A stretch of DNA of 63,591 bases, filler included, from Octopus bimaculoides (lineage: Eukaryota): the NCBI RefSeq assembly GCF_001194135.2. It is 4 parts of 4 records of this genome, joined end to end, with 100 filler letters (N's around TTAATTAATTAA, not from the genome) between each part and the next. Parts side by side here need not be neighbours in the genome. Positions count along the whole stretch, not along the records: positions 38,644 to 61,256 come from NC_068986.1; 3 more parts are not named here. The stretch is one strand, 5' to 3'. The number at the start of each line of letters is the position of its first letter. Within the stretch, counting starts at the first letter, position 1. This document shows, piece after piece, positions 1 through 63,591 of this stretch. The notes beneath the pieces were generated by a model. The model searched no databases and was not told where the DNA came from. It was given only the letters and a program-made list of their open reading frames with translations. Made by a program: the position numbers and the translations under genes.

Positions 1-52
<52 letters not shown>

Positions 53-60
53 ACACACAT
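1..60. repeat. (CA)n microsatellite
   Basis: Near-pure AC repeat at the window start. Confidence 0.98.
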
Positions 61-169
61 GATAGACTTGCACACTGTTTCCTACCACTAAATTTATTCA
101 CAAGTTAATAATCGAAGAATTTTCCCAAGGAGCTGCATAGCGGGCAGCGAATTACGTTGATCAAGGGCT

Positions 170-720
170 GAAGAGATTTCAACAGTCATTTTCTGGAAAT
201 TGAGACATGAACGCAGTGTATATGTGTTACGGTTGTTCTTTTGATGGAGCAAATACTACGTCGAATGAAATATCTTATCCCCAAACAAAGGCTAATGCAT
301 TCGCTCCAAATGCACTCTTTACCCACTTTTGTGTCCTTAATTTAACTTTGGTTCCAATCGATACTGTAAGTAATGCTGTAAGGTACAGCCTCTAGAATGA
401 CTCTACACCTTTTACTCAAGCACCCAATAGTCCAGTTGTAACGTATTAACTATGTAATTCTTTTATTATTTAGGACTTTGGCAGTTGTTTGGCAATAACA
501 AAGTTGGTGACAGAATGTATAATTAGTACCCACTTCGTGACTAAATCGTAATGTTATTTAGCTTCTCTTGATTTTCTTGCTATTTCTTTTTTCGTCTATA
601 TAAATTCATGGCTTTCTTTGAGCGTTCAAAAGCGTTAATCAAATTACGCCACATTCAATGCTAACTTACCTCTCTTCGTTATTGAAATTCAAATATATTT
701 GTTTAGATTTATATAGAAGA
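170..720 (+). pseudogene. Highly decayed hAT transposase fragment (DUF4371/ZMYM1-like type)
   Basis: ORF 207-395 reads CYGCSFDGANTTSNEISYPQTKANAFAPNALFTHFCVLNLTLV, which aligns by eye to the hAT motif GQxYDGAxxMSG...ALFxHCxxHxLNLV. Boundaries approximate. Confidence 0.55.
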
Positions 721-2087
721 GTCAGTCATTTAATTTCCTTAGCACTACGCAATATTTCTTAATGTCCAGCACAATTGTGTTAGTTACAAAAAGTGTGTAA
801 AAATGACTAAAGATCTATTATTGATTTCCTTAAACTAAGAGGAAGAAGATATTGATTGAACATTTTCTTTCATGAATCCAAATGCTTTAGCTAATTAAAG
901 TAGTTGATTGCGTTTGTATGGCTTTCAATTAAAATATAATACAGTGACGTTAAAGACAGGTTTGATAATTACAAATATCATTTTGCCTTTTGAGAGTAAA
1001 AGAGGAGAGTTTCGTGTTAGTTTGAATTAAGATTGCTTATCAATTGGTAACGAAGCCTGATATTGCCAGGGGAAATGTATAAACTCTAAAAGAAACACGC
1101 TAGACAATTTGACATGAAAGTTCTGCTACAGGTAAATTATGTATGCTAAAAACGGGGATTGTCAACCAGATAATGAAGCAGAAGACACGAATAGCTAGGT
1201 CAATGAAAATTTGAAATACCAGGTAAAGAGAGTTTATGTTGCATTCAATTTTAGTACGATAAAATTAGTCACGAAACCAATTTGTGAAAAGAAACTGCAA
1301 GGGAGTGTAAATACGAACATTTAAGAACATTAGTAATATAATTCCAGACGGTTGAAGAATGAAAAGTAACATTGAATGTAATTATTCTTCCATTATTATT
1401 ATTAATATTATTATTGTTATTGTTGTTTTTGTTGTTGTTTCCTTTCATTATAACTTTATTTCAGCTGCCTTAGTAACGGGCATCCTCCGGAGGCCAAGAG
1501 TAACAAGGACACTTTTGTTTTGCTATGCATACTAAAATTATCACCACATTTATTCCATTTTAGATGGAGAATGCTTTCCGTAGTATATGGGCTGTACCCA
1601 TCAAGGTTATTTTTTGTAGTTCACGGAAATTGGAATTACCAGGGAGTTACTCAATATACTTCTCAACTCCCTTCTTCATCATTCCCAACGCACAAATTAC
1701 TACTGGTATTATCGTAGTACTAAGCTTCGACATATTTGTGATTTCAATTTGCAGATCTTTTTAGTGAGAAAGCTTTTCGTATTCCCTTCTTGAGACATTT
1801 TTCTCTTGTGAGACAAACATATCTATCATATCTATCATATTTAATTTAATGCTATATGTTCAAATGTAAAGACTAGATGCACTTCGATGAGCATTGCTTT
1901 ATATTGGCCAAAAATTTAGATTAACTGATTTATCGGAGTTACCTTTCGTATATGTTGTTTTAGATATTCGACACACTTAGATCGAGCTTGCATCTATTAA
2001 TGTTTTGGATAATTTCAGTTAATTGAAGATTTTTGGATCACTATATTACATGTAGGTGAGACCCTACCGTATGTGATCTGGCATGTA

Positions 2088-3375
2088 CAGGGTGTCCACA
2101 AAGTCTGGGTACATGAGGATTAACGCATACTTTTAAAGCAAAACAATTTTATTTGATTATAATGTTAATAAATAATATTTTCAAAATGATTTCCATCATT
2201 TTCAATGCATAACTTGATGCACCTTGCAAAATTCAGGTTAACTCGATTAAATAAGTCTACATTTCCATCAATTTCAGCACCCTGACTGGTAATGCGTTCT
2301 CTCATGTGGTTCAAATCTGTAATCTTTATTGAGTAAACTTTCTCTTTCAACATACCCCAGAAAAAGAAGTCAAGGGGAGAAAGGTCTGGTGAACGAGGGG
2401 ACCATTCCACATGACCCCTTCAGTGAGGAAAAGTGTCATTTCGCCAATCTCTAACAGCTGTGGCAAAATGGGCAGGGGCCCCATCCTGCTGAAACCAATT
2501 CGGAAGTCCCTCGCCTAGGCGCTCAATTTGAGGTATTAATTTGTCTCTCAACATGTTTAAATAAGTCTCACCCGTTACATGTTCATCAAAGAAGAAAGGT
2601 CTTACCACACGAGCTTTCCACAAACCACACCACACCATCACTTTTTTGTTGCCTTGCTGTTTGGATGGATCCATCCAATGTGGATTACCTCGAGACCAGT
2701 ATCGAAGATTCTGTCTGTTGACCTCACCATTTCCATAAAACGTAGCTTCATCACTGAACAACACAGTTTTTAGTAAAATTGATATTTGCATCCAATTTAT
2801 ATGAAAACCATTCGCACATCTGCATTCGTCTATCAGGGTTGTCTTCATTTAAGTGATGCAATATCTGTAGCTTGTATGGATGAAACTTTTCCTCACCCAG
2901 GATTTTGTGGATGGTTGATTTTGGAACACCTAACACCGTGGATATGCGATGAAGTGATTTCTTTGGGTTAGCAGAAACCTTGGACATGACAGCCTCTTTC
3001 GTTTCATCTGAAGTCTTTGGTCGCCGGAACGGTGTTTATCCAAAACACTGCCTGTTTCTTTAAACTTCTTGATCAATTTACCGACGGCAGTAAAATAAAT
3101 AGGTTGCTTATAAGAGTGTCGAAGATTAAATTCTTCCGCAATTTTGCGATAAGACCATCCCTCTCGTCCACTTAAGAATACTAACTCGATTCTTTCTTCT
3201 TTAGACAGAGCCATCACTCGATCTGGGTAGAAAAAATAACATAAATAAGTTTAGAAAAGTAAAGTATTTTTTTATTTAATTTAAACAAAAGTAAAAAAGG
3301 AAATTATTTCTTATATTTAATTGTTTATGTTATGATTTTATTTACTCCATGTACCCAGACTTTGTGGACACCTTG
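2088..3375 (-). mobile_element. Full-length defective Tc1/mariner element, rosa/DD41D-like (1288 bp)
   Basis: 28-bp TIRs CAGGGTGTCCACAAAGTCTGGGTACATG (2088-2115) and 3348-3375 with 1 mismatch; TA on both flanks (2086-87, 3376-77). Confidence 0.95.
2165..3214 (-). pseudogene. Frameshifted transposase of the 2088-3375 element
   Basis: Consecutive ORF pieces: MALSKEERIELV...KFKETGSV, HPYKLQILHHLNED, LFSDEATF, FQQDGAPAH, WSPRSPDLSPLDFFFWG; frameshifts and an in-frame TGA at 2420-2422. Confidence 0.92.
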
Positions 3376-3558
3376 TAGAATGTTCGCCTGAAGTAGTTTT
3401 CTCCTCGGCGATATTGTTGAGTTCAGGCCTCTCATGAGTAATCAAAATATGGCTTGAACACAAAACAAGAGAGAGGGGACACATTCAACAACATATGAAC
3501 ACATTCAACAACATAAATGAGCAGATGCATGGTGAGCATTGACAGACAAAGGCCTCTG

Positions 3559-3773
3559 AAGGCGGCGAACTGGCAGAATCATTAGCACCCCGGGCGAAAT
3601 GCTTAGCAGTATTTCGTCTGCCGCTACGTTCTGAGTTCAAATAACGCCGAGGTCGACTTTGCCTTTCATCCTTTCGGGGTCGATAAATTAAGTACCAGTT
3701 GAGTACTGGAGTCGATGTAATCGACTTGCACCTCCCCCCAAAATTTCAGGCCTTGTGCCTATAGAAGAAAAAA
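3559..3773 (+). mobile_element. tRNA-derived SINE, family A (label used here), CpG-intact copy
   Basis: A-box-like TGGCAGAATC, B-box GAGTTCAAAT, body CCTTTCATCCTTTCGGGGTCGATAAATTAAGTACCAG; more than 20 related copies in the window. Probably one of the published octopus SINE families, name not verifiable here. Confidence 0.88.
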
Positions 3774-4179
3774 GACGAAAGCGTCTACAATACATTTTAC
3801 ATGTACTTTAAACTAAATTACTTAATATCTATATTATCTAACGTATTTCCCCCTGTACGACGGTAGGTTTATTTGCGGGAGACTAAAACTGTTCTTTCCA
3901 ATATGTCTAGACATCAAATACAGGTTTCATATTATTCATTTAACATCATGATTTCAAATAGATAATCCAACTGATATTAATGTAATCGGACATAAGATCT
4001 TAAATATATGTATAGGTAAAGTGTGTGTCAGTCTAATTTTCTGTTCACAGAGAGAGAAAATAAACTCACTTGTCTCCACAAGGCATTTACTTTTCTTATC
4101 GAGTAGAAAATATATGATTCATAAAAAACATAACTGTAAATCTATTTCAATCTCAATTTAACCAGGATACGTCCCTCTG

Positions 4180-4281
4180 TGCGTATGTGCGTGTGTGTGC
4201 GCACGCGGCACATGTATCTATCTATCTATCTATCTATCTGTCTACCGACGTGTGCATACGAATGTGTTAATATATACACTC

Positions 4282-4353
<72 letters not shown>

Positions 4354-4378
4354 GGTTGGATGGATGGATTGATGGATG
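4180..4378. repeat. Compound (TG)n/(TATC)n/(GGAT)n microsatellite
   Basis: Directly visible simple repeats. Confidence 0.95.
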
Positions 4379-4977
4379 CCGAATGCACGACAAACTGCCG
4401 TAGAAAGTTGAAATATTGGGGACTGAATTTCTACAACGTTATATTTCCACGGCGGTATAATGCTATCAATGGAGCAGCAAAGTAGATTACAACTATTGCA
4501 CAGTAAGTAGAGTCACATATAGATTAAAAGAACAAACAGAAAACAAATAGTTGATATTTCAGATACTTCATTACGAACGTATCAGTAATCAATAATTAAT
4601 AAATAAATAAATCACTAACAATATCTTCAGTTGACAAACTAAAATATAACTCTATCGAAATTTTTCATTTTAATATACATTGATCATGCTATAACCAATA
4701 ATAGAAAGAAAAAAACAGAGAAGGAAGATTAGAAAAATAACAACACAAGTAGAAAAAAATTCGTCAAATCAAATATATAATATAGCGATTTTTAGGGCAG
4801 GTGATATAAAGCCAAGGCGTCTCACATAAAAGCAGAACGTTGGAATAATATGAATTGAGGTGGACTGCACAATAACGGGTGAACAACCTAAGTCATAGGG
4901 ATAACATGAAATGAAATGAAATGAAATGAAATATAAAAACTGCAAGTGAAATAAAGAAAAAATATAAAATCATGTAC

Positions 4978-5134
4978 CTTTTATCTTTTACTTGTTTCAG
5001 TAATTGTACTACGGCCATGCTGGGGCACCACTTTAAAGAATTTAATCAAACAAATCACCCCCAAGACCATTCTGTCATCTACTTTTGCCGAACCGCGTAA
5101 TTACCTGTTGTCAAGCGATGACAAGGGACAAACA

Positions 5135-5140
<6 letters not shown>
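4978..5140 (-). mobile_element. SINE family B, 3' portion running into (CA)n and a gap
   Basis: TTTTACTTGTTTCAGT...GGCCATGCTGGGGCACC...TTTTGCCGAACCG matches the B tail at 34721-34900. Confidence 0.75.
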
Positions 5141-5190
<50 letters not shown>

Positions 5191-5318
5191 NNNNNNNNNN
5201 NNNNNNNNNNNNNNNNNNNNNNNNNNNNNNNNNNNNNNNNNNNNNNNNNNNNNNNNNNNNNNNNNNNNNNNNNNNNNNNNNNNNNNNNNNNNNNNNNNNN
5301 NNNNNNNNNNNNNNNNNN

Positions 5319-5367
<49 letters not shown>

Positions 5368-5479
5368 ATATACATAGGTATATATCGGCCAATAGATTAT
5401 ATATAGGCCAAGGACACGTTACAGACATTATCAGATTTGTATTCGGGTTATTCTAATTATTTAGAAAAAAGATAGTATA

Positions 5480-6692
5480 TGAGGGTAGGTTGAAAAGTTC
5501 AAAGGTTGACCACGATGCAATGGTCGAACTTGACCAAATGAGTTTTATTTTTCGACATAGTCTCCTCTGCGATCTATACACTTCTTCCAGTGTTGAAGCG
5601 CTTGAATTCCAGTGGTATAGAAGTTCTCATCCTGACCCTCAAAAAGTCCTGAACAGCAAATAATGACCTCATCATCGGCCCGATACTGCTTCCCAGTCAA
5701 ATGTATTTCATGTTGGGGAACAGAAAATAGTCAGATGGTGTCAAATCAAGAGAATATGGAGGGTGATCAATCAGTTCAAAGCCACAGTCGCGCACAGCAG
5801 CCTTTGCGACCACAGACTTGTGTGCAGGAGCATTGTCCTGGTGAACAGGACCCCCTTCGTCATTTTCCGAGCCGTTTTACTTGATTGCCTTTCGCAGCAG
5901 CCTCAGCAAGTTGGCATAGTATTCTCCATTGATAATATGGCCTTTCTGAAGGTAGTCAATGAACACAATGCCTTTTGCATCACGGAAGACGGAGGCCATC
6001 ACCATCCCTGCCGTTAACACCACATTAGCCTTCTTTAGGCGGGGAAGAAGACGGGTGATTCCACTGCATTGACTGCTGTTTGGTCTCTGACTCAAAGTAT
6101 TAAACCCAACATACATCTTGGGCGAGGAAACGTTCAAGAAAACCGGCTGGAGTTGCTTCAAAACCGGCTGGAGTTGCGATATGACCAGTCTGGTGTGCTT
6201 TTGATCAACTCGTTCGCGATAGATGCCTACAGCATTAGCTATCTGATTAACATTTAAACGCCTGTCATCTATCACCATGTGGTGAACACGGTCGATGTTT
6301 TCTTGGGTGATGGCTGTAGCAGGACGTCCGGGCCTTTGATCAACTTCAAGACTCTCCCTTCTCTTGAATTCAGCTGCCCACTTTTGCACAGATGATAAAG
6401 CTGGAGCATCATCCCCTAATGTAGCAACCCTGTCGGCATGAATGTCCTTGAGGGCTAATCCCTTTTCCTACAGATATTTGATAACTCCACGGTGCCAAAT
6501 TTTATCCATTTTCACGAAATGTCTCTAGTACCACTTTTCCAAGTCCTCAATTCTGTATCCAATGTGGGTTTATCTGTAACGAAAAGATGCAGTTAGCATC
6601 AATAAAGGTTGAAATTAATGCATGCCAAGTTTAATTACTATATAATATCTCCTTCTTAGTCTGTCTATGAACTTTTCAGCCCATCCGCTTTA
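5480..6692 (-). mobile_element. mariner (DD34D, irritans-like) full-length defective element
   Basis: Degenerate TIRs (GAGGGTAGGTTGAAAAGTTC at 5481; GAACTTTTCAGCCCATCCGC at 6669-6688); broken transposase 6509 to 5545: MDKIWHRGVIKYL, HQDNAPAH-x-HPPYSLDLTPSDY (D-34-D), C-terminal YVEK*; internal ~21-bp tandem duplication near 6139-6178. Confidence 0.92.
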
Positions 6693-7094
6693 GTTCTCTA
6701 TTTACTTACTGTTTTGTTATTCTTTTTACTTATATTCTGAGTATTTCCTATATCGTTTTCTCCTTTATTATTATTTTGCTTTAATTGGTTTTCATTAAGT
6801 TCATCGCTGCTATTATGAGTATTATCAACATTCATATTAATATATTCACTGTCAGCAGTATTTTCCATGTAATTGCTTACTCTAATAATTAGGAAGAAAA
6901 TAGTCAAGCATGTTTCAATAATTACAATGAAATTAATAGAGTCCTTATTAGATAAATTATTCCTGAGTAAGTCCTCATCAACCGCGTTTTTTTTTTTATT
7001 TTGGTCTAATTTCTTATTAATTTTATGTATATAGTACTCAAGTTTACTGGAATTTGGACATGACGCCTTCACTGTGTGCTTGTTAAAAAACCTG

Positions 7095-7764
7095 GGATCT
7101 TTCTGATTTGGCGGACACCATTTTTATTTAGTTTTTATTTAGTGTGTTTTCTACCGAAACACTTTAAAACTTTGTATACTTGTATATTTTGTCTTATAGA
7201 ACAGAGAAAACATTTTATATTCGAAGTTATTTCATGTTAAAAATTGTCGTATTTCGGCAATTTCAGCCAATCACTGACGTCTATTCAGCTGAATACAGTT
7301 ACTTCTGTTCTTTGTCTACAATAATTTGTGGCGGTGTATATATATCGTTAGTACCTGGTAACCCTAACCCTAACTCTAAAACCCTATCCCTAACCCTAAA
7401 ACCCTAACCCTGACCCTAAAACCNNNNNNNNNNGCACGAACGATGTTATAAATAACAGCACCGCCGATAGTTGTTGTTGACAAACAACGGCAGTAATTTT
7501 ATTCAAGGGAAAAGATCCCATTACACCGCCAGAACGTTTTGTTGACAAACCACAGCAGTAATTGTTTTCACCTCAATAGACGTCAGTGATTGGTTAAAAT
7601 TACTGAAATACGACAACTTTTAACATGAAATAACTTGGAATATAGAAACTTTTCTTAACAAGGATAAGAGAAAAAGATGTTTTATATGACACATTCTACC
7701 AGTATCCCAAGTTTGAAAGTGTTTCGTTAGAAAACAAATGGTGTCCGCCAAATCAGAAGGATCC
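7095..7764. mobile_element. Foldback MITE with ~240-bp TIRs, GG termini and 8-bp TSD (Merlin- or MULE-like)
   Basis: Ends GGATCTTTCTGATTTGGCGGACACCAT and reverse complement GGATCCTTCTGATTTGGCGGACACCAT; AAAACCTG at 7087-7094 and 7765-7772; arms about 7095-7338 and 7522-7764. Confidence 0.88.
7359..7423. repeat. Degenerate (CCCTAA)n telomere-like tract inside the MITE
   Basis: AACCCTAACCCTAACTCTAAAACCCTATCCCTAACCCTAAAACCCTAACCCTGACCCTAAAACC, then 10 Ns. Confidence 0.85.
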
Positions 7765-7832
7765 AAAACCTGCTGCATGTATTCATTCGCTGGTAGTCTA
7801 GATAGTCCTTTTATTATAGAGGGTGAGTGATT

Positions 7833-8027
7833 TCACAATACATTAATATACATCAGGTTTATTTTTGGCTTGTAGAATGGCTCAAATAATCCTGTATCTA
7901 AACTAAATGTTACATATAGAAACTTTACCTTACAGTAATTGTTTTCAATAGTAACAGGTAATCTAACATTTTTGAAGAATTTACAAGGTTGTTTTCTGTG
8001 TCTATATAGACCCCCATCCCCTATCAT
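7833..8027 (-). pseudogene. Penelope-like element reverse transcriptase fragment
   Basis: GGLYR...LPVTIENNYCKVKFLYVTFSLDTGLFEPFYKPKINLMYIN resembles the Penelope RT C-terminus (GLYRDD...ITIExNxxxVNFLDVTxxLxTGxYxPYxKPxxxxxYI). Confidence 0.65.
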
Positions 8028-8539
8028 AGGAATCCAGGATTCGATCTAGGATATGATATATACCCGGACTAGATTAGTGACGTGCTAGAAATAGCAGCCA
8101 AATCTTTGGCGGTGAGATACATTGAATGCACTCGAAAAACAAAAATCTATGAAAAAAAACTATTTCACACTGATGTTACGAACGAGTCTTTTACGAAATA
8201 TTTACCGTATTTCTAAAGTCGTTTTCACTTTAGAATATTTTCTAAATATACCAAAATAATTTTTGTAATGAAATTCACTTGGAAATAATTTTAAAATAAA
8301 AACATTAAAATATTGTCTGTTTAAGGAAAGCTAAAATATAAATGCTGTACAAACAACTTACATTTTTGAAATCACTTTCACTTAAACATATTTCTAAATG
8401 ATTAAAATATTGAGTTTAACGAAAGCGAAAATAGAAACGTTTACTGTAAAAAAAAATCGTATTTTTTCGTTGTCAGCTAATTGTGTCTAAAAGAAAGATA
8501 AGAGTTTCTTCCCTTTCAGGATGAAGATTATTTTCAGAA

Positions 8540-8700
8540 CATTTTCCCATTATGCACCGTTTTGGGTATTTATACCCCTGAAATCTTCTAATATCTCGAA
8601 AACCACTTTACCGATTTACGCGAAACTTGTTTCATCCTGTTCGCACTAATATTTCAGCGTAAACTCAATTCATAGTATTTTCCCATTATGCGCCAGTTTA
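8540..8700 (+). mobile_element. Internal fragment of a non-autonomous Helitron/DINE-1-like repeat
   Basis: ATATCTCGAAAACCACTTTACCGATTTACGCGAAAC motif bracketed by direct repeats TTTTCCCATTATGC; lies next to microsatellites. Confidence 0.4.
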
Positions 8701-8756
8701 ACTGAGTAACATTGCAAGCAAGCAAGATTTAATCTGACATTTAATANNNNNNNNNN

Positions 8757-8802
<46 letters not shown>

Positions 8803-9444
8803 CGATAGATAGATACATACATACATAGATACATACATAGATAGATAGATAGTATCTGACCCCATGTAACAGTGATCGAATTTCTTAACCACTCATAAAT
8901 GTGATGGTATGTTTACCAAAAATGTGATTGTATGTTTACCGTATCAAATTAGTTTTTACTTTTGAACACATTAATTTTTTTTTCGTATTTGTGATCCATG
9001 AATGGTTAATAAAAGTGGTGAGATGTATGAATACCATATTTATTGAATTATGTGTTAGAAAAGCGAAATATTTACTCATTGTTTCTCAGATTACTTGATT
9101 TTTGAACACTCTAATCTGAAGCCAGAAATGTTTACTCTTGAGAAAATATGTCAACACTACGATGCTCATGCGTACAGACATATCTAACCTGAGAGAAAGT
9201 AACTGACTCATTGAAAATATATTGCAAGTTTAGTGAATAATCTAAACCCGGTTAACCTTAGAATGACTTCTGAAATATCTTAAATTATCAAGTTTTCTTT
9301 GAAAAGAAGGAAACAGTTCATAGCTTTGTGGAGTGAAAGTGTAAGTTTATACATCACTAAAGATTTCGAAGGAAATTCGAGATGCATATACAAAAGGTTG
9401 TATTGGAAATTTATTTCAGGGAAATTTGCTGAAGAAAGTGAAAC

Positions 9445-9593
9445 GAGAGAGAGAGAGAGAGAGGGAAGAAGAAGAAGAAGAAGAAGAAGAAGAAGAAGAA
9501 GAAGAAGAAGAAGAAGAAGAAGAAGAAGAAGAAGAAGAAAAAGAAAAAGAAGAAGAAGAAGAAGAAGAAGAAGAAGAAGAAGAAGAAGAAGAA
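9445..9593. repeat. (GA)n + (GAA)n purine microsatellite
   Basis: About 40 GAA units; explains the poly-Arg ORF 9299-9673. Confidence 0.98.
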
Positions 9594-11764
9594 TTTGTAA
9601 GATAGGAAATATCGGAAGGAAAGAGAATGAAGAAAGGTTTCTTCAGATGACGTATTTGACTTTTAGAAAATAGAAGGAAAAATCAACAAACAATTCAAAC
9701 ATATAACTGCAAGGTTTATGACCTCTCTCTGAAATCGAAGGTATGAGCTGACTTGAAATAATTTTTCAAAGTTGTTTGTCAAATGTGTGTCAAATGGATT
9801 TTGCTAAATTATTGATTTCTTACGTTGGCACAAGACTATAAATGGGTTTAAAAGGGAAATATAATTGATTGAATCTACACCACAATTTTAACAGGTAATT
9901 ATTTTATACAAGGATGAATGCATAGTCAACTTTGCTGGTATTTAAACTCAGGTGGTAAAGCGATTAAACTAAATTACTGCAAGACACTGGTCATTGTATC
10001 TACCACTTCTCTGGTTTCATCAACTTATTTGCTATATCTAACATTATCAAAAGCTCACACATTTATTAGTGAGGGCAGATGATTCGAATTGACCTTCATG
10101 TTTGGTTGAAAACATGTTTTGTTGGCAGGGTCATTTTAGAGTGTCGAATAAAATGTGTTGCAATATTTGTTCCAGCTCATTGCGTCCTATGTTCAAATCC
10201 TGCCGTGGTCGACTTTGACATTCATGTTTCCGGGGTAGATAAATCCAGTGTTAATACATCCCCCTTTCTCTCCAGATGCCATGACTTGATGTTCCATTGG
10301 GTCAGGGCTGGAAGGGTCAAAAGAGAGTCTGTGTCTGTTGCCGACTATACTGGTAGTTATAACAATTAAAGAGATCATGATAATGCTACCAAATCATTGT
10401 TATTTCCAAATGACCACCGTTTTTTATACGAACGGTTGAGAGTCATTTTAACATCGCCAACTGAAAACTTCTCTGCTGTCATGAAATATGAAATTGACGC
10501 TGATGGACTTCGAAGTCAGAACGTAAACTTCATTATGTAGAATTAAGACAAGTCAGCTTAGTAGAACTCATCCTTTACCAAACAATTCTATATAATAAGC
10601 ATTAAATTCATTAACACAAGCTAACGACTTAATTTATTTCTAATTCCAGTTTGATAATTACATATCTTTTGCACAAAATATATCTCTTATATTAAGAGAT
10701 AAATTCGTATCTATACGTCCGAAAATATATGGATTCGTATCTATGCTGTGAAAAGAATTTTAGTTTCAACAGATGTAAGAGCATATGAGAAAACTTAACA
10801 CATAGCTGAATACTTATTATCCGTCTACAAATGTGCAATGCAAATAAGCCAGATAATTGCGAAATTGAAGAAGTCGTATGTAATAGACAGTATTAAGATG
10901 AATTGCGTGAAAAATTACTGAGGAAGCATTTTCGGAATTATATACTAAATTTAATTTTAAAACAGAAACCTTATTAATTGCTGTTTTCTTCAATCTCATT
11001 CAAGTTATCCTTCATTAAGCCTATCACCTAATGTCTTCAAGCGATGACCATTGTCATGTTTTTCTTGCATAGTCTGTGTAGGACTACATTATCCAGTATG
11101 TCCGTTTTACCTTTAAGGCACTTTAAAAGAATATGATTTGACTATTTACCTGCTATTTCTAGCAGACAGAACGAGTGTATAGTGGTACCCTTGTTGGTTC
11201 GTTGTTATTTAGTTCAAGGTAAAATCTATCTGAGCAGACTTTATGGCTAATGGCGTCCAAGCTTTGACCAACTGGCCTTTTAAGGTGTCTGAAGGGCTAT
11301 ATAATCCAATATCTCCATTCCTTAGGTTGACAAAGTATAATTTGAGAAAGTATAATTGATATTTCTAGCTTGTAAAGCGACTACATCAAGATTCTCCTAT
11401 TAGCTCGTTCATAAATATGGTGAATAACATAAAGCAAACACACTCTTCTGGTGAACTGAATCTATAAGCTAGATTCGATTTTAAACTGGTGCCAATATAT
11501 TTCTGATACGCTACTAACAGCTTGATAAAGGTATAATCGTCACTCAGTAACATGCACATTTTCCTAAACATTTATAACTTTGAACAGAAATCAACATTGT
11601 AACTTGAGTAGAATAGCGGTTAACGTCCCTGCGAAGATTGTGATACCTCAGTTTCACTTATATACGGCGTCGTTGCAATTGAGAAATACATTAACATTAC
11701 ACTCTTATTTTACTTCCTCTGTTAATCTGCCGACTTATGTTGAATTTAAGCAATAATATTATCT

Positions 11765-12625
11765 CCAATCTTTAGACACTTTTGAAGTGTGTCTCATATT
11801 GGTCCAAGGCTAAGTGACCGGTACTTGTTTTTATCAACCCAAGAGAAAGAAACGATGAACGTGATCCTATTAGGATTCGAATTCAGACAGTAGAGAGAGC
11901 GTTTGGAATTTATTCTGGCGCCACTCCACTGCCTTATGATACAAACAAGAGCCATTAATCATGGTTTGAAGACAACTATATCGACTTCTTGTTCATCAGC
12001 TTGTCAGTTATTGTTGCTCTAATTGATGGAGGGGAACAAACATAGATAATGTAAGAAATCAATTCTTTTTTTGGCAGAGAAATTAGAATGGTGTAGTACA
12101 TTGCAGCATTTAATTACGTACCTTTAAATCCTGTGTTCAAACCTCACCGAAGCCGACTTTAATTTCATCCCTCCAAGATCGATTAAATAATACTAGTCAA
12201 GAAGTTGGATTGACAAAAAAAATAATACTAGATCGATAAAATCAATTATACCCTTTCTTCTAAATGTATAATTGACCTTACATCTGTGTTAAAAACACAG
12301 TTATTATTACTATTAGAGCAGTGGAATGACAAAGAAGGTTGGATGTTGAAATTACGTGCCTTACAGTATTTCAGCTTAAAATGTATTCTATTTTTTTAGT
12401 TGCATTACCTTTTGGCGACGCTAAACATCACTAGTTCTCTTGAATTCTAACACTTCACGGCATTACTTTATGTTCTGCGTTCAAATTTTGCCAAAGTTGA
12501 CTTTGAATTTCATTTTTCTCTTGCATCGATAAATAATTAAGTACCAATCAAGTGCTGGGGCCGATTCAGTAGATTCCATTATCTTCACAAATGTTTGGCA
12601 TAACGCCTAATTTAGAAATCATTAT
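11765..12625. mobile_element. Three old SINE-A copies (about 11765-11935 minus, 12070-12200 plus, 12440-12625 plus)
   Basis: Degenerate GTTCAAA...GACTTT...TTTCATCC...CGATAAA motifs. Confidence 0.6.
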
Positions 12626-13344
12626 TGCTCTATGTCTTCATTCTAAGAATGTATCTTGTCAGTTACTTTCTTGCACATTCAGCGATAAAAAGCCAATATA
12701 AAGAACAGATCAATTTCTCATCTAACTTTAAACAGTCTCTTGTTTATAATTTAGCAGTTACAAAACTACAGAAATTAAGAGAATGTTATTCTATTTCCTT
12801 CCCTATCTCACCAATTTAGAAATTAATTAAGGAACTAGTTTATCATCTAATTTCTTTAAAACTAGTTGTCTCACATGGCGATATTGACAAGCTGCCCACT
12901 GAGAAAGTGTACAATCTGTTAAATGTTTCTAAAGTTGTATCCCATCAAATTCTATTCTATGTTCTTCTATTTAGTTTCTTTCCTAATGACTAACGTAAAT
13001 TCTTTTCGATATGTACCTTTACTTTCTGAGTTCAAATCTCGCTTAAGTCGACTTAGCCTTTTATTCTTTCAGGCTCGGTAAAATGAGTACCTGTAAATTG
13101 TTAGACCTAAGTCGTCTCGTATCGAGCAGATTTATGACTAAAGTCGTTCCACCTAGGATCAGTCCGTTTGTTTAGTGTTTCTAATGCATTCCGTTTTATA
13201 AAACCCCTGGGGTATGATTTTCAGAAAATTTTCTTGTTCTTTTTAGTAGGTTTATTTTCTATCAGTAAGATACTATAATTAAGTTAATCGCCTAAAATTT
13301 CTGGCTTAGTGGTAAAGTCAGAAATTAAATGTATTAATATAACA

Positions 13345-13530
13345 GAGGCGGTGAGCTGGCAGAATCGTTAAGACGCCAGGCAAAATGTTTCGCAGCATTT
13401 TGTCCGCCTTTACCTTTCATCCTTACAGGGTCGAAGAAATAAGTACACTGAGGTCGATGTAGTCAACTAAACTCCTCTGCCACCTGATCCAAAGTTTCGG
13501 GCTCTTTGCTTATAGTAGAAAGAAATATTA
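13345..13530 (+). mobile_element. SINE family A
   Basis: GAGGCGGTGAGCTGGCAGAATCGTT...CCTTTCATCC...GGTCGATGTAGTCAAC...TATAGTAGAAAG. Confidence 0.8.
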
Positions 13531-13822
13531 TGGGCATCAGTAGTTTGGCAGAAACAGTGTTAGATAAAAAAAATAAAGAGAGAGAGAGAGACTGAGTAAG
13601 TGGAGCAAGAACACACACGAAAACGAAAAGTGTCACTGAAGAGGTCACAGATGTGTGACGAAAGATTTCCGAACAATGGAAATAATAAGAACAGTAATAA
13701 ACGAGTGAAGAAAAAGTATATATAGTGCGTGTGTTTATTTGACCCAAAAAAGATCCTCCCGAAATACAATATCTGTTTGAACACACGATTTCACATCAGG
13801 AATCTTGCAAAACGAATTTATG

Positions 13823-13870
<48 letters not shown>

Positions 13871-13946
13871 TGTATGTATGTGTGTGTGTGGCAAATGAAA
13901 GACGGAAGATGAAATATACGAGAATTTATTATGTGTGTCTGTGTGT

Positions 13947-14015
<69 letters not shown>

Positions 14016-15380
14016 ACTACTAATAGTTTCATACGATGAAAACATCTCAGACAACGTTTAACACGTCTCGTGCCTCCACGCGATCTTTGGGCTGAGCCAA
14101 CATAGCATAAACAATGTCAAACACTTTTAGCTTGTTGGCGCGCTGAAGAACTAGTCTTGAAACTGTTTGATACCATCTCGTATAAAACAAAACACATGCT
14201 TCGTACGAAGGTATAAAATGTCCCTAAACTCTTCAACCAAAATACACGGCTTTGTACCTATACGACTTCACAAACAATATTAACGAGCGGAATATTATTA
14301 CCAGTATAGGACCCAGCGACAAGGTGCCACGATATTTAACTATGTTTATGTATTCAACCGCACCTAGATACTATAAGGCTTTCTCCCACCCACTGTTAAT
14401 AGAATAGTATCAGTAAAATATTAAGGTCAATTCTTGCTTTCGCAAATGTGTGGCCTTGTACCCAATAGGCAAATGATTCATTTCCTATATATATATATAT
14501 GTAAGGGACGACCGTGCGAACTCATAAAAGGAGATATGGTGACGAATGGAAAAACAGGACTCCTTTTATTTAAACGTGTCACACGGTCGAACATACAAAT
14601 ATATATCAAAGATGATATACATGATATGTTATGCGTCGATAACATAGATGACCAGTAATAAAAGACCACAACCGTATTAGATGAATAACAGATATATTTA
14701 TTGTGGCGTTAAAGATGTATGTCTGTGTGAGAGTGTGAATGCGACATATAAGAACATAATCAAAGACAGGCCGTCATACNNNNNNNNNNNNNNNNNNNNN
14801 NNNNNNNNNNNNNNNNNNNNNNNNNNNNNNNNNNNNNNNNNNNNNNNNNNNNNNNNNNNNNNNNNNNNNNNNNNNNNNNNNNNNNNNNNNNNNNNNNNNN
14901 NNNNNNNNNNNNNNNNNNNNNNNNNNNNNNNNNNNNNNNNNNNNNNNNNNNNNNNNNNNNNNNNNNNNNNNNNNNNNNNNNNNNNNNNNNNNNNNNNNNN
15001 NNNNNNNNNNNNNNNNNNNNNNNNNNNNNNNNNNNNNNNNNNNNNNNNNNNNNNNNNNNNNNNNNNNNNNNNNNNNNNNNNNNNNNNNNNNNNNNNNNNN
15101 NNNNNNNNNNNNNNNNNNNNNNNNNNNNNNNNNNNNNNNNNNNNNNNNNNNNNNNNNNNNNNNNNNNNNNNNNNNNNNNNNNNNNNNNNNNNNNNNNNNN
15201 NNNNNNNNNNNNNNNNNNNNNNNNNNNNNNNNNNNNNNNNNNNNNNNNNNNNNNNNNNNNNNGCTGTCGTGTGGTACACGGAACAGTTCTCAAAGAGAAA
15301 CTGGACCGAGACAAATTATTGGGTATGAGTTGATCTATATATAGCGTTAAGAGGGCTCCAAATGCCTTTAGAATTTTACT

Positions 15381-15582
15381 CCATCACGTGACCTTATTAG
15401 GGGCCGTGATTGGTCAGTTCGCGTTCTGGCGGGAACGGTTCGAAGAAGTTGCCGATTCGAATAATGATCAGTCACGTGATGGACAAGGAATGGGTTCTCT
15501 ACTACGCTCGCATTTATTTATATTTAAATGAGAAGATTGTATGTAATGGCGATAGTAGTTTGTATCTAATGGCGGGAGGTAG
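15381..15582. promoter_or_regulatory. CpG-rich promoter/enhancer-like motif cluster
   Basis: TCACGTGA E-boxes at about 15384 and 15472 as a 12-bp inverted pair, ATTGG at 15409-15413, TGGCGGGA at about 15427 and 15570. Function not shown. Confidence 0.3.
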
Positions 15583-15604
15583 TTTCACTACATATATATA
15601 TATA

Positions 15605-16104
15605 CAGGGTGCGTAAGATATTTGAGGACAGATTTACGTTTATAAAAAAAAGACAGATATAATAACAGATAATAACTTTATTTATCAAAAAGTGCAATGA
15701 GGATAAAAATAAACCTTCTTTTCTATAATGTTATTCAGCTTCAACAATTGCTTCTATATGAGATCTAAATCATCCAGATGCTCGAATCAAGTGGTCCTGG
15801 TTCATTTTGGACGTTACTCTGACTATAGCAGCTTTCAAAGAAACTTTGGTCTGATGGACACATTCATCGACTTCTCTCTCAACAATGCTTCACATGTAAT
15901 AGTCCAATGGATTGAGTTCTGGGGAATCAGGAGGGCAAATGTTAGGAGTTTTGTGATCATGAAAATTTTCAGCCATCCATGTCTGTGTTACTAGAGCCAT
16001 GTGTGATAGTGAAGAGTCTTACTGAAACAGGTATGGCCTTTCATTGCATACACTGTATATCCAGGGCTTAACAATTATTTTCAGGACCTCAATGTAGGTG
16101 GCAG
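15605..16104 (-). mobile_element. Tc1/mariner DD37D (maT-like) 3' remnant
   Basis: TA+CAGGGTGCGTAAG terminus at 15603-15617; minus strand reads KPW...PYLFQ*DSSLSH...TPNICPPDSPELNPLDYY; D codons at 16016-18 and 15902-04 give 37 intervening residues. Confidence 0.85.
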
Positions 16105-17249
16105 AGAAACACAAATAACACCATAACACCCTATGCAACATGATGACTAAAGATACAATGAGAGAAAAAGACAGTCACAAACAATATAATAAATACATAA
16201 GCCCATAAGTCCATATATATATATATATATATATATANNNNNNNNNNNNNNNNNNNNNNNNNNNNNNNNNNNNNNNNNNNNNNNNNNNNNNNNNNNNNNN
16301 NNNNNNNNNNNNNNNNNNNNNNNNNNNNNNNNNNNNNNNNNNNNNNNNNNNNNNNNNNNNNNNNNNNNNNNNNNNNNNNNNNNNNNNNNNNNNNNNNNNN
16401 NNNNNNNNNNNNNNNNNNNNNNNNNNNNNNNNNNNNNNNNNNNNNNNNNNNNNNNNNNNNNNNNNNNNNNNNNNNNNNNNNNNNNNNNNNNNNNNNNNNN
16501 NNNNNNNNNNNNNNNNNNNNNNNNNNNNNNNNNNNNNNNNNNNNNNNNNNNNNNNNNNNNNNNNNNNNNNNNNNNNNNNNNNNNNNNNNNNNNNNNNNNN
16601 NNNNNNNNNNNNNNNNNNNNNNNNNNNNNNNNNNNNNNNNNNNNNNNNNNNNNNNNNNNNNNNNNNNNNNNNNNNNNNNNNNNNNNNNNNNNNNNNNNNN
16701 NNNNNNNNNNNNNNNNNNNNNNNNNNNNNNNNNNNNNNNNNNNNNNNNNNNNNNNNNNNNNNNNNNNNNNNNNNNNNNNNNNNNNNNNNNNNNNNNNNNN
16801 NNNNNNNNNNNNNNNNNNNNNNNNNNNNNNNNNNNNNNNNNNNNNNNNNNNNNNNNNNNNNNNNNNNNNNNNNNNNNNNNNNNNNNNNNNNNNNNNNNNN
16901 NNNNNNNNNNNNNNNNNNNNNNNNNNNNNNNNNNNNNNNNNNNNNNNNNNNNNNNNNNNNNNNNNNNNNNNNNNNNNNNNNNNNNNNNNNNNNNNNNNNN
17001 NNNNNNNNNNNNNNNNNNNNNNNNNNNNNNNNNNNNNNNNNNNNNNNNNNNNNNNNNNNNNNNNNNNNNNNNNNNNNNNNNNNNNNNNNNNNNNNNNNNN
17101 NNNNNNNNNNNNNNNNNNNNNNNNNNNNNNNNNNNNNNNNNNNNNNNNNNNNNNNNNNNNNNNNNNNNNNNNNNNNNNNNNNNNNNNNNNNNNNNNNNNN
17201 NNNNNNNNNNNNNNNNNNNNNNNNNNNNNNNNNNATGTATACAAAAAGT

Positions 17250-17420
17250 CGACGAACTGCCAGAATCGTTAAAGCTCCGAAAATTTTTTCCGAGTATTTA
17301 CATTTTGTGTTCGAACCCCGTGGAGGCCAACTTCGCCTTTCAGCCTTTCGGGGTCGATAAAATACAGTACCAGTCGCGCATCGACTAACTCTTCACCCAT
17401 TAAAAAATTTGCTGGCCTGT
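17250..17420 (+). mobile_element. SINE family A
   Basis: GAACTGCCAGAATCGTT...GCCTTTCAGCCTTTCGGGGTCGATAAAATACAGTACCAG. Confidence 0.75.
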
Positions 17421-18267
17421 ACATAAATCATAAACACACACACACATTGATAAAGGATACCCACTGAACGGTAGAAGAGCTGAAATACATTCAGAATATA
17501 TTTTAGTGTTTCATTATCTACCTTTACCATTCTATGTATAATTCCTGCTGTATCACAAAATCGATAGAATACCAATCAACTACGAGAAAAATTTAATCAA
17601 CAATGCTCCCCATACAAAGGTCGTGTGGAAAATTTTAGAAATTAATATTGATTGACGTAATCAATAATATTATGGATTAGTAGAATCGGAGAGGCAGTGG
17701 ACGTAATTGCTTGCGATATTTAGTCAGGCTAGGCCCCATTAATTTCTTCAGTTCAAATTCTGCCGAGGTTCGGTTTGTTTGTTACTCCTTCGGGATTGCT
17801 ACACCAATAACTCCTAGATTTGTGACCTGGTGCCTCTGTCGTACTTTATCTCGGTTTGGAGCGTCTCTTATTTAAATTCTTGTGAAAGGGACGCATTCCA
17901 ATGGTCAGGCGGGCAGTTTGCTGCCAGCATCGTCTGAGTGGCGGATTAGGTACATCGTGGCTCCAAATGCGCAGATACGCTCTTAGGTTACGCCACTTGC
18001 AACGGTTTCTGGACGGTGAGTGTGTGTAAGCTCTGTTTGTGAGGCTCGTCTTTCCGCAGCTTGTCTCTTTGGCGGGGTTGCAGTCCTGGGTGAAGAAAAG
18101 ACAGAGACTGGGTGCCTGACACCTAGAATGTCCTCAGGCGCTCACAGTCCTCTACCAGTCGGGCAATGGGATCGGTGTATGTTCCGCTTTAAAAATTTAT
18201 AGAGGATTAGTAGCGGGTAAGTGCGACAAAATTTTAGGAGAGACTCTGGGCGCTGACAAGAAAGAAC

Positions 18268-18367
18268 NNNNNNNNNNNNNNNNNNNNNNNNNNNNNNNNN
18301 NNNNNNNNNNNTTAATTAATTAANNNNNNNNNNNNNNNNNNNNNNNNNNNNNNNNNNNNNNNNNNNN
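18268..18367. other. Artificial 100-bp gap (44 N + TTAATTAATTAA + 44 N)
   Basis: Identical layout at 38544-38643 and 61257-61356; the 12-mer has stops in all six frames. Confidence 0.95.
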
Positions 18368-18720
18368 ACTGGGTTCGACAGCCTGTGTACGATACACTAC
18401 TGTCCTCAGAACCTTATTTTCTTTAGTCTCTTTTGGGGGACACAATTTGTACGAGTCTCCCTCAACTTCTATCAAATTCCTGCTTCTGGTCACCTCCTCC
18501 ATATCCAACTTGATTAACTTAGTTTCTAGCGGCACTGGCTTCCTCACCGCAGTGGCTTTGGCGTAGCTCTCCATACTGGAGACACTACCACTTGCCATAG
18601 CTGGGGAAAATGCAGCAGCTCACGTGAAATGCAACCGTAATAATTCCACAAAAATCACAATTATTCACCGAGATAGTTTTCACAAAGTAACACAACAGTA
18701 TTCACAATAATTCACAGAGC
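18368..18720 (-). mobile_element. Possible LINE (L1/Tx1-type) 5' UTR and ORF1 N-terminus, cut by a gap
   Basis: ATG at 18598, open to the gap: MASGSVSSMESYAKATAVRKP...; GT-rich leader upstream. The GC-richer 17800-18267 segment may belong to the same element. Family assignment is weak. Confidence 0.4.
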
Positions 18721-19065
18721 CCTTATACCACGAAGCATTTCGACCGGCGTGCTAACGATTCTGCCAGTTCGCTGCCTTGATTTTTGTTCGTATATTATTA
18801 ACATGTCTGTCATTACTGATCACATCATTTTACTCCGTTTAAAATTTACCATTTGTCTTGTTTGTTATTTTCCTATGCATTTTCCTTTGTTCTGTTTCCA
18901 ACATCCTGGGGCGTTATGACTAATAAAAGAAATCATTAGATTTGCAGAATTATTAGAACGCGAGTTAAAATGCCTTGCAGTACTTGTTTCGAAGAAATGT
19001 GTGTTGAGTTCGAATCCAGCCGATTAAATAATGTACCAGTAAAATACTAAGAGCAAACGCCTGTC

Positions 19066-19416
19066 TTTTATTCTTTTACACGTTTCAGTCATTAGACTAC
19101 AACCATGTTGGAGCCCCGTCTTCAAGGGATTTAGTCAAACAAATCGACACCAGAGCTTATTTTTAAGCCTAGTACTTATACAATCGGTTTGTTTTGCCGA
19201 ACCGCTATGTTACGGGAACGTAAACACACCAACACCGGTTGTTAAGTGGTGATGGGGGACAGACACAAATACACACATACATACGACAGGCTTCTTTCAG
19301 TTTCCGTCTACCAAATTCACTCACAAGGCTTTGTCGGCCTGAGGCTATAGTAAAAGAAACTTGCAAAGGTTGCCAAGCAATGGGACTGAACCCGGAACCA
19401 TGTGGTTGGGAAGCAA
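19066..19416 (-). mobile_element. SINE family B (tRNA head + CORE-like segment + microsatellite + tail)
   Basis: GGGACTGAACCCGGAACCATGTGGTTGGGAAGCAA head and ACGACAGGCTTCTTTCAGTTTCCGTCTACC body. Confidence 0.85.
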
Positions 19417-19679
19417 AAATAATTGTTGCCTTGCATGTTTATATCGCCGACAACGTAGTATTTGGGTTCGAAAATACCACATTCCTATCTAATAATATAT
19501 ATTAATCTCCTTGTGAATAAAAATAACTGTAAAGTTTCAAGCTGTACTTTCTGTACTTTCTGTACTTTCTGAAAACATCAAAAAGAACATGGTATGTAAG
19601 CTATGTCAGATACTTGAGATCAACATTTATATTACAAGTACTTATTTGATCACGTCCACTGTTAGAGGTCGCACATCTG

Positions 19680-20100
19680 GTTTCTATTCACAGATGAAGC
19701 CATCTCACTTTACTTGCATTGTTAACGATATTAGAAGTGATTAACATGTCTTCTTTCTTTTTTCATCTGAGCCCTATTCAGACAAGACATATTTTTGTTG
19801 TGATTTGGCGCCAATTCAACCCCGACTGAACAGCCCCCCCAAAAATTCAAATTTTTTAATGGCCGCTACTATCCTGTCTTTTATTTTACACAGTCAATCC
19901 AGAACTATGTTACAAAATTTAACTTACCCTTTCTATGATAGTAAGGTGCGTATCGCGGGAAGTTTATCAGTTATTCCTAGCTTGTTGTGCACCCACACAG
20001 AGGTCCCCTGATTGTCTTGAGTGATCTAATTTATCAGAAAAATTTGCTGACAACCTCAAAAACATTAGTCCGACAACAATAATTCTCCAACACTGAGGTA
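19680..20100 (+). pseudogene. Very old Tc1/mariner transposase relic
   Basis: Scattered pieces FLFTDEA, VIW and QRSPD in the expected order, heavily frameshifted. Confidence 0.3.
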
Positions 20101-20749
20101 TGTATTATCATGTGTCATCCAGTGTTAAATGCAATGTGATTTATTATGATGATGAAGATTGGTCACAATGTATTTCAACACCATCAATCTATAAAATAAT
20201 TTCTTATAAATATAAGCTAATAGCTAAATTCTATCACCGCCAGACAATATCACAGTCATTTTGAAATTGGGCAGCAAATAGCAAGACAGATTACATTCAT
20301 CAAACAAGGTTACCGAGGCTAACATTAGGTTATCATTCTCGTGTACACTGATGGGCAACATATACATATATATCCGCAAAGAGGTTAAGTATTCCATTCG
20401 TGCAACAGACTTCTCTACCACCGATTCCCTTTATATTTATAATCAAATTTAAACCCTCACTCACTTCCACATTTATATTAACTTTTGTATTTCCCTTATC
20501 TTTCATTCTCTCACTCTCACCACTGCTTCTATCTTCTTTCTTATTCACCTCTGTTTCGTACATATAAACTCTCGTCAAAACATTGGCTCAGTTCCATTTT
20601 TTTACGTCAGCACGCTCAGGTTTCACTGAACCAAAAATAGATGCCACAGGGTAAAATGGCAACCAAAAGGAGCATTTGATGACTCATATTTATTTTTAGG
20701 GAGCCCGTATATCTGTAAAGTTGTATATAAGTTCTATTTTTATCTACAG

Positions 20750-20940
20750 CTCAGAATAAAGTGAGGGCAGAGTTGTTCCGATGCGAAAAGAACAGGCTGG
20801 AAAGAGATTTACAAGAATAGGAGATGACTCTAAGCAATCTAAGACGCAGTGGGAGAAGGAAACATAATTCTATAAACTTACAAGTCCTTGAGCAAGAAAA
20901 TTTATTATTTCCACGTATCAAAAGAAAGAATGGGAAATAG
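20750..20940 (+). other. Candidate exon-like segment with one in-frame TAG
   Basis: Acceptor TTCTATTTTTATCTACAG| followed by QNKVRAELFRCEKNRLERDLQE*EMTLSNLRRSGRRKHNSINLQVLEQENLLFPRIKRKNGK*. No homology recognised. Confidence 0.2.
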
Positions 20941-22203
20941 AGAAAACAAAAGCATTGAAAGTTACATTGTTCGAGATATATGCGCATTATGGTGGATATG
21001 AAGCATTCTAAAATAAAAATATTATGATGGCAGCCTTCAGCTCCTAAACGTCTATTCATGTTTATGTTTGTAAACATGGCAGAAAGACAGAGTTCTTTGA
21101 ACTGAAAGACGTTAAAAAATGTTTCGTTTGACAAAAGAAACACAATATCTGGTTATAGAACTAAAATTCTGACCTAATGTCACACAGGTTTATGACATTG
21201 ATTTATGGAAGAGGCTTAATCCCAAAGTAATAAATATGAATGCTTGCACGTACACAAACGCGTATATACATAAGCACGTGCGCATATGCAATGAGAGAAA
21301 GATTGTAAGGATATATGTACATATATTTATGTATTTTTGCAACTATTGGAATAAATTCATTATATATGGATTATGTATGTGCATATGCATGTAAGAAATA
21401 TATGCGAACGTGCGTGAATACATTCACGTACATTTCATAGTTATCTTTAGTGACAAACACACTCGTATATCTACACGGACACACACCACAACGATCTCAT
21501 GCACATATTGATATGACTTTTCTTCTTTTCTCCAAGCAAGTACACTCGTGTCACTCGTCGTTAAGTAGAACAGCCCAACATGCAGGACCTTATGTATGTC
21601 TTCTTTTACAGGGATAAAACTGGATCCACAGACAATAACAGGCTTTCCTAACAAGGACAAATCTGCTTTCAAAACATGTTTTCAATGATAATCGGAAATC
21701 CATTTTACTTCCTCTCTACTGTCAAAAACGTCGAGAACGTGAAGAGAGCGAGGTTATTCTTAGAAGGATTTTGTATTATTATAGATTGTAAGAGCGGGAG
21801 GTGTGCAATTCAAGTTCAATTCGCAGTTAAGCTCTTTCATTTAGTTTTGTTATCCTACACAAAATTTCTTCTTGTAGAGAAGGCTAGTTTATACAAGGTT
21901 AGCAATGTTGTGGCAACATTATACGAAAGCGAAATTTTATATATTGACCCAACACTTTATTAAAAACCATATAACGTATATAATTCAGTGTTACTTTTTA
22001 CCTCAAATCAGCTTTGATCTAACTATAACCATTTCATCTTTCTTTCTCAGCAATTCTTTCTCTGTAATTAACCTATCAAGTATGTTTGGTTTTTTTTTCA
22101 GAATAGTAAGGTGCAATTTGAGAAAAGTTTTACAACTATTTCTAATTAGAGGCTTCGTTGTTATCTTGTTTGAAGCTTTAGTTGTGCATTATTTGAGTTA
22201 TCT

Positions 22204-22417
22204 AAAGCGGCAAACAGGCAAAATCGTTAGCACGCCGGGCGAAATGCTTAGCAGTATTTCGCCTGCCTTTACGTTCTGAGTTCAAATTCCGCCGAGGTCG
22301 ACTTTTTGTCTTTCATCCTTTCGGGGTCGATAAATTAAGTACCAGTCGATCTAATCGACTGCCCCCCCCCCTCTCCCCAAAATTTCGAGCCATGTGCCTA
22401 GAGTAGAAAAGATTATT
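22204..22417 (+). mobile_element. SINE family A, young CpG-rich copy
   Basis: Close to the 3559 copy; 15 CpGs counted in 214 bp. Confidence 0.9.
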
Positions 22418-23342
22418 TGAGTTATCTGTTAGTTAAATGATATACCATAGTTGTCTAGTACTTATCTACTTTCATTGAAAACAACGAGTGTCCACACATC
22501 TGTGGATCCCAGCATATAGGTAAGGAAGCATATTGGACCGTGGTATATGATTCGGAAAGGGTTGCGAAGACAAAATCATTTATATCTGAAATGTTTGGCA
22601 AAATGTAAAATGTTCAAGAAAAATGTTACAGAATAGCTGCGTGAATAAGGCCACGTCTAAATAAATTTACGTGCTTATTTCTAATGAATATACATTTAAC
22701 CTTGCTAAATGTATATCTATTAAGTGAAGAAACACACGACCAGTTTCATCCAGTTATTACATGCTTGTTCTGAGTGTTTGTTTCATNNNNNNNNNNAGAG
22801 TGAGAGAGAGAATGCTGTGTTTATTTCATCTGGTCTCGAGCAGCAGAAAAAAAGATCACAGTTCACAGATGAAAAATGCAATGAGCAACAGGTACTCCTT
22901 TCAGTAATTTCCATACATCCACAACACACATTAACAATCCTACTAAGTTCGATTAACAGATTCATTAGAGCATCGAATAAAATGCCTTGTGATAATGATT
23001 CCATCACATTGCGTTCTGAGTTCAGACTCCGTCGTAGTCAATATTGCTTTTCTTCGTGTTCGATAAAATAAAGTGCAAGTCCAGTTTGGATCGACTTAAT
23101 TCCCTAACTCCTCCTCACCCCAAATCCCATGTGTAACCTTTATCTATATTAGAGATGCTTCATAACTGAAGTTCTGAAACTGTACTGTAATAGGCCGACA
23201 ATGAAAGAGTGTTGCTTGAGCTGAGAAATTTTGCTTGCATTAATTCCAGCGCCTCTTACTGATAAAGATATTGTTTCTTTCCAGGTAAACTGACATTTCA
23301 CTATTCCAAGAAGACTTCAAAAATAATTAGCAGCTGCTTCTC

Positions 23343-24337
23343 TTGATTTGGCATCGTGGTATTATCAAGTACCTGCAGAATAATGGATTAGCCCCCAACG
23401 TCATTCATTTTTGCATAGTCACTTCATTGAGGGTGGTATTCCAAATTTATCAACACTACAAAAGTGGACAGTTAAATTTAGGAAAGGAAAGTCTTGAAGA
23501 TGACCCAAGGTTTGAACGTTCCACAACTACCACTACCAAGGAAAACATTGATTGTGTTCACTACAAGGTGATGGATGATAGGGAATTTACTATAAATCAA
23601 ATAGCCACTACTATTAGCATATCCCGCGCGATAGTTGAGAATATTCTGCGCAATGAACTTGATATAACGAAGGTTTATTCTCGGTGAGTTCCATGTCCTG
23701 CTGACACCTGATCAAAAGCCCACCAGGCTGATCACATCACGGGAAAATCTGACATTGTTCCAGACAAATCCAGCTGGTTTCCTTGAACGTTTTCTAAGCC
23801 AGGATGAGCGTTGGCTTCATCACTTTAAGCCAGAGACAAAGAGACAGTCCAAGGTCGTTTCATCAGTAGACAAAGTGACGGTCTCAATGTTTTGGGATGC
23901 AAAAGACGTTGTGTTTATTGACTATCTTCAAACGGGCCACACCATCAATAGAGAATACTATGTTAACTTGCTGAGGCAGTTACAAAAGTCTACTAAAACA
24001 AAACGCCCAGGAAAACTGACGAAAGACGACTCGTTTCATCAGGACAATGTTCCAGCAAACGAGGGGTTAGTTTCAATGACTGCTGTGCGTGACTCTGGTT
24101 TTGAACGAGTTGATCACCCTCCCTATACTCCTGATCCGACCCCCATCTGACTATTATTTGTTTCCCAACATGAAAAAACACTTGGCTGGGGACCAGCATT
24201 ACAGTGATGTTGACGTCATGTTTGCTGTTGATGAGCTTTTTGCCCAACAGAATGAAAGCTCATTCGTCAATGGAATCCAAGCATTACAACACCGGTAGAA
24301 GACGTTTGTAGAGTGCAAGGACTGTGTCGAAAAATAA
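23343..24337 (+). pseudogene. mariner DD34D transposase remnant, same family as 5480-6692
   Basis: IWHRGIIKYL...LSQDERWLHHFKPETKRQS...VFWDAKDVVFIDYLQ...HQDNVPA...DHPPYTPD...VEK*; several frameshifts and deletions. Confidence 0.9.
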
Positions 24338-24883
24338 GAGAATCTTACATGAGAGAATCTTGGTCAGTATTGGAGGTGAGTCGTAAATAATTAACGTGTT
24401 CATTTAAGAAACATATCTTACTTCATTATATAAATAGAAACGGGTCACTTTAATGTATTAAAAATAAGCACTCTTCTAGCTAAGATGAGACAAAGGGAGA
24501 GATCCACCGTAAGTGGGTTATTCTTCTTTTTTGCATTTTCATAGGGAGATGGTAATCAAATTCAAGGACCATTTGAGCGGCACAAACCGTAGTCGGGCCA
24601 CTGAATATAAATTTATATTCAACACATCTATAAATACGTTGATTCAGTGTTACTAGAAATTCAGCTGTTTTATGTTTAGAATTTATTTCATTGATTCTTT
24701 CTCATAATCTCTTATGAGTAATTTATAGTTTGTTTGGAACATTTAAAGATCCATAGATCCAAATAGACTATAAAGAACTCAAAGTAACTTGAAAATAAAC
24801 ATAATACAAAGATCATACTAGAAATGTTTGTGTGCACGCGCATCTATGTATGTATATTGTGCTGTCTCTCTCTCTCTTTCTCG

Positions 24884-24917
<34 letters not shown>

Positions 24918-26374
24918 ATCTTCTTATCTGCTTCCCTACACAAATACAGAGGGAGAGAGACAGACGGGACAGAAAAAGAAAAGAAAGGTAGGAGTGACAA
25001 TAATTGACAGCAGATTCCTATTAGCTGGAAAGTATTGATAATAAACTTCGTCCATAGCAGAATGTGGGGAGGGATTAGAAAAACAGCCAAGCAAACAAGT
25101 GATTAGATTTACTAGAGATGAAATGTACTATGACTTGTGGTTAAGTCTGAGAATATAAGTCGCGTGTCTAGCCTGATAACAAAATAACAGCCGACGCTAT
25201 ATTTAACTGTAGACTAGATAAAAACATATGTCAATACTGACTTCTTACGGATAAATATACACGCCAGCCGACAGGACTCTTGAAACGGATGCTGAGAGCG
25301 AAAATTTGTTCTAGTTTCATAGCAATGTTTGTTTTGGGATTATTATTTCTATGTTTACCCTTTCACAAATTAACTCTTTCTTTTTCTCTTTAACAGTTTT
25401 GTAATTACCAACCGTTGGTGCAGGGAAGATAGTATGCGCCCGAATATTATAAAGGTATTCCGTTGAAAGAAAACTTACTTTTTTTTAGAAAGTAGGTGTT
25501 TTAGGAGGCTTAAAACTGACTATTTGAGATCCAGTACAAACTTGATTAAAGCTAGGATCAAAAGCATTCCAACCATGGCCATTCTGTTTATTTAGGGTCT
25601 CAAGAACTATATCTAATATCCAGTGTGTTTTACTTCTTTTAAGACTGCAAGCTTTCATTAGAAAGAGTTTTAACTGTTATTTGCAATACAGCAAGGGATC
25701 ATGATGACGCTTTTTTGTTAGCACAACTTCTTTCGTTACTTTCGGAGGAAAAATAAAGCAGAATGTTTAAAAGTAACAGATGTTATATAAATTCATACCT
25801 ATAAAATATCCGTCAAAATATTAAGAGTCTGTTCGAAAATAAAACCACAAAACACAAAGTGCCACACCAGATTTAGTTATCGTTTTTCTGCATTCTGAGT
25901 TCAAGCTCTAATACGATTTGAAATGTTTTACATTTTTCTGGGCTGATAAGATAACTGCCAATCAAACAGCTGATTGTTACTCCATTCCAAATATCATGGT
26001 CATGTACATATTCCTTTTCATTTAACATATTTTATAAGGGTAAAGGGGCAAAGTGGTAGCAATGGTAGAATGTCAGATAAGATATTTTACCATATTCAGT
26101 TATGTCCCTTCATTTTCTGAGTTCAAATTCCGTTGGAATCGGTATTACTTCTAATACATCCAAGTAAAAGATAAGTGAACCCGTCCTAGAAAAAATAACT
26201 AGCTCCAATAAAAAAAAACTTAACTAGAAACGAACGATTCAATCGAATTTATCTCTCTCTCATAAACGCTACATTTACTGCAGTTGTATAAGAAATCTAT
26301 ATCGGAAATTTCAGAAACGGTGGATAGCCAGTAGTTGCGCTGGACTAGCGGCTTTTTGTATTACTATTTGCATA

Positions 26375-27144
26375 CGCGGGGGTACCCAAAAGAAACCGGA
26401 ATTTTTCAATATTTTATTCACTTAGTTTTACACGTTAACACTTGTACCGCCTTCAAAGTATTCTGCATTTGAAGCAACGCATCAGTCCAGACGCTTTTTC
26501 CACTATTCCAAACAGTGCTGGAACTCTGGCCAAGAGATGCCTTTTAACGCCTCTGTCGTTTTTTTTCTTCACCTCTTCCACATCTGCAAGCTCCGTAGCA
26601 CCAGCTTTCGTCACCAGTGATGACCTTCGAATAAAAGACCCAGATAAACTTCCAACTGTTCTTTCAGTTCACAACACGCATTCAGTCATGACTGCTTTTG
26701 ATCTTCTCTGAGCAAAGTGAGGCACAAATTTTGCTGCAACTCTTTTCATTCGCAATTCCTCGCTCAAAATTCGTTGACAGGAGCTGTGAATTTTCATGAT
26801 GTTTTCATTCATTCGGGAGGTAGGCAGATGTCCTCAACGTGGTTGGTATTCAAGCGACAAATAACCATTCCTAAATCATGGAAACCACTCGTAAACTTGT
26901 GGTTTTCTCATGGCAGCGTCATGAAATTTCAGAATTTCAGGGAAGCAAGCTGTTCCTTCGTTTCAGCCATTGCAAAAATCGACGAACAGTAGAGAAGCAC
27001 ATGGCAGTACAACTGAACTAGAAGATGCCAGTCAGCATACTGATGCATGAGGGTAGCATCAAGTGGCTGCTAGCGGCGGAAGCCTGAACTACAAGAGGCT
27101 TGTCCTACAGATAACGTTTCCGGTTACTTTTGGGTACCTCGTTG
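26375..27144 (-). mobile_element. Internally deleted mariner (about 770 bp)
   Basis: TIRs TA-CGCGGGGGTACCCAAAAGAAACCGGAA and reverse complement TA-CAACGAGGTACCCAAAAGTAACCGGAA; decayed N-terminus (MAETKEQLASLKF..) and C-terminus on the minus strand, catalytic core missing. Confidence 0.82.
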
Positions 27145-27599
27145 TACATAACAACTCGAGTCCGAATGTGACAGGAATTTGACTTTGGAACTGTCAGAAG
27201 TTCACTTCTTTCTTGAAATGTATTGCTTATTCTACCGATTAATCTTGCGATCTTAGTTGATCTGGAGATACTAGCTTCATCGGTATTTCTTTTTCCTTAT
27301 GGTGAATTTTGTTTTGTTGGCGAGTTATCCAAGCTCTCTTTCAGTCTTTGATGTTTAGTGATATTCCACGAATGATCGTATCTCAGTTGTTGAATTTATA
27401 ACAACACTAAAACAAACAATAATTCGGATAAGTTGATTTGTGAAGTAACTCGAATAATTTCACTATGATTATCAGCTTGTCAGGAGGTTCTAATTTATGA
27501 CCGAGAGAGAAAGTGAATAGCTGTTTATTCAAATGTATATAACACCTGCATTGACACATAAATACAAAACTAAGCAGCATAACAGAATTGTTAGTCAAC

Positions 27600-27950
27600 G
27601 TCAACAGAGACCAGGTGTAAATGAACTTGTATGAAATACCAAGAACAATTGGCAAGATCGCTTTGTTGCAGAGATCGTGGAGAAATGTTAAAAGGAGGGG
27701 ATTGATATACTTCTTAGCCCCAAAGTTTTGGCATGTTCCCTAAAGAGAAATTTCAAAAGGACAAATTCGATGTGTGGCAGAAGTATTACAGTAAACGGAA
27801 CCAGGAATTGCATTGTAAATTTGATGCCAAAAACAAAGAAGAGATCAAAGATATTTGGTGCTCATGTGATATTACACGCCGACCCATAGATTAATGCCCC
27901 AGTAGATGAAATGAAACAACGTCAGTATCAAAGTCAGAGATGTGGGAGAG
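27600..27950 (+). pseudogene. Possible ancient RTE endonuclease relic
   Basis: EGIDILLSPKVL resembles the RTE GVGxLLSPxA motif; the rest is too decayed to confirm. Confidence 0.25.
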
Positions 27951-28876
27951 GAATTCAGCCCATGACACACCAAAACTTTCATGGAACGGTATTGGAAGGA
28001 TGTCCGAACACGTATGATCAAAAAGAAAATGTTTTGTTAGGGCACAGGATGGAGCTCCAAACCCAAGGCATTTTTTTAAAAATCATTCCCAAAGAAACCA
28101 TTGTCATAGAGATCGTTTCTATTGCCAGTCCCTACATTCTGATTATCATTATCATCGATAATTCTATTAGCAGTACGACATTTTCTGGATGTCCTTAACA
28201 AAAGTACTCGTCCGATTAACCTAGATTTTCATGCGTGTGAAATAGCATATCCCAGAATACAGTCGCTTTTTCATTTTCTTTTTCTTGCCTTATATTTATA
28301 CCACCCCTTTTTAAGTGTCAGTTCTTAATACCGCGACAATTTCCAGTGTATGAAAGTCAAGTTTGCGTCCGAATTCCACATTCATTATTTCAGTTTTCAT
28401 ATTTGTAGAAATTTCCAGCTTATTTTAGTCATTTGAGCAAGCCATATTAATAAATTTTTTCATAATATTAGGTCCCTTCTTTCTTACCTTTTCTCTTGGT
28501 AATTGCATATTTCAGATATTCCTACTATTTTCATTTTCTTCAATAGTCTCTGGGACACAGTTACACCAATTTCTTTTTCTTTTCTGCGACTGGTTTATCT
28601 ACCATGAAGGTAGATATCCCGTGCAATGTTCCGCCCGTGACAAATAACGAAACGTGTAGTAGCAGTAGCAGCAACAAGATCTTAGTATTGTAAAAGATAA
28701 CCATTATACTTTATTCTGCAACTGTACCTCTTAAGAAACAAATAGATTCATAAAAACATTTTCTTACAAACTGGAATCACCAAAAGACGTAAGAAGGGTA
28801 GCTTTCAAGTCGATCAGTTGCCGTAATATTTTGTTTTGATAATCCTGGCGATGTGAAGAATACTGTGTAACTAAGA

Positions 28877-28914
<38 letters not shown>

Positions 28915-29910
28915 TTATTTGTATTATAACAGTAAAAGCTGAAATCCAGCTCGAAATAGTCTATCAAAATTAGGTAGCCATGAAATGGTTAATAATTTAC
29001 CTTGCTGACCTAGACAGACAAGTACATTATTCCAGGTGTTAATTGTAGTTTGTGGTTCGTTTATCTATTCCTCTTAGGAGTTTGGCGAGAATATATGATT
29101 GAATCTTGTTTTTGTTATCCAAAGATAAATATTTTCTTAACTTTGACGTTACTTCTTTGGTTTTTCTCAGTTTCTCTACACAGAAAATGACAGCTTAAAG
29201 CCACTTTATGTTGTCTGTTTCTTCTTGATCATATTTCCCTCAAGAGCTATATATAAACCATCAGATGAGTGAAGACCTCTGCAAGTCTTTCATCGATACA
29301 GTATTGCTTTAGTTATCATGCCTGGCAGAATTCTTCATTTCCTAATCTTACAGAAAATAGACAGTAAACAAGTTTATTTCTTAAATAGCAAATATATTTT
29401 CAGACACAAATTTAAAATTATGGGTACTAGACCTCGTGAGACAGTTTTAAATCACACCTTTTCAGTCCAAAACATAAGCTATCAATTTATTTTATCGTGA
29501 TGAGAATATTTTATAATTGAGACGAAAATATTAAATTTTGATATACTTGTTTCTACTGACGAAATTTAGCATCTTACGTTTGCTGCTTTTGTCTCTGCTT
29601 TGTTGTCACTCTTGTAGACTTATGACCAAAAGCATTTATGCCTTGACCATCCTAGTTTTTCAGGAATAGTGTAACCCGAACTACATTAAGCATTTTGTCA
29701 TTTCCTGACATAGTATGTCATTGAAGAGACTTAATCACGCCGAGACATTGACATTATTTGAAGCTCAGCTTGATGTGTTTTTACACACAAAGTCTATTCA
29801 GACATTTCTCTATACAAGGTCCCGAAGCTGGTACCTTTCATGTTTTAATGTGCAGAACACATTAAAAATACACGGGCGCACCTTTATTTTAGCTTTCGTT
29901 GCCGCGTGCG

Positions 29911-29952
<42 letters not shown>

Positions 29953-32390
29953 AATATATGAATTATTTCATTCTATGTGGGAAAATATTTCTAGCGTTGC
30001 TCTAAAGCAATTACTGCACTAAATTTTGGAAACAACATATGTATCTGGCATGGTAACGTGGTTGATTTCAACCTACTTACCATTCTTTTAGGTTTGGTGC
30101 ACAGGTAATTAAAAAGGTAAGCTTTGTTCACCTTAATAATTTCGGTTTGTCCATGCTTCTCCAAGAGGTTCGAAGATCGAAACGTTTCTTGACCTATCTC
30201 CGATACTGCTATAATAATTACAACGTGCTAATGACCTCTATTTCCATTAGTGGTCCTAATTAGACAGTTAATAAACACTATATTCAATATGTTCACCCTA
30301 TTTAACTATTTATTTTCAAGTGGATAAGTCTGAGTACTTTACTTAAGTAAATATTCCAAAATCATTATATCAATTCTATACAAGATATATTTCACTTTTT
30401 TTCAAAAATGTCTAAACAATTATATAATATCGAGAGAAAACAAGGACCTACAACCAACTTATCACGCATTTAACTTAGCTAACACACGTCATTCACTTCC
30501 AGTGCGATGATACTTGAGGCTTTTAAAATTAAAATTCCGAGATTTCTTTCCCCCGTTTCACTATTTTTCTTCAAGAAGTATACGTTTCTGAGTATATCTT
30601 CTAAGCCTTTCTTTTAGTCTATTACACGACCGGCATTCATAAAATCCGCCTCAGATGATACATCAATAATTCTAAAGTTATATAAAAAAATAAATCATAA
30701 ACGTTACCGTCCTTTGTATCACATATTAATTAACTCGTAAATGTTGTTCCTGGATCAGTTGAAGTTGAAGGGATCAGATTTAAAAACTTTGTTCTATCCA
30801 TTTTGCATTCTAAATTTCAACTGACGTTCTTCTTAGGCTAATCTCTGTATCGTGGACTAGTTTACGTGAGCAGAAAGTAAAAGAAATATCACAGGCATAA
30901 ATCTAGGGCAAGAAATTATCCTGATAACACATGCCTAGAAAGTATGTCTCGATACTTTTCTCATTTCAATATAATCAATATTTAAGAAGGAAAAAGTAGC
31001 CAAAACAATATATTTACAGTTTAATCGCAGAAAAAGTCTCAGGAAAACAAAAATTAAGTGAATCCAAAAATAGCTTTAAAATACACTTTTTAAAGATATC
31101 TTTTTTGTAACAATTTGTGCATTTTTACGAGAGTTATATTCAATACATCGATAAATATATTGAATATAACAGTGTGTATATGTGTACAACTATAAATATG
31201 AATTATATATAGAGATAGTACGTGAGTGTGTGTGTGTGTATACACATACATTTACACACGTGTTTGTGTGTATATGTAAAGTGATGTTTATAAACATACA
31301 CACACACACACACACACACACATACACACAACACACACACACACATATTCATATATTTCCTCACTCTTACACAAAAATGCATCAGTTTATTTTATAGAGA
31401 CAGATATTCTGGAACTGAAGCTGGGCATGGAACAATATGTGAAAAGTAACTAAACTTGCGCAACAAAAAGAATAAATGAAGCTAGATTCACAATTATAAC
31501 TAGATTCGTTGCTTTACGAAAGACAACGAATCTCAATCATTAAGCGTCCACTCATTCCAAAACAAGTCGAATAAATATTGGAAGGATATGTGCCAGGCTG
31601 CGCATGATGGAAATAATGGTAATACTGATACAGATTTATATTTCATTATTTCCAGCAAACTAATGACTGATCAAAGAAACATATCACTCTGCATTAGGCT
31701 GTGCTGTATCCCTAGATTTGATACGAATATAATATTCCATATCTCAAATACTGACATTAATTTTATCAGTTTAGTACTAATTGAGCATAAAATATTTGAT
31801 AGGAAAATATACGCTCTATGGGAGTTTTCTGCCCGAATGTTCCAGCATACATTTGATTCTTAAAATGTAAGATGAATGGTATCATTTTTTCTATTACTGG
31901 TGAGTTTATCACATCAAAAAGAATGTAGTATATTTATCTATAACTTTGATCCTCTATAAAGGTAAATGGAAACTAAGTCTTAAAAATTATAGGATAATGA
32001 GGTTGCATGTCTGAAAAGGGATTGGTTACTTGGCTACGCACTATTAGAAGGAATTTCATCGTAGATCTATTCTATCAGGGTGACATGGACAAAACAACAG
32101 TTACCAACATATCACCAACTACTGCTGGATGCAACAACTGAACAAAAATGATTTTCATTTATTTTCTTTCTTTTTTTAGGATATTATATTAATATCTAGA
32201 ATGTGATCGATATTCCTACTTTTAATTGGAAAATAAAAGTCGACCGAAGCGAAAACACACGTCGTAAACCGAGATAAAAAGATACAAGGTATTTGTTTTT
32301 AATGCGCTATGGTCGTAGCACTACTACTGCCGTGAGTGCGTATATGTATGTGTATATATATACACACACACACACACACATACACATATG

Positions 32391-32820
32391 CAGGGGTTGG
32401 ACAAAATAATGGAAACACCTTAAAATCTCAAACAAATTTATTTTAATATGGGGTAGGACCGCATTTGGCAGTAATTTACAGCTTCAATTCTACGAGGTAT
32501 GGACTTGTACAAAGTTTGAATTGTTTCCAAAGGAATTTTTGTCCATTCATCAGCTAAAACAGTTTCCAGTTCTTATAGTGATGATGGTGGAGGATATCGG
32601 CTCCTTATTTGTTTTTCTAAAATGCATCATAAATGTTCGATAATATTGAGATTTGGGGACTGTGGTGGCCAGATAAAATGTTCAACTTCACTAGAATGTT
32701 CCTCGTGCCATTCAGTAACAACTTTAGCTGTGTGAATTGATGCATTATCACCCTGAAAGATTGCGTTTCCCTCCGGAAACAGTTCTGCAATCATAGGATG
32801 AATTTGATCAAATACAATGC
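32391..32820 (-). mobile_element. Tc1-like 3' remnant with DD36E spacing
   Basis: Terminus CAGGGGTTGGACAAAATAATGGAAACACC; minus strand FQGDNASIHTAKVVTEWHEEHSSEVEHFIWPPQSPNLNIIEHL*; D at 32747-49 to E at 32636-38 spans 114 nt, i.e. 36 intervening residues. Confidence 0.88.
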
Positions 32821-34144
32821 TTAAATAGACTTAAACTATTAATTCTGTGTAAAAGAACTCGGATTGTTGTGCTTCCAATCAGGCCTTTTGCGATACCCCT
32901 AAAGCCAGGAACTTTCAGTACCACCTCTTATTGAATCGACGTCAGGTGAATTGTGTCACATCTGGCCATATCTTTGTCCAAATAATTTACTCCATCTTCT
33001 ACGGGCTTATTCTATTCCAGCTTCCTTACTAAATCACTTGCTTCTAATGCTTTTCTTTTCAATTTTTGTATTTTCCGTTAGCCTAAAAAACAGACAACCC
33101 TACTTTGGACATGCCACATACGCATATCTACTCACATATACGCACAAACATACTCCGATCTCGTACATTGACACGTCTTCTCGTTGAGATTTAATTACTT
33201 GATAATTTGAATACCAGTATGTATTTCATTCAAATCGAAATAAAAACATCAAGTACAGGAGACAAGTCATTGCACTATACTTTCATGCATGTCCTCTATC
33301 GGCTTATATACATCTATCTATTTACATAATCTCTTTTTTAGATCTATCTTAATAACACCCGGTCTATGTGTCATTCCCACGATCTCTCTTTCACACGCAC
33401 ACATAGATAGCCTGCGCATAATATCTAATTTTCTCATTAAAATTCCATTTGTATCTTTCATTACATCAACATGTTTATTGCTCTATGATTCTTTCTACAC
33501 ACACAAATGTATGTAGTATATATATATATCACACTTCAAGCACTCCATTAACTGATACGATCAAAATAGGTAACTCAATACGTTATTTTGAACAATGTCA
33601 AAAGGCGGAACCAACAATAACAATAGTAACGACACAGTCGTGAAATACAGAATAAAGCAATGAACGGGACAATCACTGACAGAAAGAGACTTCAAGGCTA
33701 GAAATTCAATCGAAAAATCACGTAAAACAGGAGAAATTATATACATTTCTTAAATTTCTTTAAAAGAATATAGCGCAATATAGGTAATATTTAGGAAATA
33801 AAATCAAAATTTTCTGTTGCAATGTCCAATTCAGTTCTACAAGACCTTATGACTTCAAGAGTATAGCTATCTTTATTTACATATGTGTTTTGATAACAGT
33901 CGAAGTATGTATGAAACTATGAAACAGTACAAGTTGTAGGTAGGTTAAAAATGTAAAAGCAACTTGGATGTACTGCTATTAGAATTGATTAAATGTGAGG
34001 CATTAGTAATGTTTCTATCATGGATAAATAATCAGTGAGTTAACGAAAGAGTGTCCAAAGTTTTTATTGTGGCACCTGTTTAGAGATGGCGGAACGATGC
34101 CTAGCATCGTAATGCGAAAAACATTGATTTTCGACAGGTATTCA

Positions 34145-34354
34145 TTTACTTATTTCAGTCATTTTACTGCGGCCATGCTGGAGCACCGACTTTAGTCGAA
34201 CAAATTGACCCCAGGACTTATTCTTTGTAAGCCTAGTGCTTATTTTATCGGTGTCTTTTGCCGAACCGCAAGGTAACGGGGATGTAAACACACCAACATC
34301 GGTTGTCAAGTGATGATGGAGGGAATAAACACAGACACACACAAATATATACAC

Positions 34355-34402
<48 letters not shown>

Positions 34403-34553
34403 GACGGGCTTCTTTCAGTTTCCCTCTACCAAATCCACTCACAAAGCTTTGGTTGGCCCGAGGCTATAATAGAAAACACTTGCCCAACGTGCCACGCGGT
34501 GGGACTGAACCCGGAACCATGTGGTTTGAAAGCAAGTTTCTTACCACACAGCC
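34145..34553 (-). mobile_element. SINE family B, full length with internal (TA)n
   Basis: Head, CORE-like segment, microsatellite and tail all present. Confidence 0.9.
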
Positions 34554-34720
34554 TAGTAGAGTGTATTCAACTTCAATATTTGGCGTCAGAATTCAAATAA
34601 ACCAAGTGGAACATACTATACAAAGTCACAGTTCTTATTTTACATCAATATTTTGGGTAGAGAATCGAAACAGATTCGTTGGATCAGCTCAGCGATAATT
34701 TAACCACGTCACTCACTATA

Positions 34721-35121
34721 CTCTTTACTCTTTTACTTGTTTCAGTCATTTGACTGCGGCCATGCTGGAGCACCGCCTTTAGTCGAGCAAATCGACCCCA
34801 GGACTTATTCTTTGTAAGCCTAGTACTTATTCTATCTGTCTCTTTTGCCGAACCGCTAAGTTACGGGCATGTAAACACACCAGCATCGGTTGTCAAGCGA
34901 TGTTGGGGGGACAAATGCAGACACACAAACATATACACACACACACACATATATATATATATACATATATACGACGGGCTTCTTTCAGTTTCCGTCTACC
35001 AAATCCACTCACAAGGCTTTGGTCGGTCCGAGGCTATAGTAGAAGACACTTGCCCAAGGTGCCACGCAGTGGGACTGAACCCGGAAGCATGTTGTTCGTA
35101 AGCAAGCTACTTACCACACAG
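34721..35121 (-). mobile_element. SINE family B, full length
   Basis: Near-consensus; ends in (CTCTTTTA)-type tail; head GGGACTGAACCCGG...TTACCACACAG; CORE-like CACCTTGGGCAAGTG on the minus strand. Confidence 0.92.
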
Positions 35122-36896
35122 ATCTTTAAAAAATATTTTTCAAACGAATCCAGTGATTTTTAAGATTTACGACAGTCAAACAGACATATTTGGCTTTAAA
35201 TAATTTAGTCTTCCTACATATTTTTAACCTGTTAAGAAAATTATTTTAGCCGCAGAGGTCTTTTGGCTTTACAACAAAATACGTTGTAATTTACAAGCAC
35301 ACACTTTCATATCAGCTTACATTTACCGAAGTAACCCAACTGCTCTATCGAACAGTGTCCTTTTATGAGTATGTATTTCCAGCTATTAGTAAATGGACTG
35401 TCATCTTAACAGCATACGCCTTCGTATACATGTGAATCATGTTTATTTACGCAGATTGAGTATTAGTTCGTAGGATGTTGCGCATGTCCTTCAAAATGTC
35501 AGGTTTTAAAGTATATTTATTTATTAATTTCGTTTCGATTTTATGTATCTCTAGTGCCTAAAGCTGAGAAACAACAAAATTTAACTTGTGTATCTGCCAA
35601 TACAAACAAATATTGACAGTTTCGGGTGTCCAAACTCCATTAAAAGCAACATTTTACATGATTTCTTTTTTTTCTTTTTTTTTGTGCCAATGGTGTTCGT
35701 CGTGAATTAATCATAACAAATAAAAACAAAGCTTGCTGAGTTACTTCGCTAAAAGCACACGACACATTACTCTTATGAAGAAATTTAAAATGTTCACTAT
35801 ATCATTTTTTACTACATCTTATCAAACATACTTTCTTACTCTATAGTCACTCTAGGACAGGAAACAGATTTCATGAAATATTCTGAATGGAAAATTCATT
35901 ATACCAATATAAATATATTTTAAAATCCATAAATCTAATATCGGACGGATGAAAATTGATACATGTTAATTTCCAGTAGGCAAAAAGCCATAAGTTAATA
36001 GGTAAGAAATGGAGTCGATTAACTCAACCCTAAGCATACGCCGGTATAGATTTTATTGATTCTGAAAGAGTTTGAACTTAGAATGTAAAAAGGCGTAACA
36101 AAACAGACAAAGAATTTAACCTTAAACGCCGTGTTTTCAACCACTTACTTCAAGAAAACAAAAGAAATACCGAGATATGTGTTTTCTAAGTTAACATTTA
36201 TAGTTTGATTCATCATCATGTAGCGTTCCTGCGTCGTCACTATCATATTGCGTCGAACAAACAAAAGATATATTACAAACAGCGGGTAGAATTACAGTCA
36301 TTGTTCTACCTCTGATAGATTCCAAACTCCGTGGGTTCTCAGAAACAGTTCTGTAAAATAAGCTTAGTTCCAGACACAAAATTAAAGCGTGAATGAAAAA
36401 TTGAATGCTGTCCGAAGTATCTTGCTAAAATTGACTATTAAATCTTGTGCGGTATATGCATCTTTATGAGAAAAAGTATTTTAAGTATCTAAGACAAAAG
36501 GTTAGTATGTAAACCACTAGAGACATGTAACTTGATATATTGCACGCTTGCACACCCACAAACATTTCTATTTCCTTGCGTAAGTCTACACCACATGTAT
36601 TTCTTCAGGGAAGACAGTATACGTGGGTGAAACTTGATAAAGGAGAAGTCAAAACCAAAGAGACAGATGAGTATATTTGTTAAAGAAAATATTACAATAT
36701 AAACAAGAATAACGGGAGGAAAAAAATCAATAAAGTTCAACTTTGCATAGATTGCCTTTCACTTCGTTGTCGACTTTCAGACATTGATGACCATGTCTTA
36801 CACCTCTGACTATATATCAGTTTCTCAAACCCGCGCTGTTTCCTGTTTCTATCTTTAGCTCTCTTTCCTCTCTGTATATATGGTACACATGTGCTC

Positions 36897-36905
36897 TCTC
36901 TCCCC

Positions 36906-36952
<47 letters not shown>
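36897..36952. repeat. (CT)n microsatellite
   Basis: Directly visible. Confidence 0.95.
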
Positions 36953-36958
<6 letters not shown>

Positions 36959-38286
36959 CTCACACAAACACATTAAGTGTTGTATTTGGTGCTTAATTTC
37001 TCAAAGTCATGTCAACATCGATATTGAGTTGACGATGTCAGTAACCCCAGCCACACTGGATCCCTTCTACGTGGCAGCCACACAAGACATCATTCCAATA
37101 AACTTCGTGTAGATGCGATCGCTGTTAGTGGTGCACTTCGTAAATAACAGTAAAGTAGTAAATATGCTAATGACGGTAGTCGCGGCAGCAGCAACTGCAA
37201 TGAGCCACCAAAGGAACCTCTATTTGCGGATCGACCAGCTAGAAATCGCAGTCAAATCTTCAACATAGCACTAAAAAATTTGTAATAATAACTGACATAG
37301 TTATTGTACAAGGCTGGAAATGCGCGAATTTTGAAATAGGCAGCAAGTCACAAATGTTTTAGAAAAGGTACAGTTATTTAACTGCTGCTATATTTCGTTG
37401 ACATCGGAATTTCAACTCGGTCCCTAAAGAGATGTGACTAAATAATGTAAGGTATTTAGCTGATCACTCTAACTCTGCCAATGACATTTTTTAAACTTTC
37501 ACTGACTGGTGAGGTCGATGGAGGACAGACTGCGTTGTATAATGCATCCGTCCCTGTTTTTCTTTTATGTGGAAAGGGCGTGTTTTTATAGAGATTTGGC
37601 TGCTATTTTCAGCAGACCTAGCAAGCATGTGGAGTTTACTGGGTTGATACATGTGAGGCAGAGTCACAATAACGTATGGATTATATAAGGTAATCCCAAG
37701 TGGAGATGAACTGTTTTATTAGCGAATGAAGTGGGGAGAAATAGAAAATCTGAGAGCCAGTCATTTAACTCTGGGCTATCCTTGACTTGTCTTAAAAAAG
37801 ACAAAGAATGGATTCTGGAACTGAGTAAAAGAACAGGATGTTCGCAGTTGAAATGTAACGTAGTTAGAAATATTGTAAGCATAAACTTTAAAAATAAGAT
37901 TAATAGTTAAATAAATTTATCACTATAGCTCTAATTTTTTTTTTTTTTTTAGCTGAAATACATAAGGGACTGGCTTTAAGGATCTCATGTATTTAATGTT
38001 ATCAGGTGATAGCAGAAAATTATCAGTGAGGACGTAATAGAATTGGAATTGTTAACACGACTTCGTGGGGGTGTATTGAAGGTGATGGGATTTGATATTA
38101 AATTCCCAAGGATTTATGATATAATGCAGCTGTACTTTAGGGTGGTGGCTATAGCCAAAAACGTCATGGATAGGAAACAGGTTCGATTCCCGGTAGTGAT
38201 ACAGTTACTATTCCAGGTTGGAATCTAACAACTTCCTCTTTTCACACTCCAGTCTTCAGCAACGTGCTTCATTTCTTCATACGATA

Positions 38287-38507
38287 CTCTCTCTTTTACT
38301 TGTTTCAATCATTTGACTGCAGCCATGCTGGAGCACAACCTTTAGTCGAATCAAATCAACTCCAGACCTTATTCTTTGTAGGCCTAGTACTTATTCTATC
38401 GGTACCTTTTGCCGAACCGCTAAGTTATGGGGACGTAAACACACCACCATCGGTTGTCGCGCGTTGTTGGGAGGACAAACACAGACACACACACACACAT
38501 ACATACA

Positions 38508-38543
<36 letters not shown>
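38287..38543 (-). mobile_element. SINE family B 3' half ending at a gap
   Basis: CTCTTTTACTTGTTTCAATCATTTGACTGCAGCCATGCTGGAGCA... Confidence 0.85.
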
Positions 38544-38643
38544 NNNNNNNNNNNNNNNNNNNNNNNNNNNNNNNNNNNNNNNNNNNNTTAATTAATTAAN
38601 NNNNNNNNNNNNNNNNNNNNNNNNNNNNNNNNNNNNNNNNNNN
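38544..38643. other. Artificial 100-bp linker gap
   Basis: 44 N + TTAATTAATTAA + 44 N. Confidence 0.95.
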
Positions 38644-38691
38644 CACACACACACACACACACACACACTTTCTCATTTTTATATATATAGA
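38644..38691 (-). mobile_element. 5' end of a non-autonomous Helitron-like element
   Basis: Minus strand A|TCTATATATATAAAAATGAGAAAGTGTGTG, the same 5' end as 60928. Confidence 0.7.
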
Positions 38692-38692
38692 T

Positions 38693-40630
38693 ACCTACAA
38701 GACCATCTTGTTACATTTTGAACTTCCTCTTTCACTGACCATGATTCTTTCAAAGAGCATGTTGTTTGGTACTGTACTCTAGAAAGTTGTAGCAGCTCTA
38801 AGTAGTTCCTAAAGGATTGTAGGGGCGGGGTGTGTGTGTGTTCAACATCCTGTTATAGTATCTTGGCTACCAAGATTTTGGAGGTTCCCATAACAATGGA
38901 CATAGATAGGAAGCAGAGAAGACTCCTTTATTCTTGTTGCCAAATCACTATGAAGATTCCTCACATTTGCTGCTCCATCAAAGTATTCTCCATCAATTTT
39001 GTCAACCTTCATCTCCAACTTCCCAGGTACATTTTTGACCAGCTTATTGTGAGTACTTCATTCTGTAGAAGGTGTTGCATATCTTAAGACCAAAGATATA
39101 ATAGAAGTTCCAAAAAGTTGATAATGGAAGCTTTGTCTAAGTTACTGTATGACTTCATTGAAATATGAAGTCATAGGTGCATATGAGTATAGGTGCAGGC
39201 ATAGTTGTTTAGTTAAGAACCTTGCTTCCCAACCATATGGTCTTGCTGTTCAGTTTCACTGCACTGCATCTTGGGTAGCTTCTATAGCCTCAGGCTGATC
39301 AAAGCCTTGCAAGTGGATTTGATGAATGGAAACTGAAAGAAGCCCTGTATGTATGTTGTGTATCCTTGTCTTGTTGTTTGTTTCTGGTCTTCTGTGAAAG
39401 GCATGTCTGCTCATAGGGAGCTATTACTTTGCTTGCTAATAGGTAAAAGTTGGTGACATGAAGGCATCTAGCTGTAGAAAATCTGCCTTAACAAATTGTG
39501 TTGGACTCCTGCAAGCATGGAAAAGTGGATGTTAACATGATCAGTAGCACTTTGGTGATAATTTTCAAGTATTCCTTGTTCCACTCTACTTGTTGTTTTC
39601 ATACAGTAATCAGTTTTTCTAACATGGATTTTATCTTTTTTTTGTTCTCTGTATTTACTTAGTTTCATCACGGTCTACTAAAGATATTTTTCACTTTCTT
39701 TACAAACTGTTTTGTCTTGTTTTAATAATTAAGTATTTACAAAGTGTAAGTACTTTACAAAAACAGCATAAAGCTGGATATTTATTTAGGTAAGCCAAGC
39801 ATAATGTTTAAATCATTAACTTTTGAATTCTCTCAAACTAAACTCCTTATCAAATACCTTTGATGTATCCTGTATTAAGATCAGTTGATTTGGTCTGTTT
39901 CAGTGTTATTGTCTAGTGGAGTTTATGAAGCTAGGGGAGAAACTAAGATTGCATTCATTTCATTTCTCATTTTTGTTATTCAAAATATTTTCAGATTCAG
40001 AAGACCCAGGTTCTGTTGAGATATGAAGTTTTTATGTTACACTGATTGTCACTGGTAACAAAATTGTTCTCGGTGACAACTCAGGAAGTTGTGTGGGTTA
40101 CAGAGATATCACTTTTATCAGTATTTTCTTCAATTCCTTTGACTTCATATGGAGAATAGGGTGCCAACAAGAGTTCTCCATCTGTTGTAATCTTTGGGAA
40201 TGGATTGCAGTTGTCCCCAGGTGTAGCTGCCTGTCAGTACTTCCTTTCAGCTTCCACTATATTACTTCATATGCAGTTTCTGAGGACTCCTTCTCATTAC
40301 CAGAAACAGTTTATTACATTCTCTTGGTATATCAGTTATAACATAGAAAATTGCTAGTATAGAGCTGTTAACCCTACTCCTACCCACCTTCCTCCTTTCT
40401 TAATTGCATTTGGGACTGACTGTAGCAGAGTTTTTATCATTTTCAGTTCCTTCTTTATTTGAAAGGTTTGATAGTGTGTGTTTAAAAGCAAAAGGTACAC
40501 AGTCACTGTTAGGAAAGTCAGTCTGACTGGCAAGAGCAATCCTAGTGTATTCTTTTTTAATCTGAATTTGCTTGCTGCATTCTGCACGTACACTGTATTG
40601 ACAATAAAATCGTTTGTGTTATTTGCCATG
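38693..40630 (-). pseudogene. Decayed hAT transposase (TTF-type zinc finger + DUF4371 type), split by a SINE
   Basis: Ordered minus-strand motifs: RPNQ..REFKS**FKHYAWL (about 39900-39780), EWNKEYLKIITKVL (about 39590-39545), GEYFDGAANV..LATRIKE..IYVHCYGNLQNL (about 38990-38870), YNFLEYSTKQHAL and TRWSCR (38712-38693). The upstream part 39990-40630 is less certain. Confidence 0.8.
39185..39540 (+). mobile_element. Chimeric SINE: family-B head + RTE-type tail
   Basis: CTTCCCAACCATATGG...GGAAACTGAAAGAAGCCC head, then GGCATCTAGCTGTAGAAAA...GCATGGAAAAGTGGATGTTAACATGAT tail. Confidence 0.75.
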
Positions 40631-40786
40631 ATGAGACAAATTTAAGGTTATTTATTAAGAATTTTGATTATTAACTGGCAATTAATTTATCACTGATAAT
40701 TTGTTGGCCTTTTTTTGTTAAATTAAAACTTTTTTCTTACTTTGCCTAAATTTAGGAGGGCAGTTGTGTCTCTTACATGCCCAACT

Positions 40787-40836
<50 letters not shown>

Positions 40837-40854
40837 ATGCCAAAACTGAAACAT

Positions 40855-41850
40855 TGGAGCAAGACCTCAATCCTCTGACCTGTTGGATCCTGTCAAATCA
40901 TAAGTACCAGTCAAATACAGGGTTTGATATAATTGAATGTTCCCCCTACTTCAAATTTCTAACCTTGCCTATGTAAAATTTTGCTATTTGTGTGGTTGTT
41001 TGACAGAGTTGTTAGAACATTGGAAAAAGTGGTTTGTAGTTTTTGTTCTGTCTCTTTACATTCTGAGTTCAAATTTTGCATTCATTGTTTCAGGTTCAGT
41101 AAAATAAAGTATTGATTCAAGTAACCCCCTCCCCCAGATTCGAGGCCTTGTACCTTTGGCAGAAACTATTATTATTATTATTATGAAAGCAGTGACCTTA
41201 GAAAATCATAAGTGCATCTGACAGAATGCTAAGCAACATTTCATCTGTTCTGAGTTCAAATTCTACTGAGGTTGACTTTAACTTTCACCATTTTGGGTTC
41301 AATAAAATAAGTACCGATTGAGCACTGGGGTTGAAGTAATGGACTTACCCACTTTCCTGAAATTTCAGACCTTGTATCTATAGTAGAAAGAATTATTAGG
41401 GTGGCAAGTGAGCAGACTTTACTGTGCTGGACAAAATGCTTAGTAGCATTTCTTCTGACTTTTTATCCTGCATTCAATTGCTGCCAAAGTCAACTTAGCC
41501 TTTCATCCTTTTGGGTTGAGAAAATAAGTTCCAGTCAAATGCTGAGTTCAATGCAACCAATTTCCCCTCCCCACAAAAAATTCCAGGCTTTGTCCTTATA
41601 GATGGAAAGAGTATTATTATTCTTATTATTAAGGCAATGAATTGGCAGAATCATTAGCACATCAGATGAACTGTTTAGCAGCATTTCTTCTTGCTGTTTA
41701 TGTTCTGAGTTCAAATGCTGCAGAGGCTGACTTTGCTTTTCACCTTTTCAGGGTTGATAAAATAAGTACCTATTGAGCACTGGGGTTGATGATTACATCA
41801 AACTTACTCACTCCTCCTAAAAGTGTTGGCCTTGTGCCAAAATTAGCAAA
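40855..41850 (+). repeat. Head-to-tail cluster of about 5 SINE-A copies, CpG-decayed
   Basis: Units start near 40860 (partial), 40985, 41185, 41400 and 41630, separated by (ATT)n-type tails. Confidence 0.8.
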
Positions 41851-42354
41851 AAAAAAAAATATTGGTGAGTTGGCTGACTTGGGGAGTGAAAGGCGGGCAG
41901 AACTTTTATCCGTGATAAAATTTCTTTCAGAAGCCCTGCTCCTTTGTGTCCAGTTGATTGATTTTTGATCAAGTTCAAGGCTACAATAGAGTGGACTCTG
42001 CTAAAGACGGTTAAAGGCCAGGTGGTTGTCTTAAACCTGATGGTGGATTTACATCCATATATTCAAGTATCAATTTATGTATCTCTGTTTTAATTTTTTT
42101 TTGTTTGCTGTTACAGCTGAATGTTTAAATGGGCAGGACATTTTAGTTTTAACTATTGATTTCATTATCATATGACCCATCTACAGCTTAGCACTCTACA
42201 ATGAAATTAGAATGGAACCTGTTGTCAGCCAAGCAACTGAAATAAGAATTAGGTGCCTTGCACAAGTGTATATCAAAGGGGCTGTAGTAAAGTTAGAACT
42301 TTTGGAATTTATCAGTTGCATAGGTCCTTAATGTTCCAGCTACTGTGAGTCATG

Positions 42355-42575
42355 ATATCATTATCATTTAATGTCTATTTTCCATGCTGGCATGGGTTGG
42401 ACGGCGTGACAGGAGTTGATAAGGCCAGGGGCTACACTAGGTTTCATAGTTTGTTTTAGCTTGGTTTCTGCAGCTGAATGCCCTGTCTAACACCAACCAC
42501 TTTACAGAGTGTACTGGGTGCTTTTTTAAGTGTCACCATCACCAGTGCTTTTTGCATGATACTATCACCAGTGCT
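42355..42575 (-). mobile_element. RTE-type 3' end ((GAT)n tail)
   Basis: ATCATTTAATGTCTATTTTCCATGCTGGCATGGGTTGGACGG...CCAACCACTTTACAGAGTGTACTGGGTGC. Confidence 0.75.
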
Positions 42576-43269
42576 TTTTAGAGCAAGAATAAATGAAGTA
42601 AAATAGAGGAGAACATAGCAAGAAATAGGCCAAGATTTTCTCTATTAAATGAAAATAAGATTATCTCCAGTTGAATGCTTTATCAGATTTCTTCATATTA
42701 TAATTATATATTGTTTTGTAAATTACAAAGTACTCTATCTTTTAGTTTGTATAGTGTTGAGGAGAGGTGGAGGTTCCAGTAGGGAGTAGTTAATTGAATC
42801 AACACTTCTATATATTTTATCTATGTAGATGTTAAAATGTTGAGGAATGATATTGAAATATTTATTCTAACAGTTTCTGTCAATGCACAACATTATATAG
42901 TGTGTTTCTCTTTGTACTAGTTGTTTGTGAGTAAACGTTTAGTACAAGGGAGTGTGGTGTTATCTAGTCTAATGTTTTCAGTGGTGTTTTAACTTTTGCG
43001 TCATTTCTTAAAACCAATAATGAATAGCAGGAGAGCTATAAATACCCAATTGAATTTATCTTGCTTACAACAACCGTTTATGCAGCTTAAAATACTCTCA
43101 GAAGTTATTCATGTCTCTTAATTTTTCCAACAGTGTGGAATTTAGCAAAAGGCCTTCTCTAGATCAATGAATGTGAAGTTGTTTTATTTTCACATTCTAG
43201 TTTTACTAGAAATATGATATGTGTTTCTTTGCCCTAGTACAAACCACAAACTGAATTTTATCCTAGCTA

Positions 43270-43500
43270 ACACTATCCTATACTAACTTGAGCAAATGAA
43301 GGAGCTGTTTCATGGCTCTACAATCTATTAGAAATAACCAAATCTTCCTTGTATTGCACTTAGCCATCTTTAAAAGAGAATGGACACACTGGATTACGTA
43401 GTCCTAAATATATTGTTTGAGAAAGAGATGAAATTGTCACGGTTGGAATGTCTTTGATCATAGATTCACTCAGTCAGGGCTGGCCTGAAGCTCAACATCA
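43270..43500 (+). repeat. Unclassified dispersed repeat (family F)
   Basis: TAGAAATA..CCAAATCT and GGTTGGAATGTCTTTGATCATAG motifs recur near 8085, 11150, 25550, 37240, 37590 and 59445. Confidence 0.5.
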
Positions 43501-44675
43501 TCAGCAATTTTATACTAACTTTGATAAAAATCAACTATTTTTGAGACTTGACCCATAAATGCAAAACCCATATAATTACTCGTCTTCTGTTTTTGTATCA
43601 GTGGATAACAGCTTGCACGACTTAATTAACTATGTAAGTCAGTAATTGCTTGATATTTGGAGCTGTCAAAAACCTCTTTTTTTCATGTTCTTCATTGGTT
43701 AACTAACCTCTGATGATTGCACATGGAATAAGACTTCTTTTATTCTTCTCAGTCTTAATTTAACAACCTCTCATAGTTAGCATTTTATACTTCTTTTTTA
43801 ATGCTTCTCTATTATTGGTTTAAGCCTGAGAAAAAGGACTGACCATAGCCTTCACCGATTGACTGTTAATGTTACTGAGCATAAGTGCTCAAATGAGTTC
43901 AGACAAACCCCTGCCTTCCAATTCAGAATATTTTGGGTCTTATGACACAGAGCATTATCCTCGATAGTTAATTTTTAAGCTGTTCATGGTGAACTCCAAT
44001 GGACAGATTCTTGGTTTACTGGATTTCTGAGAGTGACAGGGGACTCTCTGTCAATGGATACAAAATGAATATCTCAAGTGTCTTGGCTCACAGACCATCA
44101 GTTTTCATGTTTCTCATCAAATTTTGTTTTCATCCTTCATGATATGCTTTGGTAAAAGATAGACATATATACATTCAGATGCATGTGTATACACACACAC
44201 TGGACTTCTGCAGTTCCAGTCTTCCAATTTCCATTTAGTGAAATCAAATCTAGGATCATATGGCTGCAAAGCTACTTCTTAATCACATAACAGTGACTGA
44301 TAGAATATTTATATTGAAGACAATACTTTTATTTAGCTAACAGCTCTTCATTAACAACAACTCATTTCCAAATTCCTTAGATTCTCTAAGAATATTAACA
44401 GCCATCATATGCATCTGTATTCTCAATGTTAGAACCTTCCTTTCACTTTATGTATCACCTTATGGTCAATTCTGAGTATTGCCTTAACATCTTGTAATAT
44501 GTTAGGTGCATTAGATGAAGTTTTCATGTCATTCACAGTTGTTTTGTACAAGATAACCAGCTATATGGAGATGCTATTATGGAGACTGATAAGTATTTAA
44601 GCATCATCTTCTTTCAGATTTTTTACTGAGGGGTGGGGGAGTCCTTTTGTCTTTGCAGTATTAGGTTGACAAACT

Positions 44676-44898
44676 AAGGTGGCGAGCTGGCAGAATCATT
44701 AGCATGCTGGGCGAAATATTTAGTGGCATTTTGCCTATCACTACGCTCTTAGTTCAAATTCTGCCGAGGTTGATTTTGTCTCTTGTCCTTTTGGGGTTGA
44801 TAAATTAAGTACCAGTGAAACACTGGGGTTGATGTAATTGACTAGTCTCTTCCTCCTCCCAAATTTCAGACCTTGTGCTTTTAGTAGAAAGGATTATT
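44676..44898 (+). mobile_element. SINE family A, CpG-decayed
   Basis: AAGGTGGCGAGCTGGCAGAATCATTAG...TTTTGGGGTTGATAAATTAAGTACCAG...GGGGTTGATGTAATTGAC. Confidence 0.88.
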
Positions 44899-44949
44899 AA
44901 GTTAACAAATGATCCCTGCTCCTATTACTTCCTTGACAAACTCTATGTA

Positions 44950-46200
44950 CTGTGTCATGGGATTTTTATATGAGATTACAAAAATGGTTGTTGTTTGCCT
45001 TCCTTGTGGCTTTGTTAAAAGACACTATCTTGTTGGTTGTAGTAAATTCCAAGGGAGAATTTTTGTCAGATCATAGAAAAGTTGAGATTCAAATTGCCGA
45101 CCTCTGTCTTGAGAAATCCAACCCGATAAGAGTGCCTGAGTCACAGTTGGTGATGACATATCTGTGATGAGCATGGCTTCCAGCCATCATGAGAAATGGT
45201 CTATGCATGTCAACAAGTACGTATATCCCTGACTCAAGGGCCAGTGTTTTTAAAGGTCTATATGGATATACTGGAAACGAGCGTCGGGATGGGTGAATGT
45301 TCCCAGCGATGCTTTGATATGCCTGTGAACCTTTGCTTTCTAGCAAGGCAGGCAGTTCCTGGTCCATTTGGTGATATCTCGCCTCATGTTGGGCCAGATG
45401 AAACGAGTTGAAATTAGCTTAAAAGTTGTAGTAATACCAGGTGGGGAGATGTTATGTAGCGCAGAAAACACTCAGCGTCTGTGGTTCTTGGGCACAAATG
45501 AACAAGGGCAATTGGTGGAGATATCACAAAGAATCTCAAAAGGTGTCACAGGTAGTTGTTGAATGTCAAAGGGAGAGAACTCTGGTTTGTTATCTGTGTC
45601 TTCTACTCATGGTTGATCTTTAGCCATGGTATCCAAATTGATCTCGGCAGATGAGAATATGGAGTCAATAAACGAGACAAGGCATTAGCAGCGATATTCT
45701 CTTTTCCAGGAACGTGCTGGATATCACTGGTGAATTGGGAAATGAAATCCAAGCAATATGTATCTCAGGGTGAGAATTTGTTGGGCTTGCAAAGCAAAGG
45801 ACAGCGGCTTGTGATTAGTGTAGATCGTGAAATTCCTGCCTTCCAGCATGTGCTGGAAATGTTTGACTGTGAGGAAGATGGCGATCAGTTCACAACTGAA
45901 AGTACTGTAACAGGTTTGGGCTAGTTTGAGCTGTTTTGAAAAGAACGCAAGAGGTTTCCATTTAGAACCACACTGTTGGTGTAACACAGAATCCACATCG
46001 AGGTCCAAAATGTCTATGGACAACAGCAGCAAATGGAAATGCCTTCGGTGAAAATAGGCACAGGTAGTTGAGAAACAGCAGCTATGGAAGGTGAAGCCAT
46101 TGTTACTTGCCGAGTGTGTGAGTCTGGTGAAAGAAATGTTATGATGCTCTGTATTGCCATGTGAGAAATGTCTTGCTTTTCTCCAATGTCGGGTTCACCA
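44950..46200 (-). mobile_element. Ty3/gypsy LTR retrotransposon remnant (PBS, RNase H, integrase)
   Basis: WKPLAFFSKQL...YSTFSCELIAIFLTVKHFQHMLEGRNFTIYTNHKPL (RNase H); ILCDIST..VFSALHNISPPG..RFIWPNMRRDITKWTRNCLPC*KAKVHRH and IHIDL (integrase); RNase H then integrase order. Confidence 0.9.
46188..46200 (-). promoter_or_regulatory. Putative primer-binding site, tRNA-Trp type
   Basis: TGGTGAACCCGAC versus the tRNA-Trp PBS TGGTGACCCCGAC (12/13), located upstream of the pol remnant. Confidence 0.6.
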
Positions 46201-46597
46201 CTTTAGTGAGTATATGAATGTTTTCATTGCTAGTTTGGCAATGTGCTGATTAGATGTGTGGGCTGCATGTAAATGAAGAATAAACACTCACTGAATATAA
46301 TAATTTTTATTTTTATTAGAGATCCATTGCATGATATTATGGCATTCTGGCTTGTACAGTTTAAACAAAAACAGAGTGAGTGAATATATTGTCAGATGAT
46401 ACCTATTGTGAGAGTGGCATCATGACACCATGTGTAGGGTGCTGAAACAAAGAAAGAGAGCTAGCAGTCCTAGCTGTGGGCAGTGAGTGCTCAAGGGAAA
46501 AGGGGAAGAGTCGGGTTGTGTTTCGTGCATGCATCGTGGCTGCCCGCTTTCTCCTTTCTGGGCCATTTATGTTTAGCCCTGATATAATCCAAGCAGG

Positions 46598-46978
46598 AGT
46601 GGAGGCGCAATGGCCCAGTGGTTAGGGCAGCGGACTCGCAGTTGTAGGATCGCGGTTTCAATTCCCAGACCGGACGTTGTGAGTGTCTATTGAGTGAAAA
46701 CACCTAAAGTTCCACAAGGCTCTGGCAGCGGATGGTGGCGAACCCTGCTGTACTCTTTCACCACAACTTTCTCTCACTCTTTCTTCCTGTTTCTGTTGTA
46801 CAAGTATTTCAAAGGGCCAGCCTTGTCACACTCTGTGTCGTGCTGAATCTCCCCGAGAACTACGTTAAGGGTACACGTGTCTGTGGAGTGCTCAGCCATT
46901 TGCACTTTAATTTCATGAGCAGGCTGTTCCGTTGATTGGATCAACTGGAACCCTCGTCGTCGTAACCAACGGAGTGCC
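46598..46978 (+). mobile_element. Intact tRNA-derived SINE, family D (381 bp) with 12-bp TSD
   Basis: A box TGGCCCAGTGGTTAGG, B box GGTTTCAATTCC; AATCCAAGCAGG at 46586-46597 and 46979-46990. Confidence 0.9.
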
Positions 46979-47704
46979 AATCCAAGCAGGTACGATGGGT
47001 AGACTACAATAGCATCACTCTTGTGTGTGTATGTATCCATGCATGAGATTTAGAGATATGAGAAATAGTGCCTGTCTAACATCAAAATACTAAGCATTTA
47101 TTGAATTAATTACATTGAATAACATGACAATATTTTAACGTTTTTATAATGAATTGGCATCATTTACTTTATATTTAATAATTAATCTTTATAATTTTAG
47201 TCTCAGTAAGTATTGCCTAACTTAATAGCATGTCCCTGATACATACATGGTACCAAACTAGATTTGAACTTTGATCCTTTATTTCTAAACTATACCACTA
47301 ACATATGAATCAGTAGCATAGTTGATAAAAATGTTATCTTTCATTTAGAAATAAAGGTTTCTAGTTTTATCTTTAATTTAGAAATAAAGGTTCCTAGTTC
47401 AAATTCAATTAATTAGTAACGATGATTGAAGACCAAACTGATTTAAACATAGTCATCATCTTCATTGTTCATTATCGTTTTACATCTGCTTTCCATGCTG
47501 GCTTGGGTTGGAAGGGTAATTTCTATCTCTTAGGTTGGAGGACAAAAGGTCACTTGTAAGGCTCAATTTTGGGTTGGTTTCATCCTTAAGAAAGTGAGAG
47601 AGTTGAGGTCATGAAGTTGAGAGGAAATAGGTGAAATGTTGGAGATAGGATATAAGATTCTGTGGCATTCCTAATTACACTGGAAGTAATGTATGGTCAA
47701 TCAA

Positions 47705-47930
47705 ATATTAGAAATATTGATTTCAAATTTTGGTACAAGACCAGCAATTTTGGAGGTGGAGATAAGTTGATTACATCGATCCCAGTGTTCAACTGGCACT
47801 TATTTTATTGACCCGCAAAAGGATGAAAGGAAAAGTTGACTTTGTCTGAATTTGAATTCAGAACGTAAAGCTAAATGAAATGCTGGTAAGCATTTTGCCT
47901 AGTGTGCTAACAATTCTGCCAGCTGTCTGT
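47705..47930 (-). mobile_element. SINE family A, CpG-decayed
   Basis: Reverse complement of the A body: GGATGAAAGGAAAAGTTGACTT...GAATTTGAATTCAGAACG...AATTCTGCCAGCT. Confidence 0.8.
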
Positions 47931-48355
47931 CTTCAAATGTTATAAATATTTTTTTTTTAAATAAAGACAAAAATGGTAAAAAAAATATGAGGAGGTGATG
48001 TGTGTACATCTTATCAAGTAGATGGTCTGGGTAGGTGTGTGTATGATGGTTGAACACTAATGTGTGATGTGTTTATGTTTTGTCTAGAGATAGTTGTTAA
48101 AAGTTGAAGTATCTTTTGCCTTTGAAAAGGAAACCCAGCCTTTGGAATGTAACTAGGAAGTATTATAAGTTTCCATGGCAGTGTATTAGAGGCCGAAAAC
48201 TGAAGAGTTTATAGGGAGTGGTTGTATATTCTCTATACATACAACCATTTGTAAGAGTACAATTTGAGCTCTCTTGAGAGGAGTTACGTCTGCATTTTAG
48301 TGTTAACTACATTTAGTTATTGAGTGCTGTTCTGGACCGTAGAATACGTTTATCC

Positions 48356-49434
48356 TTTATGTTTTACTTGTTTCAGTCATTAGACTGCTGCCTTGCTGGA
48401 GCATCACCTTGAAAGGTTCAGTCGAACATATTGACTGTAATATTTATTTTTTAAGTCTGGTGCTTATTCCATTGGTCTCTTTTGCTGGACTGATAATGTT
48501 GTGGGGACATAAACAAACCAACACCTGTTCTCAAGCAGTGGTGGGATGAATACAAATACACACACACAAACCTCCATTCTCAATCCCCACCTCGATTCTT
48601 ATTGCACCCACCCCACCGTAAAGTTTTTCATCCACATCTCATTCCCTAACATTCATCACTTCATCTGTGGTGGTATTATTTATCTACCATAATCACCTGA
48701 GAGTAGAATAGGCACATACTACATCACCCCTTTCATTACGGTCCTTTTTCTTCCCCCACCTCACCCCCCCAGAATCACTTTCATTCCAACTTGTCTTCTT
48801 CCAGTTGTACCCTCTCTTTCTTACTACACTCCAGCCCTATCACCCCTTTTATCTTCTATCACTCCCAATGCCTCTCCATATCTAAGATAAACTAACGCCA
48901 CACTGAGCCACTCCTAAATCTCTCACTGTCACTTACTATAGTCATCTCTGTCCCATCTCTAATCATCTCTCCTCATATTCTTATGAAAACTCCCCCCTGT
49001 CCTTCCCCTGCCCACTTACCCAGTCTAATCCTATCTTTCTCTCTCTAAGTCTCTCTTTCACTTTCTCCATCTCCAACTGGGGTATCCTTGTCTCTTTTAC
49101 TGCAAGACACCTATCTCTTTCCCTCTGTTATTCTTTTATCCTCTCAACAACTGGCACGAGGCTACCTCCCTCAATACTACTCCCCCTCACTTGAGTGGAC
49201 TTTGTTTTGCAAGTTGCTTAGTGACCCTGCTGGTACTTATACCATGAAAAGAAAAAACACTCACTATAAAAATGGTTGACACTATCAAGGGCGTTCAACT
49301 TGTCCAAATCATATCAAAAGAGACAATAAGAGCTTGGTGCAGTCCTCTGACTTGCCAGTTCTTGTCAAACCATTCAACCCATGCCAGCATGGAAAACAGA
49401 TGTTAAATGATGATGGTGATATGTGTATGTATGT

Positions 49435-49470
<36 letters not shown>

Positions 49471-49630
49471 TGTGCTTCTACACAATTTTGATCTACAAAT
49501 TCACTCGCAAGGCAAGCGTTGGTTGGCTTGGGGCTTTTGTAGAAGACATTTGTCTAAGCTACCATACAGTAGAACTGGACCTGAAATCATGTGGTTGCAA
49601 GGTGAGCTTCTTGACCACTTAGACATACCT
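48356..49630. mobile_element. Nested insertion: SINE-B (minus; tail 48356-48575, head about 49440-49630) interrupted by an RTE 3' UTR (plus, about 48580-49420)
   Basis: The two B halves flank a C-rich segment ending CAACCCATGCCAGCATGGAAAACAGATGTTAAATGATGATG. Confidence 0.72.
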
Positions 49631-49659
49631 AACACATGTGGATAGCTTTATAATATATC

Positions 49660-50060
49660 ACCATCAGCATTTAATGTCTATCTTCCATGCTTGTATGGGT
49701 TAGATGGTTAAACGGGAATTGGTAAGCTGGAGAGCTGCACCAGGCTCTAGTCGTCTGTTTTGGCTTGGTTTCTATGGCTGGAAGCCCTTCCTAATGCCAA
49801 CCACTTTATAGAGTGTACTGGGTGTCATTGGTATGGGTGCTTTACATGTGCCATTTGCATAGGAGCTCCTTATGCTCCACTGGCATGGGAGTCCTTTACA
49901 CACCACTGGCTTGGGAGCCCATTGTGTGTTGTTGGTATGTTGGTACAATTGCTCACTATGTGCCACCTGCATGGGTACCCTCTTTGCACAGCCGGCATGG
50001 GTGCCTTTTATGTGGGCTGGCTATGCAATAGGATGGTGGCACAGAAAGGTGTCACTGTGC
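49660..50060 (-). mobile_element. RTE-type 3' end with degenerate internal tandem units
   Basis: CATTTAATGTCTATCTTCCATGCTTGTATGGGTTAGA...CCCTTCCTAATGCCAACCACTTTATAGAGTGTACTGGGTG. Confidence 0.65.
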
Positions 50061-50445
50061 AACGTGCATAGCTGCATGATGAAATGGCTATGTGTCATAG
50101 TATTAACTGTGCACTGACTGTGCACTAAAGAAAATTGTCGCTTTATCTGGTTTTTTTTTTTATCAGTAGTAAATTCTTAGCCACAAAGTTCACAAACATT
50201 TAGATAAATGTGATAAATGTTATCTATGGATTGTTGGTAAAACTGGGGCACAACTATTTTATTTTGCTTTTTTCTTAAAGTAATTTCATATGTGTTTCTG
50301 GTTATAAAAATTGTGATTCTAACTTGGATCAGTATTGTATAAAGTAATCAGGTGAAGAATGTTTGGTGAATAGGAGTAGACAAAGCTGGATGCTTTTTGC
50401 ACTTGTAAAGGCAGAAAACAATGACGAAGTAGAAAATTGTTATTA

Positions 50446-51731
50446 TTAGGTCATCAAGTATGAAATTTGTAGAAAAAAAAAAGGTTGCTAATGTTTTATA
50501 AATACAAGGAATCTTTTTATTCATCAAAGTATGCGCCTATATTGTCAATACACTTTTGCCATTTCAGCGGTACCTTATCCAGCTCAGAACTGTAAAAGCA
50601 TGGCAATCTAGAGTCAATAAAATCTCGGAAGGCCTGTTTTACAGCATCGTCAGAATTAAGTTTTTTTCTATCAAAAAGTTATCCAAGTTCTAGAAGAAGT
50701 GGCTGATAGTCAGTGGGGACAAAATCAGGTGAGTATGGTGGATGATGGAGAACTTCCAACTCCAACTCCTGTAGTTTTGCCAATGTCATTTTTGCGACGT
50801 GTGGTCTGGTGTTGTCTTGCAATAAAACAGGAGTGGATGTGTTGACTAATCTAGGCTGTTTTTTGTAAGTTTCTGCATCATTTGGTCCAGTTGGCTGCAG
50901 TATACTTTGGCTGTGATTAATGAGTCAGGTTTAATGAAATCATAATGGATCACACCTGCACTAGACCACCAAACACACACCATCAGTTTCTTTTGATGAA
51001 TTTTGCTTTTTGGACTGTGTTTTGGTGGCTTATCTTTGTCCAACCATTGTGCTGAATGTTTACAGTTGTGTGTATTGGATCCATTTCTCATCACATGTTA
51101 CAATTCGATTCAAAAATGATTCACTTTTGTGATGAGGAAGTAGCATAATGCAGGCTTCCAAACGTTACTGTTTCTGATTGACATTGAGTTCATGTGGAAC
51201 CCACTTATCCAACTTTTTCACTTTACCGATTTGAACTAGGTGAGTCAATATTGTTTGCTAACACCAAACAACAACAATAATTCACAGGCACTTTGAGATG
51301 GATCTGACTTGACAGTGGCTTTCAGTTTGTCATTATTCACCCTTGTTTCTGGTTGACTGCATTGCTCATTCGTAAGGTCAAAGTTGCCAGAATGAAATTT
51401 TGCAAACCAATTTGATACTGTCTGCTGTGTATAACATTAGAATGAAATACTCCATTGATATTCCAAGCTATCTGTGATGCTGTATTTCCAAGAAAGAACT
51501 CATATTCAAAACTGTACGAATTTCTGACTTATCCATCTCTAAACTAAAATAGCAAAAAAAAAAAAATGATTTATAAATACTTATAAAGTGCAAAATGAGT
51601 TTGAATAAAGAAATAGATGTGTCAGCTTTCTAGCAAAAAATAAAGATTGTCAAAATATAATAATGGCACAAAATGAGCAGCTGTCAAATTTACCATATAC
51701 CTTACTACAAATTTCATACTTGACAACCTAA
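50446..51731 (-). mobile_element. mariner DD34D (cecropia/Hsmar1-like), full-length defective (1286 bp)
   Basis: TIRs TA-TTAGGTCATCAAGTATGAAATTTGTAG and reverse complement TA-TTAGGTTGTCAAGTATGAAATTTGTAG; ATG at 51536 (MDKSEIRTV..), WLDKDKPPKH..HQKKLMVCVWWS, QDNTRPH-x-HPPYSPDFVPTDY (D-34-D). Confidence 0.93.
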
Positions 51732-52014
51732 TAGAAGACTAGAATTTATTTTGACTAATCACCTTCTTTAATAGGTCTAGAACTGATGCTGTGAGTGACA
51801 TTTAAACCAACTGATGTTTGCTTGCATCAGTCTTCAATATTTATCTTTTATGCTGTATCTCTGGACTGATGTGCTCATGAAGTACTCTTAACTCATATAC
51901 AGTACACATCCATTTTCTCTTCTTACTCTTTTCCTTCTCTTGTTCCACATTTAATAAACCTATTATTATTCTCAATTAAATGCTAAATTCAATAACAGGA
52001 ACTATTACTGCCAG

Positions 52015-52485
52015 GGCTACAGCAAATATTCTGCTCAATACCACAGATTTGCTTGTCAGTTGTTTAACCATAACTAGTTGAGCATGCCCCTTGGTGGCTG
52101 ACAATATGTGCATCTCTGATGACGAGCAGAAGTTGTGGGGAAGCATCATAGTCATGTGTTGAGGAATTCTTTGGGGTGTGAATAATTCACCTACGGAGAC
52201 ATGGGTGTTTCATTCATCATCCTTAAACAACCTGTATTCAGGGACCCTTTGAATGGGATGAGCTACTTGACCTGAAGAAAACTCTAACTGGGCCCCACCT
52301 GCAAGGTCATGCGCTGCAAGGTCACCATGTTGCGCACATATGGTTGTGGTGGATGTGCCTGACGTACCCTTATCAGATAGGTAGTCACGATGGGTATATT
52401 GGGCTTCGTATATTTGTACCCCAGTGTCACTTTGATGGCATGCACTGTTCTCTCACTCAATAATAATAATAATAATAATAATCCT
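52015..52485 (+). repeat. LINE-3'-UTR-like interspersed repeat ending in (AAT)n
   Basis: GC-richer 470-bp segment ending CTCTCACTCAATAATAATAAT. Clade not determined. Confidence 0.5.
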
Positions 52486-52665
52486 TTCTACTATAGGTAC
52501 AAGGCCTAGATTTTTATGGGGAGGGGGACAGTTAATCACATCGCTCCCAGGATGAAAGGCAAAGTCAATCTAGGCAGAATTTGAACTCAGCAGATTGCAG
52601 CAGATGAAATACTGCTAAGCATTTCACTTGGCATGCTAATGATTCTGCCAACTCACTGCCTTAAT
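52486..52665 (-). mobile_element. SINE family A, CpG-decayed
   Basis: GGATGAAAGGCAAAGTCAATC...GAATTTGAACTCAG...GATTCTGCCAACTCACTGCCTT; shares the (AAT)n tract with the preceding repeat. Confidence 0.8.
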
Positions 52666-55222
52666 AATAGTAATAATAAAATGAAAAAAAAATAATGAGA
52701 TATCTTTAAATTTTCTCAGCAGTACTTTTCCCTGCATATTTTTGGCAATTAGAAATTATTTTCAATTACTGAAAGTGAATACAGAAGAAAATAAAGCAAT
52801 ATTCTGTTATGTAAATAACATTTGTCCTACTTTTGTAATTACTGTTTTTCTCTTAATGGGGTCAGGCATGACTGTGTGATTAAAAGTTTGTTTTGCTGTG
52901 ACATGTTTTAAGGTCCAATCTCATTGCATAGCATCTTGGGGGAAAATGTCTCTTTTTACTGTAGAGTTGGATCATCCAAGTCTTGTCAATGAAATTTGGT
53001 GGACACATTATATGGAAACCTTTCAGAAGAACCATGCTTCTTCATGAGTGAATGATTTAATCCATCTGCCAGTTTAGTTCCATGACCTGGCCTTTGAGTA
53101 CCTTAAATGCAAGCATTTGTGTCAGATTTGTGGTCTTAAAGATAATGTTGTTCTATCAGTCTTTGAAGTTTGGCACTTCTTATTCAGATGAAAAGTAAAA
53201 GTGGGTGCAAAGCTAATTAAATTTTTTTTTTAATGAGACTGGTATTTTGCAAATAGATAGAACATATGAAAATTATATTGTTTAGGTGACTCCATGGAAT
53301 CAGTGAAGTTAGAATGGTGGGATGTGACCTGGGGATAAGTTTGTGATCCAGATTCATTAAAGCATCATCTAGTCCAATGTTGTAATGTTACTACTGTCTC
53401 AGTGATTCGGTCTGTAATTCTTTAGAGTTATTGTTGAATGAAAACAATTGATGCCATTGTCTGCAGTTCTGACCTGACTGCTATCAAGTATTGATCCAGC
53501 TCCTTCTCTTCCCTCTTCATTCTTTCTTTACATCCTCCTCTCACCTCTACTTCTTTTCTCCCTTTCCCTATTGTTGTTGGTTATCTTTCATGTTTTCTAT
53601 TTCCTTTTTAAAACGACATACACATATGCAGACATAATACCCTCGCAGATATGCCAGCATGGAAAGTGTGTGTAAAATTAATGATACACATGCATACACA
53701 CTCATGTACATAGACACACTCTTGTGCACACACACACACACATTCACAAGTATACCTGCATTTACATGTGCACATGCATACATTTATGTATCCACATATG
53801 TGCTCACATACACACACCTGTACCCATATAAGCACATATACATATGCATGCATGCATGCATGCATTTATGCCAGCATTGAAAGTGGACACTAAAATGATG
53901 TTAATGACACACATACAACTTCCCCAATGCACAAAAAGCAAAGCCAGTTGAAGGCAAGCTTCTGATTATTGTTGATATAAAAATCAATTAAGTGTCTATT
54001 TTGTACTTTAAATTCTAGAATTTAATTTTAGTTGAAAGTAAAATAGCAAGTTGCAGGGAATGAAGTGAAGATTTTAATTTTACTGTCAATCTTGAACTGT
54101 TTCCTCTCATGCTATTGTATGAAACAACCTTTGCTATAATGTTATTCATGTACATTTTTAGTTTTGCTAAAATTCTAACTCGACAGTAATGACATCAACA
54201 AAAGAAACCTCAATTACAAAGAGAACAAATATTAAAAAAATGTGCCAGCATGGTTTTGCGGTTAAGTTTGCATTACAATCTTGCGGTTTTAGGTTCAGTC
54301 CCATTGCACTGTACCTTGGCCACGTCTTTGGAAACTGCAGAAACTCAGCTTGTGTGTGTGTGTCTTTCTGCTTATTTCTTTGCTTAACAAGTGGTTTGTT
54401 TCTATTCCTGTAACTTAGTGGTTCAGTAAAAAGTGACTGATAGAATAAGTACTGGACTTGAAATAGATATTGGGATAACAATTCAATAAGTAAAAATAAT
54501 AGAAACAAGAATTTTGATGACCATTGGAAAAAAAAATTTCCAGTTTTCTAAAGCAGCTAAATATTTTAGGTTCTGTTAAAAGTTGAAGTGCTGAAGATAA
54601 AAAAAGACTCTACTAGAAATGTTCACATTTTTGTAACAATATCTTTTGAGAAACATTTATTGAATTTCATCCCTATCTCACTAATGTTTAAGGTGAATTT
54701 ATTAAAGATGTAGATAACATATTAAAAAAAAAAAAAAAAGATACAATATGTTTGTCATGAGGAGAGACACTTCCAAATGTTTTGGACAAATGTCCTTCTT
54801 CAGAGAGGAAGGAAAAGTATAACACAACTTGTAGAGTGATTGCTAAGAAGCAAATATAAAACAGAGGAGAGTGGGTAAATTTAATTTGCTCACCGTCACT
54901 ATCACCATCATTTATCATGAAGAAGATTAAGATCATGAGTACCTACCTATCAACTCCTACCTGCATTGCCTTTACTTTCCAATATTTTCACTATTGGTGA
55001 CCTCTTCTTTTTCTTTCTTTTCTTTTTTCTTCAAATTTTAAGCACTCGTAGATGTTTTTTGTCTTCAAACTGCAGGAACAATCTTTAAAGTTTTCCAACT
55101 CACTATATTATGGATATGTTTGTTGACGGATTATCTTTCTAGTTTTCTATTTTTCAAAGTTCTTTAAACTAAAACTTTCATTTGTTGATATTTTCATTTC
55201 CTGACCAATTCCACTTGATTTT

Positions 55223-55253
<31 letters not shown>

Positions 55254-55479
55254 GCTGTGGCCATCACACTCTGCTTTGAGCATTTCTGATCTGATTTATA
55301 GCTTTCTGTTAACATTTTAGATGAAAGGGTGACCTCTATGACTATATTTCAGATTTTTAGGGTCTTCAAAATTGGTGGAAGGAAGTAGTGAAGTTATATT
55401 ATACTAGAGATCTGGCCTAAATTATTACCAGAGAGTGGCCTTTGCTCAAGGCATCCAAGGATTGGGTGGTAATGTTTAA

Positions 55480-55697
55480 TCCTTTAGCATTGAAACCAGC
55501 CATATCTGATCCAAATATTCTACCTGTTTTATGTTCAAACTGGCCAGATGTAGCCTTTCACACCTACCCTACAATGTTATTCTTAAAGTAAACACTAATA
55601 TCATTGAAACACTGAAACTATGAGATAATACATGATTAATTCAAAACTGTGAATAAATAAGCATTACATTTGATAGAGTAATCTGAATGCTAAAGGG
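55480..55697. mobile_element. piggyBac-type MITE (218 bp)
   Basis: TTAA at 55476-79 and 55698-701; 12-bp TIR (T/C)CCTTTAGCATT ... AATGCTAAAGGG. Confidence 0.8.
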
Positions 55698-56144
55698 TTA
55701 ACCAAGTGGTGGATAAAATCTACAATTGAAGAACAAGTGAAGTTCTTCTTGTAGGATACCATATAGTTTCTATCTGTCAACTTTCACTTGTCAAGATATG
55801 ACCATTCCATCTTTTCTGAAATATTCAAGATTAATATAATTTAAGGGTGTTTTGTTTTTGTAATCATCTTGTATCCATTCTGTTAGGTGTATGAAAAGTG
55901 TGTTTATTGAATGGATTGGATTGGATCCATGTGACTAGAAAATGAGAATAAGTACATTAGGAGGATGATGGATCATGATCTGCTATAACTGGGAGCTAAA
56001 TCTCTTTCAGATTTTTGTGTCTTTGAATGTTCTGGCTAAAGTAATCATGCATATAATTTATTAAAAAATGGGTTGGTCATAGCAGGAATACTGAATGTAG
56101 TCAGTGAAATATGCTTGCATGTGGTTTATGTGAGTGTGTGTGTG

Positions 56145-56590
56145 ATCATCATCATCATCATCATCATCATCGTTTAACATCCGCTTTCCATGCTAGCATG
56201 GGTTGGACGATTTGACTGAGGACTGGTGAAACCAGATGGCTACACCAGGCTCCAATTTGATTTGGCAGAGTTTCTACAGCTGGACGCCAACCACTCAGAG
56301 AGTGCAGTGGGTGCTTTTATGTGCCACTAGCACGAAGGCCAGTCAGGCGGTACTGGCAATGGCCACGCTCAAAATGGTGCATTTTATGTGCCACCCGCAC
56401 AAGAGCCAGTCCAGCGGCACTGGCAACGATCTCGCTCGAAAATCCTTACACATGTCACGGGCACAAGTGCCAGAAAGGCGACGCTGGGCACAGGTGCTAT
56501 CCCTATTTCGCTTGCCCCAATAAGTCTTCGCATGCTGAGTTTCGTGTCCAATGAAGGAGATGACGTTGGCATGGGTGCCAGTCGTTGGGA
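56145..56590 (-). mobile_element. Young RTE-type 3' end with (GAT)n tail and ~60-bp internal repeats
   Basis: (CAT)n CGTTTAACATCCGCTTTCCATGCTAGCATGGGTTGGACG...; retains many CpGs. Confidence 0.85.
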
Positions 56591-56900
56591 CACAGTCATG
56601 ACATCAGTAATTGAGAAGCTCACTTTACAATCTTGAGGTTCTTAGTTCAATATCACTGTGTAGCATGTTGGCTAAATGTCTTTACTATAATCTGATTGAC
56701 CTAAGTCTTTTGAGTGAATTTTAGTAAATAAGAATTGTGTACAAGCCCACCGGGTGGATTGTACCTGTAGTTCAGAGATCCAGCCTTGACTTACTGCCAT
56801 GTTGATTTTACTTGAAAATTATGTTAAGGGTACATGTCTGGAATACTTAATTACCTTGAATCCTAAGTAAGTCATCTTGTTGGTTCAACAAGACCTTCAT
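56590..56900 (+). mobile_element. Old chimeric SINE: family-B head + family-D-like tail
   Basis: GTTCTTAGTTCAATATCACTGTGTAGCATGTTGG..GAGTGAATTTTAGTA head; GTACCTGTAGTTCAGAGATCCAGCCTTG..TATGTTAAGGGTACATGTCTGG resembles 46795-46885. Confidence 0.55.
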
Positions 56901-56959
56901 GTGTCAATATTAATAGGAAAGTCCATCTATACATGACCTTGTGTATGTGTTTGTATCAG

Positions 56960-57600
56960 CCAGCCTGAGACAAAATTCTGTACAGACTGTTGGAGTTTCA
57001 TGATGCAAATGACTTGATCTGCAACACTAACTTGAAGATACCAGCCATTTACCTGATCACCTATCAGTCCTGTGGAAGTACATGCTAGATTGACTGTCCT
57101 TTCTGGAAAATGGGTTATACATTCTTCACCAGTGAAAGATTTTGCATTCACAGCTGTCTATCTTGAAATAAGCTAGTGGTTTGTGACTTCAGACTTACAG
57201 CTAGAGGGACTCAGACACACAAACCAGTTTGGAAAAAGATATAGTAGCTTAAAGATCTATGAAACTGCCAGAAATTTAGAGAAGTTTTAACTGAGGCAAC
57301 TGATAAAAAGAAGGAAGAAATAGAAACATAACACAGGGGGCAACTGGAAGTACTTGTAGGACAACCTATTGAGAGTTGGACTAAATCTATGGCTAATGCA
57401 AGGTTCTGGCCAGCCTAAGGTTGATGTGGTTGTGGAACAATGAAGTGGAAAGAGCCATAAATGGGAGCAGCAGAGACTTTGATTATGTAGCTAGAAGAAA
57501 ATATATGTGACAAGCTTATTTAGCAAATGGAGAAGCAGAAAGTAAGAGATTTGCCAGTGTTCTACAATATGAGGACCAGAGACATGAGGTGTTTGTGCAA
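56960..57600 (+). pseudogene. Old RTE LINE fragment (end of endonuclease and linker)
   Basis: RLLEFHDANDLICNTN..YLITYQS; downstream WN.EVERAI and RFASV..EDQRHEVF. Confidence 0.65.
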
Positions 57601-58389
57601 CCACATAAACTCCATTATTAACTCAAAAATATATTGTGTATGTAGTTGGTTGTTCACCATATTTTAGAGTGCATGAAACCTACTTTTCAATGTAGGCTAT
57701 TTTTATGTGAGTACCTGTGTCATCTAGGTCATTGCCACTCTCTGCAAAATGTCTTTATAAAAACATATATTGCATGTCATTGTATTATACAGAGTGTTAT
57801 GTCTGAAATGTGTTACAGAAATATATAATTGCATATCATTGTGTAAAAGAAGTATCATTGTTACTTACTGGAATGTTTTGTTACATAACATAGTTACATG
57901 TGAGGCTTACATAATCAGTATTCAACCAATGAACTCATTTCATTTTGTTGAATGTCAGTCACTCAGTATAGTGTATTTGTGAATTGCTTATATGTGTCTC
58001 TGTTTTGAATTATGCATATTTGTTATTACGGTGTGTCTCCTAGTTGAAGAATTGTTACATATGTGTGTTGTAAGAGGCGAATGTTGTTATAACAAATACT
58101 GATTTTCCATTCTTTGTTGTTGTTACTGTATTTATTCTGTTTGTTGTGAATTTGTTGTTTCATTTGATGGCGTGTTAATGATATCTTTAGGTCAGCCATC
58201 TCAATAAATTTTGATGAGGACATATTTAGTCTACATTTTGGCAACATTTTTGTTAAAAAGTCTAGTGAAATAATAAAGAAATCTTTTGTTTTAAATAATG
58301 GCAATGGGTTGAAAGAAAGAAAATTCAAACAATTCTAGTAATGATGATTTTTTTTTCATTATCGTGAAAAATTGTCAACTACATAGGCA

Positions 58390-58600
58390 CTGTCATGGCT
58401 GTCTGATAAGAAGTTTGCTTCTCAACCACATGGTTCTGAGTTCAGTCACACTGTGTGGCACTTTGGTTAAGTGCCTTCTGCTATAGTGCTTTGGGCTAAC
58501 CAAAGCCTTGTGAGTGACAGAAACTGAAAGAAGCCTGTTGTGTGTATATTTGTCTCACCCATTGCAGCATGGAAGGCGGATGTTAAACGATGATGATGAG
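58390..58600 (+). mobile_element. Chimeric SINE: family-B head + short RTE tail
   Basis: CTTCTCAACCACATGGTTCTGAGTTCAGTC...GAAACTGAAAGAAGCC, then GCAGCATGGAAGGCGGATGTTAAACGATGATGATG. Confidence 0.75.
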
Positions 58601-58677
58601 GATGGTATATATATGTTATAATATATATATTATAATATAAATATTATAATATATATATTGTATTATATATATTATAG

Positions 58678-59330
58678 GCGCTGAATAACATCTCTCCTCC
58701 CCAAGCCTCACCCCACATTCCTTTCCCAGTTTTCAGAGTTGGTACTGTCAATGTAGGCACACTGAAAGGTAGGTCTAGTGAGGCTGTGGAGATGCTTGAA
58801 AGGAGACGTGTTGATGTATGCTGCATACAAGAGGTAAGATGGAGAGGAGCTTTAGCTAGGGTCCTCACAGGCAAGGTACATAGGTATAAAATCTTCTGGC
58901 AAAGTAACATGAATGGAGTAGAGGGTGCAGGCATACTCCTTGCAGAGAAATGGGTGGATAAGGTCATAGAGGTTGTCAGGGTATGCGATAGAGTGTTTAA
59001 GCTCAGGCTAGTCCTGCAGAACAGCACAGCTACAATTATCTCTGGCTACGCCCCACAAGCGGGCCTACCAAATGATCAGAAGGACCATTTTTATGATACC
59101 CGTCTACAGGCTACCTCAAAGACGAGTGGCAATGACCCCATCTTTGCAGTTGGAAATTTTAATGGGCATGTTGGATGGAAATCCGGTATCTTCACTGGTG
59201 TACATGGGGGCCATGGTATTGCTTCCTGGAACGATGAAGGAACTAGGCTACTGGAGTTCTGTGATGCATGTAACCTTTTAATCTGCAACATTAACTTCAG
59301 GAAGCAAGACAGCCACCTGATAACCTATTG
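58678..59330 (+). pseudogene. RTE-clade LINE apurinic-like endonuclease domain, 3'-truncated
   Basis: Stop-free frame of about 217 codons: RVGTVNVGTL, VDVCCIQEVRW, ISGYAPQ, VGNFNGHVG (GDFN to GNFN), RLLEFCD, SHLITY, then non-RTE sequence. Confidence 0.9.
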
Positions 59331-60927
59331 TCATCTAGGTCATTGCAACTGTTCGGAAAATATTGTTACGTAAACATATATTGCATGTCATTGTTCTGTC
59401 CAGTGTGTGCTTTATGTTTTTAAATCAGTAGGATGTGATATGAAGGAGATTTGGCTGCTATATCTGGCATGATTGAGAAACAATGTAGATGTTTCCTTGT
59501 CTTTGGTTGAAATAGTTGACACATTTACCCACCTTGCTCTCTCCACATTCAACTGTTTATCCCTTGTAGGGAATGGACAGACATTGGCAGCAGCCTGCTT
59601 CATCTCAATACCAAGTTCAGTCTAGTACTTATTTTACTGATTCCTATGTATCAAACTAAATGAAGAGACAAAAGGATCCAACACACACACACACACACAC
59701 ACTGAGCTCTTGCACAGTTTGTCAACCAAGTTCCACTGTCAAAGCATTGCATAATCAAGGCTGTTGTAGAAAATATTTATTCAAAGTTCCATGCATTGCA
59801 ATTGAACTCAGAGCCACATGGTTGGGCAGTGAATTTCTTAACCATACTATCGTTGAGTTATAACATTAGCTGAAGGTTACAAATAATAGATTAAATTAAG
59901 TATTAACTAGTGCACTGGAGAGATTTGAACTTGGAATGTAAAGATATGTAACTAAATACTGAAGGCAAAGGCAGTGAATTGGCAATTGATAGAGAAAGTG
60001 AAATAGCCTAAGTAAATAGCTTTGGATGTTACGCTTTTACTCTTTTGCGTGTTCCAGCTCAAAGGCTGTGGTCATGCTGGGGCTCTACCATTATTCAATT
60101 TGTTCTTTTTTTTCTTTTGTTATTAGGTTTAAATGCTTATTCATATTGTCAGATTAGACAGATACATACATCTACAGAAAGGAAAATCAATATGATAGAT
60201 AGATAGGTAGGTTGGTAAGTCTACAGATATACCCATAGATATACAGATAAATTGATATGTCATTAGATATACAGATAGATAAATAGTTGAATTGAAATGG
60301 AAAGAAATGAAAATCTTGATTGTTACTGATAAGTATGGTGGAAAAGTGGACATAAAAAAAAATGATGATGATATATCTATATATATGAGTAACGATTGTG
60401 AAATAAAATGAACGGCTAATAAAATTAAAGATAAATGAAATTGAAAATTTAGTGTCTTATCATAATTGAATATTCTCATTCTCTGCAGATAAGTGGGTTT
60501 TTTGTTAGTTATTCAGTTAATTGCAGGGTGAAACTGATAATGTTAAAATGCTGATGAAATATTGTGATAAAGCATAGAACTTTAAACAGCTTGAAATATC
60601 ATTACAGTAGTTCAGCTTGTTGGAAATCTTTTTTTCTCACATCAAAGTATATATAGGTTTGTGAAAATTTTACTTTTCTTCCACATGATTAGTGAGTAAT
60701 ATAACATTAATGTGGATATGTTGTTATTCCCAGAGAGAGAGAGAGTTGTGTGTGTGTATGATGTAGATAATACTTTAGTTAAGTGTTGCATTTTGTTTAT
60801 TTTGAAATGGATAAAAATTATATATAATCTGGAATCCAAAAAAAAAAAAAATTCAGTTTATTGCAGTTTAAACAGTTTAAATTTAAATTTCATTTGCAGT
60901 TAACCACCATATCTATTTCTGTGTTAA

Positions 60928-60949
60928 TCTATATATATAAAAATGAGAA

Positions 60950-60996
<47 letters not shown>

Positions 60997-61256
60997 GTGA
61001 ATCCCTAAAACTCGAGAACTACGCAACCAATTTCATTCAAATTTTACACATGCCTTATTTAGGGTTCCAGTTGTGTTTTAGTAAAAAAAAATTTTTAACT
61101 TCTTGCAGAGTTCGAGCCCACGGCAACATAATATCTCCTCCACTATTTAAGTATTACGTGTCAAAAGTGAAACAAAAACACTCAGGTCAAATACTTTCAC
61201 TTTAAAAATGAAACTATTCCACTAACTGAAACAATCACATTTCGATACTGTAATGA
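60928..61256 (+). mobile_element. Non-autonomous Helitron/DINE-1-like element, 5' part, cut by a gap
   Basis: A|TCTATATATATAAAAATGAGAAT + (GTCT)n + AACTACGCAACCAATTTCATTCAAATTT, the typical layout of such elements. Confidence 0.75.
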
Positions 61257-61356
61257 NNNNNNNNNNNNNNNNNNNNNNNNNNNNNNNNNNNNNNNNNNNN
61301 TTAATTAATTAANNNNNNNNNNNNNNNNNNNNNNNNNNNNNNNNNNNNNNNNNNNN
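61257..61356. other. Artificial 100-bp linker gap
   Basis: 44 N + TTAATTAATTAA + 44 N. Confidence 0.95.
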
Positions 61357-61375
61357 ATATATATATATATATATA

Positions 61376-61540
61376 TACGACGGGCTTCTTTCAGTTTAAG
61401 CCTACCAAATCCACTCACAAGGCTTTGGTCGGCCCGAGGCTATAGTAGAAGACAGTTGCCCGAGATGCCACGCAGTAGGACTGAACCCGAAACCATGTGG
61501 TTGGTAAGGAAGCTACTTACCACACAGCCACTGCTGCGCC
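61376..61540 (-). mobile_element. SINE family B, 5' half, CpG-intact
   Basis: ACGACGGGCTTCTTTCAG...GGTCGGCCCGAGGC...GGACTGAACCCG...CCACACAGCCAC. Confidence 0.88.
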
Positions 61541-61559
61541 TATAATATGTATGTATATG

Positions 61560-61790
61560 TATATAATTGTTAAGGAGGACAACAAACGTTAAGGCAGGAT
61601 AAACATCTCAAGTCATATACGTTATTATTATTATTACTGGAAAAATTCAAAGCCTTACAACTGTTTCTGGGATAGCCCCAAAACAGTTGTAAGACTTTGA
61701 ATTTTTCCAATAATAATAATAATAATAACGTATATGACTTGAGATGTTTGTCCTGCCTTAGCGCTTGTTGTCCTCTTTAACAATTATATA
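61560..61790. mobile_element. Palindromic hairpin element / MITE (231 bp)
   Basis: Arms 61560-61666 and 61681-61790 are near-perfect reverse complements; TATA ends; central TGGG-ATAGC-CCCA. Confidence 0.85.
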
Positions 61791-63364
61791 TCCGCTGCAT
61801 CGGAAATCTGCAATGGCTCCATAACTGACGTCTCGGGTATAACCTTGGAGCCTTGGTAATCCATTACAGCACTTACCTAGCGTACCTAATCGTTTAAATC
61901 CCCTGTGAACTAAACCTCCATACTTTGTTTATATATATATATATATATATATNNNNNNNNNNNNNNNNNNNNNNNNNNNNNNNNNNNNNNNNNNNNNNNN
62001 NNNNNNNNNNNNNNNNNNNNNNNNNNNNNNNNNNNNNNNNNNNNNNNNNNNNNNNNNNNNNNNNNNNNNNNNNNNNNNNNNNNNNNNNNNNNNNNNNNNN
62101 NNNNNNNNNNNNNNNNNNNNNNNNNNNNNNNNNNNNNNNNNNNNNNNNNNNNNNNNNNNNNNNNNNNNNNNNNNNNNNNNNNNNNNNNNNNNNNNNNNNN
62201 NNNNNNNNNNNNNNNNNNNNNNNNNNNNNNNNNNNNNNNNNNNNNNNNNNNNNNNNNNNNNNNNNNNNNNNNNNNNNNNNNNNNNNNNNNNNNNNNNNNN
62301 NNNNNNNNNNNNNNNNNNNNNNNNNNNNNNNNNNNNNNNNNNNNNNNNNNNNNNNNNNNNNNNNNNNNNNNNNNNNNNNNNNNNNNNNNNNNNNNNNNNN
62401 NNNNNNNNNNNNNNNNNNNNNNNNNNNNNNNNNNNNNNNNNNNNNNNNNNNNNNNNNNNNNNNNNNNNNNNNNNNNNNNNNNNNNNNNNNNNNNNNNNNN
62501 NNNNNNNNNNNNNNNNNNNNNNNNNNNNNNNNNNNNNNNNNNNNNNNNNNNNNNNNNNNNNNNNNNNNNNNNNNNNNNNNNNNNNNNNNNNNNNNNNNNN
62601 NNNNNNNNNNNNNNNNNNNNNNNNNNNNNNNNNNNNNNNNNNNNNNNNNNACACTTACATAAATGTATACAAACATATTTACAAAGACACACGTGTGTAT
62701 GTGCGCGCGCAATACCAGAAGTTGACATTGAGGAACCTTTTTAAAGAAGTGAATCATAAATATAAAGCAATATTATTTATTTTTAATTAACAAAATCAAA
62801 TGAAGAGCCTAAGATTTATTCGAGGTCAAATTATTCATGCATCACAAGTATAGAAGTAAATGGTGAAGCCGTTTTCACGTGATAAGCGATTACACACACA
62901 TCTCTGTTTTATATATATATATAATGTATGTATATAAACGTGTATGTGCTTCATTGTGTTTGCGCTCGTCTTTGACCACTTAACAACCTGTGTAGATTCG
63001 TTTACGTTCCTCTAAGTAATCTAGAGGTTTGATCAAAAAGAGATCGATAGACAGTGCATCAAATATAAAATCAGTACTGGGGTCGATTTGATCGGTTCTT
63101 CAACGCAGTGCTCCAGTCTGGCCGCAACCCAGTGACTAAAGAGTTAAAAAGCTACAAGAATATGTAGTGTGTAGGCTGAGTTTGAAATGTGACCAGGGTG
63201 TGTATCTGTATGTGTGCATTTGCATAGGATGTGTATTTGGGATATGTAGAATGTACTTTCTATAAGTGGAAGTTTCTTCCAGTGTGCACAGAACCAAATT
63301 TGTAGGCCCCTGGGTCACAATCACTAAATTTTGAACAACTTTACCCGTAATTGTTGCGGCCCTT

Positions 63365-63591
63365 CTGAGGCAGCGAGCTGGCAGAAGCGTTAACACGCCG
63401 GGCAAAATGCTTAGCGTATTTCGTCCGTCATTACGTTCTGAGTTCAAATTCCGCCTTAAATAGTCCTGTGCGGTAAGAAGCTTGCATCCCGACCACATGG
63501 TTCCCAATTCAGTCTCACTGCGTGGTACTATAGTCTCGGGGCGACCAAAGCCTTTTGAGTGGATTTGATAGACGGAAACTAAAAGAAGTCC
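63365..63591 (+). mobile_element. SINE-A head followed by SINE-B head
   Basis: AGGCAGCGAGCTGGCAGAAGCG...GAGTTCAAATTCCGCC, then GGTAAGAAGCTTGCATCCCGACCACATGG... Confidence 0.8.

What the first reader, a model, noticed from the sequence alone, without database searches (positions are those of the whole stretch)
38644..61256. 22.6-kb CpG-depleted domain: same SINE family CpG-intact outside, CG>TG/CA inside
Seen: the SINE-A copy at 22204-22417 has 15 CpGs in 214 bp and the 3559 copy has 14, whereas the copy at about 41630-41850 has none; 41401-42000 contains only 2 CpGs. Diagnostic sites change as GTCGA>GTTGA, TTCGGG>TTTGGG/TTCAGG and ATCG>ATCA. Heavily diverged copies outside (near 12150 and 23020) still keep CpGs, so age alone does not explain it. 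Known: invertebrate methylation is mosaic and centred on gene bodies. Inference: this block is a long-term germline-methylated region, probably a large intron of an unseen gene. Both edges coincide with linker gaps of unknown size, so the sharp boundary may be an assembly join.
Basis: partly seen in the sequence, partly recalled or inferred. Interest (0 to 1): 0.7.

Follow-up and report, generated by a model that had tools for sequence, protein, structure and literature searches.

The report
CpG-poor stretch of octopus genome
This 22.6-kb piece of an octopus genome has lost about three quarters of its CpG sites by the mutation pattern that DNA methylation leaves, but four of seven comparison stretches from octopus genomes show the same SINE decay and six are CpG-depleted, so it is an ordinary feature and not a special domain.

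Summary
The piece (38644-61256) has 175 CpGs against about 762 expected (o/e 0.23), with reciprocal TpG and CpA excess (1.34, 1.36). The repeat copy at 41638-41846 has no CpG.

The piece comes from an octopod genome. It is a patchwork of SINE-like repeats and dead transposons, with no detectable host exon.

At matched non-CpG divergence (9-25%), copies in the piece keep 8 of 110 consensus CpGs. Copies in one CpG-intact O. vulgaris region keep 46 of 80 (p = 2e-14). Non-CpG substitution rates are the same in both. So age does not explain the loss, and the loss is CpG-specific (about 7-fold), as expected from 5-methylcytosine deamination in the germ line.

The depleted state is common. Six of seven comparison loci are mostly depleted (o/e 0.23-0.48), and their old SINE copies keep 16 of 193 CpGs, indistinguishable from the piece (p = 0.83).

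The "sharp boundaries" are the artificial ends of the piece. "Intron of an unseen gene" is plausible but unproven.

This is known biology: mosaic invertebrate methylation, already described for octopus. Interest is low.

The parts
38644..61256 (.). Whole piece: CpG-depleted sequence (o/e 0.23; TpG 1.34, CpA 1.36). Both ends are artificial, so the true extent is at least 22.6 kb.
40900..41846 (+). Head-to-tail cluster of five SINE-A copies or fragments (40900-40967, 41001-41156, 41192-41387, 41412-41601, 41638-41846). They hold 0-1 CpG each against 17 in the 167-bp consensus core.
44682..44888 (+). SINE-A copy. Non-CpG divergence is 13.6%, and 4 of 17 consensus CpGs are kept (10 TG, 2 CA).
47723..47927 (-). 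SINE-A copy. Non-CpG divergence is 9.8%, and 2 of 17 consensus CpGs are kept.
52487..52656 (-). SINE-A copy. Non-CpG divergence is 16%, and 1 of 16 consensus CpGs is kept.
56136..56587 (+). Second short-repeat family (SINE-B, head TTTCCATGCTAGCATGGGTTGGACG). This copy still carries 20 CpGs and accounts for the richer pocket at 55644-57143. It contains a 67-bp internal tandem duplication at 56310-56443. Other, CpG-poor copies are at 42357-42563(+), 47445-47577(+), 49640-49979(+), 49254-49444(-) and 58548-58612(-).
45028..46194 (-). Remnant of a Ty3/Gypsy-type LTR retrotransposon pol. It has an RNase H domain (45727-46194) and integrase-like ORFs (45028-45418), broken by stops. It lies in the CpG-richer pocket 45144-47643 (o/e 0.36-0.55).
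50440..51750 (-). Degenerate mariner-type DNA transposon. Transposase_1 matches at 50849-51097 and HTH_48 at 51340-51528, with the frames interrupted.
58672..59373 (+). Endonuclease (APE) part of a non-LTR retrotransposon. The best relatives are Octopus proteins named 'craniofacial development protein 2-like' (62-81% identity). This identifies the host lineage.

Best explanation
The piece is a repeat-rich, non-coding stretch of an octopus (Octopus-type) genome. It belongs to that genome's CpG-depleted compartment.

Shown: CpGs in datable repeat copies were lost about 7 times faster than other dinucleotides. The loss was mainly by C>T on one strand or the other (CG>TG or CG>CA). Non-CpG substitution rates are the same as in a CpG-intact octopus region.

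Inferred: the region has been cytosine-methylated in the germ line for a long time, presumably by the DNMT1/DNMT3 system known in octopus. Deamination of 5-methylcytosine then converts CpG to TpG or CpA. Newer transposon insertions bring in fresh CpGs that are still decaying, which gives the two richer pockets.

The state is common in octopus genomes, so the piece is an ordinary sample of it. Whether it lies inside a transcribed gene (an intron) or in methylated DNA outside annotated genes is open. I put the intron reading at roughly 50%.
For: Organism: the APE ORF's best hits are O. bimaculoides, O. sinensis and O. vulgaris proteins. SINE-A and SINE-B copies are shared with loci from all three genomes.

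Depletion: o/e is 0.23, with TpG 1.34 and CpA 1.36. The repeat part has o/e 0.28 and the non-repeat part 0.20.

Matched-age test, using copies at 9-25% non-CpG divergence:
- piece: 8/110 consensus CpGs kept, against 70% expected if neutral, a rate ratio of 7.3
- L007 (O. vulgaris, o/e 0.86): 46/80 kept, a rate ratio of 1.7, Fisher p = 2e-14 against the piece
- L001-L004: 16/193 kept, p = 0.83 against the piece

Specificity, transitions by site class, for piece / L007 / L001-6:
- C/G inside consensus CpGs: 41% / 20% / 44%
- non-CpG C/G: 14% / 16% / 16%
- A/T: 6.5% / 6.5% / 6.6%

Independent decay: at most sites the copies are a mix of TG and CA (37 TG, 35 CA, 5 TA).

Commonness: six of seven comparison loci have o/e 0.23-0.48.

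Literature: O. bimaculoides has mosaic methylation enriched in the bodies of about 14,000 genes, introns included (PMC9476566).
Against: No methylation data were available, so methylation is inferred from its mutational footprint only.

The published somatic methylomes report under 10% of CpGs methylated and low methylation on transposons on average (PMC9476566). The piece's transposon copies nevertheless show methylation-type decay.

The comparison loci are few (7, about 160 kb) and are all anchored on one transposon family that was annotated as genes. Their 6:1 ratio may therefore overstate how common depletion is.

No exon was found, so a gene-body location is not shown.
Confidence: 0.85

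Rival explanations
1. The piece is specifically one long intron, or several introns, of an expressed gene with a methylated body whose exons lie outside the piece.
For: In O. bimaculoides methylated CpGs are strongly enriched in introns and exons of about 14,000-21,000 transcripts (PMC9476566). The + strand has T>A (skew 0.07, 10 of 11 2-kb windows) and G>C (0.05). This is the sign seen on the coding strand of transcribed mammalian DNA.
Against: There is no host exon. Pfam hits on six-frame ORFs of at least 45 aa are all transposon domains. Sixty non-repeat ORFs gave no hit in 5.8 billion proteins.

Equally depleted DNA occurs in loci where no host gene is listed (L001-L004, L006) and upstream of the Staufen gene in L005. 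The one confirmed gene body in the sample (L005 1-8548) shows no strand skew, so skew is not informative here.
Confidence: 0.5
2. The CpG loss is only a matter of age or a general AT-biased mutation: old repeats, no methylation needed.
For: The copies in the piece are old (10-22% non-CpG divergence). The few CpG-intact copies in otherwise depleted loci are young, under 4% divergence.
Against: At the same non-CpG divergence, and with the same non-CpG transition rates, copies in L007 keep 58% of CpGs against 7% in the piece. Neutral expectation for the piece is about 70% retention.
Confidence: 0.03
3. The copies descend from a CpG-poor subfamily of the SINE, so TG/CA was inherited from the master copy and not acquired in place.
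For: Two of the 17 consensus sites (positions 58 and 138) carry the same non-CpG state (CT; AA or AG) in most old copies everywhere. These are subfamily differences.
Against: At the other 15 sites the copies are mixtures of TG and CA, with occasional CG, which requires independent hits after insertion. Dropping the two sites leaves 8/97 against 43/71.
Confidence: 0.03
4. The piece comes from a globally methylated (vertebrate-type) genome, and the contrast the reader saw arose from mixing organisms in the joined window.
For: GC of 37%, CpG o/e of 0.23, TpA of 0.76 and (CA)n microsatellites look vertebrate-like at first sight.
Against: The transposon protein's best relatives are Octopus proteins. 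Both short-repeat families recur in O. bimaculoides, O. sinensis and O. vulgaris loci.
Confidence: 0.02

Closest known systems
Mosaic methylation of invertebrate genomes with CpG-depleted methylated compartments. Examples are Ciona (Simmen 1999; Suzuki 2007, from my own knowledge), oyster CpG o/e classes (PMC2996979) and the octopus methylome (PMC9476566).
   Same: Low CpG o/e with TpG/CpA excess sits next to CpG-intact DNA in the same genome. Repeats take on the state of the compartment they sit in. The same species group is already shown to methylate a subset of gene bodies, introns included.
   Different: Here only the mutational footprint is seen, not 5mC itself. No transcription unit could be tied to the piece. 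In my small sample the depleted state also covers DNA with no listed host gene.
CpG decay of Alu and other SINE copies in mammalian genomes, used as an age clock under global methylation.
   Same: The chemistry and read-out are the same. Consensus CpGs in SINE copies turn into TG/CA several-fold faster than other sites change.
   Different: In mammals this happens almost everywhere. In octopus it depends on location: L007 copies of the same age keep most CpGs.
Vertebrate-type bulk genome composition (CpG o/e about 0.2-0.25).
   Same: The piece's dinucleotide profile is numerically the same.
   Different: The host is a cephalopod whose genome also contains regions with o/e about 0.86 (L007). 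I estimate a genome-wide mean of about 0.5-0.6, from the 80.66 million CpGs counted on both strands in PMC9476566 and from my own recollection of assembly size and GC.

Membership tests
CpG-depleted (historically germ-line-methylated) compartment of a mosaically methylated invertebrate genome | CpG observed/expected far below 1 and below the genome mean | tested here: met
   o/e is 0.23. The seven pooled Octopus loci give 0.49, and L007 gives 0.86.
CpG-depleted (historically germ-line-methylated) compartment of a mosaically methylated invertebrate genome | Reciprocal excess of TpG and CpA | tested here: met
   TpG is 1.34 and CpA 1.36 in the piece. In CpG-intact L007 they are 1.06 and 1.03.
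CpG-depleted (historically germ-line-methylated) compartment of a mosaically methylated invertebrate genome | CpG-specific hypermutability in datable repeats, beyond what age explains, and dependent on location | tested here: met
   The piece keeps 8/110 consensus CpGs against 46/80 in L007 at matched divergence, p = 2e-14. Non-CpG rates are equal.
CpG-depleted (historically germ-line-methylated) compartment of a mosaically methylated invertebrate genome | Host genome has a working CpG methylation system with a mosaic pattern | tested here: met
   The host lineage is Octopus. DNMT1/UHRF1 and a mosaic methylome are reported in PMC9476566. This rests on literature, not on this locus.
CpG-depleted (historically germ-line-methylated) compartment of a mosaically methylated invertebrate genome | 5-methylcytosine actually present on the remaining CpGs in germ cells | not testable with these tools
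   No bisulfite or nanopore data are accessible.
Gene body (intron) of a methylated, expressed gene | Flanking or internal exons of a host gene; the locus lies within an annotated transcription unit | tested here: inconclusive
   Pfam hits are only transposon domains. Sixty non-repeat ORFs have no homologue. The locus could not be placed on an annotated assembly. A purely intronic piece would give the same negative result.
Gene body (intron) of a methylated, expressed gene | Transcription evidence (RNA-seq) or transcription-linked strand asymmetry | tested here: inconclusive
   T>A skew is 0.07 and G>C skew 0.05 on the + strand. The Staufen gene body in L005 shows no skew, so the measure is not validated for octopus.
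Discrete chromatin or methylation domain with defined boundaries | A transition from depleted to intact CpG content within contiguous genomic sequence | tested here: not met
   No such transition exists inside 38644-61256. Both ends are artificial joins, as stated by the scan's program, with N runs at 38600-38643 and 61257-61300.
Vertebrate-type globally methylated genome | Vertebrate origin of the sequence | tested here: not met
   The best protein relatives and the shared SINE families are from Octopus.

The most novel reading that the evidence does not exclude
In octopus the CpG-depleted compartment may cover roughly 40-55% of the genome. This is my rough two-state estimate from the published CpG count and from six of seven sampled loci. 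That would be more than annotated gene bodies, and more than somatic methylomes suggest (under 10% of CpGs methylated, transposons 'unmethylated').

The piece could then be part of a germ-line-specific or formerly methylated domain outside genes, in which transposon copies were methylated for long periods.
Probability: 0.25. Interest if true: 0.45.

Novelty: already known. Interest (0 to 1): 0.15.

Why it matters
As a single locus it matters little. It is a textbook footprint of mosaic methylation in a genome where that pattern is already published.

Its use is methodological. SINE copies act as built-in clocks that separate age from methylation-driven CpG loss. Applied genome-wide, the same test could map long-term germ-line methylation in cephalopods without any bisulfite data. 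It could also show how far that compartment extends beyond annotated genes.

Tried and rejected
- Rfam scan and tRNA scan of the piece gave only microsatellite-driven sub-threshold miRNA matches and no tRNA. ARAGORN also finds no tRNA in the SINE-A consensus, so I make no claim about the repeat's origin.
- Exon hunt, part 1: Pfam on all 178 stop-to-stop ORFs of at least 45 aa found only transposon domains.
- Exon hunt, part 2: a concatenated query of 60 non-repeat ORFs against 5.8 billion proteins gave no hit at E <= 1e-3. A hAT-like ORF that I recognised by eye (38845-39057, minus strand) also found nothing.
- Pinning the locus to an annotated genome failed. The APE ORF has no identical protein, with a best hit of 62% over its full length. 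The Gypsy and mariner ORFs have best hits of only 37-49%, from assorted invertebrates. No DNA search of eukaryotic genomes is available.
- Strand skew as a transcription indicator was rejected, because a known gene body (L005) shows none.
- A full CpG-site analysis of SINE-B was abandoned. Its internal 67-bp repeats and its lack of copies in the CpG-intact locus made a clean consensus and control impossible.
- I tested whether the tandem SINE-A copies arose by local duplication. Neighbours are no more alike (61-73%) than random pairs.
Full report
**What is there**

The window holds real sequence only at 38644-61256, between runs of N. That piece is 22,613 bp with GC 36.8%. It has 175 CpGs where base composition predicts about 762, so o/e is 0.23. 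TpG (1.34) and CpA (1.36) are in excess and TpA is low (0.76).

In 1-kb windows CpG o/e is mostly 0.03-0.30. Two richer pockets stand out: 45144-47643 (0.36-0.55) and 55644-57143 (0.44-0.47).

The interval 41401-42000 has two CpGs, at 41894 and 41911. The repeat copy at 41638-41846 has none.

**What the piece is made of**

About a third of the piece matches interspersed repeats that recur in other octopus loci.

Five lie head to tail at 40900-41846.
- Six copies of a second short repeat, SINE-B.
- A broken Ty3/Gypsy pol remnant on the minus strand at 45028-46194. RNase H scores E = 3.5e-18, and its relatives carry RT, RNase H and integrase.
- A degenerate mariner at 50440-51750, minus strand.
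- The endonuclease part of a non-LTR element at 58672-59373.

The best relatives of that endonuclease ORF are proteins of Octopus bimaculoides, O. sinensis and O. vulgaris, at 62-81% identity. Both short-repeat families recur in loci from all three genomes. The piece is therefore octopod DNA, not vertebrate DNA, despite its vertebrate-like dinucleotide profile.

**Is the CpG loss more than age?**

I fetched seven loci of 20-31 kb around Octopus relatives of the endonuclease. From their CpG-intact SINE-A copies I derived a 167-bp consensus core with 17 CpGs. I aligned every copy to it and scored non-CpG sites and CpG sites separately.

The table covers copies with 9-25% non-CpG divergence.

| Group | Consensus CpGs kept | Neutral expectation | Rate ratio |
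|---|---|---|---|
| Piece (7 copies) | 8/110 (7%) | 70% | 7.3 |
| L007, O. vulgaris (5 copies) | 46/80 (58%) | 72% | 1.7 |
| L001-L004 (12 copies) | 16/193 (8%) | 69% | 6.7 |

In the piece the other CpG sites are 37 TG, 35 CA, 5 TA and 25 other states. The piece differs from L007 at Fisher p = 2e-14, and from L001-L004 at p = 0.83.

Transition frequencies show that the excess is CpG-specific.

| Site class | Piece | L007 | L001-L006 |
|---|---|---|---|
| C/G inside consensus CpGs | 41% | 20% | 44% |
| Non-CpG C/G | 14% | 16% | 16% |
| A/T | 6.5% | 6.5% | 6.6% |

The copies are thus of equal age, and only CpGs behave differently. At most sites different copies carry TG or CA, so the changes happened independently after insertion. 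Only two sites (positions 58 and 138) reflect an older subfamily, and removing them changes nothing.

Age alone and a CpG-poor master copy are both rejected.

**Is it a special domain?**

No. The whole-locus CpG o/e values of the seven comparison loci are 0.39, 0.41, 0.23, 0.29, 0.40, 0.48 and 0.86. Six of the seven are mostly depleted, with CpG-rich patches that coincide with young repeat copies. One example is L002 2372-2535, at 3% divergence with 16 of 17 CpGs intact. Only L007 is uniformly intact (TpG 1.06, CpA 1.03).

The published count of 80,660,576 CpGs on both strands in O. bimaculoides (PMC9476566) implies a genome-wide o/e of about 0.5-0.6. That figure rests on my own recollection of assembly size and GC, so it is rough. 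It is consistent with the pooled 0.49 of my sample, and with something like 40-55% of the genome being in the depleted state.

The sample is small and anchored on one transposon family that was annotated as genes, so it may be biased towards transcribed DNA. Even so, the piece is clearly an ordinary member of a large class.

The "sharp boundaries" are the artificial joins of the scan. There is no transition inside the piece. The two richer pockets coincide with the Gypsy remnant and with a SINE-B copy that still has 20 CpGs. This fits later insertions that are still decaying, but I did not date them.

**Intron of an unseen gene?**

[quoted passage not shown] Methylated CpGs are enriched in the exons and introns of a subset of genes, and the pattern is stable across tissues (PMC9476566). 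A methylated gene body is therefore the first guess. I could not confirm it.

- Pfam on all 178 stop-to-stop ORFs of at least 45 aa found only transposon domains.
- Sixty non-repeat ORFs, concatenated, found no homologue among 5.8 billion proteins.
- The locus could not be placed on an annotated assembly.
- The + strand shows a persistent T>A skew (0.07, in 10 of 11 2-kb windows) and a G>C skew (0.05). The one certain gene body in my sample, Staufen in L005 1-8548, shows none, so I give the skew little weight.
- Depleted DNA also occurs in loci where no host gene is listed, and upstream of Staufen.

I put the intron reading at about one half.

**Mechanism**

Shown: CpG-specific, strand-symmetric C>T loss at about 7 times the background rate, dependent on location.

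Inferred from established knowledge: germ-line maintenance and de novo methylation (DNMT1/UHRF1, DNMT3) over this region, followed by deamination of 5mC to T. Targeting is probably through transcription-coupled chromatin marks, as proposed for gene-body methylation generally. No methylation data were available to me.

**Comparison with what is known, and verdict**

This is the classical picture of a fractionally methylated invertebrate genome, and the octopus methylome is already described. I rate it already known, with low interest.

The only mildly novel angle concerns the size of the depleted compartment. It seems larger than annotated gene bodies and than somatic methylation levels suggest. 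Transposon copies within it did decay as if methylated, whereas the literature stresses unmethylated transposons. That needs a genome-wide test, which I could not run.

Noticed in passing
window 40900-41846; also L002 7691-8526, L003 18725-19310, L007 29651-30442: SINE-A copies repeatedly occur in head-to-tail clusters of 3-5, in the piece and in three other Octopus loci. Neighbours in the piece are no more alike (61-73%) than random pairs. This points to repeated independent insertion next to or into each other's tails, and not to local duplication.
   Followed up: partly
L007 1-31333 (O. vulgaris OX597839.1, 13908697-13940029): A 31-kb region is uniformly CpG-intact (o/e 0.86, TpG and CpA about 1.05, GC 43%). 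Even SINE-A copies at 12-24% divergence keep 41-59% of their CpGs. It is the opposite state to the piece. Why it escaped depletion is unknown.
   Followed up: partly
window 38644-61256, + strand: There is a persistent T>A skew (0.07, positive in 10 of 11 2-kb windows) and a G>C skew (0.05). This is more consistent than in any of the seven comparison loci. It could reflect transcription on the + strand or repeat orientation.
   Followed up: partly
window 48700-49200: A roughly 500-bp pyrimidine-rich (C/T) low-complexity tract on the + strand gives the strongest local GC skew in the piece (-0.37 over 48644-49643).
   Followed up: no
SINE-A consensus positions 58 and 138 (for example window 41412-41601 and 47723-47927): Old copies in all loci share CT at position 58 and AA or AG at position 138, where young CpG-rich copies have CG. 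This marks an older and a younger subfamily of the repeat.
   Followed up: partly
L002 2372-2535 and L007 28262-28426: Young SINE-A copies from O. sinensis and O. vulgaris are 98% identical to each other and keep 16 of 17 CpGs. This suggests recent activity of this repeat in that lineage.
   Followed up: no
window 56310-56443: The SINE-B copy has an internal tandem duplication of a 67-bp unit (2 copies, 81% match). CpG-rich copies in other loci show the same repeated unit in variable number.
   Followed up: partly
window 38845-39057, minus strand: A 71-aa ORF (…YFDGAANVRNLHSDLATRIKESSLLPIYVHCYGNLQNL…) looks by eye like the conserved core of hAT/ZMYM1-type transposases. It found no hit in the concatenated database search.
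   Followed up: partly
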